Shown here piece by piece: positions 1 to 64,000 of a stretch of DNA of 64,000 bases. A model generated the notes under the pieces. That model was not told the origin of the DNA. It saw only the letters and a list, made by a program, of their open reading frames with translations, and made no database searches. Origin of the DNA: Mayamaea pseudoterrestris (Eukaryota); assembly GCA_027923505.1 (NCBI GenBank), contig BROI01000033.1, forward strand, positions 1-64,000, written 5' to 3'. A program made the translations under genes and the position numbers. Every line of letters begins with the position of its first letter. Within the stretch, counting starts at the first letter, position 1.

Positions 1-2224
1 TTGGCAATGTATTTGGTGACATCTTGTCACCAGTCTCAGCCCGCAGATGCTGTGACATTCAAACGCCCCTACAGCAAGCCCTGTAGATGCCCAAATTACA
101 CCAGAATGGTGCCAACATCATTTTATCGCCTGCGCTACAAGATAGTAGGCTGGACTGATGTCTGAGGGGATGGCAATGTATTTTTTGGTGACAACTTGTC
201 ACCAGTCTCAGTCGCAGATGCCATGACATGCAAACGCCCCGACAGCAAGCCCTGTAGGTGCCCGAATTACACCAGAATGGTGCCAACATCATTTTTCCGG
301 CTGCGCTACAAGTTGGTTGGCTTGGCTGGTGTCTCAGGGGATGGCATTGTATTTGGTGACAACTTGTCACCAGTCTCAGCCCACAGATGCTGTGACATTT
401 AAGTGCCCCTACAGCAAGCCCTGTAGGTGCCCAAATTACACCAGAATGGTGCCAACATCATTATTCAGGCTGCGCTACAAGATGGTAGGCTTGGCTGGTG
501 TCTCAGGGGATGGCAATGTATTTGGTGACAACTTGTCACCAGTCTCAGCCCGCAGATGCTGTGACATTCAAACGCCCCTACAGCAAGCCCTGTAGGTGCC
601 CAAATTACACCAGAATGGTGCCAACATCATTATTCAGCCTGTGCTACAAGATGGTAGGCTTGGCTTGTGTCTCAGGGGATGGCGATGTATTTGGTGACAA
701 CTTGTCACCAGTCTCAGCCGGCAGATGCCGTGACATTCAAACGCCCCTACAGCAAGCCTTGTAGGTGCCCAAATTACACCAGAATGGTGCCAACATTATT
801 ATTCTGCCTGCGCTACATGATGGTAGGCTTGGCTGGTGTCTCAGGGGATGGCAATGTATTTGGTGACAACTTGTCACCAGTCTCAGCCCGCAGATGCCTT
901 GACATTCAAACGCCCCTACAGCAAGCCCTGTAGATACCCAAATTACACCAGAATGGTGCCAACACCATTATTTAGCCTGCGCTACAAGATGGTAGGCTTG
1001 GCTGGTGTCTCAGGGGATGGCAATGTATTTGGTGACAACTTGTCACCAGTCTCAGCCCGCAGATGCTGTGACATTCAAACGCCCCTACAGCAAGCCCTGT
1101 AGGTGCCCAAATTACACCAGAATGGTGCCAACATCATTCTTCAGGATGCGCTACATGATGGTAGGCTTGGCTGGTGTCTCAGGGGATGGCAATGTATTTG
1201 GTGACAACTTGTCACCAGTCTCAGCCGCAGATGCCATGACATGCAAACGCCCGACAGCAAGCCCTGTAGGTGCCCAAATTACACCAGAATGGTGCCAACA
1301 TCATTATTCCGGCTGCGCTACAAGTTGGTTGGCTTGGCTGGTGTCTCAGGGGATGGCAATGTATTTGGTGACAACTTGTCACCAGTCTCAGCCCGCAGAT
1401 GCTGTGACATTCAAACGCCCCTACAGCAAGCCCTGTAGGTGCCCAAATTACACCAGAATGGTGCCAACATCATTCTTCAGGATGCGCTACATGATGGTAG
1501 GCTTGGCTGGTGTCTCAGGGGATGGCAATGTATTTGGTGACAACTTGTCACCAGTCTCAGCCGCTGCAGACCATGACAAAACCCTAGTGAAGCCCAAATT
1601 ACACCAGAATGGTGCCAACATCATTATTCCGGCTGCGCTACAAGTTGGTTGGCTTGGCTGGTGTCTCAGGGGATGGCAATGTATTTGGTGACAACTTGTC
1701 ACCAGTCTCAGCCGCAGATGCCATGACATGCAAACGCCCCGACAGCAAGCCCTGTAGATACCCAAATTACACCAGAATGGTGCCAACATCATTATTCAGC
1801 CGGTGCTACAAGATGGTAGGCTTGGCGTGTGTCTCAGGGGATGGCGATGTATTTGGTGACAACTTGTCACCAGTCTCAGCCGGCAGATGCCGTGACATTC
1901 AAACGCCCCTACAGCAAGCCCTGTAGGTGCCCAAATTACACCAGAATGGTGCCAACATCATTATTCTGCCTGCGCTACATGATAGTAGGCTTGGCTGGTG
2001 TCTCAGGGGATGGCAATGTATTTGGTGACAACTTGTCACCAGTCTCTGCCCACAGATGCTGTGACAATCAGACGCCCCTACAGCAAGCCCTGTAGGTGCC
2101 CAAATTACACCAGAATGGTGCCAACATCAATATTCATGCTGAGCTACAAGATGGTAGGCTTGGCTGGTGTCTCAGGGGATGGCAATGTATTTGGTGACAA
2201 CTTGTCACCAGTCTCAGCCCGCAG
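1..2224. repeat. Satellite A array, block 1 (169-bp monomer, ~13 copies, starts before the window)
   Basis: Consensus ggcaatgtatttggtgacaacttgtcaccagtctcagcccgcagatgccgtgacattcaaacgcccctacagcaagccctgtaggtgcccaaattacaccagaatggtgccaacatcattattcaggctgcgctacaagatggtaggcttggctggtgtctcaggggat (169 nt, 88 G+C). Spurious ORFs recur every 169 bp. Confidence 0.98.
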
Positions 2225-3493
2225 CAGCCACCACCCAACACAACCCAACCCCAGTCATTTCCTGGAGGGTTTGAGGGTGTACCATTAAATGGATTGCACA
2301 TCTTACATCCTTTATGCTTGCCTAATAACTGAAGAGACTCATATCAAAGCTGGCTGGCCCATGGGCATGGCTATTGAGAGTAAACACTGAAACCTATGTG
2401 GTCCACCAGCCACCAGCCACCATCCACCTCAACCCAACCCCGGTCATTTTCCTTGAGGGTTTGGAGGTACACCATTGAATGGATTGCACATCCTACATCC
2501 TGTATGCATGTCTAATTACCGCAGAGACTCATATTGAAGCTGGCTGGCCCATGGGTATGGCTATTGAGTGTAAACAATGAAAACCATGTGGTCAACCAGC
2601 CACCATCAACTCAACCCAACCAAGGTCAATTCCCTGGAGGGTTTGAGGGTGTGCCATTGAATGGATTGCACATCCTACATCCTTAATGCTTGCCTAATAT
2701 CCGCAGAGACTCATATTGAAGCTGGCTGGCCCATGGGTATGGCTATTGAGTGAAACACTGAAACCTATGTGGTCCACCAGCCACCATCCAACACAACCCA
2801 ACCCCGGTCAATTCCCTGGAGGGTTTGAGGGTGTACCATTGGATGGATTGCACATCCTACATCCTTCATGCATACCTAAATAATCGCAGAGACTCATATT
2901 GAAGCTGGCTGGCCCATGGGTATGGCTATTGAGTGTAAACACTGAAAATTATGTGGTCCACCAGCCACCATAAACTCAACCCAACCCCGATCAATTCCCT
3001 GGAGGGTTGGAGGGTGCACCATTGAATGGATTGCACATTTAACATCCGTTATGCTTGCCTAATAACCGCAGAGACTCATATTAAAGCTGGCTGGCCCATG
3101 GGTATGGCTATTGAGTGTAAACACTGAAACCTATGTGGTCGACCAGCCACCATCCAACTCAACCCAACCCCGGTCAATTCCCTGGAGGGTTTGAGGGTGT
3201 ACCATTTAATGAATTGCACATGATACATCCGTTATACATGCCTAATAACCGCAGAGACTCATGTTGAAGCTGGCTGGCCCATGGGTATGGCTATTGAGTG
3301 TAAACACTGAAAATTATGTGGTATGGCCACCATCCAACTCAACCCAACCCCGATCAATTCCCTGGAGGGTTGGAGGGTGCACCATTGAATGGATTGCACA
3401 TTTAACATCCGTTATGCTTGCCTAATAACCGCAGAGACTCATATTGAAGCTGGCTGGTCCATGGGTATGGCTATTGAGTATAAACACTGAAAC
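2225..3493. repeat. Satellite B array, block 1 (182-183-bp monomer, 7 copies)
   Basis: Unit cagccaccatccaactcaacccaaccccggtcattttcctggagggtttgagggtgtaccattgaatggattgcacatcctacatcc...gctggcccatgggcatggctattgagtgtaaacactgaaacctatgtggtccac. The ggattgcac motif recurs at 2481, 2663, 2845 and 3028. Confidence 0.97.
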
Positions 3494-6400
3494 CTTGTCG
3501 CCAGTCTCAGCCGGCAGATGCCGTGACATTCAAACGCCCCTACAGCAAGCCTTTTAGATGCCCAAATTCCACCAGAATGGTGCCAACATCATTATTCAGG
3601 CTGCGCTACAAGATGGTAGGCTTAGCAGCTGTCTCATTGGATGGCAATGTATTTGGTGACAAGTTGTCACCAGTCTCAGCCCACAGTTGCCTTGACATTC
3701 AAACGCCCCTACAGCTAGCCCTGTAGGTGCCCAAATTACACCAGAATGGTGCCAACATCATTATTCAGGCTGCGCTACAAGATGGTAGGCTTGGCTGGTA
3801 TCTCAGGGGATGGCAATGTATTTGGTGACAACTTGTCACCAGTCTCAGCCGCAGATGCTGTGACATGCAAACACCCATACAGCAAGCCCTGTAGGTGCCC
3901 AAATTACACCAGAATGGTGCCAACATCATTATTCCGGCTGCGCTACAAGATGGTAGGCTGCTGGTGTCTCGGGGATGGCAATGTATTTGGTGACAGCTTG
4001 TCACCAGTCTCAGCCAAGATTTTTGTGACATTTAAATGCCCCTGCAGAAAGCCCTGTCGTACCCAAATTACACAATGGTGCCAACATCATTATTCAGGCT
4101 GCTACAAGATGGAGGCCTGGCGGTGTCTCAGGATGGCAATGTATTTGAGTGACAACTTGTCACCAGTCTCAGCCGGAGATGCCGTGACATTCAAACGCCC
4201 CTACAGCAAGCCCTGCTTAGGTGCCCAGATTACACCAGAATGGATTGCCAACATCATTATTCAAGATGCGCTACAAGATGGTAGGCTTGGCTGGTGTCTC
4301 AGGGGATGGCAATGTATTTGGTGACAACTTGTCACCAGTCTCAGCGACAGATGCGTACATTCAAACGCCACAGCAAGCCCTGTAGATACCCAAATTACAC
4401 CAGAATGGTGCCAACATCTTCTCTCGCTACATTGGTAGGCTTGGCTGGTGTCTCGGGAGATAACAGTAATATTTGGTGACAACTTGTCGCAGTCTCATCC
4501 CAAGATTTTGTGACATTTAAATGCCCCTAAAGCCCTGTTGATACCCAAATTACACCAGAATGGTGCCAGCATCATTATTCGAACAGCGCTGCAAGATGGT
4601 AGGCTTGGCTGGTGTCTCAGGGATGGCAATGTATTTGGTGACAACTTGTCCAGTCTCTTGACAGATGCCATGACATTCAAACGCCCCTACAGCAAGCCCT
4701 GTAGGTGCCCAAATTACACCAGAATGGGCAACATTCTTCTCCGATATAAGATGGTAGGCTTGGCTGGTGTCTCAGGGGATGGCAATGTATTTGGTGACAA
4801 CTTGTCACCAGTCTCAGCCCAAAGATGCCATGACATTTAAACGCCCCTACAGCAAGCCCTGTAGGTGCCCAAATTACACCAGAATGGTGCCAACATCATT
4901 ATTCAGGCTGCGCTACAAGTTGGTAGGCTTGGCTGGTGTCTCAGGGGATGGCAATGTTTTTGGTGACAACTTGTCACCAGTCTCAGCCCACAGATGCCGT
5001 GACATTCAAACGCCCCTACAGCAAGCCCTGTAGGTGCCCAACTTACACCAGAATGAGCCAAACATCAATATTCATGCTACACTACAAGATGGTAGGCTTG
5101 GCTGGTGACTGAGGGCATGGCAATGTTTTTGGTGATAACTTGTCACCAGTCTCAGCCCGCAGATGCCATGACATTCAGACGCCCCTACAGCACGCCCTGT
5201 AGGTGCCCAAAATACACCAGAATGGTGCCAACATCATTTTTCAGGCTGCGCTACACGTTGGTAGGCTTAGTGGGTGTCTCAGGGGATGGCAATGTATTTG
5301 GTGACAACTTGTCACCAGTCTCAGCCCGCCAATGCCATGACATTCAAACGCCCCTACAGCAGGCCCTGTAGGCGCCCAAATTACACCAGAATGGTGCAAA
5401 CATCTTTATTCCGGATGCGCTACAAAATGGTAGGCTTGGCTGGTGTCTCAGGGGATGGCAATGTATTCAGTGACAACTTGTCTCCAGTCTCAGCCCACAG
5501 ATGCCGTGACATACAAACGTTCCTACAGCAAGCCCTGTAGGTGCCCAACTTACACCAGAATGAGCCAAACATCAATATTCATGCTACACTACAAGATGGT
5601 AGGCTTGGCTGGTGACTGAGGGCATGGCAATGTTTTTGGTGATAACTTGTCACCAGTCTCAGCCCGCAAATGCCATGACATTCAGACGCCCCTACAGCAC
5701 GCCCTGTAGGTGCCCAAAATACACCAGAATGGTGCCAACATCATTTTTCAGGCTGCGCTACACGTTGGTAGGCTTAGTGGGTGTCTCAGGGGATGGTAAT
5801 GTATTTGGTGACAACTTGTCACCAGTCTCAGCCCGCCAATGCCATGACATTCAAACGCCCCTACAGCAGGCCCTGTAGGCGCCCAAATTACACCAGAATG
5901 GTGCCAACATCTTTATTCCGGATGCGCTACAAAATGGTAGGCTTGGCTGGTGTCTCAGGGGATGGCAATGTATTCAGTGACAACTTGTCTCCAGTCTCAG
6001 CCCACAGATGCCGTGACATACAAACGTTCCTACAGCAAGCCCTGTAGGTGCCCAAATTACTCCAGATTGGTGCACAAAATCATTTTTAAGGGTTCGCTAC
6101 AAGATGGAAGGCTTGGCTGGTGTCTCAGGGGATGGCAACGTATTTGGTGACAACTTGTCACCAGTATCATCCTGCAGATGCCATGACATTCAAACGCCCC
6201 TACAGCAAGCCCTGTAGGTGCCCAACTTACACCAGAATTGTGCCAACATCATTATTCAGGCTGCGCTTCAAGATGAAAGGCTTGGCTGGTGTCTCAGGGG
6301 ATGGCAATGTATTTGGTGACAACTTGTCACCAGTCTCAGCCCGCAGATGCCATGACATTCAAACGCCCCTACAGCAGGCCCTGTAGGTGCCCAAATTTCA

Positions 6401-7363
6401 CCAGAATGGTGCCAACATCATTATTCAGGCTTAGCAACAAGATAGTAGGCTTGGCTGGTGTCTCAGGGGATGGCAATGTATTTGGTGACAACTTGTCACC
6501 AGTCTCAGCCCACAGATGCCGTGACATTCAAACGCCCCTATAAAATGCCCTCTAGGTGCCCAAATTACACCAGAATGGTGCCAACATCAACACTCTGGCT
6601 GCGCGACAAGATGGTAAACTTGGCTGGTGTCTCAGGGGATGGCAATGTATTTGGTGACAACTTGTCACCAGTCTCAGCCCACAGATGCAGTGACATTTAA
6701 ATGCACCTACAACAAGCCCTGTTGGAGCCCAAATTACACCAGAATGGTGCCAACATCATTATTCAGGCTGCGCTACAAGTTGGTAGGCTTAGTAAGTGTC
6801 TCAGGGGATGGCAATGTATTTGGTGACAACTTGTCACCAGTCTCAGCCCGCAGATGCCATGACATTCAAAAGTTCCTACAGCAAGCCCTGTAGGTGCCCA
6901 AATTACACCAGAATGGTGCCAACATCATTATTCCGTCTGCGCTACAAGATGGTAGGCTTGGCTGGTGTCTCAGGGGATGACAATGTATTTGGTGACAACT
7001 TGTCACCAGTCTCAGCCCGCAGATGCCGTGACATTCAAACGCCCCTACAGCAAGCCCTGTAGGTGCCCAACTTACACCAGAATGGTGCCAACATCATTAT
7101 TCAGCCTGCGCTACAAGATGGTAGGCTTGGCTGGTGTCTCAGGGGATAGCAATGTATTTGGTGACAACTTGTCACCAGTCTCAGCATAACACAGATGCCG
7201 TGACATTCAAACGCCCCTACAGCAAGCCCTGTAGATGCCCAAATTCCACCAGAATGGTGCCAACATCTTTATTCCGGATGCGGTACAAGATGGCAGGCTT
7301 GGCTGGTGTCTCAGGGGATGGCAATGTATTTGGTGACAACTTGTCACCAGTCTCAGCCGGCAG
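3494..7363. repeat. Satellite A array, block 2 (~23 monomers; indel-rich 3950-4750)
   Basis: Same 169-bp unit. Contains a 507-bp (3-mer) tandem duplication around 5033-6047. Confidence 0.97.
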
Positions 7364-9192
7364 CAGCCACCACCCAACACAACCCAACCCCGGTCATTTT
7401 CCTGGAGGATTTAAGGGTGTACCATTAAATGGATTGCACATCTTACATCCTTTGTACTTGCCTAATAACCGCAGAGTCTCATAATGAAGCTGGCTGGCCC
7501 ATGGGCATGGCTATTGAGAGTAAACACTGAAACCTATGTGGTCCACCAGCCACCAGCCACCATCCACCTCAACCCAACCCCGGTCATTTTCCTGGAGGGT
7601 TTGGAGGTACACCATTAAATGGATTGCACATCCTACATCCTTCATGCATACCTTATAACCGCAGAGACTCATATTGAAGCTGGCTGGCCCATGGGCATGG
7701 CTATTGAGTGTAAACACTGATACCTATGTGGTCCACCAGCCACCATCCAACTCAACCCAACCCCTGTCATTTTCCTGGAGGGTTTAAAGGTACACCATTG
7801 AATGGATTGCACATCCTACCTCCTTAATGCTTGCCTAATAACTGCAGAGACTCATATTGAAGCTGGCTGGACCATGGGCATGGCTATTGAGTGTAAACAC
7901 TGATACCTATGTGGTCCACCAGCCACCATCCAACTCAACCCAACCCCTGTCATTTTCCTGGAGGGTTTAAAGTACACTGTTGAATGGATTGCACATCATA
8001 CATCCTTTATGCATGCCTAATAACTGCAGAGACTCATATTGAAGCTGGCTGGCCCATGGGCATGGCTATTGAGTGTAAACACTGAAACCTATGTGGTCCA
8101 CCAGCCACCATCCAACTCAACCCAACCCCGGTCATTTTCCTGGAGGGTTTAAAGGTACACCATTGAATGGATTGCACATCCTACATCCTTTATGCTTGCC
8201 TGATAACTGCAGAGACTCATATCAATGCTGGCTGGCCCATGGGCATGGCTATTGACAGTGAGTGTAGAAACTGAAAACCATTTGGTTCATCAGCCACCAT
8301 CCAAATCAACCCAACCCCGGTCATTTTCCCGGAGAATTTGGAGGTACACCATTGAATGGATTGCACATCCTACATCTGTTAAGCATGCCTAATAACCGCA
8401 GAGACTTATATTGATGCTGGCTGGCCCATGGGCATGGCTATTGAGTGTGAACACTTAAACCTATGTGGTCCACCAGCCACCATCCAACTTAACCCAACCC
8501 CGGTCAATTCCCTGGAGGGTTTGAGGGTGCACCATTGAATGGATTGCACATCCTACATCCGGTATACATGCCTAATAACCGCAGAGACTCATATTGAAGC
8601 TGGCTGGCCCATGGGCATGGCTATTGAGTGTAAACACTGAAACCTATGTGGTCCACCAGCCACCATAAACTCAACCCAACCCCAGTCAATTCCCTTGAGG
8701 GTTTGAGGCTGTACCATTGAATGGATTGCACATCCTACATCCTTTATGAATGCCTAATAACTGCAGAGACTCATATTGAAGCTGGCTGGCCCATGGGCAT
8801 GGCTATTGAGTGTAAACACTGAAACCTATGTGGTCCACCAGCCACCATCCAACTCAACCCAACCCCGGTCATTTTCCTGGAGGGTTTAAAGGTACACCAT
8901 TGAATGGATTGCACATCCTACATCCGTTATATATGCAAAATAACCGCAGAGACTCATATAGAAGCTGGCTGGCCCATGGGTATGGCTATTGAGTGTAAAC
9001 ATTGAAAACCATGAGGTCGACCAGCCACCATCCAACTCAACCCAACCCCGGTCATTTCCCTGGAGGGTTTGAGGGTGCACCATTAAATGGGATTGCACAT
9101 CCTACATCCTGTATACATGCCTAATAACCGCAGAGACTCATATTGAAGCTGGCTGGCCCATGGGCATGGCTATTGAGTGTAAACACTGAAAC
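7364..9192. repeat. Satellite B array, block 2 (10 copies)
   Basis: 183-bp period (tggctgg at 7681 and 7864; 8783 and 8966). Confidence 0.97.
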
Positions 9193-12100
9193 CTTGTCGC
9201 CAGTCTCAGCCCGCAGATGCTGTGACATTCAAATGCCCCTACAGCAAGCCTTGTTGATGCCCAAATTCCACCAGAATGGTGCCAACATCATTATTCAGCC
9301 TGCGCTACATGATGGTAGGCTTGGCTGGTGTCTCAGGGGATGGCAATGTATTTGGTGACAACTTGTCACCAGTCTCAGCCCACAGATGCCGTGACATTCA
9401 AACGCCCCTACAGCAAGCCCTGTAGGTGCCCAAATTACACCAGAATGGTGCCAACATCATTATTCAGGCTGCGATACAAGTTGGTAGGCTTAGTAAGTGT
9501 CTCAGGGGATGGCAATGTATTTGGTGACAACTGGTCACCAGTCTCAGCCCTCTGATGCCGTGACATTCAAACGCCCCTACAGCAAGCCCTGTAGGTGCCC
9601 AAATTACACCAGAATGGTGCCAACATCATTATTCAGGCTGCGCTACAAGATGGTAGGCTTGGCTGGTGTCTCAGGGGATGGCAATGTATTTGGTGACAAC
9701 TTGTCACCAGTCTCAGCCCGCAGATGCCGTGACATTCAAACGCCCCTACAGCCAGCCCTGTAGGTGCCCAAAATACATTAGAATGGTGCCAACAACATTA
9801 TTCAGGCTGCGCTACATGATGGTAGGCTTGGCTGGTGTCTCAGGGGATGGCAATGTATTTGGTGACAACTTGTCACCAGTCTCAGCCCACAGATGCCGTG
9901 ACATTCAAACGCCCCTACAGCAAGCCCTGTAGGTGCCCAAAATACACCAGAATGGTGCCAACAACATTATTCAGGATGCGCTACATGATGGTAGGCTTGG
10001 CTGGTGTCTCAGGGGATGGCAATGTATTTGGTGACAACTTGTCACCAGTCTCAGCCCGCAGATGCCTTGACATTCAAACGCCCCTACAGCAAGCCCTGTA
10101 GGTGCCCAAATTACACCAGAATGGTGCCAACATCATTATTCAGGCTGCGCTACAAGTGGGTAGGCTTGGCTGGTGTCTCAGGGGATGGCAATGTATTTGG
10201 TGACAACTTGTCACCAGTCTCAGCCCGCAGATGCCGTGACATTCAAACGCCCCTACAGCAAGCCCTGTAGATACCCAAATTACACCAGAATGGTGCCAAC
10301 ATCATAATTTAGCCTGCGCTACAAGATGGTAGGCTTGGCTGGTGTCTCAGGGGATGGCAATGTATTTGGTGACAACTTGTCACCAGTCTCAGCCCGCAGA
10401 TGCCGTGACATTCAAACGCCCCTACAGCAAGCCCTGTAGGTGCCCAAATTACACCAGAATGGTGCCAACATCATTCTTCAGGATGCGCTACAAGATGGTA
10501 GGCTTGGCTGGTGTCTCAGGGGATGGCAATGTATTTGGTGACAACTTGTCACCAGTCTCAGCCCACAGATGCCGTGACATTCAAACGCCCCTACAGCAAG
10601 CCCTGTAGGTGCCCAAGTTACTGCTGCCAACATCATTATTCAGGCTGCGATGCAAGTTGGTAGGCTTAGTAAGTGTCTCAGGGGATGGCAATGTATTTGG
10701 TGACAACTTGTCACCAGTCTCAGCCCGCAGATGCCTTGACATTCAAACGCCCCTACAGCAAGCCCTGTAGATACCCAAATTACACCAGAATGGTGCCAAC
10801 ATCATTATTCAGCCTGCGCTACATGATGGTAGGCTTGGCTGGTGTCTCAGGGGATGGCAATGTATTTGGTGACAACTTGTCACCAGTCTCAGCCCGCAGA
10901 TGCTGTGACATTCAAACGCCCCTACAGCAAGCCCTGTAGGTGCCCAAATTACACCAGAATGGTGCCAACATCATTATTCAGGATGCGCTACAAGATGGTA
11001 GGCTTGGCTGGTGTCTCAGGGGATGGCAATGTATTTGGTGACAACTTGTCACCAGTCTCAGCCCACAGATGCCGTGACATTCAAACGCCCCTACAGCAAG
11101 CCCTGTAGGTGCCCAAATTACACCAGAATGGTGCCGACATCATTATTCCGCCTGCGCTACATGATGGTAGGCTTGGCTGGTGTCTCAGGGGATGGCAATG
11201 TATTTGGTGACAACTTGTCACCAGTCTCAGCCCGCAGATGCCGTGACATTCAAACGCCCCTACAGCAAGCCCTGTAGGTGCCCAAATTACACCAGAATGG
11301 TGCCAACATCATTATTCAGGCTGCGCTACAAGATGGTAGGCTTGGCTGGTGTCTCAGGGGATGGCAATGTATTTGGTGACAACTTGTCACCAGTCTCAGC
11401 CCGCAGATGCTGTGACATTCAAACGCCCCTACAGCAAGCCCTGTAGGTGCCCAAATTACACCAGAATGGTGCCAACATCATTATTCAGGCTGCGCTACAA
11501 GATGGTAGGCTTGACTGGTGTCTCAGGGGATGGCAATGTATTTGGTGACAACTTGTCACCAGTCTCAGCCCGCAGATGCCGTGACATTCAAACGCCCCTA
11601 CAGCAAGCCCTGTAGGTGCCCAAATTACACCAGAATGGTGCCAACATCATTATTCAGGATGCGCTACATGATGGTAGGCTTGGCTGGTGTCTCAGGGGAT
11701 GGCAATGTATTTGGTGACAACTTGTCACCAGTCTCAGCCCGCAGATGCCGTGACATTCAAACGCCCCTACAGCAAGCCCTGTAGATACCCAAATTACACC
11801 AGAATGGTGCCAACATCATTATTCAGGCTGCGCTACAAGATGGTAGGCTTGGCTGGTGTCTCAGGGGATGGCAATGTATTTGGTGACAACTTGTCACCAG
11901 TCTCAGCCCGCAGATGCCTTGACATTCAAACGCCCCTACAGCAAGCCCTGTAGATGCCCAAATTACACCAGAATGGTGCCAACATCATTATTCAGGCTGC
12001 GCTACAAGATGGTAGGCTTGGCTGGTGTCTCAGGGGATGGCAATGTATTTGGTGACAACTTGTCACCAGTCTCAGCCCGCAGATGCTGTGACATTCAAAC

Positions 12101-15100
12101 GCCCCTACAGCAAGCCCTGTAGGTGCCCAAATTACACCAGAATGGTGCCAACATCATTATTCAGGCTGCGCTACAAGTTGGTAGGCTTGGCTGGTGTCTC
12201 AGGGGATGGCAATGTATTTGGTGACAACTTGTCCCCAGTCTCAGCCCACAGATGCCGTGACATTCAAACGCCCCTACAGCAAGCCCTGTAGGTGCCCAAA
12301 TTACACCAGAATGGTGCCGACATCATTATTCCGCCTGCGCTACATGATGGTAGGCTTGGCTGGTGTCTCAGGGGATGGCAATGTATTTGGTGACAACTTG
12401 TCACCAGTCTCAGCCCGCAGATGCCTTGACATTCAAACGCCCCTACAGAAAGCCCTGTCGATACCCAAATTACACCAGAATGGTGCCAACATCATTATTC
12501 AGCCTGCGCTACAAGATGGTAGGCTTGGCTGGTGTCTCAGGGGATGGCAATGTATTTGGTGACAACTTGTCACCAGTCTCAGCCCGCAGATGCCGTGACA
12601 TTCAAACGCCCCTACAGCAAGCCCTGTAGGTGCCCAAATTACACCAGAATGGTGCCAACATCATTATTCAGGATGCGCTACAAGATGGTAGGCTTGGCTG
12701 GTGTCTCAGGGGATGGCAATGTATTTGGTGACAACTTGTCACCAGTCTCTGCCCACAGATGCTGTGACAATCAAACGCCCCTACAGCAAGCCCTGTAGGT
12801 GCCCAAATTACACCAGAATGGTGCCAACATCATTATTCAGGCTGCGCTACAAGTGGGTAGGCTTAGTAACTGTCTCAGGGGATGGCAATGTATTTGGTGA
12901 CAACTTGTCACCAGTCTCAGCCCACAGATGCCGTGACATTCAAACGCCCCTACAGCAAGCCCTGTAGATACCCAAATTACACCAGAATGGTGCCAACATC
13001 ATTATTCAGCCTGTGCTACAAGATGGTAGGCTTGGCTTGTGTCTCAGGGGGTGGCGATGTATTTGGTGACAACTTGTCACCAGTCTCAGCCCACAGATGC
13101 CGTGACATTCAAACGCCCCTACAGCAAGCCCTGTAGATACCCAAATTACACCAGAATGGTGCCAACATCATTATTCAGCCTGCGCTACAAGATGGTAGGC
13201 TTGGCTGGTGTCTCAGGGGATGGCAATGTATTTGGTGACAACTTGTCACCAGTCTCAGCCCGCAGATTTTGTGACATTTAAATGCCCCTACAGCAAGCCC
13301 TGTAGATGCCCAAATTACACCAGAATGGTGCCAACATCATTATTCCGGCTGCGCTACAAGATGGTAGGCTTGGCTGGTGTCTCAGGGGATGGCAATGTAT
13401 TTGGTGACAACTTGTCACCAGTCTCAGCCCGCAGATGCCGTGACATTCAAACGCCCCTACAGCAAGCCCTGTAGGTGCCCAAATTACACCAGAATGGTGC
13501 CAACATCATTATTCAGGCTGCGCTACAAGATGGTAGGCTTGGCTGGTGTCTCAGGGGATGGCAATGTATTTGGTGACAACTTGTCACCAGTCTCAGCCCG
13601 CAGATGCCGTGACATTCAAACGCCCCTACAGCAAGCCCTGTAGGTGCCCAAATTACACCAGAATGGTGCCAACATCATTATTCAGGCTGCGCTACAAGAT
13701 GGTAGGCTTGGCTGGTGTCTCAGGGGATGGCAATGTATTTGGTGACAACTTGTCACCAGTCTCAGCCCGCAGATGCTGTGACATTCAAACGCCCCTACAG
13801 CAAGCCCTGTAGGTGCCCAAATTACACCAGAATGGTGCCAACATCATTATTCAGGCTGCGCTACATGATGGTAGGCTTGGCTGGTGTCTCAGGGGATGGC
13901 AATGTATTTGGTGACAACTTGTCACCAGTCTCTCAGCCCGCAAGCTACATTCAAACGCCCCTACAGAAAGCCCTGTCGATACCCAAATTACAACAGAATG
14001 GTGCCAACATCATCATTCAGCCTGCGCTACAAGATGGTAGGCTTGGCTGGTGTCTCAGGGGATGGCAATGTATTTGGTGTCACCAGTCTCAGCCGGCAGA
14101 TGCCGTGACATTCAAACGCCCCTACAGCAAGCCCTGTAGATACCCAAATTACACCAGAATGGTGCCAACATCATTATTCTGCCTGCGCTACATGATGGTA
14201 GGCTTGGCTGGTGTCTCAGGGGATGGCAATGTATTTGGTGACAACTTGTCACCAGTCTCAGCCCACAGATTTTGTGACATTTAAATGCCCCTACAGAAAG
14301 CCCTGTCGATACCCAAATTACACCAGAATGGTGCCAACATCATTATTCAGGCTGCGCTACAAGATGGTAGGCTTGGCTGGTGTCTCAGGGGATGGCAATG
14401 TATTTGGTGACAACTTGTCACCAGTCTCAGCCCGCAGATGCCGTGACATTCAAACGCCCCTACAGCAAGCCCTGTAGGTGCCCAAATTACACCAGAATGA
14501 GCCAAACATCAATATTCATGCTGCGCTACGAGATGGTAGGCTTGGCTTGTGTCTCAGGGGATGGCGATGTATTTGGTGACAACTTGTCACCAGTCTCAGC
14601 CGGCAGATGCCGTGACATTCAAACGCCCCTACAGCAAGCCCTGTAGATACCCAAATTACACCAGAATGGTGCCAATATCATTATTCCGCCTGCGCTACAA
14701 GATGGTAGGCTTGGCTGGTGTCTCAGGGGATGGCGATGTATTTGGTGACAACTTGTCACCAGTCTCAGCCGGCAGATGCCGTGACATTCAAACGCCCCTA
14801 CAGCAAGCCCTGTAGGTGCCCAAATTACACCAGAATGGTGCCAACATCATTATTCTGCCTGCGCTACATGATGGTAGGCTTGGCTGGTGTCTCAGGGGAT
14901 GGCAATGTATTTGGTGACAACTTGTCACCAGTCTCAGCCCACAGATGCCGTGACATTCAAACGCCCCAACAGCAAGCCCTGTAGGTGCCCAAATTACACC
15001 AGAATGGTGCCAACATCATTATTCAGGCTGCGCTACAAGATGGTAGGCTTGGCTGGTGTCTCAGGGGATGGCAATGTATTTGGTGACAACTTGTCACCAG

Positions 15101-15113
15101 TCTCAGCCCGCAG
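9193..15113. repeat. Satellite A array, block 3 (~35 highly homogeneous monomers)
   Basis: Nearly uninterrupted 169-bp period. Confidence 0.98.
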
Positions 15114-16053
15114 CAGCCACCACCCGACACAACCCAACCCCAGTCATTTCCTGGAGGGTTTGAGGGTGTACCATTGAATGGATTGCACATCCTACATCCG
15201 TTATACATGCCTAATAATTGCAGAGACTCATATTGAAGCTGGCTGGCCCGTGGGTATGGCTATTGAGTGTAAACACCAAAACCATGTGGTATGGCAACCA
15301 TCCAACTCAACCCAACCGGAGCCACCAGCCACCAGCCACCATCCACCTCAACCCTATGTGGTCCACCAGCCACCATCCAACTCAACCCAACCCCGGTCAT
15401 TTTCCTGGAGGGTTTGGAGGTACACCATTGAATGGATTGCACATCCTACATCCGCCATATATGCAAAATAACCGCAGAGACTCAAATTGAAGCTGGTTGG
15501 CCCATGGGCATGGCTATTGAGTGTAAACACTGAAAAACCATAAGGTCTACCAGCCACCATCCACCTCAACCCAACCCCAGTCAATTACCTGGAGAGTTTG
15601 AGGGTGCACCATTGAATGGATTGCACATCCTACATCCTTTATGCTTGCCTAATAACCGCAAAGACTCATATTGAAGCTGGCTAGCCCATGGGCATGGCCA
15701 TTGAGTGTAAACACTGAAACCTATGTGGTCCACCAGCCACCATCAACTCAACCCAACCCCGGTCATTTTCCTGGAGGGTTTGAAGGTACACCATTATGCG
15801 TGCCTAATAACCGCAGCGACTCATATTGAAGCTGGCTGGCCCATGGTCATGGCTAGTGAGTGTACACAATGAAAAGCATAAGGTTGACCAGCCACCATCA
15901 ACTCAACCCAACCCCGGTCAGTTCCCTGGATGGTTTGAGGGTGCGCCATTGAATGGATTGCACATTTAAAATCCGTTATGTTTGCCTAATAACCGCAGAG
16001 ACTCATATTGAAGCTGGCTGGCCTATGGGTTATGGCTATTGAGTATAAACACT
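15114..16053. repeat. Satellite B array, block 3 (~5 copies with internal rearrangements)
   Basis: B units with a partial duplication near 15300-15370 and a deletion near 15795. Confidence 0.95.
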
Positions 16054-19000
16054 GGTGCCAACATCATTATTCAGGCTGCGCTACAAGATGGTAGGCTTAG
16101 CCGGTGTCTCAGGGGATGGCAATGTATTTGGTGACAACTTGTCACCAGTCTCAGCCCACAGATGCCTTGACATTCAAACGCCCCTACAGCAAGCCCTGTA
16201 GGTGCCCAAATTACACCAGAATGGTGCCAACATCATTTTTCAGGCTGCGCTACAAGTGGGTAGGCTTGGCTGGTGTCTCAGGGGATGGCAATGTATTTGG
16301 TGACAACTTGTCACCAGTCTCAGCCCGCAGATGCCTTGACATTCAAACGCCCCTACAGCAAGCCCTGTAGATACCCAAATTACACCAGAATGGTGCCAAC
16401 ATCATAATTTAGCCTGCGCTACGAGATGGTAGGCTTGGCTGGTGACTCAGGGCATGGCAATGTATTTGGTGACAACTTGTCACCAGTCTCAGCCCACAGA
16501 TGCCGTGACATTCAAACGCCCCTACAGCAAGCCCTGTAGGTGCCCAAATTACACCAGAATGAGCCAAACATCAATATTCATGCTGCGCTACGAGATGGTA
16601 GGCTTGGCTGGTGACTCAGGGCATGGCAATGTTTTTGTTGATAACTTGTCACCAGTCTCAGCCCACAGATGCCATGACATTCAAACGCCCCTACAGCAAG
16701 CCCTGTAGGTTCCCAAATTACACCAGAATGGTGCCAACATCATTATTCAGGCTGCGCTACAATTTGGTAGGCTTGGCTGGTGTCTCAGGGGATGGCAATG
16801 TATTTGGTGACAACTTGTCACCAGTCTCAGCCACAGATGCTGTGACATGCAAACGCCCCTACAGCAAGCCCTGTAGGTGCCCAAATTACACCAGAATGGT
16901 GCCAACATCATTATTCTGACTGCGCTACAAGTTGGTTGGCTTGGCTGGTGTCTCAGGGGATGACAATGTATTTGGGGACAACTTGTCACTAGTCTCAGCC
17001 CACAGATGCCGTGACATTCAAACGCCCCAACAGCAAGCCCTGTAGATGCCCAAATCACACCACATAGTGCCAACATCATTATTCCGCCTGCGCTACAAGA
17101 TGGTAGGTTTGGCTGGTGTCTCAGGGGATGACAATGTATTTGGTGACAACTTGTCACCAGTCTCAGCCCGCAGATGCCATGACATTCAAACGCCCCGACA
17201 GCAAGCCCCTGTAGGTGCCCAAGTTACACCAGAATGGTGCCAACATCATTATTCAGGCTGCCCTACAAGATGGAAGGCTTGGCTGGTGTCTCAGGGGATG
17301 GCAATGTATTTGGTGACAACTTGTCACCAATCTCAGCCGCAGATGCTGTGACATGCAAACGACCCTACAGCAAGCCCTGTAGGTGCCCAAATTACACCAG
17401 AATAGTGCCAACATCATTATTCCGGCTGCGCTAAAAGATGGTAGGCTTGGCTGGTGTCTCAGGGGATGGCAATGTATTTGGTGACAACATGTCATCAGTC
17501 TCAGCCCGCAGATGCCGTGACATTCAAACGTTCCTACAGCAAGCCCTGTAGGTGCCCAAATTACACCAGAATGGTGCCAACATCATTATTCCGGCTGCGC
17601 TACAAGATGGTAGGCTTGGCTGGTGTCTCAGGGGATGGCAATGTATTTGGTGACAACTTGTCACCAGTCTCTGCCCACAGATGCTGTGACAATCAAACGC
17701 CCCTACAGCAAGCCCTGTAGGTGCCCAAATTACACCAGAATGGTGCCAACATCATTTATCAGGCTGCGCTACAAGTTGGTAGGCTTAGTGGGTGTCTCAG
17801 GGGATGGCAATGTATTTGGTGACAACTTGTCACCAGTCTCAGCCCACAGATGCCGTGACATTCAAACGCCCCTACAGCAAGCCCTGTAGGTGCCCAAATT
17901 ACACCAGAATGGTGCCAACATAATTATTCAGGCTGCGCTACAAGTTGGTAGGCTTGGCTGGTGTCTCAGGGGATGGCAATGTATTTGGTGACAACTTGTC
18001 ACCAGTCTCAGCCCACAGATGCCGTGACATTCAAACGCCCCTACAGCAAGCCCTGTAGGTGCCCAAATTACACCAGAATGAGCCAAACATCAATATTCAT
18101 GCTGCGCTACGAGATGGTAGGCTTGGCTGGTGACTCAGGGCATGGCAATGTTTTTGTTGATAACTTGTCACCAGTCTCAGCCCACAGATGCCATGACATT
18201 CAAACGCCCCTACAGCAAGCCCTGTAGGTTCCCAAATTACACCAGAATGGTGCCAACATCATTATTCAGGCTGCGCTACAATTTGGTAGGCTTGGCTGGT
18301 GTCTCAGGGGATGGCAATGTATTTGGTGACAACTTGTCACCAGTCTCAGCCACAGATGCTGTGACATGCAAACGCCCCTACAGCAAGCCCTGTAGGTGCC
18401 CAAATTACACCAGAATGGTGCCAACATCATTATTCTGCCTGCGCTACAAGTTAGTTGGCTTGGCTGGTGTCTCAGGGGATGACAATGTATTTGGTGACAA
18501 CTTGTCACTAGTCTCAGCCCACAGATGCTGTGACATTCAAACACCCATACAGCAAGCCCTGTAGGTGCCCAAATTACACCAGAATGGTGCCAACATCATT
18601 ATTCCGGCTGCGCTACAAGATGGTAGGCTTAGCGGGTGTCTCAGGGGATGGCAATGTATTTGGTGACAACTTGTCACCAGTCTCAGCCCGCAGATGCCGT
18701 GACATTCAAACGCCCCTACAGCAAGCCCTGTAGGTGCCCAAATTACACCAGAATGGTGCCAACATCATTATTCGGGCTCCGCTTCAAGATGGAAGGCTTG
18801 GCTGGTGTCTCAGGGGATGACAATGTATTTGGTGACAACTTGTCACCAGTCTCGGCCTGCAGATGCCGTGACATTCAAACGCCCCTACAGCAGGCCATGT
18901 ATACACCCAAATGACACCAGAATGGTGCCAACATCATTATTCAGGCTGCGCTACAAGATGATATGCCTGGCTAGTGTCTCAGGGGATGGCAATGATATTG

Positions 19001-21232
19001 GTGACAACTTGTCACCAGTCTCAGCCTGCAGATGCCTTGACATTCAAACGCCCCTACAGCAGGCCATGTATACACCCAAATGACACCAGAATGGTGCCAA
19101 CATCATTATTCCGGCTGCGCTACAAGATGGTAGGCTTGGCTGGTGTCTCAGGGGATGGCAATGTATTTGGTGACAACTTGTCACCAGTCTCAGCCCACAG
19201 ATGCCGTGACATTCAAACGCCCCTACAGCAAGCCCTGTAGGTGCCCAAATTACACCAGAATGGTGCCAACATCATTATTCAGGCTGCGCTACAAGTTGGT
19301 AGGCTTGGCTGGTGTCTCAGGGGATGGCAATGTATTTGGTGACAACTTGTCACCAGTCTCAGCTCACAGGTGCCGTGACATTCAAACGCCCCTACAGCAA
19401 GCCCTGTAGGTGCCCAAATTACACCAGAATGGTGCCAACATCATTATTCCGGCTGCGCTACAAGATGGTAGGCTTGGCTGGTGTCTCAGGGGATGGCAAT
19501 GTATTTGGTGACAACTTGTCACCAGTCTCAGCCCACAGATGCCGTGACATTCAAACGCCCCTACAGCAAGCCCTGTAGGTGCCCAAATTACACCAGAATG
19601 GTGCCAACATCATTATTCTGGCTCCGCTACAGAGGAAGGCTTGGCTGGTGTCTCAGGGGATGGCAATGTATTTGGTGACAACTTGTCACCAGTCTCAGCC
19701 CGCAGATGCCGTGACATTCAAACGCCCCTACAGCAAGCCCTGTAGGTGCCCAAAACACACCAGAATGGTGCCAACATCATTATTCGGTCTGCGCTTCAAG
19801 ATGGTAGGTTTGGCTGGTGTCTCAGGGGATGCCAATGTATTTGGTGACAACTTGTCACCAGTCTCAGCCCGCAGATGCTGTGACATTCAAACGCCCCTAC
19901 AGCAAGCCCTGTAGGTGCCCAAATTACACCAGAATGGTGCCAACATCATTATTCAGGCTGCGCTACAAGATGGTTGGCTTGGCTGGTGTCTCAGGGGATG
20001 GCAATGTATTTGGTGACAACTTGTCACCAGTCTCAGCCCGCAGATGCCGTGACATTCAAACGCCCCTACAGCAAGCCCTGTAGGTGCCCAAATTACACCA
20101 GAATGGTGCCAACATCATTATTCCGCCTGAGCTACATGATGGAAGGCTTGGCTGGTGTCTCAGGGGATGGCAATGTATTTGGTGACAACTTGTCACCAGT
20201 CTGAGCCCGCAGATGCCGTGACATTCAAATGTTCCTACAGCAAGCCCTGTAGGTGCCCAAATTACACCAGAATGGTGCCAACATCATTATTCGGGCTCTG
20301 CTTCAAGATGGAAGGCTTGGCTGGTGTCTCAGGGGATGGCAATGTATTTGGTGACAACTTGTCACCAGTCTCAGCCCGCAGATGCTGTGACATTCAAACG
20401 TTCCTATAGCAAGCCCTGTAGATGCCCAAATTACACCAGAATGGTGCCAACATTATTATTCGGGCTCCGCTTCAAGATGGAAGGCTTGGCTGGTGTCTCA
20501 GGGGATGACAATGTATTTGGTGACAACTTGTCACCAGTCTCAGCCCGCAGATGCTGTGACATTCAAACGTTCCTATAGCAAGACCTTTAGGTGCCCAAAT
20601 CACACCACAATGGTGCCAACATTATTATTCAGGCTGTGCTACAAGATGGTAGGCTTGGCTGGTGTCTCAGGGGATGGCAATGTATTTGGTGACAACTTGT
20701 CACCAGTCTCAGCCCGCAGATGCCATGACATTCAAATGTTCCTACAGCAAGCCCTGTAGGTGCCCAAATTTCACCAGAATGGTGCCAACATCATTATTCC
20801 GGCTGTGCTACAAGATGGTTGGCTTGGCTGGTGTCTCAGGGGATGGCAATGTATTTGGCGACAACTTGTCACCAGTCTCAGCCCACAGATGCCATGACAT
20901 TGAAACGCCCCTACAGCAAGCCCTGTAGGTGCCCAAATTACACCAGAATGGTGCCAACATAATTATTCAGGCTGCGCTACAAGTTGGTAGGCTTGGCTGG
21001 TGTCTCAGGGGATGGCAATGTATTTGGTGACAACTTGTCACCAGTCTCATCCCGCAGATGCCGTGACATTCAAACGCCCCTACAGCAAGCCCTGTAGATG
21101 CCCAAATCACACCACAATGGTGCCAACATCATTACGCTGCCTGCGCTACATGATGGTATGCTTGCCTGGTGTCTCAGGGGATGACAATGTATTCAGTGAC
21201 ACCTGTCACCAGTCTGAGCCCGCAGATGCCGT
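16054..21232. repeat. Satellite A array, block 4 (left of the Copia insertion, ~30 monomers)
   Basis: 169-bp unit, ending in the Copia target duplication GCCGT (21228-21232). Confidence 0.97.
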
Positions 21233-24200
21233 TGACAAGTCGCAGAGCGGCGAAGTCAAGAGCCCGAACCCTAATTAGCTTGTGTCGAGTCCGCAGCTGT
21301 CGTATGTGACATGTGAATGAAGAAAGTGCGCAACCGTTATTATTGGCTGCGCTACACAAGATGGAAGGCTTGGCTGGTTTTTCAGGAGATGACAATGTAT
21401 TTGGTGACAACTTGTCACCAGTCTCAGCCCGCAGATGCAGTGACATTTAAACCCCCCAGCAAGCCCTGTAGGTGCCCAAATCACACCAGAATGGTGTCAA
21501 CATCATTTTTCAGGCTGTGCTACAAGATGGAAGGCTTGGCTGGTGTCTCAGGGGATGACAATGTATTTGTGACAACTTGTCACCAGTCTCAGCCCACAGA
21601 TGCCGTGACATTCAAATGCCCCTACAGAAGCCCTGTCGATGCCCAACTTACACCAGAATGGTGCCAACATCATTATTCCGGCTGTGCTACAAGATGGGGT
21701 TGGCTTGCTGGTGTCTCAGGGGAAATGAGGAACTACGTCTCAGCCATGGCCTGACTTTCGACGTGACGAACCTGTAAGGTGCCCAATTTCACCAGAATGG
21801 TGCCAACATCATTATTCCGGCTGTGCTACAAGATGGTGGCTTGGCTGGTGTCTCAGGGATGGCAATGTATTTGGTGACAACTTGTTACCAGTCTCAGCCC
21901 GCAGATGCCATGACATTTCAAAACGTTCCTACAGCAAGCCCTGTAGGTGCCCAAATTTCACCAGAATGGTGCCAACATCATTATTCCAGGCTGTGCTACA
22001 AGATGGTTGGCTTGGCTGGTGTCTCAGGGGATGGCAATGTATTTGGCGACAACTTGTCACCAGTCTCAGCCCCGGACTCCAGCATGCCATGAATAAGAAA
22101 AGAACTTACAGCAAGCCTGTAGGTGCCCAAATTACACCAGAATGGTGCCAACATAATTATATTCAAGGCTGCGCTACAAGTTGGTTGGCTTGGCTGAAAG
22201 AGGGGATGGTAATGTATTTGGCGACAACTTGTCACCAATCTCACTACAGATGCCATGATTGAACGCCCCTACAGCAAGTTCCCAGGTACTCAAATTACAC
22301 CAAATAACATAATTCATTCAGGCTGCGTGCTGGTAGGTCATTGGTGTCTCAGGGATGGCAATGGTCGCGAGCATTGACTTGGATAAGCATTCAGCGTCGA
22401 CTGTCGATCGCGGTGCGAGTGGCGGAGTATGGGAGCGGACGGACGCATCCTACCGAGGACAAGTTCCACAAGATTGAAGTCACTGGAGTCGGTGGTCTCA
22501 AGCTTCCGGACCTGTCTACCGTCACAGCAGTTGCCAAGCTTAAGAGCACCAAGGGTTGGGTCGTCGGCGAGTTCCATAATTACGCATATTCTGGAACTGG
22601 CAAGACGATTCAATAGTATGCAGGTGGAAGCCTTCGGTCTTCATGTCATCGACAAGCATTACAACTTTGGTGGCAAGTTACGAATCGAAACGCCAGATGG
22701 ATACAAGTTTATGCTCGGAATGGAAAGTGGCATGGCAACCTTGCTAATGTTTCCAGTATTGGCGCATGAGCTACACACCTTACCTCGAGTCATGATGACT
22801 TTCGATGGGCCTTGGGATCCGAATGAGTTTGACGTTGAGCCGACCGAGGACGATGACTATGACTCTTCGGATGACGATGATGACGAGGACAACGTACCAG
22901 ACTTGTTGTCACGCGACGAAGACGACGAAGACAGTGACAACGGCGAGGCGGGTTTCCGCGCGCGCGGTGCTCGCACCCATGCAGAGCAACGTGACTTATA
23001 CGGTGAACGACAATCAACCTGTTTACACCGAGAAGGAGCTGAATGTTTGTGCCGGCCGTACAGAAGTACAATGCGGATCTCGTCTATCAGCCCTACAAGT
23101 CTATCCTGCCAAAGAAACCCAATATCGACGCATGCTGCCAAACTTTGCATGGTACCCGCGCAGACACAAGGATACTTTCGCGCCACTACGCAGTTCAACA
23201 TGCACGCCGATACCCCCACGAATGCATCCGAAAGAGCCGATTCTGGAATCTACCGTCTAGATGATCGAGTACCATGACACCATGTTCTTCGACGAACCTG
23301 CCATGGTGACCATATCGACGGACATGCAGGTACATCGCGCAGCTATTCTATGGTTGTCGCAGTCAGATCATTGTCGTGTATCCCATGCGGACAAGGTAGC
23401 AGAAACGATTCCATTTCATCCGCGAGTTGGAGCTCGAGTCTTCTCGATAATGCGAAAGAACATGGTGCCGAAGTGACCGCGGTCATGATTCGCGTCGCAT
23501 AATGGAGCTTAATCAAAACCCAGCCGGGATATCGGCACGTAAAGGAAAGTCATGAACGACTTATGGACCAAACGGCACCCGGGCATGCTTCTGGCTGCGC
23601 CTACTCTCAGACCGAGTTGTACTCTTACCAGTTCCCATCGAGTTTATCACTGGGCAAGTTCCCGACGTGTCGAGGTTTGCATTTTCGTGGTTTGAAAAAC
23701 TACTTTGTCAAGATCCAGGCCCGGTACCGCAGCGTACGCTTGGTCCCAACATGACGGCGGAGACGACCTGACGTACTTCATCTGCGATTGCGAGAACAAT
23801 AGGAATCGGTTGCCCAAAACACCATTTACGGCACCTGCTTCCCCAGTCATGAAAGAAGGGGAGCCGCGTCTCTATACCGTACCTGGTCTGGTGGCGAATC
23901 TTATGGAAATGATCAAGAAGATTCCGACGCGCCACAGACGATGATTCTCATTTCACCTCGGACATCCTACACAGGCAAGGCGGACGGGAAACCGCGCGAG
24001 GCAAGATCTGCGAAACCCAGAGCCACGAAGACGGGCACAAAGCTCCAAAGTACGCACTGATGAAGCGCCGGGGCGTCATGAGCAAGCTGAACAACCGCGA
24101 CGCCCAGAACCATCAGAACATTAAAATGATGCTGAAGCTTGGTAACGGCGAAGCGGACGAAGTCATGTCATATGTCGAGGTTTCCGATCTCAACGAGGCC

Positions 24201-26662
24201 AAAGTGAACCAAGACATGGCGAATCCTGAGCGTAAATGGTTCTTCAAGGAGATTCTAGACCATCAGGGTCCGCTGACGAGCAAGTCGAAGAACTGGAAGC
24301 ACTCCAAGTGGAACGTCCTTGTACAATGGGACGATGGATCCAAGACTTGGGAGCCTCTCAACGCGATGATCGAAAGCGACAAAGTATCAGTGGCAGCCTA
24401 CGTGCAAAAGCATAATCTTCTCGACAAGGACGGATGGGCACCGTTGAATCGATGGGCCCGGAACGCCAAGAAGGTTGCGCGCAAGGTGGCGACTGCCCGA
24501 ATGGAGCAGCAGAAGAACGGACCGCGCTACAAGTTTGGAGTCCAAGTACCCCGAGACTGGAAGGAAGCGCGTCATCTACAAGAAGCTGCAGGGCACACAA
24601 AGTGGACGGATGCGGAAGGCGTGGAGCTTGCGAATCTGGACGAGTACGAGACGTTTCAAGATCTTGGTCCGAGTTCCACCACAACACCACCAACTGGTTA
24701 CCAGAAGATCCGAGTCCATTTTGTGTACGATGTCAAGCACGATTTGCGATACAAGGCACGTCTCGTTGCAGGCGGCCACATGACGAAAGACAACGACGAT
24801 GCCTACTCCAGTGTTATCTCATTGAAGGCAATGCGTCTAGCTCTCGTCATTGGAGAAGCAAACGGCAAGAAGTGCATGGTCGGTGACATTGGGAATGCTT
24901 ATCTCGAAGCGTTCACCAAGGAGAAGGTCTACTTCGTTGGAGGCCCCGAGTTCGGGGAGCGCAAAGGACACATCCTAGTCATCGTCAAGGCTTTGTACGG
25001 ATTGCGAACGAGCGGAGCACGATTTCACGAACGCTTAGCCGACGCCCTACTTGCGGAAGGGTGGAAGCCGTCCTATTGCGATTCCGATCTGTGGATCAAG
25101 GACGCCGGCGACAGCTACGACTACCTCTGTGTATGGGTCGACGATCTGTTGAATATTTCAGACGATCCCGCAGCGTTCTTCAAGATGCTAGAGGAGAAGT
25201 ACAAGTTTAAGCTCAAAGGTGCATTGGACATCGAGTATCATCTCGGCGGTGACTTTGAGAGCGTGACGAAACCCTTTACTGGTCGGCCAAGACCGCTGTA
25301 AACTCTTGGCCCTGAGTACGAGCGTTTGTTTGAAGGTCCTCCGAGAAGAGTACTCATCACCAATACAAAGACGATCATCCAGAACTTGACCAAAGCGAGC
25401 TACTGAACGACCAAGAGAAGAAGATTTACCAGTCTGGTGACTCATCAGGGGCAATTACTTTGGGACGATTTGACATTGCCGTTGCAGTTGTGAGTCTGTC
25501 GCGATTCCGTGTGGAGCCGCGCAAGGGACACCTGCAGCGGGTGAAGCGAGTCTGTGGATATTTGCGAGAGTTACCGGATGCAGCAATCCGTTTCCGTACG
25601 AAGTGGCCAGCCAACGAGGAGCACTTTGGCACCATGGAGGAACAAGATTGGGAGCGCAGCGTTTATGGGAAGGACGGAGTTGATGAGATGTTGGATGTCT
25701 ACCCACCGCCAAAGGGTGTGACTGTACGAACATCAACTTTCGAGGATGCGTGTCTCATGCATTGCATGGTGACAGGCAAGTCATTGGAAGGAGTTTTGTC
25801 ATTTGTCAACCAGACGCCTGTCGACTGGCATTGCAAACTCCAAGCTACAGTCGAGCCGCCTTCGGATCGGAATTTGGCGTAGCAAAGAGTGGAACGGATA
25901 TCAGCATTTCTCTACGTGCGTCGCTCATGGCTATGGGCGTACCATTGGAGAAGTCTGCCTGGATGTACGGAGACAACCAAGCAGTGATTACGCAATCTAC
26001 AATCCCGAGTTTGACATTGTCCAAGCGACACAATGCGTTGGCCTAAATCCAATCGAGTGTCTCAGCCGTAAGGGCAGTTGCTGCGGGGATTATTAAGTTT
26101 GTAAAGATTGACGGAAAGGAGAACATTGCGGACGTACTGACGAAGTACCTGCCGTACTGTGATGCGATGCCATTGCTCAAGCCAGTATTGTTTTGGCGCG
26201 GCGATACATCGTATGCGATTGTGAAGGACAAGAATGCGGCTACGACGAGCAGCGTACCCGAGGGGAGTGACAAGTCGCAGAGCGGCGAAGTCAAGAGCCC
26301 GAACCCTAATTAGCTTGTGTCGAGTCCGCAGCTGTCGTATGTGACATGTGAATGAAGAAAGTGCACAACCGTCGTGTGGATGCGTTGTATGAATGGAACG
26401 ACCAGTTACGACTGATGTAATGTGATTGAAAGAAATGGATTGATCGGATGATCTTCCGAGTGGTCGATGTAGTGATGTAGCGATAAGCTCACAATATAGA
26501 ACTACTAGTTTGCGACGAGAGTGCAGTCGTATTCGTGTAGTGGCAAGCGCAAGACTATTCGACGAGCCATCTCCATCAAGAGCTGTACAGACCGTGGCCA
26601 AGGACCCTGTATCGGAGCTTTTTGGAGGTAAGACGTTGACTGCGAAATCGTCAACGGTGTTA
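21233..26662 (+). mobile_element. Ty1/Copia LTR retrotransposon (diatom CoDi-type) inserted in satellite A; 5' part corrupted
   Basis: TSD GCCGT at 21228-21232 and 26663-26667. The 5' LTR start (21233-21337) matches the 3' LTR (26268-26662, 395 bp). PPT gaggggag at 26260-26267. Protease TVDRGASGG near 22400; RT motifs YKARLVAGGH, GDIGNAYL, KALYGL, VWVDD; RNase H motifs MYGDNQAVI and NIADVLTK. Confidence 0.95.
22365..26312 (+). pseudogene. Copia pol (protease-integrase-chromo-like-RT-RNaseH), multiply frameshifted
   Basis: Fragments across frames: 22429-23277, 24060-25301 (chromo-like WFFKEILDHQGP...WNVLVQWDDGSKTWEPL plus RT), 25460-25882 and 25750-26046. The final frame reads into the 3' LTR. 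Confidence 0.85.
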
Positions 26663-28349
26663 GCCGTGACATTCAAATGTTCCTACAGCAAGCCCTGTAG
26701 GTGCCCAAATCACACCACAATGGTGCAAACATTATTATTCAGGCTGTGCTACAAGATGGTAGGCTTGGCTGGTGTTTCAGGAGATGACAATGTATTTGGT
26801 GACAACTTGTCACCAGTCTCAGCCCGCAGATGCAGTGACATTTGAACACCCCAACAGCAAGCCCTGTAGGTGCCCAAATCACACCAGAATGGTGTCAACA
26901 TTATTATTCAGGCTGTGCTACAAGATGGTAGGCTTGGCTGGTGTCTCAGGAGATGACAATGTATTTGGTGACAACTTGTCACCAGTCTCAGCCCGCAGAT
27001 GCAGTGACATTTAAATGCCCCTACAGAAAGCCCTGTCAATACCCAAATTACACCAGAATGGTGCCAACATCATTATTCAGGCTGTGCTACAAGATGGTTG
27101 GCTTGCCTGGTGTCTCAGGGGATGGCAATGTATTTGGTGATAACGTGTCACCAGTCTCAGCCCGCAGATGCCATGACATTCAAACGTTCCTACAGCAAGC
27201 CCTGTAGGTGCCCAAATTTCACCAGAATGGTGCCAACATCATTATTCCGGCTGTGCTACAAGATGGTTGGCTTGGCTGGTGTCTCAGGGGATGGCAATGT
27301 ATTTGGCGACAACTTGTCACCAGTCTCAGCCCGCAGATGCCATGACATTCAAACGTTCCTACAGCAAGCCCTGTAGGTGCCCAAATTTCACCAGAATGGT
27401 GCCAACATCATTATTCCGGCTGTGCTACAAGATGGTTGGCTTGGCTGGTGTCTCAGGGGATGGCAATGTATTTGGCGACAACTTGTCACCAGTCTCAGCC
27501 CACAGATGCCATGACATTGAAACGCCCCTACAGCAAGCCCTGTAGGTGCCCAAATTACACCAGAATGGTGCCAACATAATTATTCAGGCTGCGCTACAAG
27601 TTGGTAGGCTTGGCTGGTGTCTCAGGGGATGGCAATGTATTTGGTGACAACTTGTCACCAGTCTCATCCCGCAGATGCCGTGACATTCAAACGCCCCTAC
27701 AGCAAGCCCTGTAGATGCCCAAATCACACCACAATGGTGCCAACATCATTACGCTGCCTGCGCTACATGATGGTATGCTTGTCTGGTGTCTCAGGGGATG
27801 ACAATGTATTCAGTGACACCTGTCACCAGTCTGAGCCCGCAGATGCCGTGACATTCAAATGTTCCTACAGCAAGCCCTGTAGGTGCCCAAATCACACCAC
27901 AATGGTGCAAACATTATTATTCAGGCTGTGCTACAAGATGGTAGGCTTGGCTGGTGTTTCAGGAGATGACAATGTATTTGGTGACAACTTGTCACCAGTC
28001 TCAGCCCGCAGATGCAGTGACATTTGAACACCCCAACAGCAAGCCCTTTAGGTGCCCAAATTTCACCAGAATGTTGCCAACATCATTATTCCGGCTGTGC
28101 TACAAGATGGTTGGCTTGGCTGGTGTCTCAGGGGATGGCAATGTATTTGGTGACAACATGTCACCAGTCTCATCCCGCAGATGCCGTGACATTCAAACGC
28201 CCCTACAGCAAGCCCTGTAGGTGCCCAAATTACACCAGAATGGTGCCAACATCATTATTCAGCCTCCGCTACATGATGGTTGGCTTGGCTGGTGTCTCAG
28301 GGGATGGCAATGTATTTGGTGACAACTTGTCACCAGTCTCAGCCCACAG
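26663..28349. repeat. Satellite A array, block 4 continued (10 monomers, 7-mer higher-order repeat)
   Basis: The diagnostic gccgtgacattcaaatgttcc...aatcacaccacaatggtgcaaac occurs at 26663 and 27845 (1182 bp apart). Confidence 0.97.
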
Positions 28350-29958
28350 CAGCCACCACCCAACACAACCCAACCCCGGTCATTCTCCTGGAGAGTTTGA
28401 TGGTACACCATTGAATGGATTGCACATTCTACATCCTTCATGCACACCTAATAACCGCAGAGACTCATATTGAAGCTGGCTGGCCCATGGGCATGGCTAT
28501 TGAGTGTAAACACTGAAACCTATTTGGTCCACCAGCCACCATCCAACTCAACCCAACCCCGGTGATTTTCCTGGAGGGTTTGGAGGTACACCATTGAATG
28601 GATTGCACATCCTACATCCTTTTTGCATGCCTAATAACCGCAGAGACTCAAATTGAAGCTGGCTGGCCCATGGGCATGGCTATTGAGTGTAAACACTAAA
28701 ACCATAAGGTTGACCAGCAACCGTCAACTCAACCAACCCCGGTCAATTCCCTGGAGGGTTTGAGGGTGCACCATTAAGTGGATTGCACATCCTACATCCT
28801 TTATGCATGCCTAATAACCGCAGAGACTCATATTGAAGCTGGCTGGCCCATGGGCATGGCTATTGAGTGTAAACACTGAAACCTATGATGTGGTCCACAA
28901 GCCACCATCCAACTCAACCCAACCCCGGTCATTTTCCTGGAGGGTTTGGAGGTACACCATTGGATGGATTGCACATCCTACATCCTGTATGCATGCCTAA
29001 TAACTGCAGAGACTCATATTGAACCTGGCTGGCCCATGGGCATGGCTATTGAGTGTAAACAATGAAAACCATGTGGTCAACCAGCCACCATCAACTCAAC
29101 CCAACCCCGGTCAATTCCCTGGAGGGTTTGAGGGTGTACCATTGAATGGATTGCACATCCTACATCCTTAATGCTTGCCTAATAACCGCAGAGACTCATA
29201 TTGAAGCTGGCTGGCCCATGGGTATGGCTATTGAGTGTAAACACTGAAACCTATGTGGTCCACCAGCCACCATCCAACTCAACCCAACCCCAGTCAATTC
29301 CCTGGAGGGTTTGAGGGTGTACCATTGAATGGATTGCACATCCTACATCCGTTATACATGTCTAATAATCGCAGAGACTCATATTGAAGCTGGCTGGCCC
29401 ATGGGCATGGCTATTGAGTGTAAACAATGAAAACCATGTGGTCAACCAGCCACCATCAACTCAACCCTAACCTAGGTCAATTCCCTGGAGGGTTTGAGGG
29501 TGTACCATTGAATGGATTGCACATCCTACATCCTTCATGCACACCTAATAACCGCAGAGACTCATATTGAAGCTGGCTGGCCCATGGGTATGGCTATTGA
29601 GTGTAAACACTGAAACCTATGTGGTCCACCAGCCACCATCCAACTCAACCCAACCCCAGTCAATTCCCTTGAGGGTTTGGAGGTGCACCATTGAATGGAT
29701 TGCACATCCTACATCCTTCATGCACACCTAATAACCGCAGAGACTCATATTGAAGCTGGCTGGCCCATGGGTATGGCTATTGAGTGTAAACACTGAAAAC
29801 CATTTGGTCAAATAGCTACCATGCAATTCAACCCAACCCTGGTCAATTCCCTGGAGGGTTTGGAGGTACAACATTGAATGGATATTACATTCTACATCCT
29901 GTATGCAGAGTGTAAAAACTGAAAACCATGTGGTCCAATAGCAACCATCCAACTCAAC
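28350..29958. repeat. Satellite B array, block 4 (~9 copies, last truncated)
   Basis: 183-bp B units. Confidence 0.96.
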
Positions 29959-31402
29959 ATTTGGGTGTGGAAGCCATCACTATGCCCTGAGACTCCGCAC
30001 GTCAACCAATGGTTGGATGTGCCAGCACTGCTCGCTTTTTGTCTGCAGGGATCATCAGCATTGCCCACTGAGCCCTCCTATTTCTTTCAAATCATGTTTG
30101 TTGTTAATGTTGGGCCATAAGTTGGTCAGCTGCACCTCAGCATCCATCACGTGTATGTATGCCACAGTGAGACAGAGCAGATCCAACAACTTGTTGGATC
30201 TGGTAGCGGTGCACCTCAAGTGGCAAGTGTGACTTCCAAAATGGCCTGCAGACCCCATAATACAGCCGATATGGACTTGAACAATAAATGGGACTCATAG
30301 ACTTGTCTATTTGGGTGTAGAAGCCATCACCATGCCATAAGACTCCAAAAAATCAACCAATGGTTGAATGTGCCAGCCCTGCTCCCTTTTTGGCTGCAGG
30401 GATCATCAGCATTGCCCACTGAGCCCTCCAATTTCTTTCAAATCATGGTTGTTGTCAATGATGGGCAAAAGGTTGGTCAGTTGCACCCCAGCATCCGTCA
30501 CCATGTATGTGAGACAGATCAGATCCAACAACTTGTTGGATCTGGTAGCGGTGCATCTCAAGTAGCAAGTGAGACTTCCAAAATGGCTTGCAGATTCCAT
30601 AATACAACCAATATGGACTTGAACATTGATTGGGACTCATAGACTTGTCCATTTAAGCGTAAAAGCCATCACCATGCCCTAAGTCTCCGCACGTTCAACC
30701 AATGGTTGAATGTGCCAACCCTGCTGCCATTTTGGCTGCAGGGATCATCAGCATTGCCCGCTGAGCCCTCCAATTTCTTTCAAATCATGTTTCATGTCAA
30801 TGATGGGCCATAAGTTGGTCAGTTGCACCCCAGCATCCGTCACCATGTATGCCACAGTGAGACAGAGCAGATCCAACAACTTGATGGATCTGTTAGTGGT
30901 GCACCTCAAGTGGCAAGTGAAACTTCCAAAATGGCCTGCAGACCCCATAATACAACCAATATGGACTTGAACAATTAATGGGACACATAGACTTTTATAA
31001 TTGGGTGTGGAAGCCATCACTATGAACTGAGACTGCGCACATTCACCAATGGTTGAATGCACCAGCCCTGCTCCCTTTTGGCTGCAGGGATCATCAGCAT
31101 TGCCCACTGAGCCCTCCAATTTCTTTCAAATCATGTTTGTTGTCAAAGATGGGCCATAAGTTGGTCAGTTGTACCTCAGCATCCATCACCAAGTACGCCA
31201 AGGTGAGACTGAGCAGATTCACCAACAACTTGTTGCATCTGCTAGCAGTGCACTTCAAGTGGCAAGTGAGACTTCCAAAATGGCCTGCAGACCCCATAAT
31301 ACAACCAATATGAACGTGAACGTTGATTGGGACTGATAGACTTGTCCATTTGGGTGTGGAAGCCATCACCATGCCTTGAGACTCCGCACATTCAACCAAA
31401 TG
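29959..31402. repeat. Satellite C (~341-350-bp unit, ~4.2 diverged copies)
   Basis: ttgggtgt(g/a)gaagccatcac recurs at ~29961, 30311, 30652 (variant), 31001 and 31349. Internal palindromes agatccaacaa-c-ttgttggatct and gcacattcaacca-a-tggttgaatgtgc. Confidence 0.92.
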
Positions 31403-32130
31403 GCTTTAAAGACAATCAGTGGATTCATAGACTGTGCTTTTGTACTATTTGGCCAATCTACTTCTACAGCTTTCCCAAAACTTGAGCTTGCCAAGTTTGT
31501 TCGGTTTTGTTGGCCTCATTGATAGTTTCGCCCATGGTGACAATGTTTATAATTGATGGGGATGCCCAGCGGACCTGGTAGTGTGGTGTGGCAACGTACA
31601 GGATGTGTAGCTATGTGGAAGCTAGCATGTCGATTCCCAAGACTATAAGGATTTGCATGTACGCCAAGGTTGTAGAGGTTGATTGACCTTACCAAAAGCT
31701 GAGTGAAAGGTGGCAATGCTTCAAATGATGGGGATGGCCAAAGTTCTGTGGGTGCTGCCATTACTGTTGCGTGACATACAATCACACGGAATACAGCATA
31801 TCTACTCCTGTTTTGCCAGGAACACATGAATTGTCCAACATTGTATGTGTCATAGTACCTCGCGTATACCTTGTCAAAAGGTGGCAATGGCTGAAAATAC
31901 AATCACAGCCAAAATATGATTGGTTTGGATTCATAGACTGCGCTGTTGTTCTATTTGGCCCATCTACTCCTACAGCTTTCCCAAAACTTGAGCTTGCCAG
32001 GTTTGTTTGTTTGGGTTTGTTGGCCTCATTGATAGTTTGTTTTTGATGGAGATGCCCAGCGGACCTGGTGGTGTAGTGTGGCGACGTACAAGATACTTAG
32101 CTATGAGGAAGCTAGCATGTCTATTCCCAA
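31399..32130. repeat. Repeat D: ~210-bp diverged direct repeat with ~506-bp period
   Basis: ggattcatagactg...ctacagctttcccaaaacttgagcttgcca...gaagctagcatgtc begins at 31421 and at 31927. Confidence 0.85.
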
Positions 32131-32665
32131 ACCGTTACTTTTCATTACTTTTCTCCGTCTGGCTGGGCCCTCAGTGCAATGCCATTGGTGAGAACCTGTC
32201 ACCAGTCTCATTCAGCATTTATAGCCATGCATAGCTGGAAATTACAGGGATTGTGCCAATTTTACCAGGGATTCCTGGAGTGTTTTGTCATTGCTCTGTA
32301 GGCATGCTCCACATATTGTGGGACTTCCAAAGTGGCTTGCAGGCAAGTTTCCACATGAAATCTACCTCGATTACGTCAATACTGGTGCGACATAGAAGTA
32401 TTTGAAAGATCCGTACCGTTGCGACATGGCGTTGGAACGGGCGGGCTTCTCAACTTCAGATTTAGCTATTCGCCCAATAGCTATCTAAATTGGCGTTGCC
32501 ACGGGCCAACGCCCACGACTAAACATTTGAAGCTGTAGCTCACGTTTATTAGTATAGTTGTCGATGGATAAAAGAGCTTATAATTTCATTTTAACCACCC
32601 GACGTATCACTCTGAATTCAGAACCAGTTGGAAATCAAGTTAAGAAAAGCAAGCATCCCATCACC

Positions 32666-34325
32666 ATGAAGGATGACGACGACGTCCCGATACCCTTCAA
32701 ACCACGGCATGTGTACGAAGACTTGCCAAGTGTCACCATCTACGGAAATGGCCGCAAGTACAAGGCTCATCGTTGCGATGTACAAGACCCAGAGGTTCTC
32801 ATCCGCACGATTGTCAACCATGGCGAGGCCGCCAAGGTACCGTCAAGTTGAAAAGTCGCCCAATGTGCTTCCCCAAAATATCATTATCGCCAAAAATTAA
32901 TCATTCATTATTTTTATATAAGCCGTCTCGAATAGATCCACGCATTGAAATTGTAATGAATGTGTCTTGTGGGTCCCGTAACGGATATCCCGTAGCCACG
33001 TAGGATGAGTACCAGACGCGCGAGCCAAGCTTTTTTGCGTGCCGTCAGAAATCCACCTTGTGCATTGCCGTTCGGCGGGACCAATCAATCAATCAAAACC
33101 AGACAAAGTTCACTACACCCAGCAGATATAGACGGGTGTAGTAGGCTATTCAGATTGTTTTTCTGGCAACTATTGCTATAGATAGGCCTTGCGCAAACTC
33201 CTCGTCTTCGGACTTTTCAACTTGATGGTACTCAACGTTGTGAACAACCCAGTTGAGCTCATTAACACCTTTCGACAGATGCTCGGAGAGGTCTTTAAGG
33301 ACGCCTTTGATGGAATCGTCGCCACGATCAATCCTTTGGCTCAACCAAACGTCCAGGCGCGTGTTACCGCCGTCGGTAGATGCCAACGAGAATGGCTCCT
33401 GCTTTACATGACCACCAACGAAGACTTCGTCGAGCAAAAGACTTACTTGGAGACTGCCCCGAAGCCCTTCTCCAAGTCGACAAGCAAGTTCAAGCAACGC
33501 TTTGACATGATCCACAAGCTTACCAAGTGGTTCCCTCGTACAGGCAACCCCGATGTGAACGATGACATCTTCACTCAAGTGCAGATTCGCAATTGGATGT
33601 TTACCAAGCAACCTGCCAAGCACCAGCAGACGCTGAACGCAATGCCACACATCAGTTACCAAGATATGGAGGTAGCAGAGCTTTGCAAATACTTCGACAA
33701 GCTCCAACGTGACGAGATCTGAGAGACAGCTCGCCGCCGCGCTCAAGAAGAGACCCCGCGCAAACGCCGCAACAAGACGGACGAAGACAACTACCGTGCT
33801 TGCGCAGCACAAGGAAGAGGCCGTCGAGGCAATCGAGGCCGAGGCAACGGAGGCAGAGGCAACGGAGGCCGAGGCTTCAACTCACGCCGCAGCAACGTTC
33901 ATTGCTACAAACCAGGCCACAACCATCTGTGGATCCATTGCCCTGAGAACCCTTACCGCGTTGAAGATGAGGAAGAAGAAGAAGACAAGGATCCTGCAAA
34001 GAAGAAGGTAAGATGGACAAAGGTTAGCTCAAAGAAGAATTCTTCAAGAGGCAACAACAATAACAACAACGATCGCCACGCTATCGATGATGTCGCAAAC
34101 GACAGCGAATCCAACGACAATGAAGATCAACACGTCATTGAAGAATCCAAGCAAGAGGCAAAGGATGAAGAGATGCCTTCCAAAGAGGAGGATGAAGATG
34201 AGCCAATGGAAGCGGACGAAGAGCCACACCATATGGAAGACATTGGGATTGAAGATCTTGAAGAAGAACTCGAGTTGCTCGATATTAACGATGACGAGAT
34301 GGAGGAGGAAAAGAAAGAAGAATGA
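32666..34325 (+). pseudogene. Gypsy gag, interrupted by a MITE and an internal TGA (33720)
   Basis: Removing 32840-33230 joins ...HGEAAKV|LNVVNNPVEL... in frame. After TGA 33720 the same frame continues with RG-rich repeats, a knuckle-like CYKPGHNHLWIHC and an acidic tail to TGA 34323. Confidence 0.85.
32840..33228. mobile_element. 389-bp MITE, Tc1/mariner-type (TA TSD, 18-bp TIRs), nested in gag
   Basis: ccgtcaagttgaaaagtc (32840-32857) and gacttttcaacttgatgg (33211-33228) are inverted repeats matching 17/18. TA at 32838-39 and 33229-30. Confidence 0.92.
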
Positions 34326-37300
34326 GGAAGACTCGCCGAGTCTTTAGCAGTTGAAAACGCTCCAGTGAATCAGATAGATAACATTGATAATGAAAAGGTT
34401 GATGACCATGTGCCCATAGTGTTACTATTAGTAGGCAAGATGAATGGAACGCCAATGAAGAAAGCATTGACAGTGCTCCTCGACACGGGCTCAACAAGCT
34501 CCTGGATCAGTGAGCGAGTATTGAATCCAACGATCCAAAGGAAGACCACGGCGAGAATGATATCACATACCTTAATGGGAAAGATGGAAAGCGCTCAAAA
34601 GATTGACCTTATGGATTCAACGCTACCCAATTTTTCGCAATCAAAACGAGTCGACAAGATTGAGGCTCACGTATACACGCAAGACATACGATACGACATG
34701 ATCATTGGCCGCAAGCTGATGCAACAGTTAGGCATGACGCTTGACTTTAAACGCAATGAGATCATATGGGATGGCGACGCAGTCCCCTTCATTAACATGA
34801 CACAATTGAATGGTCGACGACCAAAAGAATTGAAAGAGGCGTTGATTAACCGCTACTTAACGTCCGTCGATGATCCGACGTCCGACGATGGTCACATCGT
34901 GACTGAAATCCAAGCCGCCAAATACGATAAAGTGGACATCAACGATGTTGTCAATAAAGCTACTCATCTTGATAAAGATAAGCAAGAGGACTTGAAAGAG
35001 CTTCTACTACGGTTTAAAAAGCTATTCAGCGGCAAACTCGGCCATTACAAAGGCGAGAAAATTCACATCGAAATCAAAAAGGACGCAAAGCCAGTCCACA
35101 AGAGGCACTACCCCGTTCCAAGGGTCCACGAACAAACGTTCAAGAATGAACTTGATAGACTCGTAAGCATAGGAGTCTTGGAACCAACAGGGAGAAGCGA
35201 ATGGGCAGCGCCCACGTTCATCATTCCCAAGAAGGATCAAACAGTCCGTTTCGTTACCGACTTTCGCGCGCTCAATAAAGTGATCAAACGCCGCGTCTAT
35301 CCGCTCCCAAAGATACAAGAGATCCTTGCAAGGCGCAAAGGATACAAGTACTTTACAAAGCTTGATATAAGCATGCAATACTACACGTTCGAATTGGACG
35401 ATATAAGCAGCGACCTCTGCACAATTGCGACACCGTTTGGCCTCTACAAATACATCAGAATGCCAATGGGCATTAACCAGTCGCCTGATGTTACTCAGGA
35501 GATAATGGAAAAGGTCTTGAAAGGAATAGAAGACATTGAAAAGTACCTCGATGATGTCGGGTGCTTCAGCAACTCGTGGAACGAGCATTTAACGCTACTC
35601 GAGCGCGTCTTAAAGAGGCTGGAAGACGCCGGCTTCATTATTAACCCACTCAAATGTGAATGGGCAGTCAAAGAAACAGACTGGCTTGGCTATTGGCTGA
35701 CACCGATGGGTTTAAAGCCATGGCGAAAGAAGGTACAGGCAATCCTCGATATGGGACCGCCGACCAACATGACGCAGCTGCGATCCTTCATTGGATTAGT
35801 TACCTACTACAGGAACATGTGGCTGAAGCGCTCGCATATACTAGTGCCTTTAACGTCGTTAACAGGCGTAAAGAAATTCAAATGGTTACCAGAGCATCAA
35901 ACAGCATTCGAGCAAATGAAAGCGATGGTTGCAACCGACGCGTTGCTCCACTATCCAGACCACAACTTGCCCTTTGACATTGAAGCAGACGCATCTGACT
36001 ATCAACTAGGAGCAGTAATACTACAGAATGGCGTGTCAGTCGTCTACTATTCCCGCAAGCTGACAGCAGCGCAGAGAAACTACACCACCATTAAAAAGGA
36101 ACTACTCAGCATCGTAGAGACATTGAAGACGTTTCGCTCGATGTTACTCGGTGCCGAGATACGGATTCACACCGACCACCGCAATCTCACGTATGAGTTA
36201 ACCACTTACCAAACGCAAAGAGTCTTGCGCTGGAGACTATATCTAGAAGAATATGGTCCCCAATTCTTCTACAAGAAGATGAACACAATCGACTTGCCGA
36301 TGCGCTGTCGAGAACGCCAACACCTCGCTCGTCTCCCTTGGTTGGGGAGGAACAAGAGCCCACTACAGTCATTCAAGAAGACAAAGAAGAGTGACTTGCG
36401 CCCTCTTGTATAGAGGATATAAGCTATGATGACGCATACTCATTGCTAGATGAGCCGGAGCTGGCAGAATGCCTCCTAATGCATCCGGAGTTCGACGGAA
36501 CAGGGAGGTACCCATTATCTTATCAAACAATTGCGCAATATCAAAATCAAGACAAGATACTGCTGGCAGCAGTGAATGAGATTCAACAACCACAAATAAC
36601 AAGGAAGACGCTCGAAGGGGTCTCCGTCATCGTTTACACGCCTCAAGGGAATCCACACGCGTGGCGTATTTGCATTCCTACCAGCATGCTTGAACGGCTT
36701 GTTAAAATGGTATCACTTGACGCTATCCCACGCAGGGATTACAAAGCTTGAAGCGACAATTAACCAGCACTTCTTCCATCCGGGGATCCGGACGGCAATA
36801 GCAGCTATTGTCGGCAAATGTGTTGCTTGCCAAAGATACAAAGCTGGTGGCGGCCATCAATATGGACAACTCCCAATCCGGGACCTCAGGGAGGCTCCTT
36901 GGTATGAAATACAAGTTGATTTAATAGGACCGTGGTCCTTCAAGAAGGATAACGTCGAGTACGTCTTCCAAGCATCAACAATGATTGATACAGTGACCAA
37001 TCTCGTCGAGCTTGTTTACTACGACACCAAAACGACACAGCGAATCGGGCAGCTATTCGAGAACACTTGGCTAGCTAGATACCCCAAGCCAGTGAGAGTC
37101 ATTCATGACAGAGGACAGGAGTTCAAAGGCGAGTTTTGTGCCTTGTTGCTCAGGAATGGCATCGTTCCTCGACCAACCTCCATAAAGAATCCAACAGCAA
37201 ATGCTATTTGTGAAAGGATGCATCTGACCGTTGCTAACGTGTTAAGAACAACATTAAACCAATGGAATCCTCAACCACCTCAACAACCACAAGTCGAAGC

Positions 37301-37697
37301 AACTCATGTTATTGAGTCAGCGCTAGCAACAGCAATGCACGCCACAAGAGCAGCAGCTCATCGCTCACTAAGCAACTTGAGTCCAGGCGCATTAGTCTTT
37401 CAAAGAGACATGTTCTTGGATATACCATTGATAGCGGATATAATGGCGCTCACTAAGAATAGAGAAGCGATCATCAATGACACCTTGTTGCGAGCCAATC
37501 AACGGCGCCTCAATTACGACTATAAAGTGAACGAGCGAGTCCTCGTCAAAGTCGCCAATCCTGACAAGCTACAAGAGCGATGGATTGGCCCTTATACAAT
37601 AACAGCAGTTCATGTTAATGGAACAGTTACAGTCCGCCTCACGCCATGGGTAACGGACAGAATCAACATCAAACGGTTGAAACCGTATCGATCGTAG
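34326..37697 (+). pseudogene. Gypsy pol (protease LLDTGS, RT YLDD, RNase H, HHCC + DDE integrase) with two frameshifts and one stop
   Basis: ORFs 34365-36413, 36443-36751 and 36690-37697. Frameshift near 36277 (LADALSR continues in another frame), TGA at 36392, frameshift near 36705. Confidence 0.93.
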
Positions 37698-38201
37698 AAT
37701 CACCCAAGGGTTTATGACTTCCCCAGGATGCTTCCTAAATAGAGCGCTCCTTGCAATAACAAGGAGGGCTGTCAATAATAGTAAGCAACTTCAGCTACAC
37801 TAAGAAGCGCTTCCTCTGGTGGGGGAGAGTGAAAGATCCGTACCGTTGCGACATGGCGTTGGAACGGGCGGGCTTCTCAACTTCAGATTTAGCTATTCGC
37901 CCAATAGCTATCTAAATTGGCGTTGCCACGGGCCAACGCCCACGACTAAACATTTGGAGCTGTAGCTCACGTTTATTAGTATAGTTGTCGATGGATAAAA
38001 GAGCTTATAATTTCATTTTAACCACCCGACGTATCAGTATTCACTTTGCTCTCTCTATGCGTATCGATCGCAGGAGAGTAAGAAATGAACCTTGGCCACC
38101 ACCATGGATTCTTGCGCGCAGCGATCTTTCATTTTTTGCCTACTAGTCTCATACACGTTTCAACAACTAAAGCTTTCACTCACTTTGTCTAGCACAGTAC
38201 T

Positions 38202-41200
38202 ATGGGAGGAAACAGTAACAAGAAGGCCAAGAATCAAGGAAAAGATCAGCAGCATCCGCGTGTTTCCACGGAACGAACGGAGAATGGTGCAAATCGTTAC
38301 GCCAGCAAACCTCTGTCAACAGCTACGACTGCCGCACCACCAACGAAACGAACGGCGGATTTTTATCGGCAGGAGGGGAATGCTGCAATTAGCAATCTAG
38401 ACTACAAGCGGGCTCTTATTTCGTATCGCATTGGACTCCAGCTTTTGGATGAACAAGAAGGAATAACGACAATTAGCAATCGCAATGAAAGCAATGTTAA
38501 TATTCGCATCGCACTCTACTCCAATCTGGCCATGGCTTACTTGAAACTGGGCGACTATCTGCAGGCAATAGATACGTGCGACGCTGTGATTGCACTTGAC
38601 GAAACTAATCCCAAGGTGTGGTGGCGAAAGGCATGCGCGAAGGAAGGTTTGGCGGCATCTGCACTGGAGCAGCAAGGAGAGGACTCGAATAACATAAATG
38701 CCGCGCAAAATTTACTCTACGAAGCAGCGAATGACGTACAACATGCCTTGCAACTCTTGCCGCAGAAGGAATTGCCTTCCGCCGCGTCGAACAAGGCGGC
38801 TTCCGTCATGAAGCGAGAGTGTCATACGTTGCAGCACCGTATTCAGAAGCGATTGCAGGATTTGAAATTACCGTCTGTACCCGGCCTTGCTTTGGATCCA
38901 GAATCAACGAGGCTGGTAGCATCATCAGCGAAAATGAGACGACATGACGACGAAATGCAAGGCACTGACCAAGACACTGCTGACTCTCCCAACTTGCCAT
39001 TGCCGGAGCAGCAACGCCTGGACATTCTCAGATTGCTCGAGGCACGTCAGAAGGCTCCACCTGTCGCCGGCGAAGCATTTTTTCTGGTAAATTGGCGCTG
39101 GTACTGCCACTGGTGCAAATACACGCAAAGCGACTTGTCGCCGTTACTGCCGAAAGGTGCCGTGCCTCCCAATAACTATAATGTCAATGGCGACAACGAA
39201 AATGGACGACTAGTTCGACCGCCGGGTCCACTGGATCATTCGCAATTGCTTCTCTTTTCCGACCCGAATATTTCGGGTTCGCAATCAACTTTTTATCGAC
39301 ATTGGTATCGACCGTACTATGAGTTTCTCGACGACGAAAAGCATGATGGAAACAAAATGCACGACGATGATGATGATATGGGCCGTCGCCCAAAGCATTT
39401 GCCAATACGTCCCAGTCTACAACGAGGGTATCACTACGAAGTGTTACCTCGAGAAGTTTATAACGCTTTTCGATGTTGGTATGGCGAGGTTGATACGAAA
39501 TTACTTGTTTCAAACATTAAAGTAAACGCTGGCATCTGTCTTCGAAGTGACTATCGAAGCGACAATCAACAGCTTGGAGTTTGTCTGTACCCTCTGGTAC
39601 GAAAAGGGGATTTGACTCGCAAGGTCAATGGTAATTTCGCGATTTGTTACGCCTGTCGAGCGTTGATCACAAACATACGTCGGTGCACTCGCTGCGTCAG
39701 CGTCCAATACTGCAGCAGGCGATGTCAATCGTCTCACTGGGAGTATCACAAGCTGGAATGCACACCGATTGTGGCGACTGAACAAGGTGGCTGTTCTTCA
39801 GGTATAGCCTTTCCATTCTCTTTAGCTACTGCTGGCTTGAAAAACATTGGAAACACTTGCTATATTAATGCGCCGCTGCAGTGCTTGCTACATTCCACTC
39901 CTTTGACGCGTCACTTTTTGTCCGGCACCTACCGAGAAGATTTAAACTCGGACCATGTCATGCGAACGGGAGGCGAATTGGCCATTTCATTCGCCCGCGT
40001 CGTTCGTGAAATGCAAATGAATCCGCAGCTTTGTCGCAACGGAGGATATTTCAGCCCGCTAGCTCTCCGACGAAGCGTCGCCAAGTTTGATGCTCGATTT
40101 GCCGGTAGCCAGCAGCAAGATGCTCAAGAGTTTCTGGCATACTTGCTGGATGGTTTGCATGAGGACTTGAACAGAGTAAAGAAAGCACCATACGTGGAAA
40201 TGCCGGATGTAACAGACAAAGACGACGTGGACATTGCGGGAGCCAGGGCATGGGCGATGCACAAGAAGAGGAATGACAGCTTGATCTTTGACTCCTTCTA
40301 CGGACAATTCAAGGGAACATGCGTCTGTCCAAAGTGTGATCGAGTGTCGGTGTCGTTCGAAACGTTCAACCACGTGAGTTTAGAGTTGCCGCAAAGAAAA
40401 AGCAGGCCGTCATTTTATAGGTTGTTGTTCTTCCCTGATCCATCAAACAGTCAACAAGCGGAGCAGCCAATTCTCTACGGGTTTGAGTTATTTCGGACCC
40501 AGCACATTGGCGACCTCATGGACGCACTATCTGATCGTGTCGGCTTGCCGACGAGTCGCATCATTTGTTGCGATATGCGTGACAACACAGTTGATGACAT
40601 GTTGGACGACACAAAGCTACTCGGTTCACTGCCGTCAGATACTATGCTCGCTGCCTATGAAGTTGATCCGCTTGATAGGAATGATTGCTTCCATGTAATG
40701 GCAGACCATGTTCTTCTAACTCCCTCAGTAAATGGTACGATGCGCGAGCGGATTGGCTTTCCGATTGTAGCTTCATTCCCAGCCAGCTATACGTGCCGAC
40801 AAGTATGGCAGTTTATGTGGAGTCGTGTGTCTAATTTTGTACCTGAGCGCGAACCTGACGTCCTTCGCCTGGTAGTTCACTCTGGTGGTACGAATGGAGC
40901 TCCACTGAATGTATTTCCGCTTACGTTGCCTGATGGAACTAAGATGCATAGCGGAATAATTCCAAAAGATCTGGACGAACCAATTCTTACGTTCCTTGGA
41001 GAGGATTCGGTGCAGCGCTTCCTATATATCTGGTTGGAATGGACTGGCGAAGATAACATTGACGAAAATCGCTTCATTGCGCACCAAACGGATGCAAGCT
41101 ACGCACAGGCTGCGGAGCGTCAGCAGGCTAACTATGCTACCAACCAGACAGTCTCGTTGAATGAATGCTTTGACAGCTTTCAACGAGCCGAACGTTTGGA

Positions 41201-41642
41201 TGAGGAAAACACGTGGTACTGCAGTAATTGTCGCGAACACGTCCAGGCTTTAAAGACAATGCAGTTGTCAAAGCTACCAAATATATTGATTGTGCATTTG
41301 AAACGTTTTGAGTATAGACACATGTTTCGAAGTGATAAGCTCGACACTTTCATCGACTTTCCTCGCGATGGGCTCGACATGGACAGGCATTGCACTCCCC
41401 ATAAACAACCAAGCTTTGTTGACGACACCGTTCCGGCTGAATACGATCTGTTCGGAGTTGTGAATCACTATGGACGATTCGGCTTTGGTCATTACACAGC
41501 ACATGTTCGTCGATTTGATGAATCTGGCATGAGTGACTGGGTTCATTGCGACGACGCCAGCATTGAGGAAGTGGAAGATCCAGAATCGATTGTTACACCA
41601 GCTGCGTACGTTCTCTTTTATCGGCGGCGCGTATTTACATGA
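38202..41642 (+). CDS. Ubiquitin-specific protease (peptidase C19, USP4/15-like) with N-terminal TPRs, DUSP-like region and MYND finger
   Basis: Cys box GLKNIGNTCYIN, QQQDAQEFL, His box VNHYGRFGFGHYTA. TPR LYSNLAMAYLKLGDY. MYND CYAC..CTRC..YCSRRCQ..HW..HKLEC. 1146-aa single ORF. Confidence 0.93.
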   Translation: MGGNSNKKAKNQGKDQQHPRVSTERTENGANRYASKPLSTATTAAPPTKRTADFYRQEGNAAISNLDYKRALISYRIGLQLLDEQEGITTISNRNESNVNIRIALYSNLAMAYLKLGDYLQAIDTCDAVIALDETNPKVWWRKACAKEGLAASALEQQGEDSNNINAAQNLLYEAANDVQHALQLLPQKELPSAASNKAASVMKRECHTLQHRIQKRLQDLKLPSVPGLALDPESTRLVASSAKMRRHDDEMQGTDQDTADSPNLPLPEQQRLDILRLLEARQKAPPVAGEAFFLVNWRWYCHWCKYTQSDLSPLLPKGAVPPNNYNVNGDNENGRLVRPPGPLDHSQLLLFSDPNISGSQSTFYRHWYRPYYEFLDDEKHDGNKMHDDDDDMGRRPKHLPIRPSLQRGYHYEVLPREVYNAFRCWYGEVDTKLLVSNIKVNAGICLRSDYRSDNQQLGVCLYPLVRKGDLTRKVNGNFAICYACRALITNIRRCTRCVSVQYCSRRCQSSHWEYHKLECTPIVATEQGGCSSGIAFPFSLATAGLKNIGNTCYINAPLQCLLHSTPLTRHFLSGTYREDLNSDHVMRTGGELAISFARVVREMQMNPQLCRNGGYFSPLALRRSVAKFDARFAGSQQQDAQEFLAYLLDGLHEDLNRVKKAPYVEMPDVTDKDDVDIAGARAWAMHKKRNDSLIFDSFYGQFKGTCVCPKCDRVSVSFETFNHVSLELPQRKSRPSFYRLLFFPDPSNSQQAEQPILYGFELFRTQHIGDLMDALSDRVGLPTSRIICCDMRDNTVDDMLDDTKLLGSLPSDTMLAAYEVDPLDRNDCFHVMADHVLLTPSVNGTMRERIGFPIVASFPASYTCRQVWQFMWSRVSNFVPEREPDVLRLVVHSGGTNGAPLNVFPLTLPDGTKMHSGIIPKDLDEPILTFLGEDSVQRFLYIWLEWTGEDNIDENRFIAHQTDASYAQAAERQQANYATNQTVSLNECFDSFQRAERLDEENTWYCSNCREHVQALKTMQLSKLPNILIVHLKRFEYRHMFRSDKLDTFIDFPRDGLDMDRHCTPHKQPSFVDDTVPAEYDLFGVVNHYGRFGFGHYTAHVRRFDESGMSDWVHCDDASIEEVEDPESIVTPAAYVLFYRRRVFT

Positions 41643-41700
41643 GTGATATTGTAAATAATGATAAACTATGCATTGATTTGGCCGAATTATATTGACTTGA

Positions 41701-44697
41701 TTAGTCATCGTACTCGAAGGCAACAGCCAATTCCTGTCCGTCTCGCAGCATCTCGAATGCCTCAAACGCTGTTTCAAGCCGGGCCCGTCTAGTGATAAGT
41801 CGCGATGGACGGAGCTGGCGTAAAAGCTCCCAAGTAACCTCAAATCGTCTTTTCTTGTCCCATGTCGCTTGCAGTAATGCCGGGATCTCACTGACCTGTA
41901 TCAGTGATCGTCAGAAAGATCGCAAATTTAGATACAAATAGCAAACCGACTCACCTGTGACACTGTAAGAGTCTTCTTGCTCCGATGAAAATCAAGTCCA
42001 AGTTTCAAAGCAACGTCAGCGTTGCCGTACCATGAACCAATAACAATTTTCCCTCCGTTGCGCGTCGAGTCGATAGCTGACTGGAGTGCCTTGCCATTGC
42101 CACTGATCTCAATGGCAACGTCGAATTGTTGCGCACGTAAGACGTTTTCGGGTTGCAGCACTTCATGCGCTCCCATCATGGCTGAAGCAGCCAGGCGAGC
42201 CGGTAAAGTATCAACCGTCGTAAGGGCACCTAATGCGGCGGACGAGATGCATGCCGTGATTGGAAACGAACGAGCGAGAATGGCAGTGACAAGAAGTCCT
42301 ATTAGTCCTTGCCCAAACACAATGACTCGCTCTCCGACTCTTGGATTTGCGTCGTGGACGAGTGACAGAGCCGTCTCTACTGACGGCATGAAAATGGCGT
42401 CGCCTGAATGAAGAACCCCATTAGATCGAATCCAATTGCGGTGAATGAATTTCAACACAAATACTTCACTTACCTGGATCGATGCCGTGGGGAACAACTT
42501 GAATAGCATCTCGCTCGGCGACGACCTGCGACGCATGCGGGGCAAACGCAAACACCAGCTTGCCAACGAGACTGATGTCGTCCTGGACAGCAGATCCACA
42601 TTCGACAACCGTTCCCACTAGGCAGTAGCCATATGTCAACGGATACGCCATACGTTCCGTGTCCATTCCCTTGATGTTGACATCTAGTGCCGCCTCGTCA
42701 AAGTTTCCAGTAAATACTTTCAGCTCCGTGCCAGAGCTGATCAAAGAGTATATTGTCTTGATTCGTACTTGATTGGGTGCCAATCCTGGTGCCTTTCTGT
42801 CGACTACTCGTACTGTATTTGGGGCAATAAATTCAAGCTGCGAATACGTCGGCGAGAAAGAGGTCATCTGCGTCGATTGTTGCGTCGCTGCAAAGTTCCA
42901 GCTTCCAATTGGCGGCAATGTGAACAAGAGGTCAACGTTTGACACGTATATTGCAGGTTGATGTATGCGTGCTCGATCGATCCACGCTTGAGCGTTCCAT
43001 CGAGCGCAGCTTAGTTCGGGACAGGCAACGGTCCCGAAAAAGTACATCATGGCGTTCCACAGATTTGCATTCTGAAAAGGGTCAATGATCCAGTCCGATG
43101 CGCCCTTCTGAAGCAACGTGCCGCCATGATTGGCCATGGCGTCGATCAATCGACTGGGATCCAAATGGTGCGCATGTCTCGACTCGAGTGCCTTGGCGTA
43201 GCAAGCAAACGCGCAAGTGTCGGAAGGCACCGGTTTTGCTGTCGAGTGTTCGACTTGAAAAGGTTTGCTAGGAAGAAACTGAGTAGTACCTTGAAAGGTG
43301 ATTGGCAAATACACAAGCATATGCTCCGTTCCGTCTCCGCGACTTGAAAATTGCCGCAGCAAGGAGCGCGTCAGTTGCTCGGGATCAATGAGATCCGCAA
43401 AGCAACAACCGACAACAAGCGCTGGTGTAGGTTGCTTGCTGCGTTTAGCGTCTTGTTGAAAATCCCAGCATCGCAAATGCACAATGACACGAGGCAAGTT
43501 GCCGTTGCTTGGACGAACATAAACATGCTCGTCATCGTTAATTGTGTCGCTCCAAACGAATCCCATGTCTTGTAGAATGGACATGCACGGCTGCTCCAAC
43601 GCGCGATTGGGTTCATAGGCATAGTAGTGTATTGTCGTCGAGTTTGATGGAAGTGCACCAAGTAGTGACGGCAAGTCGTCGCCATGCCCGTTCAGCAAAA
43701 GTTGTAGCATGGACAAGAGGCCCGCTCCCAAGTCGGCAATGACAACACGATCACTACTGCTCGACGCTGCAACAATTTCACGAACCATGCGCTGGTAGGT
43801 GCCTCGGTTTAACGACGTTAAATCAACGTGATTCTTGGCGCGCAAATAGTCGACTTGATCAAACGTATAGTTGGTTGGCACGTAGCCAAGCGTTCGACAG
43901 AGAGCCACCAGGAGCGAGTCACCAGTGCCATGCACTTGATAAATGTTCATATAGTCCTTTGCGGAAGCAAGGTTGGCAACCGAGTCGTCCAAAAGGTGCA
44001 GCCTTTCGCGCGAGTGGTGTTGTTGCAGCAGCTTGTCGAAAAAGACGGTTGGTTTCGCCTTGGTCGGAAACAGATTTGGTCGCCTGTCGGGAGTCATGAT
44101 TTTTGTAAACGGAACTCTTGTCAATCCTAATGCTTGAATGACTTTTTCCACGTGATATTTGGGTGAATTGCTGGCAATTTGTAGCGACGCGTCCGGCGCA
44201 AGGGAACGGAGCAAGTCTCGAACAAGTTCATTTTCGGCGTTACCCGACGAATGTGAGTATCCTGTACCCAACGCCGAGCCTTTTGTTTGTAGTAGCGAGT
44301 CTACGCTAACATTTTGATATACTTCTTTGTAGAATTGTTGCACAAGCTTCTTGTTGACTTGACGAGTGTTCATCAAGCCTTGAATCGTCGATCCATGTTT
44401 GACGTGCAGCTCCTGCGCTTGGACGGGAGTCATGTTCAAATGATCGCGACAGTAATCATGAATCCCTCTAATGATTTGACTTTCAATTTCGCAAGCAGAT
44501 TCATCGTACAGAGTATTGTCAACATCTAAAAGGAGCGTTAGCTTGTTTTCGTCGAGCGGCAAGGACGAGGGACGGTCGTTCGACCGTGACTTCTTCCGCC
44601 ATGGTAGCCAAGACCCGATTCTTGGACGCGAATAACCTTTTTGAATAGCTGTTAAAAGAACTAATGCGAGATAGCATGGCTGCTTGAGGCCGTGCAT
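41701..44697 (-). CDS. Three-domain fusion: HAD phosphatase (pyrimidine 5'-nucleotidase-like) + class I SAM methyltransferase-like + Zn-type/MDR dehydrogenase; 2 introns
   Basis: HAD motifs LLDVDNTLY and LLDDS; MTase VIADLGAG; dehydrogenase YSLISSGTEL and VFGQGLIG. GT-AG introns 42404-42473 (IDPG|DAIF) and 41896-41954 (VSQ|VSEIP) restore the frame to TAA at 41701. Confidence 0.85.
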
Positions 44698-45561
44698 AGT
44701 TTTAAACTGGCACTATAGGTAGCCAGCATTGATCATCGGATCATGTATGTTTCCTTGTTGTCCGCATGTCGTCGTGGTCGATCATGCACGTGAGTACCGG
44801 TACGATTCCTTTTGCGGCGGCGCGGGACATCCGGAGGCACGATTCATTTTGTGACTCGAAAGCTCTGATTGTCTGATAGGAGTAGACTTTAACGACCTAC
44901 CGGGCAATCCAACTCGTACTTTAACAAGCTTGAATTGCAGTCAGAATAACATAGATGGCACCATTCTATGGTAGCTTCTTTTAAGACATGCACCATTACT
45001 CCGAGACCTGATTCATTAATTATGCCTCGTGCCGTCTGCTCCCGAAATGACTCCCGATGACGCAGAAGGTTGAATGGCCGTCACGAATGACCGAAATGGC
45101 ACGATTTCGGTGCAACGAACAAAAGATCGCATCGCATTGTGAACGTGACGAACAATCGGCGGTTTCGGAGACACTACCGTAGACATGGACATTTTGAGGC
45201 TCTTTGCGTCGCTCGAACTATTAAGCCTTACATGATTTCCTCCGACGAACATATTCGTTGCTTACGCCTCAGTCGTGTGTGACCCTCACGAACACAATTT
45301 CGGTGTCAGAGACATTCCGTATCAATTGCCTTGGGACATTTTCGTCGAACGAATCAACCAATATTTCTGACAAGCATCTGCGCGGAGGCAATAGTGTGCG
45401 TACTTTGAATCGAGTTTGGCCGGCATGTTCGTTAATGCCGCCTCCCGGAGGCTTCGGAAATCGCTGGTGAAGGCGACCGATGAGTCGATCACTGATCTCA
45501 CACAAATTACAGAATCGAATCAACTGATCACAATCAAACAAACAATTAGACATCATCAATC

Positions 45562-46269
45562 ATGGATCATTCAGACACCTGCACCACCGCCATTGCGCTC
45601 AACAACATGGCCATTTCCTTGCTGGAACGCAAGTGCTACCGTCAAGCATGGGAAACTTTTCACGACGCCGTCCAAATTGCATGCCACAACAAGACCACGT
45701 CTCAATCCAAGTACCTCAGCAAGGCACTGCAGCGCCAATGCAAGCCAGAACCATCCAAAGCCAAGAGTCCCCTTCATCTTGAAGTCGTCTCGGACACTGC
45801 CGATTCCATCACTTGCATTCATGCGACTCATTTACCAAACAGTGTTTCCCTCATTCGCCTCGAGGCGCTCGACTCGACCACGGACGACGCAGAGGTGGAT
45901 GGTTCCGTCATTCTGCACAACTACGCCGTGGCGGCGCTCCTTCTCGCACTGGCGTACCCCGCCGCCAAGGTGTCGGCGCAGCTGCTGCAGACTTGCATGA
46001 AGCACTTGCTGCAGTCGCAGGACAAATTGTCAACTCGCTACGAAGGTCTTGACATGGAGATTGACTACGGATTAGTCCAAAAGGTCTTTGTCGTTGCCAC
46101 CATTAGCACCAACAGCTTGCTCTTTATCTTGGGGCGCTTCGACGCCGAGCAGTTTGCCGTGGAGATTGAGGAGTGCGAGTGCAAGCTGGAAACGCTCAAG
46201 GAAACGCTCGCCAGTCTGGATCAACCGACTGCCACGGACAGTGGAGTGGTGGCGGCAGCAGCGGCATGA
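45562..46269 (+). CDS. Hypothetical helical protein (TPR-like N-terminus AIALNNMAISLL)
   Basis: 235-aa ORF with coding-like composition. The LNN..L and LHNY motifs resemble an expanded diatom family as I recall it. Confidence 0.7.
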   Translation: MDHSDTCTTAIALNNMAISLLERKCYRQAWETFHDAVQIACHNKTTSQSKYLSKALQRQCKPEPSKAKSPLHLEVVSDTADSITCIHATHLPNSVSLIRLEALDSTTDDAEVDGSVILHNYAVAALLLALAYPAAKVSAQLLQTCMKHLLQSQDKLSTRYEGLDMEIDYGLVQKVFVVATISTNSLLFILGRFDAEQFAVEIEECECKLETLKETLASLDQPTATDSGVVAAAAA

Positions 46270-46441
46270 GTTTGAGCCAATGCTTGACTTCATAAACAAA
46301 TACAATATAGAATTTCAATTACAAATTACATTCTTAATTGTTGTCTACACAATGGCGCAACCATCTGCACACTAGATTACGCACTTTCAACAACTGCATT
46401 CACCATTTTGTCCTCGTCAAACGTTTGACACCACTATAGTA

Positions 46442-47227
46442 TTACTCTTCGTGGGCGATACGGTTCTGTGCCTCCGCGAGCCGGCGGCTCTCCCGCAACA
46501 ATTGGACCAAGTCACGACGTCGGGACACAGTAAGAGTAATGATTGATGCAATGGCGGAAAAAAGTTCTTCTCGCTCTACTCCCGCGTCAATATTGTTCGC
46601 CATTTGAAATAGGATTGTCAAAACATTTGAGTTTAAAAAGGCTTCGTCGAACCACTCGTACCAAGCAGCATGCGAGGCATGGCTGTATCGGAGATCATGT
46701 CGTAGCAGCAAACTTTGGACAATTTCTGCTAAGTACATACAAAGTTCGTGCGGATTCTTTCTTGTGGCATGCGCGATCATGTCAAAACAGGACTTGAAAA
46801 GATCGCGTTGCGCTGAGTGGCTCCCGCACCAGCAGCGTTGAGCAAGCTCGCGCATCACCGCCGACATGAATTTAACACTGTCAGAGTAATACTGCAGATA
46901 TCCGACCAACTCTTGCAGCAAAGACGGGTCGTAAGGACAGACTCGGGTCGATATTTGGATCTCGCCTATAATGAAAAACGTTCGATTATAAACATCGTCC
47001 ATCAATATACCAGCGTCATCTTTCAAAATCATGCGCACGAGGTCAGGTTCGAAGATGACCCGGTTCAAACAAAGCGAAGTCATCCGGACTTGTCCTAATA
47101 TGTCGATTGGGCGAGACTTGGACTCTTCAAATAAAGCTTCGCCCGTCTTTTGAGAACGCTTACTGCGGCGTAGGGGCAGCGTTGATGTGTTGCCTTCTCT
47201 CTCCCGTTTCGCAGGGGCTTGCGACAT
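46442..47227 (-). CDS. Hypothetical protein, tandem paralogue 1
   Basis: Open frame from MSQAPAKRER. Aligns with the neighbouring locus (RPIDILGQVR / EPIDVPKQVR; QELVGYLQYYSDSVKFMS / QELIGYVRFYADSVAFMS). Confidence 0.7.
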   Translation of the reverse strand: MSQAPAKREREGNTSTLPLRRSKRSQKTGEALFEESKSRPIDILGQVRMTSLCLNRVIFEPDLVRMILKDDAGILMDDVYNRTFFIIGEIQISTRVCPYDPSLLQELVGYLQYYSDSVKFMSAVMRELAQRCWCGSHSAQRDLFKSCFDMIAHATRKNPHELCMYLAEIVQSLLLRHDLRYSHASHAAWYEWFDEAFLNSNVLTILFQMANNIDAGVEREELFSAIASIITLTVSRRRDLVQLLRESRRLAEAQNRIAHEE

Positions 47228-47565
47228 GCTGTATGTGTTGCTGGGAATGATGGAAAGTAAATGACGAAATATGAGCGATAGCATCAAAGTGAAATACCCA
47301 CGCTACGTGGACATTCGCTTTCGGTCCACGCTTGTCACGTCGGGAAATTTGGGTGCTTTCTCCCGCCGAACGTCGCATCAATCGCGCCAAAGAGACACAG
47401 CTAAAATAAAAAATGCTATAAAATGTAATGTATCCTTGCCTTCCTTAGTCAAGAATCAGCGTCATCGACAATCGTAGCTTGCCGCGAGTGATCCTATATC
47501 TAGAAAGGTTTACGCGTGTGTTTCAAATAACAACCTGCATGGTCCGCCGTGCCGACAAGTCGCAT

Positions 47566-48460
47566 CTACCAATCCTCGCTGTCGTCACTATCATAAGCAT
47601 CGAGGTAATCATCTAAACTCATGTCCGATGCGTTGTCTCCAATTTCCAGAGTCAATGAATGGATTCGAGGCACCAACTGAGCAAAAAGCTGATCGTATCC
47701 GTTGGGAGGGAACGGTCGGTAATCAATGAGAAGCCTCACAAACTCACGAAGCAGCTGTCGAGTAACTCCGTAGACAAGCTCTGGCACAAGCGTACCGGTA
47801 GAATCACGGTGGTTTCGGATTGGAACAAGATATAAGTCCATGCTGTCTACCACTTGCAAAATGAGGTCGATTGTCTCGGTTTGCAGGAAGCTGTGGATAA
47901 GGGTCGCGTTTCAATTGTTAAAATCTACTTCCTTTAATTTATAATGAAGCGGATGACTCAAACAGCGATAACAATACAGCACAAAATACGCTCCCAGCTC
48001 CTGTGGGTTCGCCTGCGTGACTCGCAGTAAAATGTTAGTCAAGGGCATGACAAGCGGGCGCTGCAACGGCGCCAAATCACGGTTATCGCGCAGCCCCCAT
48101 CCAAGGTCATCGATTGCGAGGAGGGGCATGAGTTCCGACATGAACGCGACACTGTCAGCGTAGAATCGAACGTATCCAATAAGTTCCTGACATGACTTGT
48201 CGAAGAGTGGGTCCGTGTAACTTGCCGGCCGCAAAACGTTGTGGTAAATGACAAGGATACGTTCCAAAACATCCATCATGACGGCTCCTTTGTAATGCTT
48301 TACAAATACATTCGTCAATCCTTGTTCCGAAAATTGGCGATTGCAGCAAAGTGCCAATGTTCGGACTTGCTTTGGAACGTCGATTGGTTCTTGGCTAACC
48401 CACCATGGTGAAACGATTTTGGCAGCGCAATGGCAACGACACATTCCATGTTTCAGACAT
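47566..48460 (-). pseudogene. Tandem paralogue 2, disrupted
   Basis: An in-frame TGA at 47911-47913 separates ORFs 47911-48444 and 47566-47859. The N-terminal LPLR motif shared with paralogue 1 lies in a different frame (frameshift near 48400). Confidence 0.65.
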
Positions 48461-48779
48461 GCTTTCGCAAGTCCCTATCAAAAAAAGTCAAATGGCAGGG
48501 AGTACCGGTAGGCGAGACGAGCTTTTGAACAGGATTCTGAGTATGCCGTCAACTCGCGATTAAAATTTTCCAGCGTTCCGATAAGTGACGCTGCTTTTGC
48601 AGTTGCTAATGAAGGAGCCCGTAGCACAAGCACTCAAAGTTGCAGCTACTAGATCTGAATTGCAATTTGCCTCTACGCTCCAGAAGTGAGGATTGAATCT
48701 TCTCGTTGATCTGGCGGATCTTCGCAGTGGTGGCTGAAGGCCGCGAGATCTTTCTTGTCACAGCCATTGAGTACTGATA

Positions 48780-50780
48780 TTGCCGTTTCGTTTCAAGTCG
48801 ATTTTTCGGATTTTCACGACACCGCGATTCGACCAACCATCCACCATTTGCAGCAGCATCCGTCATTCCAATTTAAAAGGCACAGAAGGAAGTAACTATA
48901 GATTTAAAACACTAGATCTACTAAGTAAGTCATGACGGATTCAATGGTGCAGTCGGTTTTGTCATCCGAGCCGTATTGGTCCCGCCGCGGCTCCGTTTCT
49001 GAAAAAGTACGTCCGTTTTTTCGTCGGCCCCCTCCAATCCATCCTTGCTATCGCGCCATGGGTCCTTTTTGACGCTGATACCATGCATACACTTGCTTTA
49101 TAGTGTAATGGATCGATTTGTTAAGTTCGGTTGTGTTCTGATGCGTATTTAAAGTAAAGTAGCCCTTGAACGGCGACCTCACATTTTGTGGAAAACTTTG
49201 AGGCGATCCACACGCTTCGTTTGACGGCAACAAGCACCTTCTCATTCCACTCTTTGCTCTATATTCTTCATACAGACGCCAACGATCTAATTGCTAAAGC
49301 GGACGGAGATTAAGCAGCGTTTAACTGACTTCGTACCGAATCACCTACAACAGCTGCAACCAGCAACACGACGCTGGCGCTTCAAGCTGCCGACATCGTC
49401 AACCATCATTTAAATGCTTTGATTTTGACACCAGCACTTGGTCTCCATTCTTTGATATCCTGGCTTGTGTAGGACGCCTTGGAGATGCCCGTTCATCAAT
49501 TGTGGGGAAGCTTTAGTCATGGCAAGTTGGCGCCGTGCGCCATTCTGTCACCGCAGTTGCACTAGCGCTGCAAAGGGCAGTTGCACGCTGCAAAAAACTG
49601 CTTTGAACGCATTGAAAAGCTTATCCTTTATAATGTATGATGGACTCGTTGGTGCAGGAAGGCGGTCTGCACGCAGCGCTCTACTTGTTCACATTGCCGC
49701 GCTCGCTGAATCGGCAGATGGCCTGCTGTACCTGCACACTTGCTTTCCTTCTAAATGGTGGCAGACAAGGCACAGAAGGCAGCCAGGGGTGTACAATTAG
49801 CGCTTCTTTAACTTGGAAGAGCTTTACTGCTTTGTCGGGTTGCCCTTCTAAAGCAAAATGCTAGGGTGAGGCCACTTTTTGCCGCAACACACATATCGGT
49901 ACTAATACACTACTCGAACTGCTACTGCAAGCTCTTTTACACTTTATTAATGTTGTTTGTTTGGCAAATGTACTTTAAATTGTATCGTCACACACATGGC
50001 CGCTTCCGGTGGATTGGTAATGCTCCTGCCGATGCCCAATGGCGGCATTGTGTCTATTAGCGTAGAAATGCTCATTAGACACACCTAATCGCTGTACATC
50101 TGCATCTTCTACTGTGTTCGATTGGTCCAAAGCCAGTAGAATGACATTTACCTTCCTGGCAAGTATGCTCCATCCTCCAATAAAGCAGGTGAAGCTTGAT
50201 GCGCGCGCAAAGATTGAAACGATTCAGCCTTCACTAACCGTCATTCTTGCCCAATTGCATGCTTACAGATGTCATTAACAAGATCGGTAAAGAATCTGAC
50301 ACGAGTGTTTGCTTTAGAAGTGCCAGCAATAGCGTTTTTGGGGGATGATTCCGACAGACGTTAAGGACCTGCATCGGCATCCATCTTCTGCTTGGGCATG
50401 CTGCAGTCTTCCTTGATGGTTTTGAGTGATTTTTTACGCGAAATCGATCCTGTATAAAGTAAAGAAGCGATATGTAAGTGTGCACTATAGGAGGAATTAG
50501 AATAGCGCTGTAAATTGAGGCGGTGACTGACGAGGAGGAGGAAACGGATGCAATAAAAACATAAATCGTGCTGCGGCGGGACCAATACGGCTTGAATGAC
50601 AAAACTGATTACACCATTCGAACCCGCTTGACTTACTTAGTAGATCTAGTGTTTTAAATCAATAAAAAGGACTAAGTCTGAGCTTTAAAAGGCGAAAATG
50701 GATGCTGCTGCAAATGGTGGATGGTTGGTCGATTCGCGGCGTCGTGAAATCCGAAAAATCGACTTGAAACGAAACGGCAA
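48780..50780. mobile_element. 2.0-kb non-autonomous TIR DNA transposon (~153-bp TIRs, TA flanks)
   Basis: 48780-48932 is inverted relative to 50629-50780. The outer ~82 bp differ by 2 substitutions and 1 indel; the inner 32 bp (gatttaaaacactagatctactaagtaagtca) are identical. TA at 48778-79 and 50781-82. Confidence 0.88.
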
Positions 50781-50828
50781 TACGACGTTTCAATCGTTCG
50801 AAATTGCGTTCGTTCCAACCTTCGATTG

Positions 50829-51956
50829 ATGGCCAACCACATTCATGATCTTCGAATCCACGCAATGTCTGCCGCACTGCCATTATCATCCGAGTCTCCT
50901 CCGGACAGCAAATGCGACTGGCGTCTCAGTCGCGCCGCTCGCGACATTATTGCGCAGTCCCTGCGACCTGCGCTCGGTTACACATCCGACGACAAGCAGT
51001 CCGTCTGGCAGCTTTTCGAGGAGGCAATTATATCGTCAGCATCACCATTGACGTTACAAAAGTCATGTTCTCTTCTTCCAACTCGAGATTTACAGCGAGT
51101 GCAGCAAGAGTCGGTCCGTCTCGTTCCTGCCATGCGACAGCCACCGAAACCATATCGACGAACACCCTTGCCAACTCACTGTTATCAATGCGGCCTTTGC
51201 AACAAGACATTTGTTAGTTTATACTATATGGACAAGCACTTTGACAAACATCATATGATAGAGAAGTCGACTGATATGATCTGTCCAGCGAATGACTACT
51301 GCTCCTTTCTTTCACCTACGGCTTGTCACGATCGAGCCGACGAACTTGAACCAGATTACTACGAGTCGGAGCGACGACGAAAGCAAAAGCAAGCAAAGTA
51401 TGCAAAGTTTTATCAAGAATCACCAAATGCTACAATGAAACGTCAACAATCGATGCCATGTCGCCCGCTCGACATGCAACAGGCCAATCAAGAGTGCCAT
51501 CAAGTTGTTGAAAGTTGCTTTGCGCACAATCAAACGCTTCAGTATTTACTCAAAGCCAGCTGGTGCAGTCGATCCTGCGAGGATCGATGGATGCGGCTGT
51601 TACAGCGAGGATTTCTTGGACCTGCGGGCAAGAGGACGCATCGTAACTTGGAATGGCAAGTTCATCCCTTGGGTTACGAATGGTGGAGCGAGCAGGAATG
51701 GATCAAGCACAGCAACTATTCGCTGTTTGGTAGTGGTAGATTGCATTGGAATATATTATTAGTGCTGCTCATTGGAACCGCGGCCATGTTCGCCGTGTTG
51801 AACGAGTTGTGGCGACTTCAAAAACGACGGACGCAACCAATGATAAGGTTGCTCCAAAGGAACAAGGGCGCGAGCACTTTTAAGAGTCTCTTGCGAGGAA
51901 GCCCTCCAGGAACGAGCTACGAGGGTAAAAGGATTGATAAGAGAAAAAAACAATAA
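50829..51956 (+). CDS. Cys-rich single C2H2 zinc-finger protein with C-terminal transmembrane helix
   Basis: YQCGLCNKTFVSLYYMDKHFDKHH; hydrophobic WNILLVLLIGTAAMFAVL. Start codon uncertain. Confidence 0.75.
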   Translation: MANHIHDLRIHAMSAALPLSSESPPDSKCDWRLSRAARDIIAQSLRPALGYTSDDKQSVWQLFEEAIISSASPLTLQKSCSLLPTRDLQRVQQESVRLVPAMRQPPKPYRRTPLPTHCYQCGLCNKTFVSLYYMDKHFDKHHMIEKSTDMICPANDYCSFLSPTACHDRADELEPDYYESERRRKQKQAKYAKFYQESPNATMKRQQSMPCRPLDMQQANQECHQVVESCFAHNQTLQYLLKASWCSRSCEDRWMRLLQRGFLGPAGKRTHRNLEWQVHPLGYEWWSEQEWIKHSNYSLFGSGRLHWNILLVLLIGTAAMFAVLNELWRLQKRRTQPMIRLLQRNKGASTFKSLLRGSPPGTSYEGKRIDKRKKQ

Positions 51957-52402
51957 TGTGCTACAGGTTATCGTGGCTGTGTAAACACACAAAACACTTT
52001 TTGGCGCATCCACAGGCTTGTGAGCAGCAATTTAAATAGAGTGCGGCAAAGCGATCAAGAGTAGCAAACTATGTATCCGAGGCACAACCGAATTGCAGGG
52101 AACGTGCAACAGGCCCTTGTCGTCTATAGGTCCCGTTGTTCAATCGAAGCAAAGCTGTACATTGTACCGGTAGCTCGCGTAGCGTTGTATCGAGATCCGT
52201 CGGAAAGAGAGTTTTCAGTGCCGCTATACTTCGCAACGGTTTTCAGCGGTACCGTACTCGTACGTCGTAGTACGAGTCCAACTTCCGACTCGCAGCCCGT
52301 TGACGGACCATTGACCACTGGAAAGCTCCCTTGTCGAAGCATAGACCACATTATCTTAATTAATTAATTTACCACACGACAGCGTTAATCGGACGTTCAT
52401 TC

Positions 52403-53506
52403 ATGGTATCGACTCGCGCAGGCGCGAAGCGCAAGCAGCCTGATGGCAAGCCATTGCGTGTGCCGGCAAAAAACAAGAAGCGGTCTCCAATTCTTGAGGC
52501 ATCATGTCAAAGCCGAGCCCTTTCCGTCGTTCCATATCAACCAATCCGCATCCTAGAGGTTCACAATGTGACGAATCTATACCTTTTTCAAGCGTTTGGC
52601 CTTCGAGCCGTCGCTGAACGGGTCCATCGCCATTCAACTAGCTTGGTGCGTCGAAACGTTGTTCGGCGTTTACAGTACTTGAAAGAGTCATTTGAGCAGG
52701 ACACTAGAGTAGACGAGAACGTCATTTGCAAGTCAAATCAGATTACGCAAGAGACGCTGGACTACTTGAGTCACTACATGAAGCAGCAAGATGAAGCTGA
52801 ACCAGGCAGCAGCAAAGAAAGCTTTCTTGACGTTTTCACCGCTGGACTTGAAACACTCGCTCGTTTACCAGCTTCGGCACATTTCCGACAAGCTTTGATT
52901 GAGAAAGTCGGCTGGCCTCTTTTGATCGAGCTGCTGCGTCGACACTATGCGAGTCTCCGCGCGCCGGTCTGCAAGTTACTATGTCTATGTTTCGCGGAAG
53001 ACTGCGGCGACGAGTTCATGTCAGCGTTTGACCGAGATTGGAATTTAAAATGCTTGGAGCTTTTCATGGAAGAAAAATATTTGTCGATTGTTTTCCACGA
53101 AGACTTTGAGCACTGGGGACTTTCCGCGACAGAATGGACGATTAAGCTGATGACGCCTATTTGCCGGACGATGATCCGCATGCCACAAATTGCTCGTGAA
53201 AATGAGATATTACTCACCACGATACACCCATTGTCGGTGCGCTACGCTACCCATTTCGCAAGCGTCACCGAACGCTTTAACGAGACTGAGAGAGCATTGT
53301 TAGCTTTGCAAGCAGAAAAGTTACGCTTATGCGACGAATTAAATGTGCTGGAGTGCCGACAAATGCGCATCTTAACCTTGCGACAACCAAGCAAAGCTGT
53401 CTTACTTAGGATCATACAGGACTATGCAGCTTTCAAAGCACGTTGGGGCTCCGTTACGCCACGTCTTGACGAAATGTCGGCACAATTGGCTCGGCTGCGA
53501 CTTTGA
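52403..53506 (+). CDS. Hypothetical protein (basic NLS-like N-terminus, helical)
   Basis: 367-aa ATG-initiated ORF with no recognised domain. Confidence 0.7.
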   Translation: MVSTRAGAKRKQPDGKPLRVPAKNKKRSPILEASCQSRALSVVPYQPIRILEVHNVTNLYLFQAFGLRAVAERVHRHSTSLVRRNVVRRLQYLKESFEQDTRVDENVICKSNQITQETLDYLSHYMKQQDEAEPGSSKESFLDVFTAGLETLARLPASAHFRQALIEKVGWPLLIELLRRHYASLRAPVCKLLCLCFAEDCGDEFMSAFDRDWNLKCLELFMEEKYLSIVFHEDFEHWGLSATEWTIKLMTPICRTMIRMPQIARENEILLTTIHPLSVRYATHFASVTERFNETERALLALQAEKLRLCDELNVLECRQMRILTLRQPSKAVLLRIIQDYAAFKARWGSVTPRLDEMSAQLARLRL

Positions 53507-53914
53507 GACGCAGCACGAGCATTAAAAGGATGGAAGACCATTGCATTGATTTATTTTCTTCAGCTCAGATCTAGTTAAAATTTTGTTACGCACATCAGCT
53601 CGTCCTTATTCTTTTCTCACTTGTATGTCAGCTAAATTTAATCGACAGTACATTCATGTGCCATTTTTTCTTGCAACTGTCCCACTTTTGGTGGCCAGCT
53701 GATACATACAGCATGTAGGCGTACTTGTAGCGATTTTTTGCATCATCGGATATGATTTCACATCTTGTCGTTAATTCATACGTGACACAATTGCGTTAGG
53801 CGTTGTTTAAAAAGCTAAACTAGTCAGCCCGCTAAAAACGGATGTCGCATGCGACACTCTTCCGGATCACTCGTCCGACGACCATACTTTTTTCTTTCGA
53901 TACACATATTCACC

Positions 53915-55285
53915 ATGACGAGCCATCAACCTCGAAAGGAACGCAATCATTCCGTCATCCTCTTTTACAAGTACTTTTTGCCGTCTGACTTTTCTTTGCT
54001 GCAGGAAAATCCCCGGCACTACGAGCAAGTGCTTTTGGATTTTTTGAAGAAAACATGCCAACGCCTCGAGCTTAAAGGTCGCTTGCTCGTTGCGGCAGAA
54101 GGCGTCAATGGAACACTTTCAGCTCCACATCGGAAGCGTATCGATGACTTTATTCAGACTGTAGAAAAGTACGAGCTGTCTCGTGAAAGCGAGTCTCTTG
54201 ATGATGCAATCTCTATGTCAAGCATGAATCATCCTGACGCCGAGACAGCAACGCCTATGCTCTTTTCCGACATTGACTGGAAGCATTCAACGAGTACAAG
54301 TGAACCATTTCCTGATCTGAAAATTGTAATAGTAAAGGAAATCATTTCATCAGGCGATGCCGTGTCAGTTTGCGATGTTAAGGAATTTGGTGGTCGGCAT
54401 TTAAATCCAGCCGACTTTCATCGCGTCATACAAGATGATCCAAACGTTGTTTTGATTGACGTTCGAAACCCTATTGAATATGAGATTGGCCACTTTGTCC
54501 ATCCATCCGAAGGTGCTGCTCCAACCATTAATCCAAACATGGTAACCTTTGCCTCCTTTGACTCTGGTTTCTGCGCCAAACAGGCAGACGAGTTGAAGGA
54601 CAAAAAGGTGCTCATGTATTGCACTGGCGGAATTCGCTGCGAAAAGGCATCGGCTATGCTCAAGAAGCGAGGCGTCAAGGACGTCTCGCAGCTAAAGGGC
54701 GGAATACATCGGTATTTGGAGGAATTTGGTGATGATGGGTACTTTCGAGGCTTGAACTTTGTGTTCGATCGCCGAGTTGCAATGTCGGCTTCTGAAGCGA
54801 AGGAATCATTGGATGAAGCAAAACAATCTACCCAAGAAGTCGTTGGACGATGCTTTGAATGTGATACGCCATTCGAGGAGGTCTCGGGATCAAACATTTG
54901 TACTGTTTGCAGAGACGTTTGCTTGATGTGCCATGACTGCAAGGCCAAGCTGAGAGAATACCACTGCCGACGACACGCTGCATGGAAGAAGTGCTATTTT
55001 ACGTTTCTCGAAGTCTTTGATCGCGACGAGTTGGATGTCCAGCGGCAAATGTTGGTGGCGTTTCGCGACGCTACAATGAAACCAGATCCGCAAAAGAACA
55101 AGAATATGCGACGGACCCTTACCAAGCAAATTGACAAGGTAGCAGAACGAATACAAGAACTAGACTTGCAAACAGCCACTTTTGATCGAAATGCTCCCCA
55201 ACGATGTAGGAGCTGCTTTGAACCAAGTTCAAAATGCGATGGATGCTGCTGGGGGTTCTGGAAGGCTCCGATTGTTGACCCATAG
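53915..55285 (+). CDS. Rhodanese-domain protein, TrhO/TSTD2 (UPF0176) family
   Basis: LFYKY, KGRLLVAAEGVNGTL, DVRNPIEYEIGHF, MYCTGGIRCEKAS, QLKGGIHRY, NFVFDRR and a C-terminal Cys cluster. An upstream in-frame ATG exists at 53849. Confidence 0.9.
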   Translation: MTSHQPRKERNHSVILFYKYFLPSDFSLLQENPRHYEQVLLDFLKKTCQRLELKGRLLVAAEGVNGTLSAPHRKRIDDFIQTVEKYELSRESESLDDAISMSSMNHPDAETATPMLFSDIDWKHSTSTSEPFPDLKIVIVKEIISSGDAVSVCDVKEFGGRHLNPADFHRVIQDDPNVVLIDVRNPIEYEIGHFVHPSEGAAPTINPNMVTFASFDSGFCAKQADELKDKKVLMYCTGGIRCEKASAMLKKRGVKDVSQLKGGIHRYLEEFGDDGYFRGLNFVFDRRVAMSASEAKESLDEAKQSTQEVVGRCFECDTPFEEVSGSNICTVCRDVCLMCHDCKAKLREYHCRRHAAWKKCYFTFLEVFDRDELDVQRQMLVAFRDATMKPDPQKNKNMRRTLTKQIDKVAERIQELDLQTATFDRNAPQRCRSCFEPSSKCDGCCWGFWKAPIVDP

Positions 55286-55414
55286 TATCTAGCACTAGGT
55301 ACCACGAGAGCTTTGTATACAATGCTGAAGTAGTTTACAGTTAGTTATGGAAAATTTAGCACTGATGGATGGCCAAGCATCTCCATCATCTCTTGGATGC
55401 GCTACCTTACGGTC

Positions 55415-56794
55415 TTATTCGTTGTCTTGCTCTGCCTTCCAGCGCAAGTAAGATGCGATGCAGTCATCCAAGAGCTCGCCATCCAAAAATGCTTGTGCAT
55501 TTGTTGTTTCCCAACTTGTTCGCTGATCCTTGACCATTTTGTATGGATGCAGAACATAGTTACGAATTTGATTGCCCCATGAAGCTTCCACCAAGTCGCC
55601 TCGAATCTCTTGAATCTTTTGAACACGCTGCTCCTGCGCAATCGCCAAAAGTTGCAATTTTAAGCGTTTCAATGCAATCTCCTTGTTCAATGGTTGACTT
55701 CGTTCCTGCGTACACTTGACTTGCAGACCGCTCGGCAAGTGCTTGATGCGAACCGCCGAGCTCACCTTGTTGACATTTTGGCCTCCCTTGCCACCAGCGC
55801 GCATGGCGGTAATCTCCAAGTCAGAGTCTGGAATCTCAATATCCTTTAAGTCAAGCTCATTCATGACATCAGGAGCAACATCCACACCAGCAAAGGTTGT
55901 TTGCCGCTTGCTATTGGCGTTGAAAGGACTTAGCCGCACCAAGCGATGCGCTCCCTTTTCACCCTGCAGCATGCCGTAGGCATTGGTACCCGTAATGAGC
56001 AGCTCCACACTCTTGTATCCGACAACGTCTCCATCCTGCGTGTCTTCCACCGTGACGGAGAACCCCATGTTTGCTGCCGCTCGTTCATACATGCGGTACA
56101 GCATGCTGACAAAGTCATTGGCTTCCGTGCCACCGGCGCCTGCCGTAATGACGAGCCGCGCCGGCGCCTGATCATACGGACCTGAAAGCAATAGCTCCAG
56201 AGCGTAGCGCTCAGAGTCTTTGAGCAATTGTGTTGCAGTGGTGGACAGTTCAGAAAGCAGTAAACTCCGCTCGTCATTTGTTGTGATGGTTTCATCCTGA
56301 ATCATTTCCAGCGCAACGAGACAATCGTCCTTCCATTTGTCCCATTGTTGTAGTTGTGACAGTTTTCTTGTATATGCAGCAATATCCTGATTCACCTTTG
56401 TGACTCGATCACTGTTTGAATTGTAAAAGTCTGGATCTGATTGTTCCTGCTCAAGTGACGCAATTTGAGCCGCGATTGCGGAAGCATCCAAAGGTAGGGA
56501 TTGCAGGTTCTTGGAGTAGAGTGCAATGGCTTGATCAACTATTCTTTTTGTGTCGAGTAGCTCCTGATCAAATGATATTTCAGGTATTGAATTCTTTGCG
56601 CTGCTATTGGATGCAAATAGACGTGTATTTTGAAATAGAAAAGAAGTTACCGCATTCGATGCAGATGATTGTCGATACCGGCGTTGATCAAAGGCCGCAT
56701 TGCCGTGAACGACAAACGAAGTTACACATTGTATCCTTCGTCTACAAAAATATAGCACAGCCAACTTCATGGTTGTGACAATAGAGCGCATCAT
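55415..56794 (-). CDS. prfB: Peptide chain release factor 2, probably plastid-targeted
   Basis: SPF anticodon-mimic (VRLSPF), GGQ motif (GGKGGQNVNK), WGNQIRNYVLHPY. N-terminal extension with CVTS-F. Confidence 0.93.
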   Translation of the reverse strand: MMRSIVTTMKLAVLYFCRRRIQCVTSFVVHGNAAFDQRRYRQSSASNAVTSFLFQNTRLFASNSSAKNSIPEISFDQELLDTKRIVDQAIALYSKNLQSLPLDASAIAAQIASLEQEQSDPDFYNSNSDRVTKVNQDIAAYTRKLSQLQQWDKWKDDCLVALEMIQDETITTNDERSLLLSELSTTATQLLKDSERYALELLLSGPYDQAPARLVITAGAGGTEANDFVSMLYRMYERAAANMGFSVTVEDTQDGDVVGYKSVELLITGTNAYGMLQGEKGAHRLVRLSPFNANSKRQTTFAGVDVAPDVMNELDLKDIEIPDSDLEITAMRAGGKGGQNVNKVSSAVRIKHLPSGLQVKCTQERSQPLNKEIALKRLKLQLLAIAQEQRVQKIQEIRGDLVEASWGNQIRNYVLHPYKMVKDQRTSWETTNAQAFLDGELLDDCIASYLRWKAEQDNE

Positions 56795-57131
56795 ACATAT
56801 GTAACGGCGTTTCTTGATCGGGTTTTGCTTTCAAGGAAAAAGTTGATGGTCGTCGAAGTGAAAACCGCTACGACACATTGTTATGCCTCGCGCATTATTT
56901 TTCGCAAGCCTACCGAGCGGTAGCAGTTGACTAGTCCAATGGATCATGGCACTTGAATGTCCTACCAACCTGTTACCTAAACAATCTCTGCGCTCAAACG
57001 GGTGGCAAGCTGCGTGACTAACCTGGTTTTGCTACAAGGCTTTTATTCAGCACTTTACTCCAAATTAGCAACTTACTGTTGTTTTAGGGCTAGGAGTATT
57101 GAATATGTCGGACACTTACTTTTACCATTCA

Positions 57132-57989
57132 TCAACAACCACCGCAACCTCCACCGCCGCCTCCGCATCCACCCCCTCCTCCACCACTGCTACCACCGCC
57201 GCCGCCACAGTTTCCTCCACCTCCACCGCTGCAACTGTGATGACCGCCACCACCGCCACTACTTGCCCAGCTGGATGTATGACAGTGCGTTGTAATGCCA
57301 CAATGAACTGGCACAAGAGAGTCGCCGCTATCGAGGTATGGAAACATGTTCGTCGAGGAAGAACGTGTCGTCGAAAAAGTCGTCTTCTTACGTGGCGGAG
57401 AAGAGACTGGAGGACGAGTCGTCATGGGACGATTGGCCTTGGGCGAGCTTGGAGTCTTGAGAATGGGCTTTGGCATTGGCACCTTGCCCGATGCAACCAC
57501 TTTTGAACCACCTTCCACCTTGACATTCGTTGCGTTCCCCAGTTCGCGAGCGTCGCAAGCCAACGCAGTGTAGCAAGTCCACCAGGGCTCACTCTTGGCC
57601 GTGCCGATGGGAGCGTTGCCCGATTGAATGGCGACGCGAAGATGCTCCACCATGCGCTCCATCTCGTGTACCTTTCCCGTCAGGTAGTCATACTCCATCT
57701 TTTCCTCGCGCGTCAACTTCTTGCCGAAGCAAGTGCACTTCTTGGTCTGCATGGAAGCAAGGTTGGCGGCATGATGTTTAATGTTCATGACGAGGAGTTC
57801 CTGGAGAATGCGGCAAGCATCGACGAGGCAGTCGCTTTCTTCGTCGAGCGAGTAGTAGCCGACACCGCGGCTAGCCGATCCAAACACGTATCCATCCTTT
57901 GGTTCCTTGGCAGCGCTAAAGGCAGCGATAAAGTCGAGATCAAGTTTGTTGGCGTCCTTCAACGCATCCTGGTCGGAGAGCGACGGCAT
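57132..57989 (-). CDS. Hypothetical protein with Gly/Cys-rich C-terminal tail
   Basis: 285-aa ORF ending ...GGGGGGGCGGGGGGCGGC. Confidence 0.72.
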   Translation of the reverse strand: MPSLSDQDALKDANKLDLDFIAAFSAAKEPKDGYVFGSASRGVGYYSLDEESDCLVDACRILQELLVMNIKHHAANLASMQTKKCTCFGKKLTREEKMEYDYLTGKVHEMERMVEHLRVAIQSGNAPIGTAKSEPWWTCYTALACDARELGNATNVKVEGGSKVVASGKVPMPKPILKTPSSPKANRPMTTRPPVSSPPRKKTTFSTTRSSSTNMFPYLDSGDSLVPVHCGITTHCHTSSWASSGGGGGHHSCSGGGGGNCGGGGGSSGGGGGGCGGGGGGCGGC

Positions 57990-58523
57990 GATGGCGGTGA
58001 GCTTGGATTCGCAAACCGAAAATTGTGATCAGTTTCTATGCAAACTCGATTTTGGTGTTGGAACATGATTGACTTCCTGCAAACTAGCAATTGCAAATAC
58101 ATTGCGGCGGCGCAAATTCTGACACCATCATTCCATTCGCAGTGTGCTGCAAGGCGCGGCAGCAAACAAGCGTGTAGAACCTCCAGACGACAAGCTTGAC
58201 GAACACTGAGGAAGCTGCACTTGGTAGAATCTTCATGATGCATGCGTGCGTGCGAGTACGTCGTATCCATCGCTCGGTTGAGAGTCAAGTTGGTGCAATT
58301 GCAACATGCGAAATTCTGACACCCATCGGCAATTCTCTCATTTTTCGTCGTCGCAACCAGGTGGGCTAGCTTTGCTTTCTCAGCAGTACTGCGTTGTAAC
58401 GCTTCGTCATTGTTGTTGAGGAACATTGAGGAAGCTCATCAGTCTGACAGCCATCTTTGTTGGGATGATCAAGCATCATGCTGCCAAAGATAACAACGTT
58501 TCACAGTACTGTATTGTCTTCTG

Positions 58524-58695
58524 TGACGTAGTTTTCACTGGCACTCGTTTCACAATATTGCCTACTGACGTAGTTTTCACTGGAACTCGTTTCATATTAT
58601 TGCCTCATGACGTAGTTCTCACTGGCACTTGTTTCCTAATATTGCCTCATGGCGCAGTTTTCACTGGCACTCGTTTCACAGTATTGCCTCATGAG
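58524..58695. repeat. 42-bp minisatellite, 4 copies, three carrying TGACGT
   Basis: tgacgtagttttcactggcactcgtttcacaatattgcct(ac/ca) at 58524, 58566, 58608 and 58650. Confidence 0.9.
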
Positions 58696-58712
58696 TGAGT
58701 GTACATTGATTG

Positions 58713-58898
58713 CCGTTGAATGTCAAAGTTTTTGGCACTATGATCCAGAGAGTAGCATGCGACCGTTACAAATTTTGGCCTCTAGATGAAACAAATCAAA
58801 GTTTTTGGCACTGGCATCCGTTGAAAATCAAAGTTTTTGGCACTATAGTCTAGAGTGTACAAGCGATAACCGTTGAAAATCAAAGTTATTGGCACTAT
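58713..58898. repeat. Cluster of (ccgttgaaaa)tcaaagtt(t/a)ttggcact motifs
   Basis: Copies near 58714-58740, 58795-58812, 58818-58845 and 58870-58897. Confidence 0.8.
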
Positions 58899-58994
58899 GG
58901 ATTAAGAAGTACTCTGACAGAATTTGGCACGATCGCTCGCAGCACGTCGGTACATCAGCTTTTCGCGCTCGTCATACTCGTAATCACCTTCTCA

Positions 58995-60143
58995 ATGATG
59001 GCGGTGCCTCCAGTGCGACGGATTCAAGTCCTGGCATGTCTGCTAGTGTCTAGACGTGTGAGCGGCTTTCATACATTGGTTGCAAATCCATGTTTGAGAG
59101 TCCGATTGTCGTCTTTTTCAACAATTGATTCCGTTCCATCAGTTCCATCGTCGTCATCCATTTCTGCAGCTGCATCGATCGATGATGATGATCACCCTTT
59201 CCATTCATTGGAAACGAAGCAATTGCTCGAAACAGCAGAGTCTGCAGCTAGAGCCGCGGGTGCTATCATCTCGAAGCATCTCGGTTGCTCCAACCGGCCA
59301 CCAGAATCATTGCAAGGCAGCAGCACCGACGGCAGTCAAGCGTCCATCACCACGCAGAAATACAGCATCAAGGATGTTGTCACGCAGTACGACAAGGAGG
59401 CACAAGCGGCAATCCTCGATATTATACAGTCAACATATCCCAATCATGCCTTTCTGGGGGAGGAGGATGTTGGAGCCGGCTCACAAGCCAGTGAGGAAGC
59501 GCTCGCACTGCGACTTGATCAAAGTACAAGTGGACGAGCAACGAGCAAAAACGATAACGAAAGTGGCTACTTATGGATTTGTGACCCCATTGATGGAACG
59601 GCAAACTTTGCATCTGGCTTGCCGCTCTGCGGCGTGACTCTCGCCTTGGTACACCACGGCACGCCAGTCCTTGGCGTCATTTTCGATCCGCACCGCGACG
59701 AGCTCTTTGCCGCCGTGCGTGGCCAGGGCGCCACCATGAACGGCGCACCGATTCATGTGACGGATACCATCACGGACGTGAAGGACGCCATTGTCAACGC
59801 CGGATGCCCGGCCGACGTGAACGCCTTTGCTTCAAGCATGCGCGGCATGCTGGCGCTCAATGGTTCGTGTCGGGGTTTGCGCATCATGGCTTGCTCGGCC
59901 ATGACGCTGCCGTGGATCGCCTGCGGACGATTGACGGCTCATTTTGGCTATGACCTCAGCAGCTGGGACTTGGTAGCTGGAGCGCTGATCATTCAAGAGG
60001 CTGGAGGCATGGTGACGGACTTGGACGGTTCAGCCTATACGTTAAAGACGAGGAATATGCTCTGCAGCAACGGGCATGTTCATGATAGAATCCTTGACGT
60101 TTTGAAAAGAGCAGATGCAGTGTCATTCGAACGAGCAACGTAA
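58995..60143 (+). CDS. Inositol monophosphatase family protein, probably plastid-targeted
   Basis: FLGEE, WICDPIDGTANF, WDLVAGALIIQEAGG. Signal peptide followed by VSG-F and a Ser-rich transit peptide. Confidence 0.93.
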   Translation: MMAVPPVRRIQVLACLLVSRRVSGFHTLVANPCLRVRLSSFSTIDSVPSVPSSSSISAAASIDDDDHPFHSLETKQLLETAESAARAAGAIISKHLGCSNRPPESLQGSSTDGSQASITTQKYSIKDVVTQYDKEAQAAILDIIQSTYPNHAFLGEEDVGAGSQASEEALALRLDQSTSGRATSKNDNESGYLWICDPIDGTANFASGLPLCGVTLALVHHGTPVLGVIFDPHRDELFAAVRGQGATMNGAPIHVTDTITDVKDAIVNAGCPADVNAFASSMRGMLALNGSCRGLRIMACSAMTLPWIACGRLTAHFGYDLSSWDLVAGALIIQEAGGMVTDLDGSAYTLKTRNMLCSNGHVHDRILDVLKRADAVSFERAT

Positions 60144-60619
60144 CAGACGCGCAACGATTGTGTTTGATGCAGTGGCTGGTGTATCTGATGCCTTGCATGC
60201 AGCGAGCGTTCGTACGAAAGAGATCGCGTCAGCAGCTTGCTACTAATATCAAGCTGGTAGAAAGCCGTGCTGCATAGGCACCACTGGTGTGATCTTATAA
60301 ATTGTAGAGTTACATTATACTCATTTTTTACGCTATTAATTTTACGACTACAAGTTTCTCTTTCTGCATTGAGCGTCGGGGCTCAAAAACTTCAACACCG
60401 TTTCGCTTGTATCCAGATCGCCTCGGTCGTGTTATAATTGATGCTTTACACCTATTCGCTAAAGCAGGGGACTCCTGCAAGTAATATGTATTGTTGTTCG
60501 AACGCTCAAGTAGGGAAAAACAGAAGGAAAGCGTCATGCATTGGCAAAGGCACGCTCTTCATCATAATTTCCCCGTATCCTCCTCCATCACAACCAATCC
60601 AATCCACGCTTCGAAAATG

Positions 60620-61141
60620 TTACGCATCATCCTCCATAGTTGCATCTGCAATCGTTGACGTCACTTCATGATGACTACCGGTAGTTGCAGCCGCCACAAC
60701 ATCCTGCGCTGCCTCCCACTCGTTCTCCGCCACTGGCAGCAGGACGTACCAAAGTGCATTGTCGTCAAGTGCCAGTGACTCGAGCGTCGCTTCATCGTCC
60801 TTCAAAACTTGCTGCTGCTCATTCAGCAGCCGCAGCGACAGCGGATCATCGGGAGGAGTCGCGGAGTGCTGCCGCATGGCGCTGCATACTGATTGCTTGA
60901 CGCTGGCGACGGAGTCTTGCAAGTCGCACAACAGGCAGTATGTTTGTTGGCGGTGCTTGACGCGCATGTAGCTGCAACAGCGATCAATATATGAATCGTG
61001 AATACATGATGTACATGTTAGTATTTTAAATTTGGAATATATTGCGTGATGGAACGCCGTGTGCGTTGTTGTCATGAAGCAGCAGCAGCAGCAACAGCGG
61101 CTTGACGCCTTATTCACTTACACTTGAGTCTTGTCTGACAT
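60620..61141 (-). CDS. Ubiquitin-like, Elongin-B-like protein (1 intron, 60972-61121)
   Basis: Exon 61141-61122, a GTAAGT..TTGCAG intron and exon 60971-60620 give 123 aa MSDKTQVYMRVKHRQQTYCLLCD...LKDDEATLESL, resembling the Elongin B ubiquitin fold. Confidence 0.72.
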
Positions 61142-61282
61142 TTTTGTTTCCAGTGCCTTCGTATGGAACCGCAAATTAAGTCGCAGCAAGTCGATGAAAC
61201 AAGACGAAGAAGAAGATGCTGCAAGGACGGACTCGTCTTCCATGGTGGCGCTCTTAAGAGAACCGCTACGACTTTTGGCCGC

Positions 61283-61464
61283 TGGCACTGTGGCTCAAAC
61301 AGTAGTCCAAAAACTTTGATTTTCAACGGTCGTTTACTGTGGCTTAATAAGTAGTGGCAAAAATTTTGAAAGATATCAAAGTATTTGGCACTGTGTCTCA
61401 AACAGTAGTCCAATAACTTTGATTTTCAACGCATGTTTACTGTAGCTTAATAAGTAGTGCCAAA
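61283..61464. repeat. Two tandem ~80-bp units (103-bp period) carrying the reverse complement of the 58.8-kb motif
   Basis: tggcactgtg.ctcaaacagtagtccaa(a/t)aactttgattttcaacg...taataagtagtg(g/c)caaa at 61283 and 61386. Confidence 0.85.
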
Positions 61465-61603
61465 CGTCCGTCCGGTACTAGATGTGACTCATTCGTCTCC
61501 TCGCTCGTCTCGTCGCATCATCGCGCTTTTCTTGTTCCATCTTCGCTCTCATACTGTTCCAGGATGCGCACATAATTCCTCGAACCTTCCGTTTGCTAAT
61601 AAG

Positions 61604-64000
61604 ATGAGGCTGTTATACATACTGGGCCTTTCATTGGTTCCATACGGTGACTCGTTTACGCTTCCAAGAAATGCGCAGAGCCGCAAAACACATGCTTTAC
61701 TGGCCGCATCGTCTTCGCCATCCTCATTGTCACAGCACGCCACTGATGACGCGGCAAGAGCCGGAGAGGGAGGCTTTTCGGTGTTACGACAACCAGCCTC
61801 GCGCAAGAATTGGGATCCCGACGCCGACGTTTCGTTCGACGCACCATTATTGCTGACGGACGAACCGCCGATGCAGCGCGACACGGAGTGGTGGAACGCG
61901 CGCTTTGGACAACAAAACGAACACAAGAAATCAAAGAGGGAACTTGATAGTGAAAACGACAATAGACCTTCTCCGGATATACTCCCCGACGCCTCTTCTT
62001 TGGACCTTTACCAGCGCACTCTTGATACGCTCGACTTTCCACGCATTCTACAAGCACTTGAGGAGCAGTGCACAACGGTACCTGCCAAGCGCATTATTCA
62101 AAAGCAGCTGCATCAAAGGCAACCTGGTAGACTAGTTGACAACGAGAAAGTGGAGCTACGTGAAGCAGTGCCGACGCTCATGGCTGATACCGTAGACGGT
62201 AGCCGCGAGCGTTATCAGGCCGTCCGAGAACTGCAGTGGCTGCAGATTGGAAGCACACCAACAACGGATTTGTCGCGCGTTTCCTATCGCAACCATCGAA
62301 ACTACAAACAATCCGTCCTCAACTTTCCGTATGCTTCAAGCAACAGTTTTGATTTGGAACTCTTTTTCCAAGCGACGCAGCAAGGACGGGTGCTGCAAGG
62401 TGCGGAGATTCGTGCCGTGGCCGACATGATGGAGTCGCTACAGAATACAATACTTTGGGGCGAAACGCTCCAAGAGCATGTTGGCGATGAATTCATTGCT
62501 TTGCCGAAAATGACGCAGCAAATTCCTTTCAACGAAACATTGTACACGCTCCTGACGACGGCGCTGGAGCCCGACACGGACACGTTGTCGGGTAAAACGT
62601 TTCCGCTCGTGGCGCAACTATGGTCTCGGGTGCGCTCCCTGCGAGCCGACATTTTGCAAACACTGGATGACTTGCTTTCCAAACCATCCATGCGACGAAA
62701 TTTGGCGCTGGATTCTGGAGGTGCCTTGTACTCGGAGATGAGCTCGTCGGGTCGGTTGGTGATACCCGTTGATAGCAGCGCTGTCAAGAACAACATGGGA
62801 ATTGTTCATGACACTAGCCGGAGCGGCAAGACTGTCTTTGTGGAACCGACGCAGATTGTTGGTCCGACGAATGAATTGAGACAAGCCGAAAGTGAGCTTC
62901 AGCGCGAGGAAGCGCGGATATGGCGGTTGCTGACGGAACAAATAATATTGAACCAAGAATCTTTACTGGCTGGTGTCAATCGAGGCGTGGCACAGTTGGA
63001 TTTAGCGAGGGCTAGGCTACAAGTTGGAGAAATGATTCAGGGTGTCATTCCATCTGTAGAGGATGAAGGAGTCATTGTGTTGGAGAATGCCAAGCATCCA
63101 GTCTTGCTGCTGCGTCGAGTTGACAATGTTGTCGGAAGTGACGTTGATCTAGGACGTGGTGAGAATCAAGGATTGGTTCTGACAGGACCAAATAGTGGAG
63201 GAAAGACTGTCATTTTAAAGCTGCTTGGTCTTATGGCGCTCATGGCTAGATGTGGAATTCCAGTGCCTGCCGATGGAGCAAAGGAACGTGACGGTGAAGT
63301 CGTGTACATTCCCCGTGTTGACTGCTTCAAACCTGTCTTGGCGGATATTGGTGATATTCAAAGTGTCGGTGGCGACTTGTCGACATTTTCTGGACACATG
63401 CTGGTATGCCGCGAGGTTCTCGCCGAATCGCAACGTAATGCTTTGGTTTTGATGGATGAAGTAGGTTCAGGCACTGACCCAAACCAAGGTGTGGCGCTGG
63501 CACAGGCTTTGCTTGAGTCGTTATTGGAGACGGGTGCTCGTGTGGCCATCACAACCCACTTTATGCAACTGAAACAACTCGCTTCCTCAGACAACCGTTT
63601 CTCGGTTGGTGGTATGCAATTTGTCAATGGGCGACCGACATACAAGCTTATACCTGGTGTGGTGGGCGAGTCTTTTGCACTTTCCGTCGCCGAACGCCTA
63701 AAACTTCCGCAGAAAGTAATTGACCGCGCCAACATGCTGCTGGATTCTGAGACGAGGCAGATGGGTGACCTTATACGCGGCCTTGAAGATCAAAAAGTTT
63801 TGCTGGATCAGCAGTCGCTTGAATTGGAGGAGAAGCAAAAGGAAGTAGCTCGTTTAGAGCAAAAACTTGTCGAAGAAAAGATACGATTAGAAAAGAAACA
63901 ACTCATTGCTCGGAGAGAAGAGGCCAAAAAATTTGCCAAAACCCTTGAACTGAAGGAGCAAGCTTTGGAAGACTTACTTCGGAAGCTCAAGGAAGATCCA
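61604..64000 (+). CDS. mutS2: MutS2 family protein, probably plastid-targeted (3' end beyond the window)
   Basis: Absent from the ORF track because it has no stop in the window. Manual translation gives MRLLYILGLSLVPYGDS-F..., TLDFPRILQAL, Walker A LTGPNSGGKT, DIGDIQS..LSTFSGH, LMDEVGSGTDP, ITTHF, then coiled coil. Confidence 0.92.
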   Translation, partial: MRLLYILGLSLVPYGDSFTLPRNAQSRKTHALLAASSSPSSLSQHATDDAARAGEGGFSVLRQPASRKNWDPDADVSFDAPLLLTDEPPMQRDTEWWNARFGQQNEHKKSKRELDSENDNRPSPDILPDASSLDLYQRTLDTLDFPRILQALEEQCTTVPAKRIIQKQLHQRQPGRLVDNEKVELREAVPTLMADTVDGSRERYQAVRELQWLQIGSTPTTDLSRVSYRNHRNYKQSVLNFPYASSNSFDLELFFQATQQGRVLQGAEIRAVADMMESLQNTILWGETLQEHVGDEFIALPKMTQQIPFNETLYTLLTTALEPDTDTLSGKTFPLVAQLWSRVRSLRADILQTLDDLLSKPSMRRNLALDSGGALYSEMSSSGRLVIPVDSSAVKNNMGIVHDTSRSGKTVFVEPTQIVGPTNELRQAESELQREEARIWRLLTEQIILNQESLLAGVNRGVAQLDLARARLQVGEMIQGVIPSVEDEGVIVLENAKHPVLLLRRVDNVVGSDVDLGRGENQGLVLTGPNSGGKTVILKLLGLMALMARCGIPVPADGAKERDGEVVYIPRVDCFKPVLADIGDIQSVGGDLSTFSGHMLVCREVLAESQRNALVLMDEVGSGTDPNQGVALAQALLESLLETGARVAITTHFMQLKQLASSDNRFSVGGMQFVNGRPTYKLIPGVVGESFALSVAERLKLPQKVIDRANMLLDSETRQMGDLIRGLEDQKVLLDQQSLELEEKQKEVARLEQKLVEEKIRLEKKQLIARREEAKKFAKTLELKEQALEDLLRKLKEDP

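What the first reader, a model, noticed from the sequence alone, without database searches (positions are those of the whole stretch)
1..29958. Two alternating nucleosome-length satellites (169 and 183 bp) are collinear homologues that switch in register
Seen: A and B look unrelated at first but align in order along the unit. tcaaacgcccc/tcaacccaacccc; caagccctgtagg/caattccctggagg; tacacca--gaatggtgccaacatc/tacaccattgaatggattgcacatc; gcttggctgg/gctggctgg; ggg(g/c)atggcaat/gggcatggctat. Most block junctions fall at or near these homologous positions (cagcc; aac(c)t). Known: ~170-180-bp monomers typify plant and animal centromeric satellites, whereas the characterised Phaeodactylum centromeres are short, AT-rich and non-satellite. 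Inference: a >30-kb, ~52% GC two-family satellite domain, a candidate regional centromere or subtelomeric heterochromatin block in a diatom-like genome.
Basis: partly seen in the sequence, partly recalled or inferred. Interest (0 to 1): 0.75.

Follow-up and report, generated by a model that had tools for sequence, protein, structure and literature searches.

The report
Diatom two-family satellite DNA block
The first 30 kb of this window is the edge of a large block of nucleosome-sized tandem repeats in a diatom genome, a kind of DNA common in plants and animals but barely described in diatoms, and whether it marks a centromere cannot be decided from the sequence alone.

Summary
The arrays are real. 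nhmmer finds 119 units of a 169-bp satellite (A) and 31 units of a 183-bp satellite (B), all on one strand, in blocks A13-B7-A23-B10-A35-B5-A48-B9 ending at 29,957. A 5.4-kb copia-like element interrupts them. The host is a raphid-pennate-like diatom.

A and B are probably distant homologues. A strict circular whole-unit alignment beats shuffles (z 2.9-3.65; 0-2 of 100), while reverse-complement and third-satellite controls sit at null. Local alignment, word chaining and nhmmer do not show the similarity.

"Switching in register" rests on few events. The seven internal junctions are three junction types. All four A-to-B junctions are copies of one event, sharing private variants, and two of the three B-to-A junctions are copies of another. 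Two types lie 1-8 nt from register and the third is 76 nt off. The alternation therefore comes from duplication of one A-B-A composite.

All three satellites are strongly CpG-depleted, whereas neighbouring transposons and genes are not. In four runs of public contigs, summed depth over A is 1,000-10,000 times that of the flank. This points to an old, abundant, probably methylated heterochromatin satellite. Centromere versus subtelomere is undecided. The block has none of the low-GC, repeat-free features of known diatom centromeres.

The parts
1..2224 (+). Satellite A (169 bp), block 1: 13 units, cut by the window edge
2225..3495 (+). Satellite B (183 bp), block 1: 7 units. Starts at junction type A17|B8 and ends at type B179|A165
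3496..7363 (+). Satellite A, block 2: 23 units
7364..9194 (+). Satellite B, block 2: 10 units, with the same two junction types as block 1
9195..15113 (+). Satellite A, block 3: 35 units, the most homogeneous part (about 94-95% self-identity at every lag listed)
15114..16054 (+). Satellite B, block 3: 5 units, internally rearranged (76-nt insert and one short unit). Ends at the odd junction B178|A76
16055..21232 (+). Satellite A, block 4, left part. Its last 5 nt (GCCGT) are the target site of the inserted element
21233..26662 (+). Degenerate copia-like LTR element, 5,430 bp. It consists of a 105-bp remnant of the 5' LTR, about 1 kb of satellite A (21,338-22,363), broken coding frames with an RVT_2 domain, and a 395-bp 3' LTR
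26663..28349 (+). Satellite A, block 4, right part. It contains an unfilled paralogue of the insertion site at 27,550-28,144 (98.2% to the joined flanks, no gaps)
28350..29957 (+). Satellite B, block 4: 9 units, the last one decayed. End of the A/B domain
29958..31399 (+). Satellite C: 342 bp x 4.2, a diverged dimer of about 171 bp, with a 25-bp palindrome
31400..32400 (+). Repeat D: about 2 copies of a 490-506-bp unit at 86-89% identity, also deep in public contigs
33723..37697 (+). Gypsy-like retroelement frames (protease, RVT_1, RNase H, integrase zinc finger) between the repeats and the first ordinary gene at 38,193

Best explanation
Window 1-29,957 is the edge of a large nuclear satellite-DNA domain, most likely constitutive and CpG-methylated heterochromatin, in a raphid-pennate-like diatom. 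The bulk is an abundant 169-bp family (A). Embedded in it are blocks of a rarer 183-bp family (B), which is most likely a distant relative of A from the same ancestral unit of about 170-180 bp. A single A-B-A composite arose once, with its two junctions close to unit register. That composite was then copied at least three times along the array by unequal exchange or segmental duplication. Each block afterwards grew or shrank and was locally homogenised. One B-to-A junction was later changed by a deletion of about 80 bp.

Shown: the arrays; shared descent of the junctions; absence of higher-order repeats in A; CpG decay; a bona fide retroelement insertion.
Inferred: A/B common ancestry; methylation; heterochromatin; genome-wide abundance.
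No sequence-specific function is shown. The working role is structural repeat chromatin at a chromosome landmark, either pericentromere or chromosome end.
For: Arrays and blocks.

One origin for the junctions: the four A-to-B junctions have the same sequence, and their first B units share private variants (0 of 27 and 1 of 27 other units). Two B-to-A junctions are also identical and share rare A variants (1 of 117 each). First B units pair best with first B units (b1.1 with b2.1, 93.7%), and last with last (b1.7 with b3.5, 94.5%). A units 0 and -1 before the junction are slightly more alike across blocks than shifted controls (0.935 and 0.942 against 0.915 and 0.921).

A/B relatedness: circular global alignment gives z 2.9-3.65 in six scoring schemes, with reverse-complement and satellite C controls at null.

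Old, methylated-type decay: CpG observed/expected is 0.16-0.33 in A, B and C, against 1.02-1.15 in both retroelements and in 26 kb of genes. Transitions at consensus CpG sites run at 0.139 per site-copy against 0.024 at other C/G sites in A, and 0.113 against 0.048 in B.

Repeat-rich neighbourhood: a copia-like element sits inside A with a 5-nt target duplication, and an unfilled paralogous site lies nearby. Satellite C, repeat D and a gypsy-like element follow before the genes begin.

Abundance hint: 77,277 of 555,133 contig records of run X1, and 15,989 of 182,933 of X2, were laid on a 9.9-kb stretch. Summed word depth over the A bins exceeds the non-satellite bins by about 3-4 orders of magnitude in all four runs laid. 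B and C are about 10-100 times above the flank in X2, X4 and X5, and up to about 1,000 times in X1. The tool states that this is not a copy number.
Against: A/B homology is not seen by nhmmer (no hit at E<=100), by exact-word chaining or by stiff-gap local alignment (387 of 1000 shuffles reach it). The best alignment needs 54 gap columns out of 203.

Positional orthology of A units fades two units away from the junctions. The size of the duplicated composite therefore cannot be recovered.

CpG depletion of a satellite largely reflects three consensus sequences, so it amounts to three observations rather than 25 kb of independent sites. Only the within-array mutation spectrum is independent evidence.

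Methylation, heterochromatin marks and true copy number were not measured. The runs laid are contigs, and the best holder may be the sample the window was assembled from.
Confidence: 0.7

Rival explanations
1. Satellite A is the CENH3-binding DNA of a regional, satellite-based centromere, and B, C and D are pericentromeric layers. This diatom would then use a centromere type quite unlike the short, AT-rich, repeat-free centromeres of Phaeodactylum.
For: The units are nucleosome-sized (169, 183 and 2 x 171 bp). A shows the largest summed contig depth of anything on the stretch laid, in all four runs. From my own recall, the most abundant tandem repeat of about 170 bp is the usual centromere candidate in plants and animals (Melters et al. 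2013, seen here only as a search listing and abstract start). A carries a well-conserved 19-bp palindrome (3 of 200 shuffles reach its arm length) in its most conserved stretch. Layered families and retroelement insertions are present.
Against: There is no test of CENH3 binding and no per-chromosome map. A has no higher-order repeat structure (identity is flat, 0.915-0.923, at lags 1-39). The array abuts ordinary genes within 8 kb. Every diatom centromere described in the papers I read is low-GC and repeat-free, whereas this window has 0 windows of 100 bp at or below 32% GC.
Confidence: 0.3
2. The block is subtelomeric or interstitial (knob-like) heterochromatin with no kinetochore role.
For: The array is at one end of the window and continues beyond it. 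Several unrelated repeat families are stacked next to genes. CpG decay and transposon insertions fit any silent repeat block.
Against: No telomere-type repeat of two or more TTAGGG or TTTAGGG units, on either strand, occurs anywhere in the 64 kb. This says little, because the array runs off the window.
Confidence: 0.4
3. A and B are unrelated sequences. A B array was inserted once into A by end joining at a break in A's palindrome, and the near-register junctions and the alignment signal are chance.
For: The B-to-A breakpoint lies at the centre of A's palindrome TGGTGACAA-C-TTGTCACCA, and each B block is flanked by a 22-nt direct duplication of A (A164/165 to A17) (my reading). Microhomology at the joins is only 1-3 nt. 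nhmmer and word chaining see no A/B similarity. 'Near a shared 5-mer' has a chance rate of 0.31.
Against: Circular global alignment exceeds 98-100 of 100 shuffles in six scoring schemes, and only in the orientation in which the arrays actually lie. Controls with satellite C and with reverse complements are at null. Two junction types fall within 8 nt of register in alignments that were built without reference to the junctions.
Confidence: 0.25
4. The alternation of A and B blocks is an assembly artefact, with repeat reads joined wrongly.
For: Only short contigs of public runs could be laid, and none spans a block. Satellite arrays are hard to assemble (general knowledge).
Against: Units differ by about 8-11%, which is enough for long-read assembly. 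The junction copies are similar but not identical in their flanks (94.3% over 813 nt across one junction pair), as expected of old duplications rather than the same reads used twice. The retroelement has a clean target duplication and a matching empty site.
Confidence: 0.05

Closest known systems
Primate alpha satellite (171 bp), monomeric and layered pericentromeric arrays
   Same: Nucleosome-sized units in head-to-tail arrays of one orientation. Related monomer types coexist. There are sharp boundaries between families, retroelement insertions, local homogenisation and segmental duplication. These properties of alpha satellite are from my recall; the window's features are.
   Different: A has no higher-order repeat. 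GC is about 50% rather than AT-rich. There is no sequence similarity and no evidence of kinetochore binding. The lineage, a stramenopile alga, is far removed.
Phaeodactylum tricornutum centromeres (Diner et al., bioRxiv 10.1101/096016; abstract and passages read) and predicted Fistulifera solaris centromeres (bioRxiv 10.1101/2021.11.10.468027; passages read)
   Same: Same group of organisms (pennate diatoms). These are the only diatom chromosome landmarks characterised in the papers I could find.
   Different: Those are short low-GC regions: 1.4-2 kb at 36-37% GC for the best Fistulifera ones, and in Phaeodactylum they are identified by peaks of 100-bp windows at or below 32% GC. They are described as lacking repeats. 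Here there are at least 25 kb of tandem repeats at 48-51% GC, and 0 windows at or below 32% GC in 64 kb.
Satellite DNA families of the oomycete Phytophthora parasitica (PMC7290008; abstract start and one passage seen)
   Same: Satellite families in another stramenopile. That paper states that satellites had not been studied in its group, much as I found for diatoms.
   Different: I did not read its unit lengths or genomic locations, so no detailed comparison is made.
Satellite 'library' or superfamily model: related satellite families that coexist and are differentially amplified (Fry and Salser 1977; recalled, not read here)
   Same: A and B look like two diverged members of one unit family, amplified to very different levels. 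A is far above B in summed contig depth in all four runs. Loose ends of contigs show further A-like and B-like variants (table 7).
   Different: The relationship is shown only at z of about 3-3.9, and no intermediates were recovered.

Membership tests
Satellite DNA (long non-coding tandem arrays) | Head-to-tail arrays of a uniform unit over many kilobases | tested here: met
   119 A units and 31 B units on one strand, about 19.9 kb of A and 5.7 kb of B
Satellite DNA (long non-coding tandem arrays) | Non-coding, and not a known RNA gene family | tested here: met
   No Rfam family reaches its gathering score and there are no tRNA genes. The only frames of 150 aa or more lying wholly inside array sequence are two stop-to-stop frames (21,729-22,262 and 28,021-28,473). 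These were not sent to Pfam.
Satellite DNA (long non-coding tandem arrays) | High copy number genome-wide | tested here: inconclusive
   Summed contig word depth over A is about 1,000-10,000 times the flank in four runs, and 9-14% of all contig records of X1 and X2 fall on the stretch. The tool warns that this is not a copy number, and no raw reads or genome were available.
Centromeric satellite | Bound by the centromeric histone (CENH3/CENP-A) | not testable with these tools
   No chromatin data
Centromeric satellite | One main array per chromosome, at the site of Hi-C centromere clustering | not testable with these tools
   No genome is held for the window
Centromeric satellite | Recent homogenisation into higher-order repeats at the active core (frequent, not universal) | tested here: not met
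   Mean identity is flat (0.915-0.923) at lags 1-39. There are only short local runs of 97-99% identity.
Phaeodactylum-type diatom centromere | Cluster of 100-bp windows at or below 32% GC, without repeats | tested here: not met
   0 such windows in 64 kb, and the region is made of repeats
Subtelomeric satellite | Lies next to the telomere repeat | tested here: inconclusive
   No run of two or more TTAGGG or TTTAGGG units, on either strand, in the window. The array continues beyond the window's left edge.
One satellite superfamily (A and B homologous) | Whole-unit collinear similarity above shuffled controls | tested here: met
   z 2.9-3.65 in six schemes, with 0-2 of 100 shuffles reaching the score; 0 of 200. 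Controls are at null. The similarity is not seen by nhmmer, word chaining or stiff local alignment.
One satellite superfamily (A and B homologous) | Intermediate or bridging monomers | tested here: not met
   Block boundaries are sharp, and first B units are 90-94% like some other B units. No related arrays were recovered elsewhere.

The most novel reading that the evidence does not exclude
Satellite A is the kinetochore-forming DNA of this diatom. Diatoms would then span both extremes of centromere design: short AT-rich repeat-free centromeres in Phaeodactylum, and megabase-class satellite-based ones here. In this reading the conserved palindrome with the ACAA-C-TTGT core, shared by the unrelated satellites A and C, is a recognition or cruciform-forming element of that chromatin.
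Probability: 0.25. Interest if true: 0.8.

Novelty: new member of a known kind. Interest (0 to 1): 0.5.

Why it matters
In the papers I could find, diatom chromosome biology rests on two or three small genomes whose centromeres are short, AT-rich and free of repeats. I found no paper describing satellite DNA in a diatom. The search for 'diatom' with 'satDNA' returned 5 papers, none about diatoms, and four other searches gave none either.

An abundant nucleosome-sized satellite with the marks of long-term CpG methylation would show that at least some pennate diatoms have plant- and animal-style repeat heterochromatin. It also provides a concrete probe for finding their centromeres or chromosome ends: FISH with A and B, or CENH3 mapping onto A.

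The junction analysis is a caution for reading satellite maps. Repeated 'switches' between families can be copies of a single event.

Tried and rejected
- Whole genome: none is held, so no chromosome-level mapping was possible.
- Earlier notes of this scan: nothing on this genome, on this sequence or on diatom satellites.
79 of the 80 listed loci have a single match. The one locus with four matches (L080) is an unrelated 102-bp repeat, and only one weak A-profile hit appeared (L020, 18 bits, no tandem repeat).
- Exact 25-nt A motif: 0 matches in prokaryotic genome contigs and 0 in viral contigs.
- Public runs: 7 were listed, all kept as contigs, and no RNA holder was listed. Nothing can therefore be said about transcription. 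No laid piece spans the stretch.
- Single-strand folding: DNA fold of one satellite C unit gives z -1.11 against shuffles, which is not unusual. A batch fold of A and B units was over the tool's length limit, and my own folding script timed out. I replaced these with a search for perfect inverted repeats.
- Higher-order repeats in A: none. BLAST self-hits at 97% or more were uninformative.
- Relation of A or B to satellite C: none (z -1.1 to 0.8).
- The 391-bp segment missing from some contigs is not a copy of the copia LTR.
- Literature searches for diatom satellites or satellite centromeres found nothing on point. The Nitzschia navis-varingica genome paper does not contain the words satellite, tandem repeat or centromere. 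Supplementary files of the two preprints were not seen and may hold repeat tables.


Full report
WHAT IS THERE

Tandem Repeats Finder reports 169-bp arrays (2-1562, 1592-2224, 3494-7358, 9193-21237, 26663-28349). Alternating with them are 182-184-bp arrays (2225-3492, 7364-9194, 15360-15795, 28350-29907), and a 342-bp array follows at 29958-31399.

I built profiles from clean stretches and searched the whole window. This gave 119 A units and 31 B units, all on the + strand, in the order A13 B7 A23 B10 A35 B5 A48 B9. There are no hits beyond 29,908. GC is 0.48-0.52.

The window contains no Rfam family and no tRNA.

To the right of the arrays lie, in order:
- a repeat of about 500 bp, in two copies;
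- gypsy-like frames with protease, RVT_1, RNase H and an integrase zinc finger;
- ordinary genes: a ubiquitin hydrolase as one 1,149-codon frame, a rhodanese protein, a class I release factor and an inositol monophosphatase.

The release factor's best named relatives are the diatoms Epithemia, Amphora, Seminavis and Cylindrotheca at 56-63% identity. The nearest unnamed relative is at 76%. The host is therefore a raphid-pennate-like diatom without a close sequenced relative. No genome is held for the window.

ARE A AND B RELATED?

The answer depends on the test, and I give all results.

- Local alignment of one A unit against a doubled B unit: 4 to 387 of 1000 dinucleotide shuffles reach the observed score, depending on gap costs.
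- Both units doubled: 2 of 500 with soft gaps, 36 of 500 with stiff gaps.
- Collinear chaining of exact words of 4-6 nt: no better than shuffles (72-145 of 300).
- nhmmer with either family profile against a dimer of the other: no hit even at E<=100.
- Semi-global alignment: z 1.8-2.7, with 11-54 of 1000 shuffles reaching the score.

The test that matches the claim most directly uses each unit exactly once, tries every rotation and aligns globally. It gives a score of 146 against 87.5 +/- 17.9, and 0 of 200 shuffles reach it. The alignment has 114 matches in 203 columns, of which 54 are gap columns. Six scoring schemes give z 2.89-3.65, with 0-2 of 100 shuffles reaching the observed score. A variant of the test gives z 3.87, with 0 of 60.

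The controls behave as null. A against reverse-complement B, and A or B against satellite C in either orientation, give z between -1.1 and 0.8.

I conclude that A and B are probably distant homologues, with roughly two-to-one odds. The signal is a whole-unit collinearity spread over many short matches and small gaps. It is not one strong block.

THE JUNCTIONS

All four A-to-B junctions read the same: A ends at consensus position 17 and B starts at position 8. The four B units that follow share variants that are absent or nearly absent elsewhere. Column 17 C occurs in 0 of 27 other B units, and column 23 A in 1 of 27.

Two of the three B-to-A junctions are also identical (B179|A165). The A units that follow them share two rare variants, each found in 1 of 117 other units.

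The third B-to-A junction (B178|A76, at 16,055) is different. The last unit of block 3 is most like the last unit of block 1 (94.5%). This suggests the odd junction is the common one altered by a deletion of about 80 bp. That is my inference.

The seven internal junctions therefore descend from two, at most three, events.

In the six best alignments, which were made without reference to the junctions, the register offsets are -2 to -7 for A-to-B, +8 or -1 for the common B-to-A, and -76 for the odd one. Two of three types fall within 8 nt of register. By my own arithmetic this has a chance of about 0.02. A looser criterion, 'near a shared 5-mer', would be met by 31% of random junctions.

It rests on two independent events.

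Present-day A and B are far too different for homologous exchange: 56% identity over all columns, and the longest word I saw shared at matching positions is 7 nt. A near-register junction is better explained in one of two ways. Either B arose in place from a variant unit, or the exchange happened when the families were still close.

HOW THE ALTERNATION AROSE

Identity by descent of the junctions means that a composite A-B-A segment was copied along the array. Orthology of A units across blocks is detectable only for the two units next to the junction (0.935 and 0.942 against 0.915 and 0.921 for shifted controls). Block sizes differ (7, 10, 5 and 9 B units). The copies are therefore old relative to turnover within the arrays.

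A has no higher-order repeat. Mean identity is 0.915-0.923 at every lag from 1 to 39, with short local runs at 97-99%. B shows partial dimer structure (365-bp period; alternating subtypes).

Each B block is flanked by a 22-nt direct duplication of A (positions 164/165 to 17). The B-to-A breakpoint lies at the centre of A's palindrome. I record this as an observation that also fits the rival in which B was inserted at a palindrome break.

SIGNS OF WHAT KIND OF CHROMATIN THIS IS

CpG content. CpG observed/expected is 0.26-0.33 in the A blocks, 0.16-0.29 in the B blocks and 0.23 in C, with an excess of TpG/CpA (1.5-1.8). It is 1.15 in the copia-like element, 1.02 in the gypsy-like element and 1.13 in 26 kb of genes.

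Mutation spectrum within the arrays. Transitions at consensus CpG sites are 5.7 times as frequent as at other C/G sites in A (0.139 against 0.024 per site-copy) and 2.3 times in B. This is the footprint expected of long-term cytosine methylation. The link to methylation is general knowledge and was not measured here.

Retroelement insertion. The copia-like element (21,233-26,662, RVT_2 domain, broken frames) is flanked by a 5-nt duplication. When the two flanks are joined with one copy of that duplication removed, they match 27,550-28,144 at 584 of 595 positions without gaps. The best matches in the three other A stretches compared are 89.6-92.8%. This is a true insertion into A, made after a local 7-unit duplication.

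Palindromes. A's most conserved stretch (positions 128-169, major-allele frequency about 0.98 against 0.944 overall) contains a perfect 19-bp palindrome with 9-nt arms; 3 of 200 shuffles reach that arm length. C has a 25-bp palindrome (0 of 200). B has none.

ABUNDANCE

Seven public runs from two studies hold part of a 9.9-kb test stretch (26,700-36,600). All are kept as contigs. I laid four of them.
- 77,277 of 555,133 contig records of X1 and 15,989 of 182,933 of X2 fell on the stretch.
- Summed word depth over the five A bins was 1.1-2.7 million in X1, 122,000-334,000 in X2, 417-3,171 in X4 and 2,271-8,415 in X5.
- Over the thirteen non-satellite bins from 32,327 to 36,600 it was 230-999, 55-303, 0-1.6 and 0-2.4 respectively.
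- B and C lay in between.

The tool warns that these sums are not copy numbers, and that the best holder may be the source sample. I use them only as a hint that A is a major genome component, and that B is far rarer than A.

X4 and X5 also hold near-identical non-satellite pieces (for example 151 nt with one difference). The same or a very close organism is therefore present in those runs, rather than the satellite being shared across species.

CENTROMERE, CHROMOSOME END OR NEITHER

Nothing here decides this. The 64 kb contain no telomere-type repeat and no 100-bp window at or below 32% GC. The block therefore has none of the features used to find Phaeodactylum centromeres. Those centromeres 'lack repeats' (abstract and passages). 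The predicted Fistulifera centromeres are 36-42% GC without highly repeated elements (passages).

A satellite-based centromere would be new for diatoms. Apart from unit size, abundance and a conserved palindrome, nothing argues for it.

I put the centromere reading at about 0.3 and a non-kinetochore block (subtelomeric or interstitial) at about 0.4. The remainder is left open.

NOVELTY

I found no paper on satellite DNA in diatoms. 'Diatom' with 'satDNA' returned 5 papers, none on diatoms, and other combinations gave none. The library does not hold most subscription journals, and I did not see the supplements of the preprints.

The object is an ordinary kind of thing, satellite heterochromatin, in a lineage where it is little described. 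I therefore rate it a new member of a known kind, of moderate interest. It has a bolder reading that can be tested with CENH3 mapping or a chromosome-scale assembly.

Noticed in passing
window 21,233-26,662: A copia-like LTR element (RVT_2 domain, broken frames) inserted in satellite A with a 5-nt target duplication (GCCGT). An unfilled paralogue of the site lies at 27,550-28,144 (98.2% identity). Only 105 bp of the 5' LTR remain (99 of 100 identical to the 3' LTR). The rest is replaced by about 1 kb of satellite A (21,338-22,363), which most resembles the units just right of the element (up to 93%).
   Followed up: partly
window 29,958-31,399: The 342-bp satellite C is a diverged dimer of two units of about 171 bp (106 matches in 191 columns; z 3.1, 1 of 100 shuffles reach it). 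Each half has a palindrome at the same place. The longer one is 25 bp with 12-nt arms (0 of 200 shuffles reach that length).
   Followed up: partly
window, satellites A and C: The palindromes of the otherwise unrelated satellites A and C share the 9-nt core ACAACTTGT. All 108 matches in the 64 kb lie in A (105) or C (3), against 0.88 expected by chance for the whole window. This could be a common protein site or chance. It was not tested further.
   Followed up: partly
window 1-31,399 versus 33,700-64,000: CpG observed/expected is 0.16-0.33 in all three satellites, but 1.02-1.15 in both retroelements and in the genes. The satellites seem to have been under methylation-type decay far longer than the transposons inserted in or beside them.
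   Followed up: yes
window 31,400-32,400: A further repeat family D: two copies of a unit of about 490-506 bp at 86-89% identity. Its summed contig depth in the public runs is also far above the flank.
   Followed up: no
window 32,836-33,226: A 391-bp segment with terminal inverted repeats of about 15 nt, bounded by the same 5 nt (GGTAC) on both sides. Contigs of three runs (X1, X2, X4) skip it. It looks like a MITE-type insertion or excision polymorphism. It is not related to the copia LTR and occurs only once in the window.
   Followed up: partly
window 2,225-3,495; 7,364-9,194; 28,350-29,957: Satellite B shows partial dimer (365-bp) periodicity, with two alternating unit subtypes that are shared between blocks.
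   Followed up: partly
window 15,284-15,359 and 15,727-15,875: B block 3 is internally rearranged. It has a 76-nt insert made of repeated pieces of the start of the B unit, and one shortened unit.
   Followed up: no
window 58,524-58,694 and 61,287-61,464: Small tandem repeats in the gene-rich part: 42 bp x 4.1 just upstream of the inositol monophosphatase frame, and 49 bp x 3.5.
   Followed up: no
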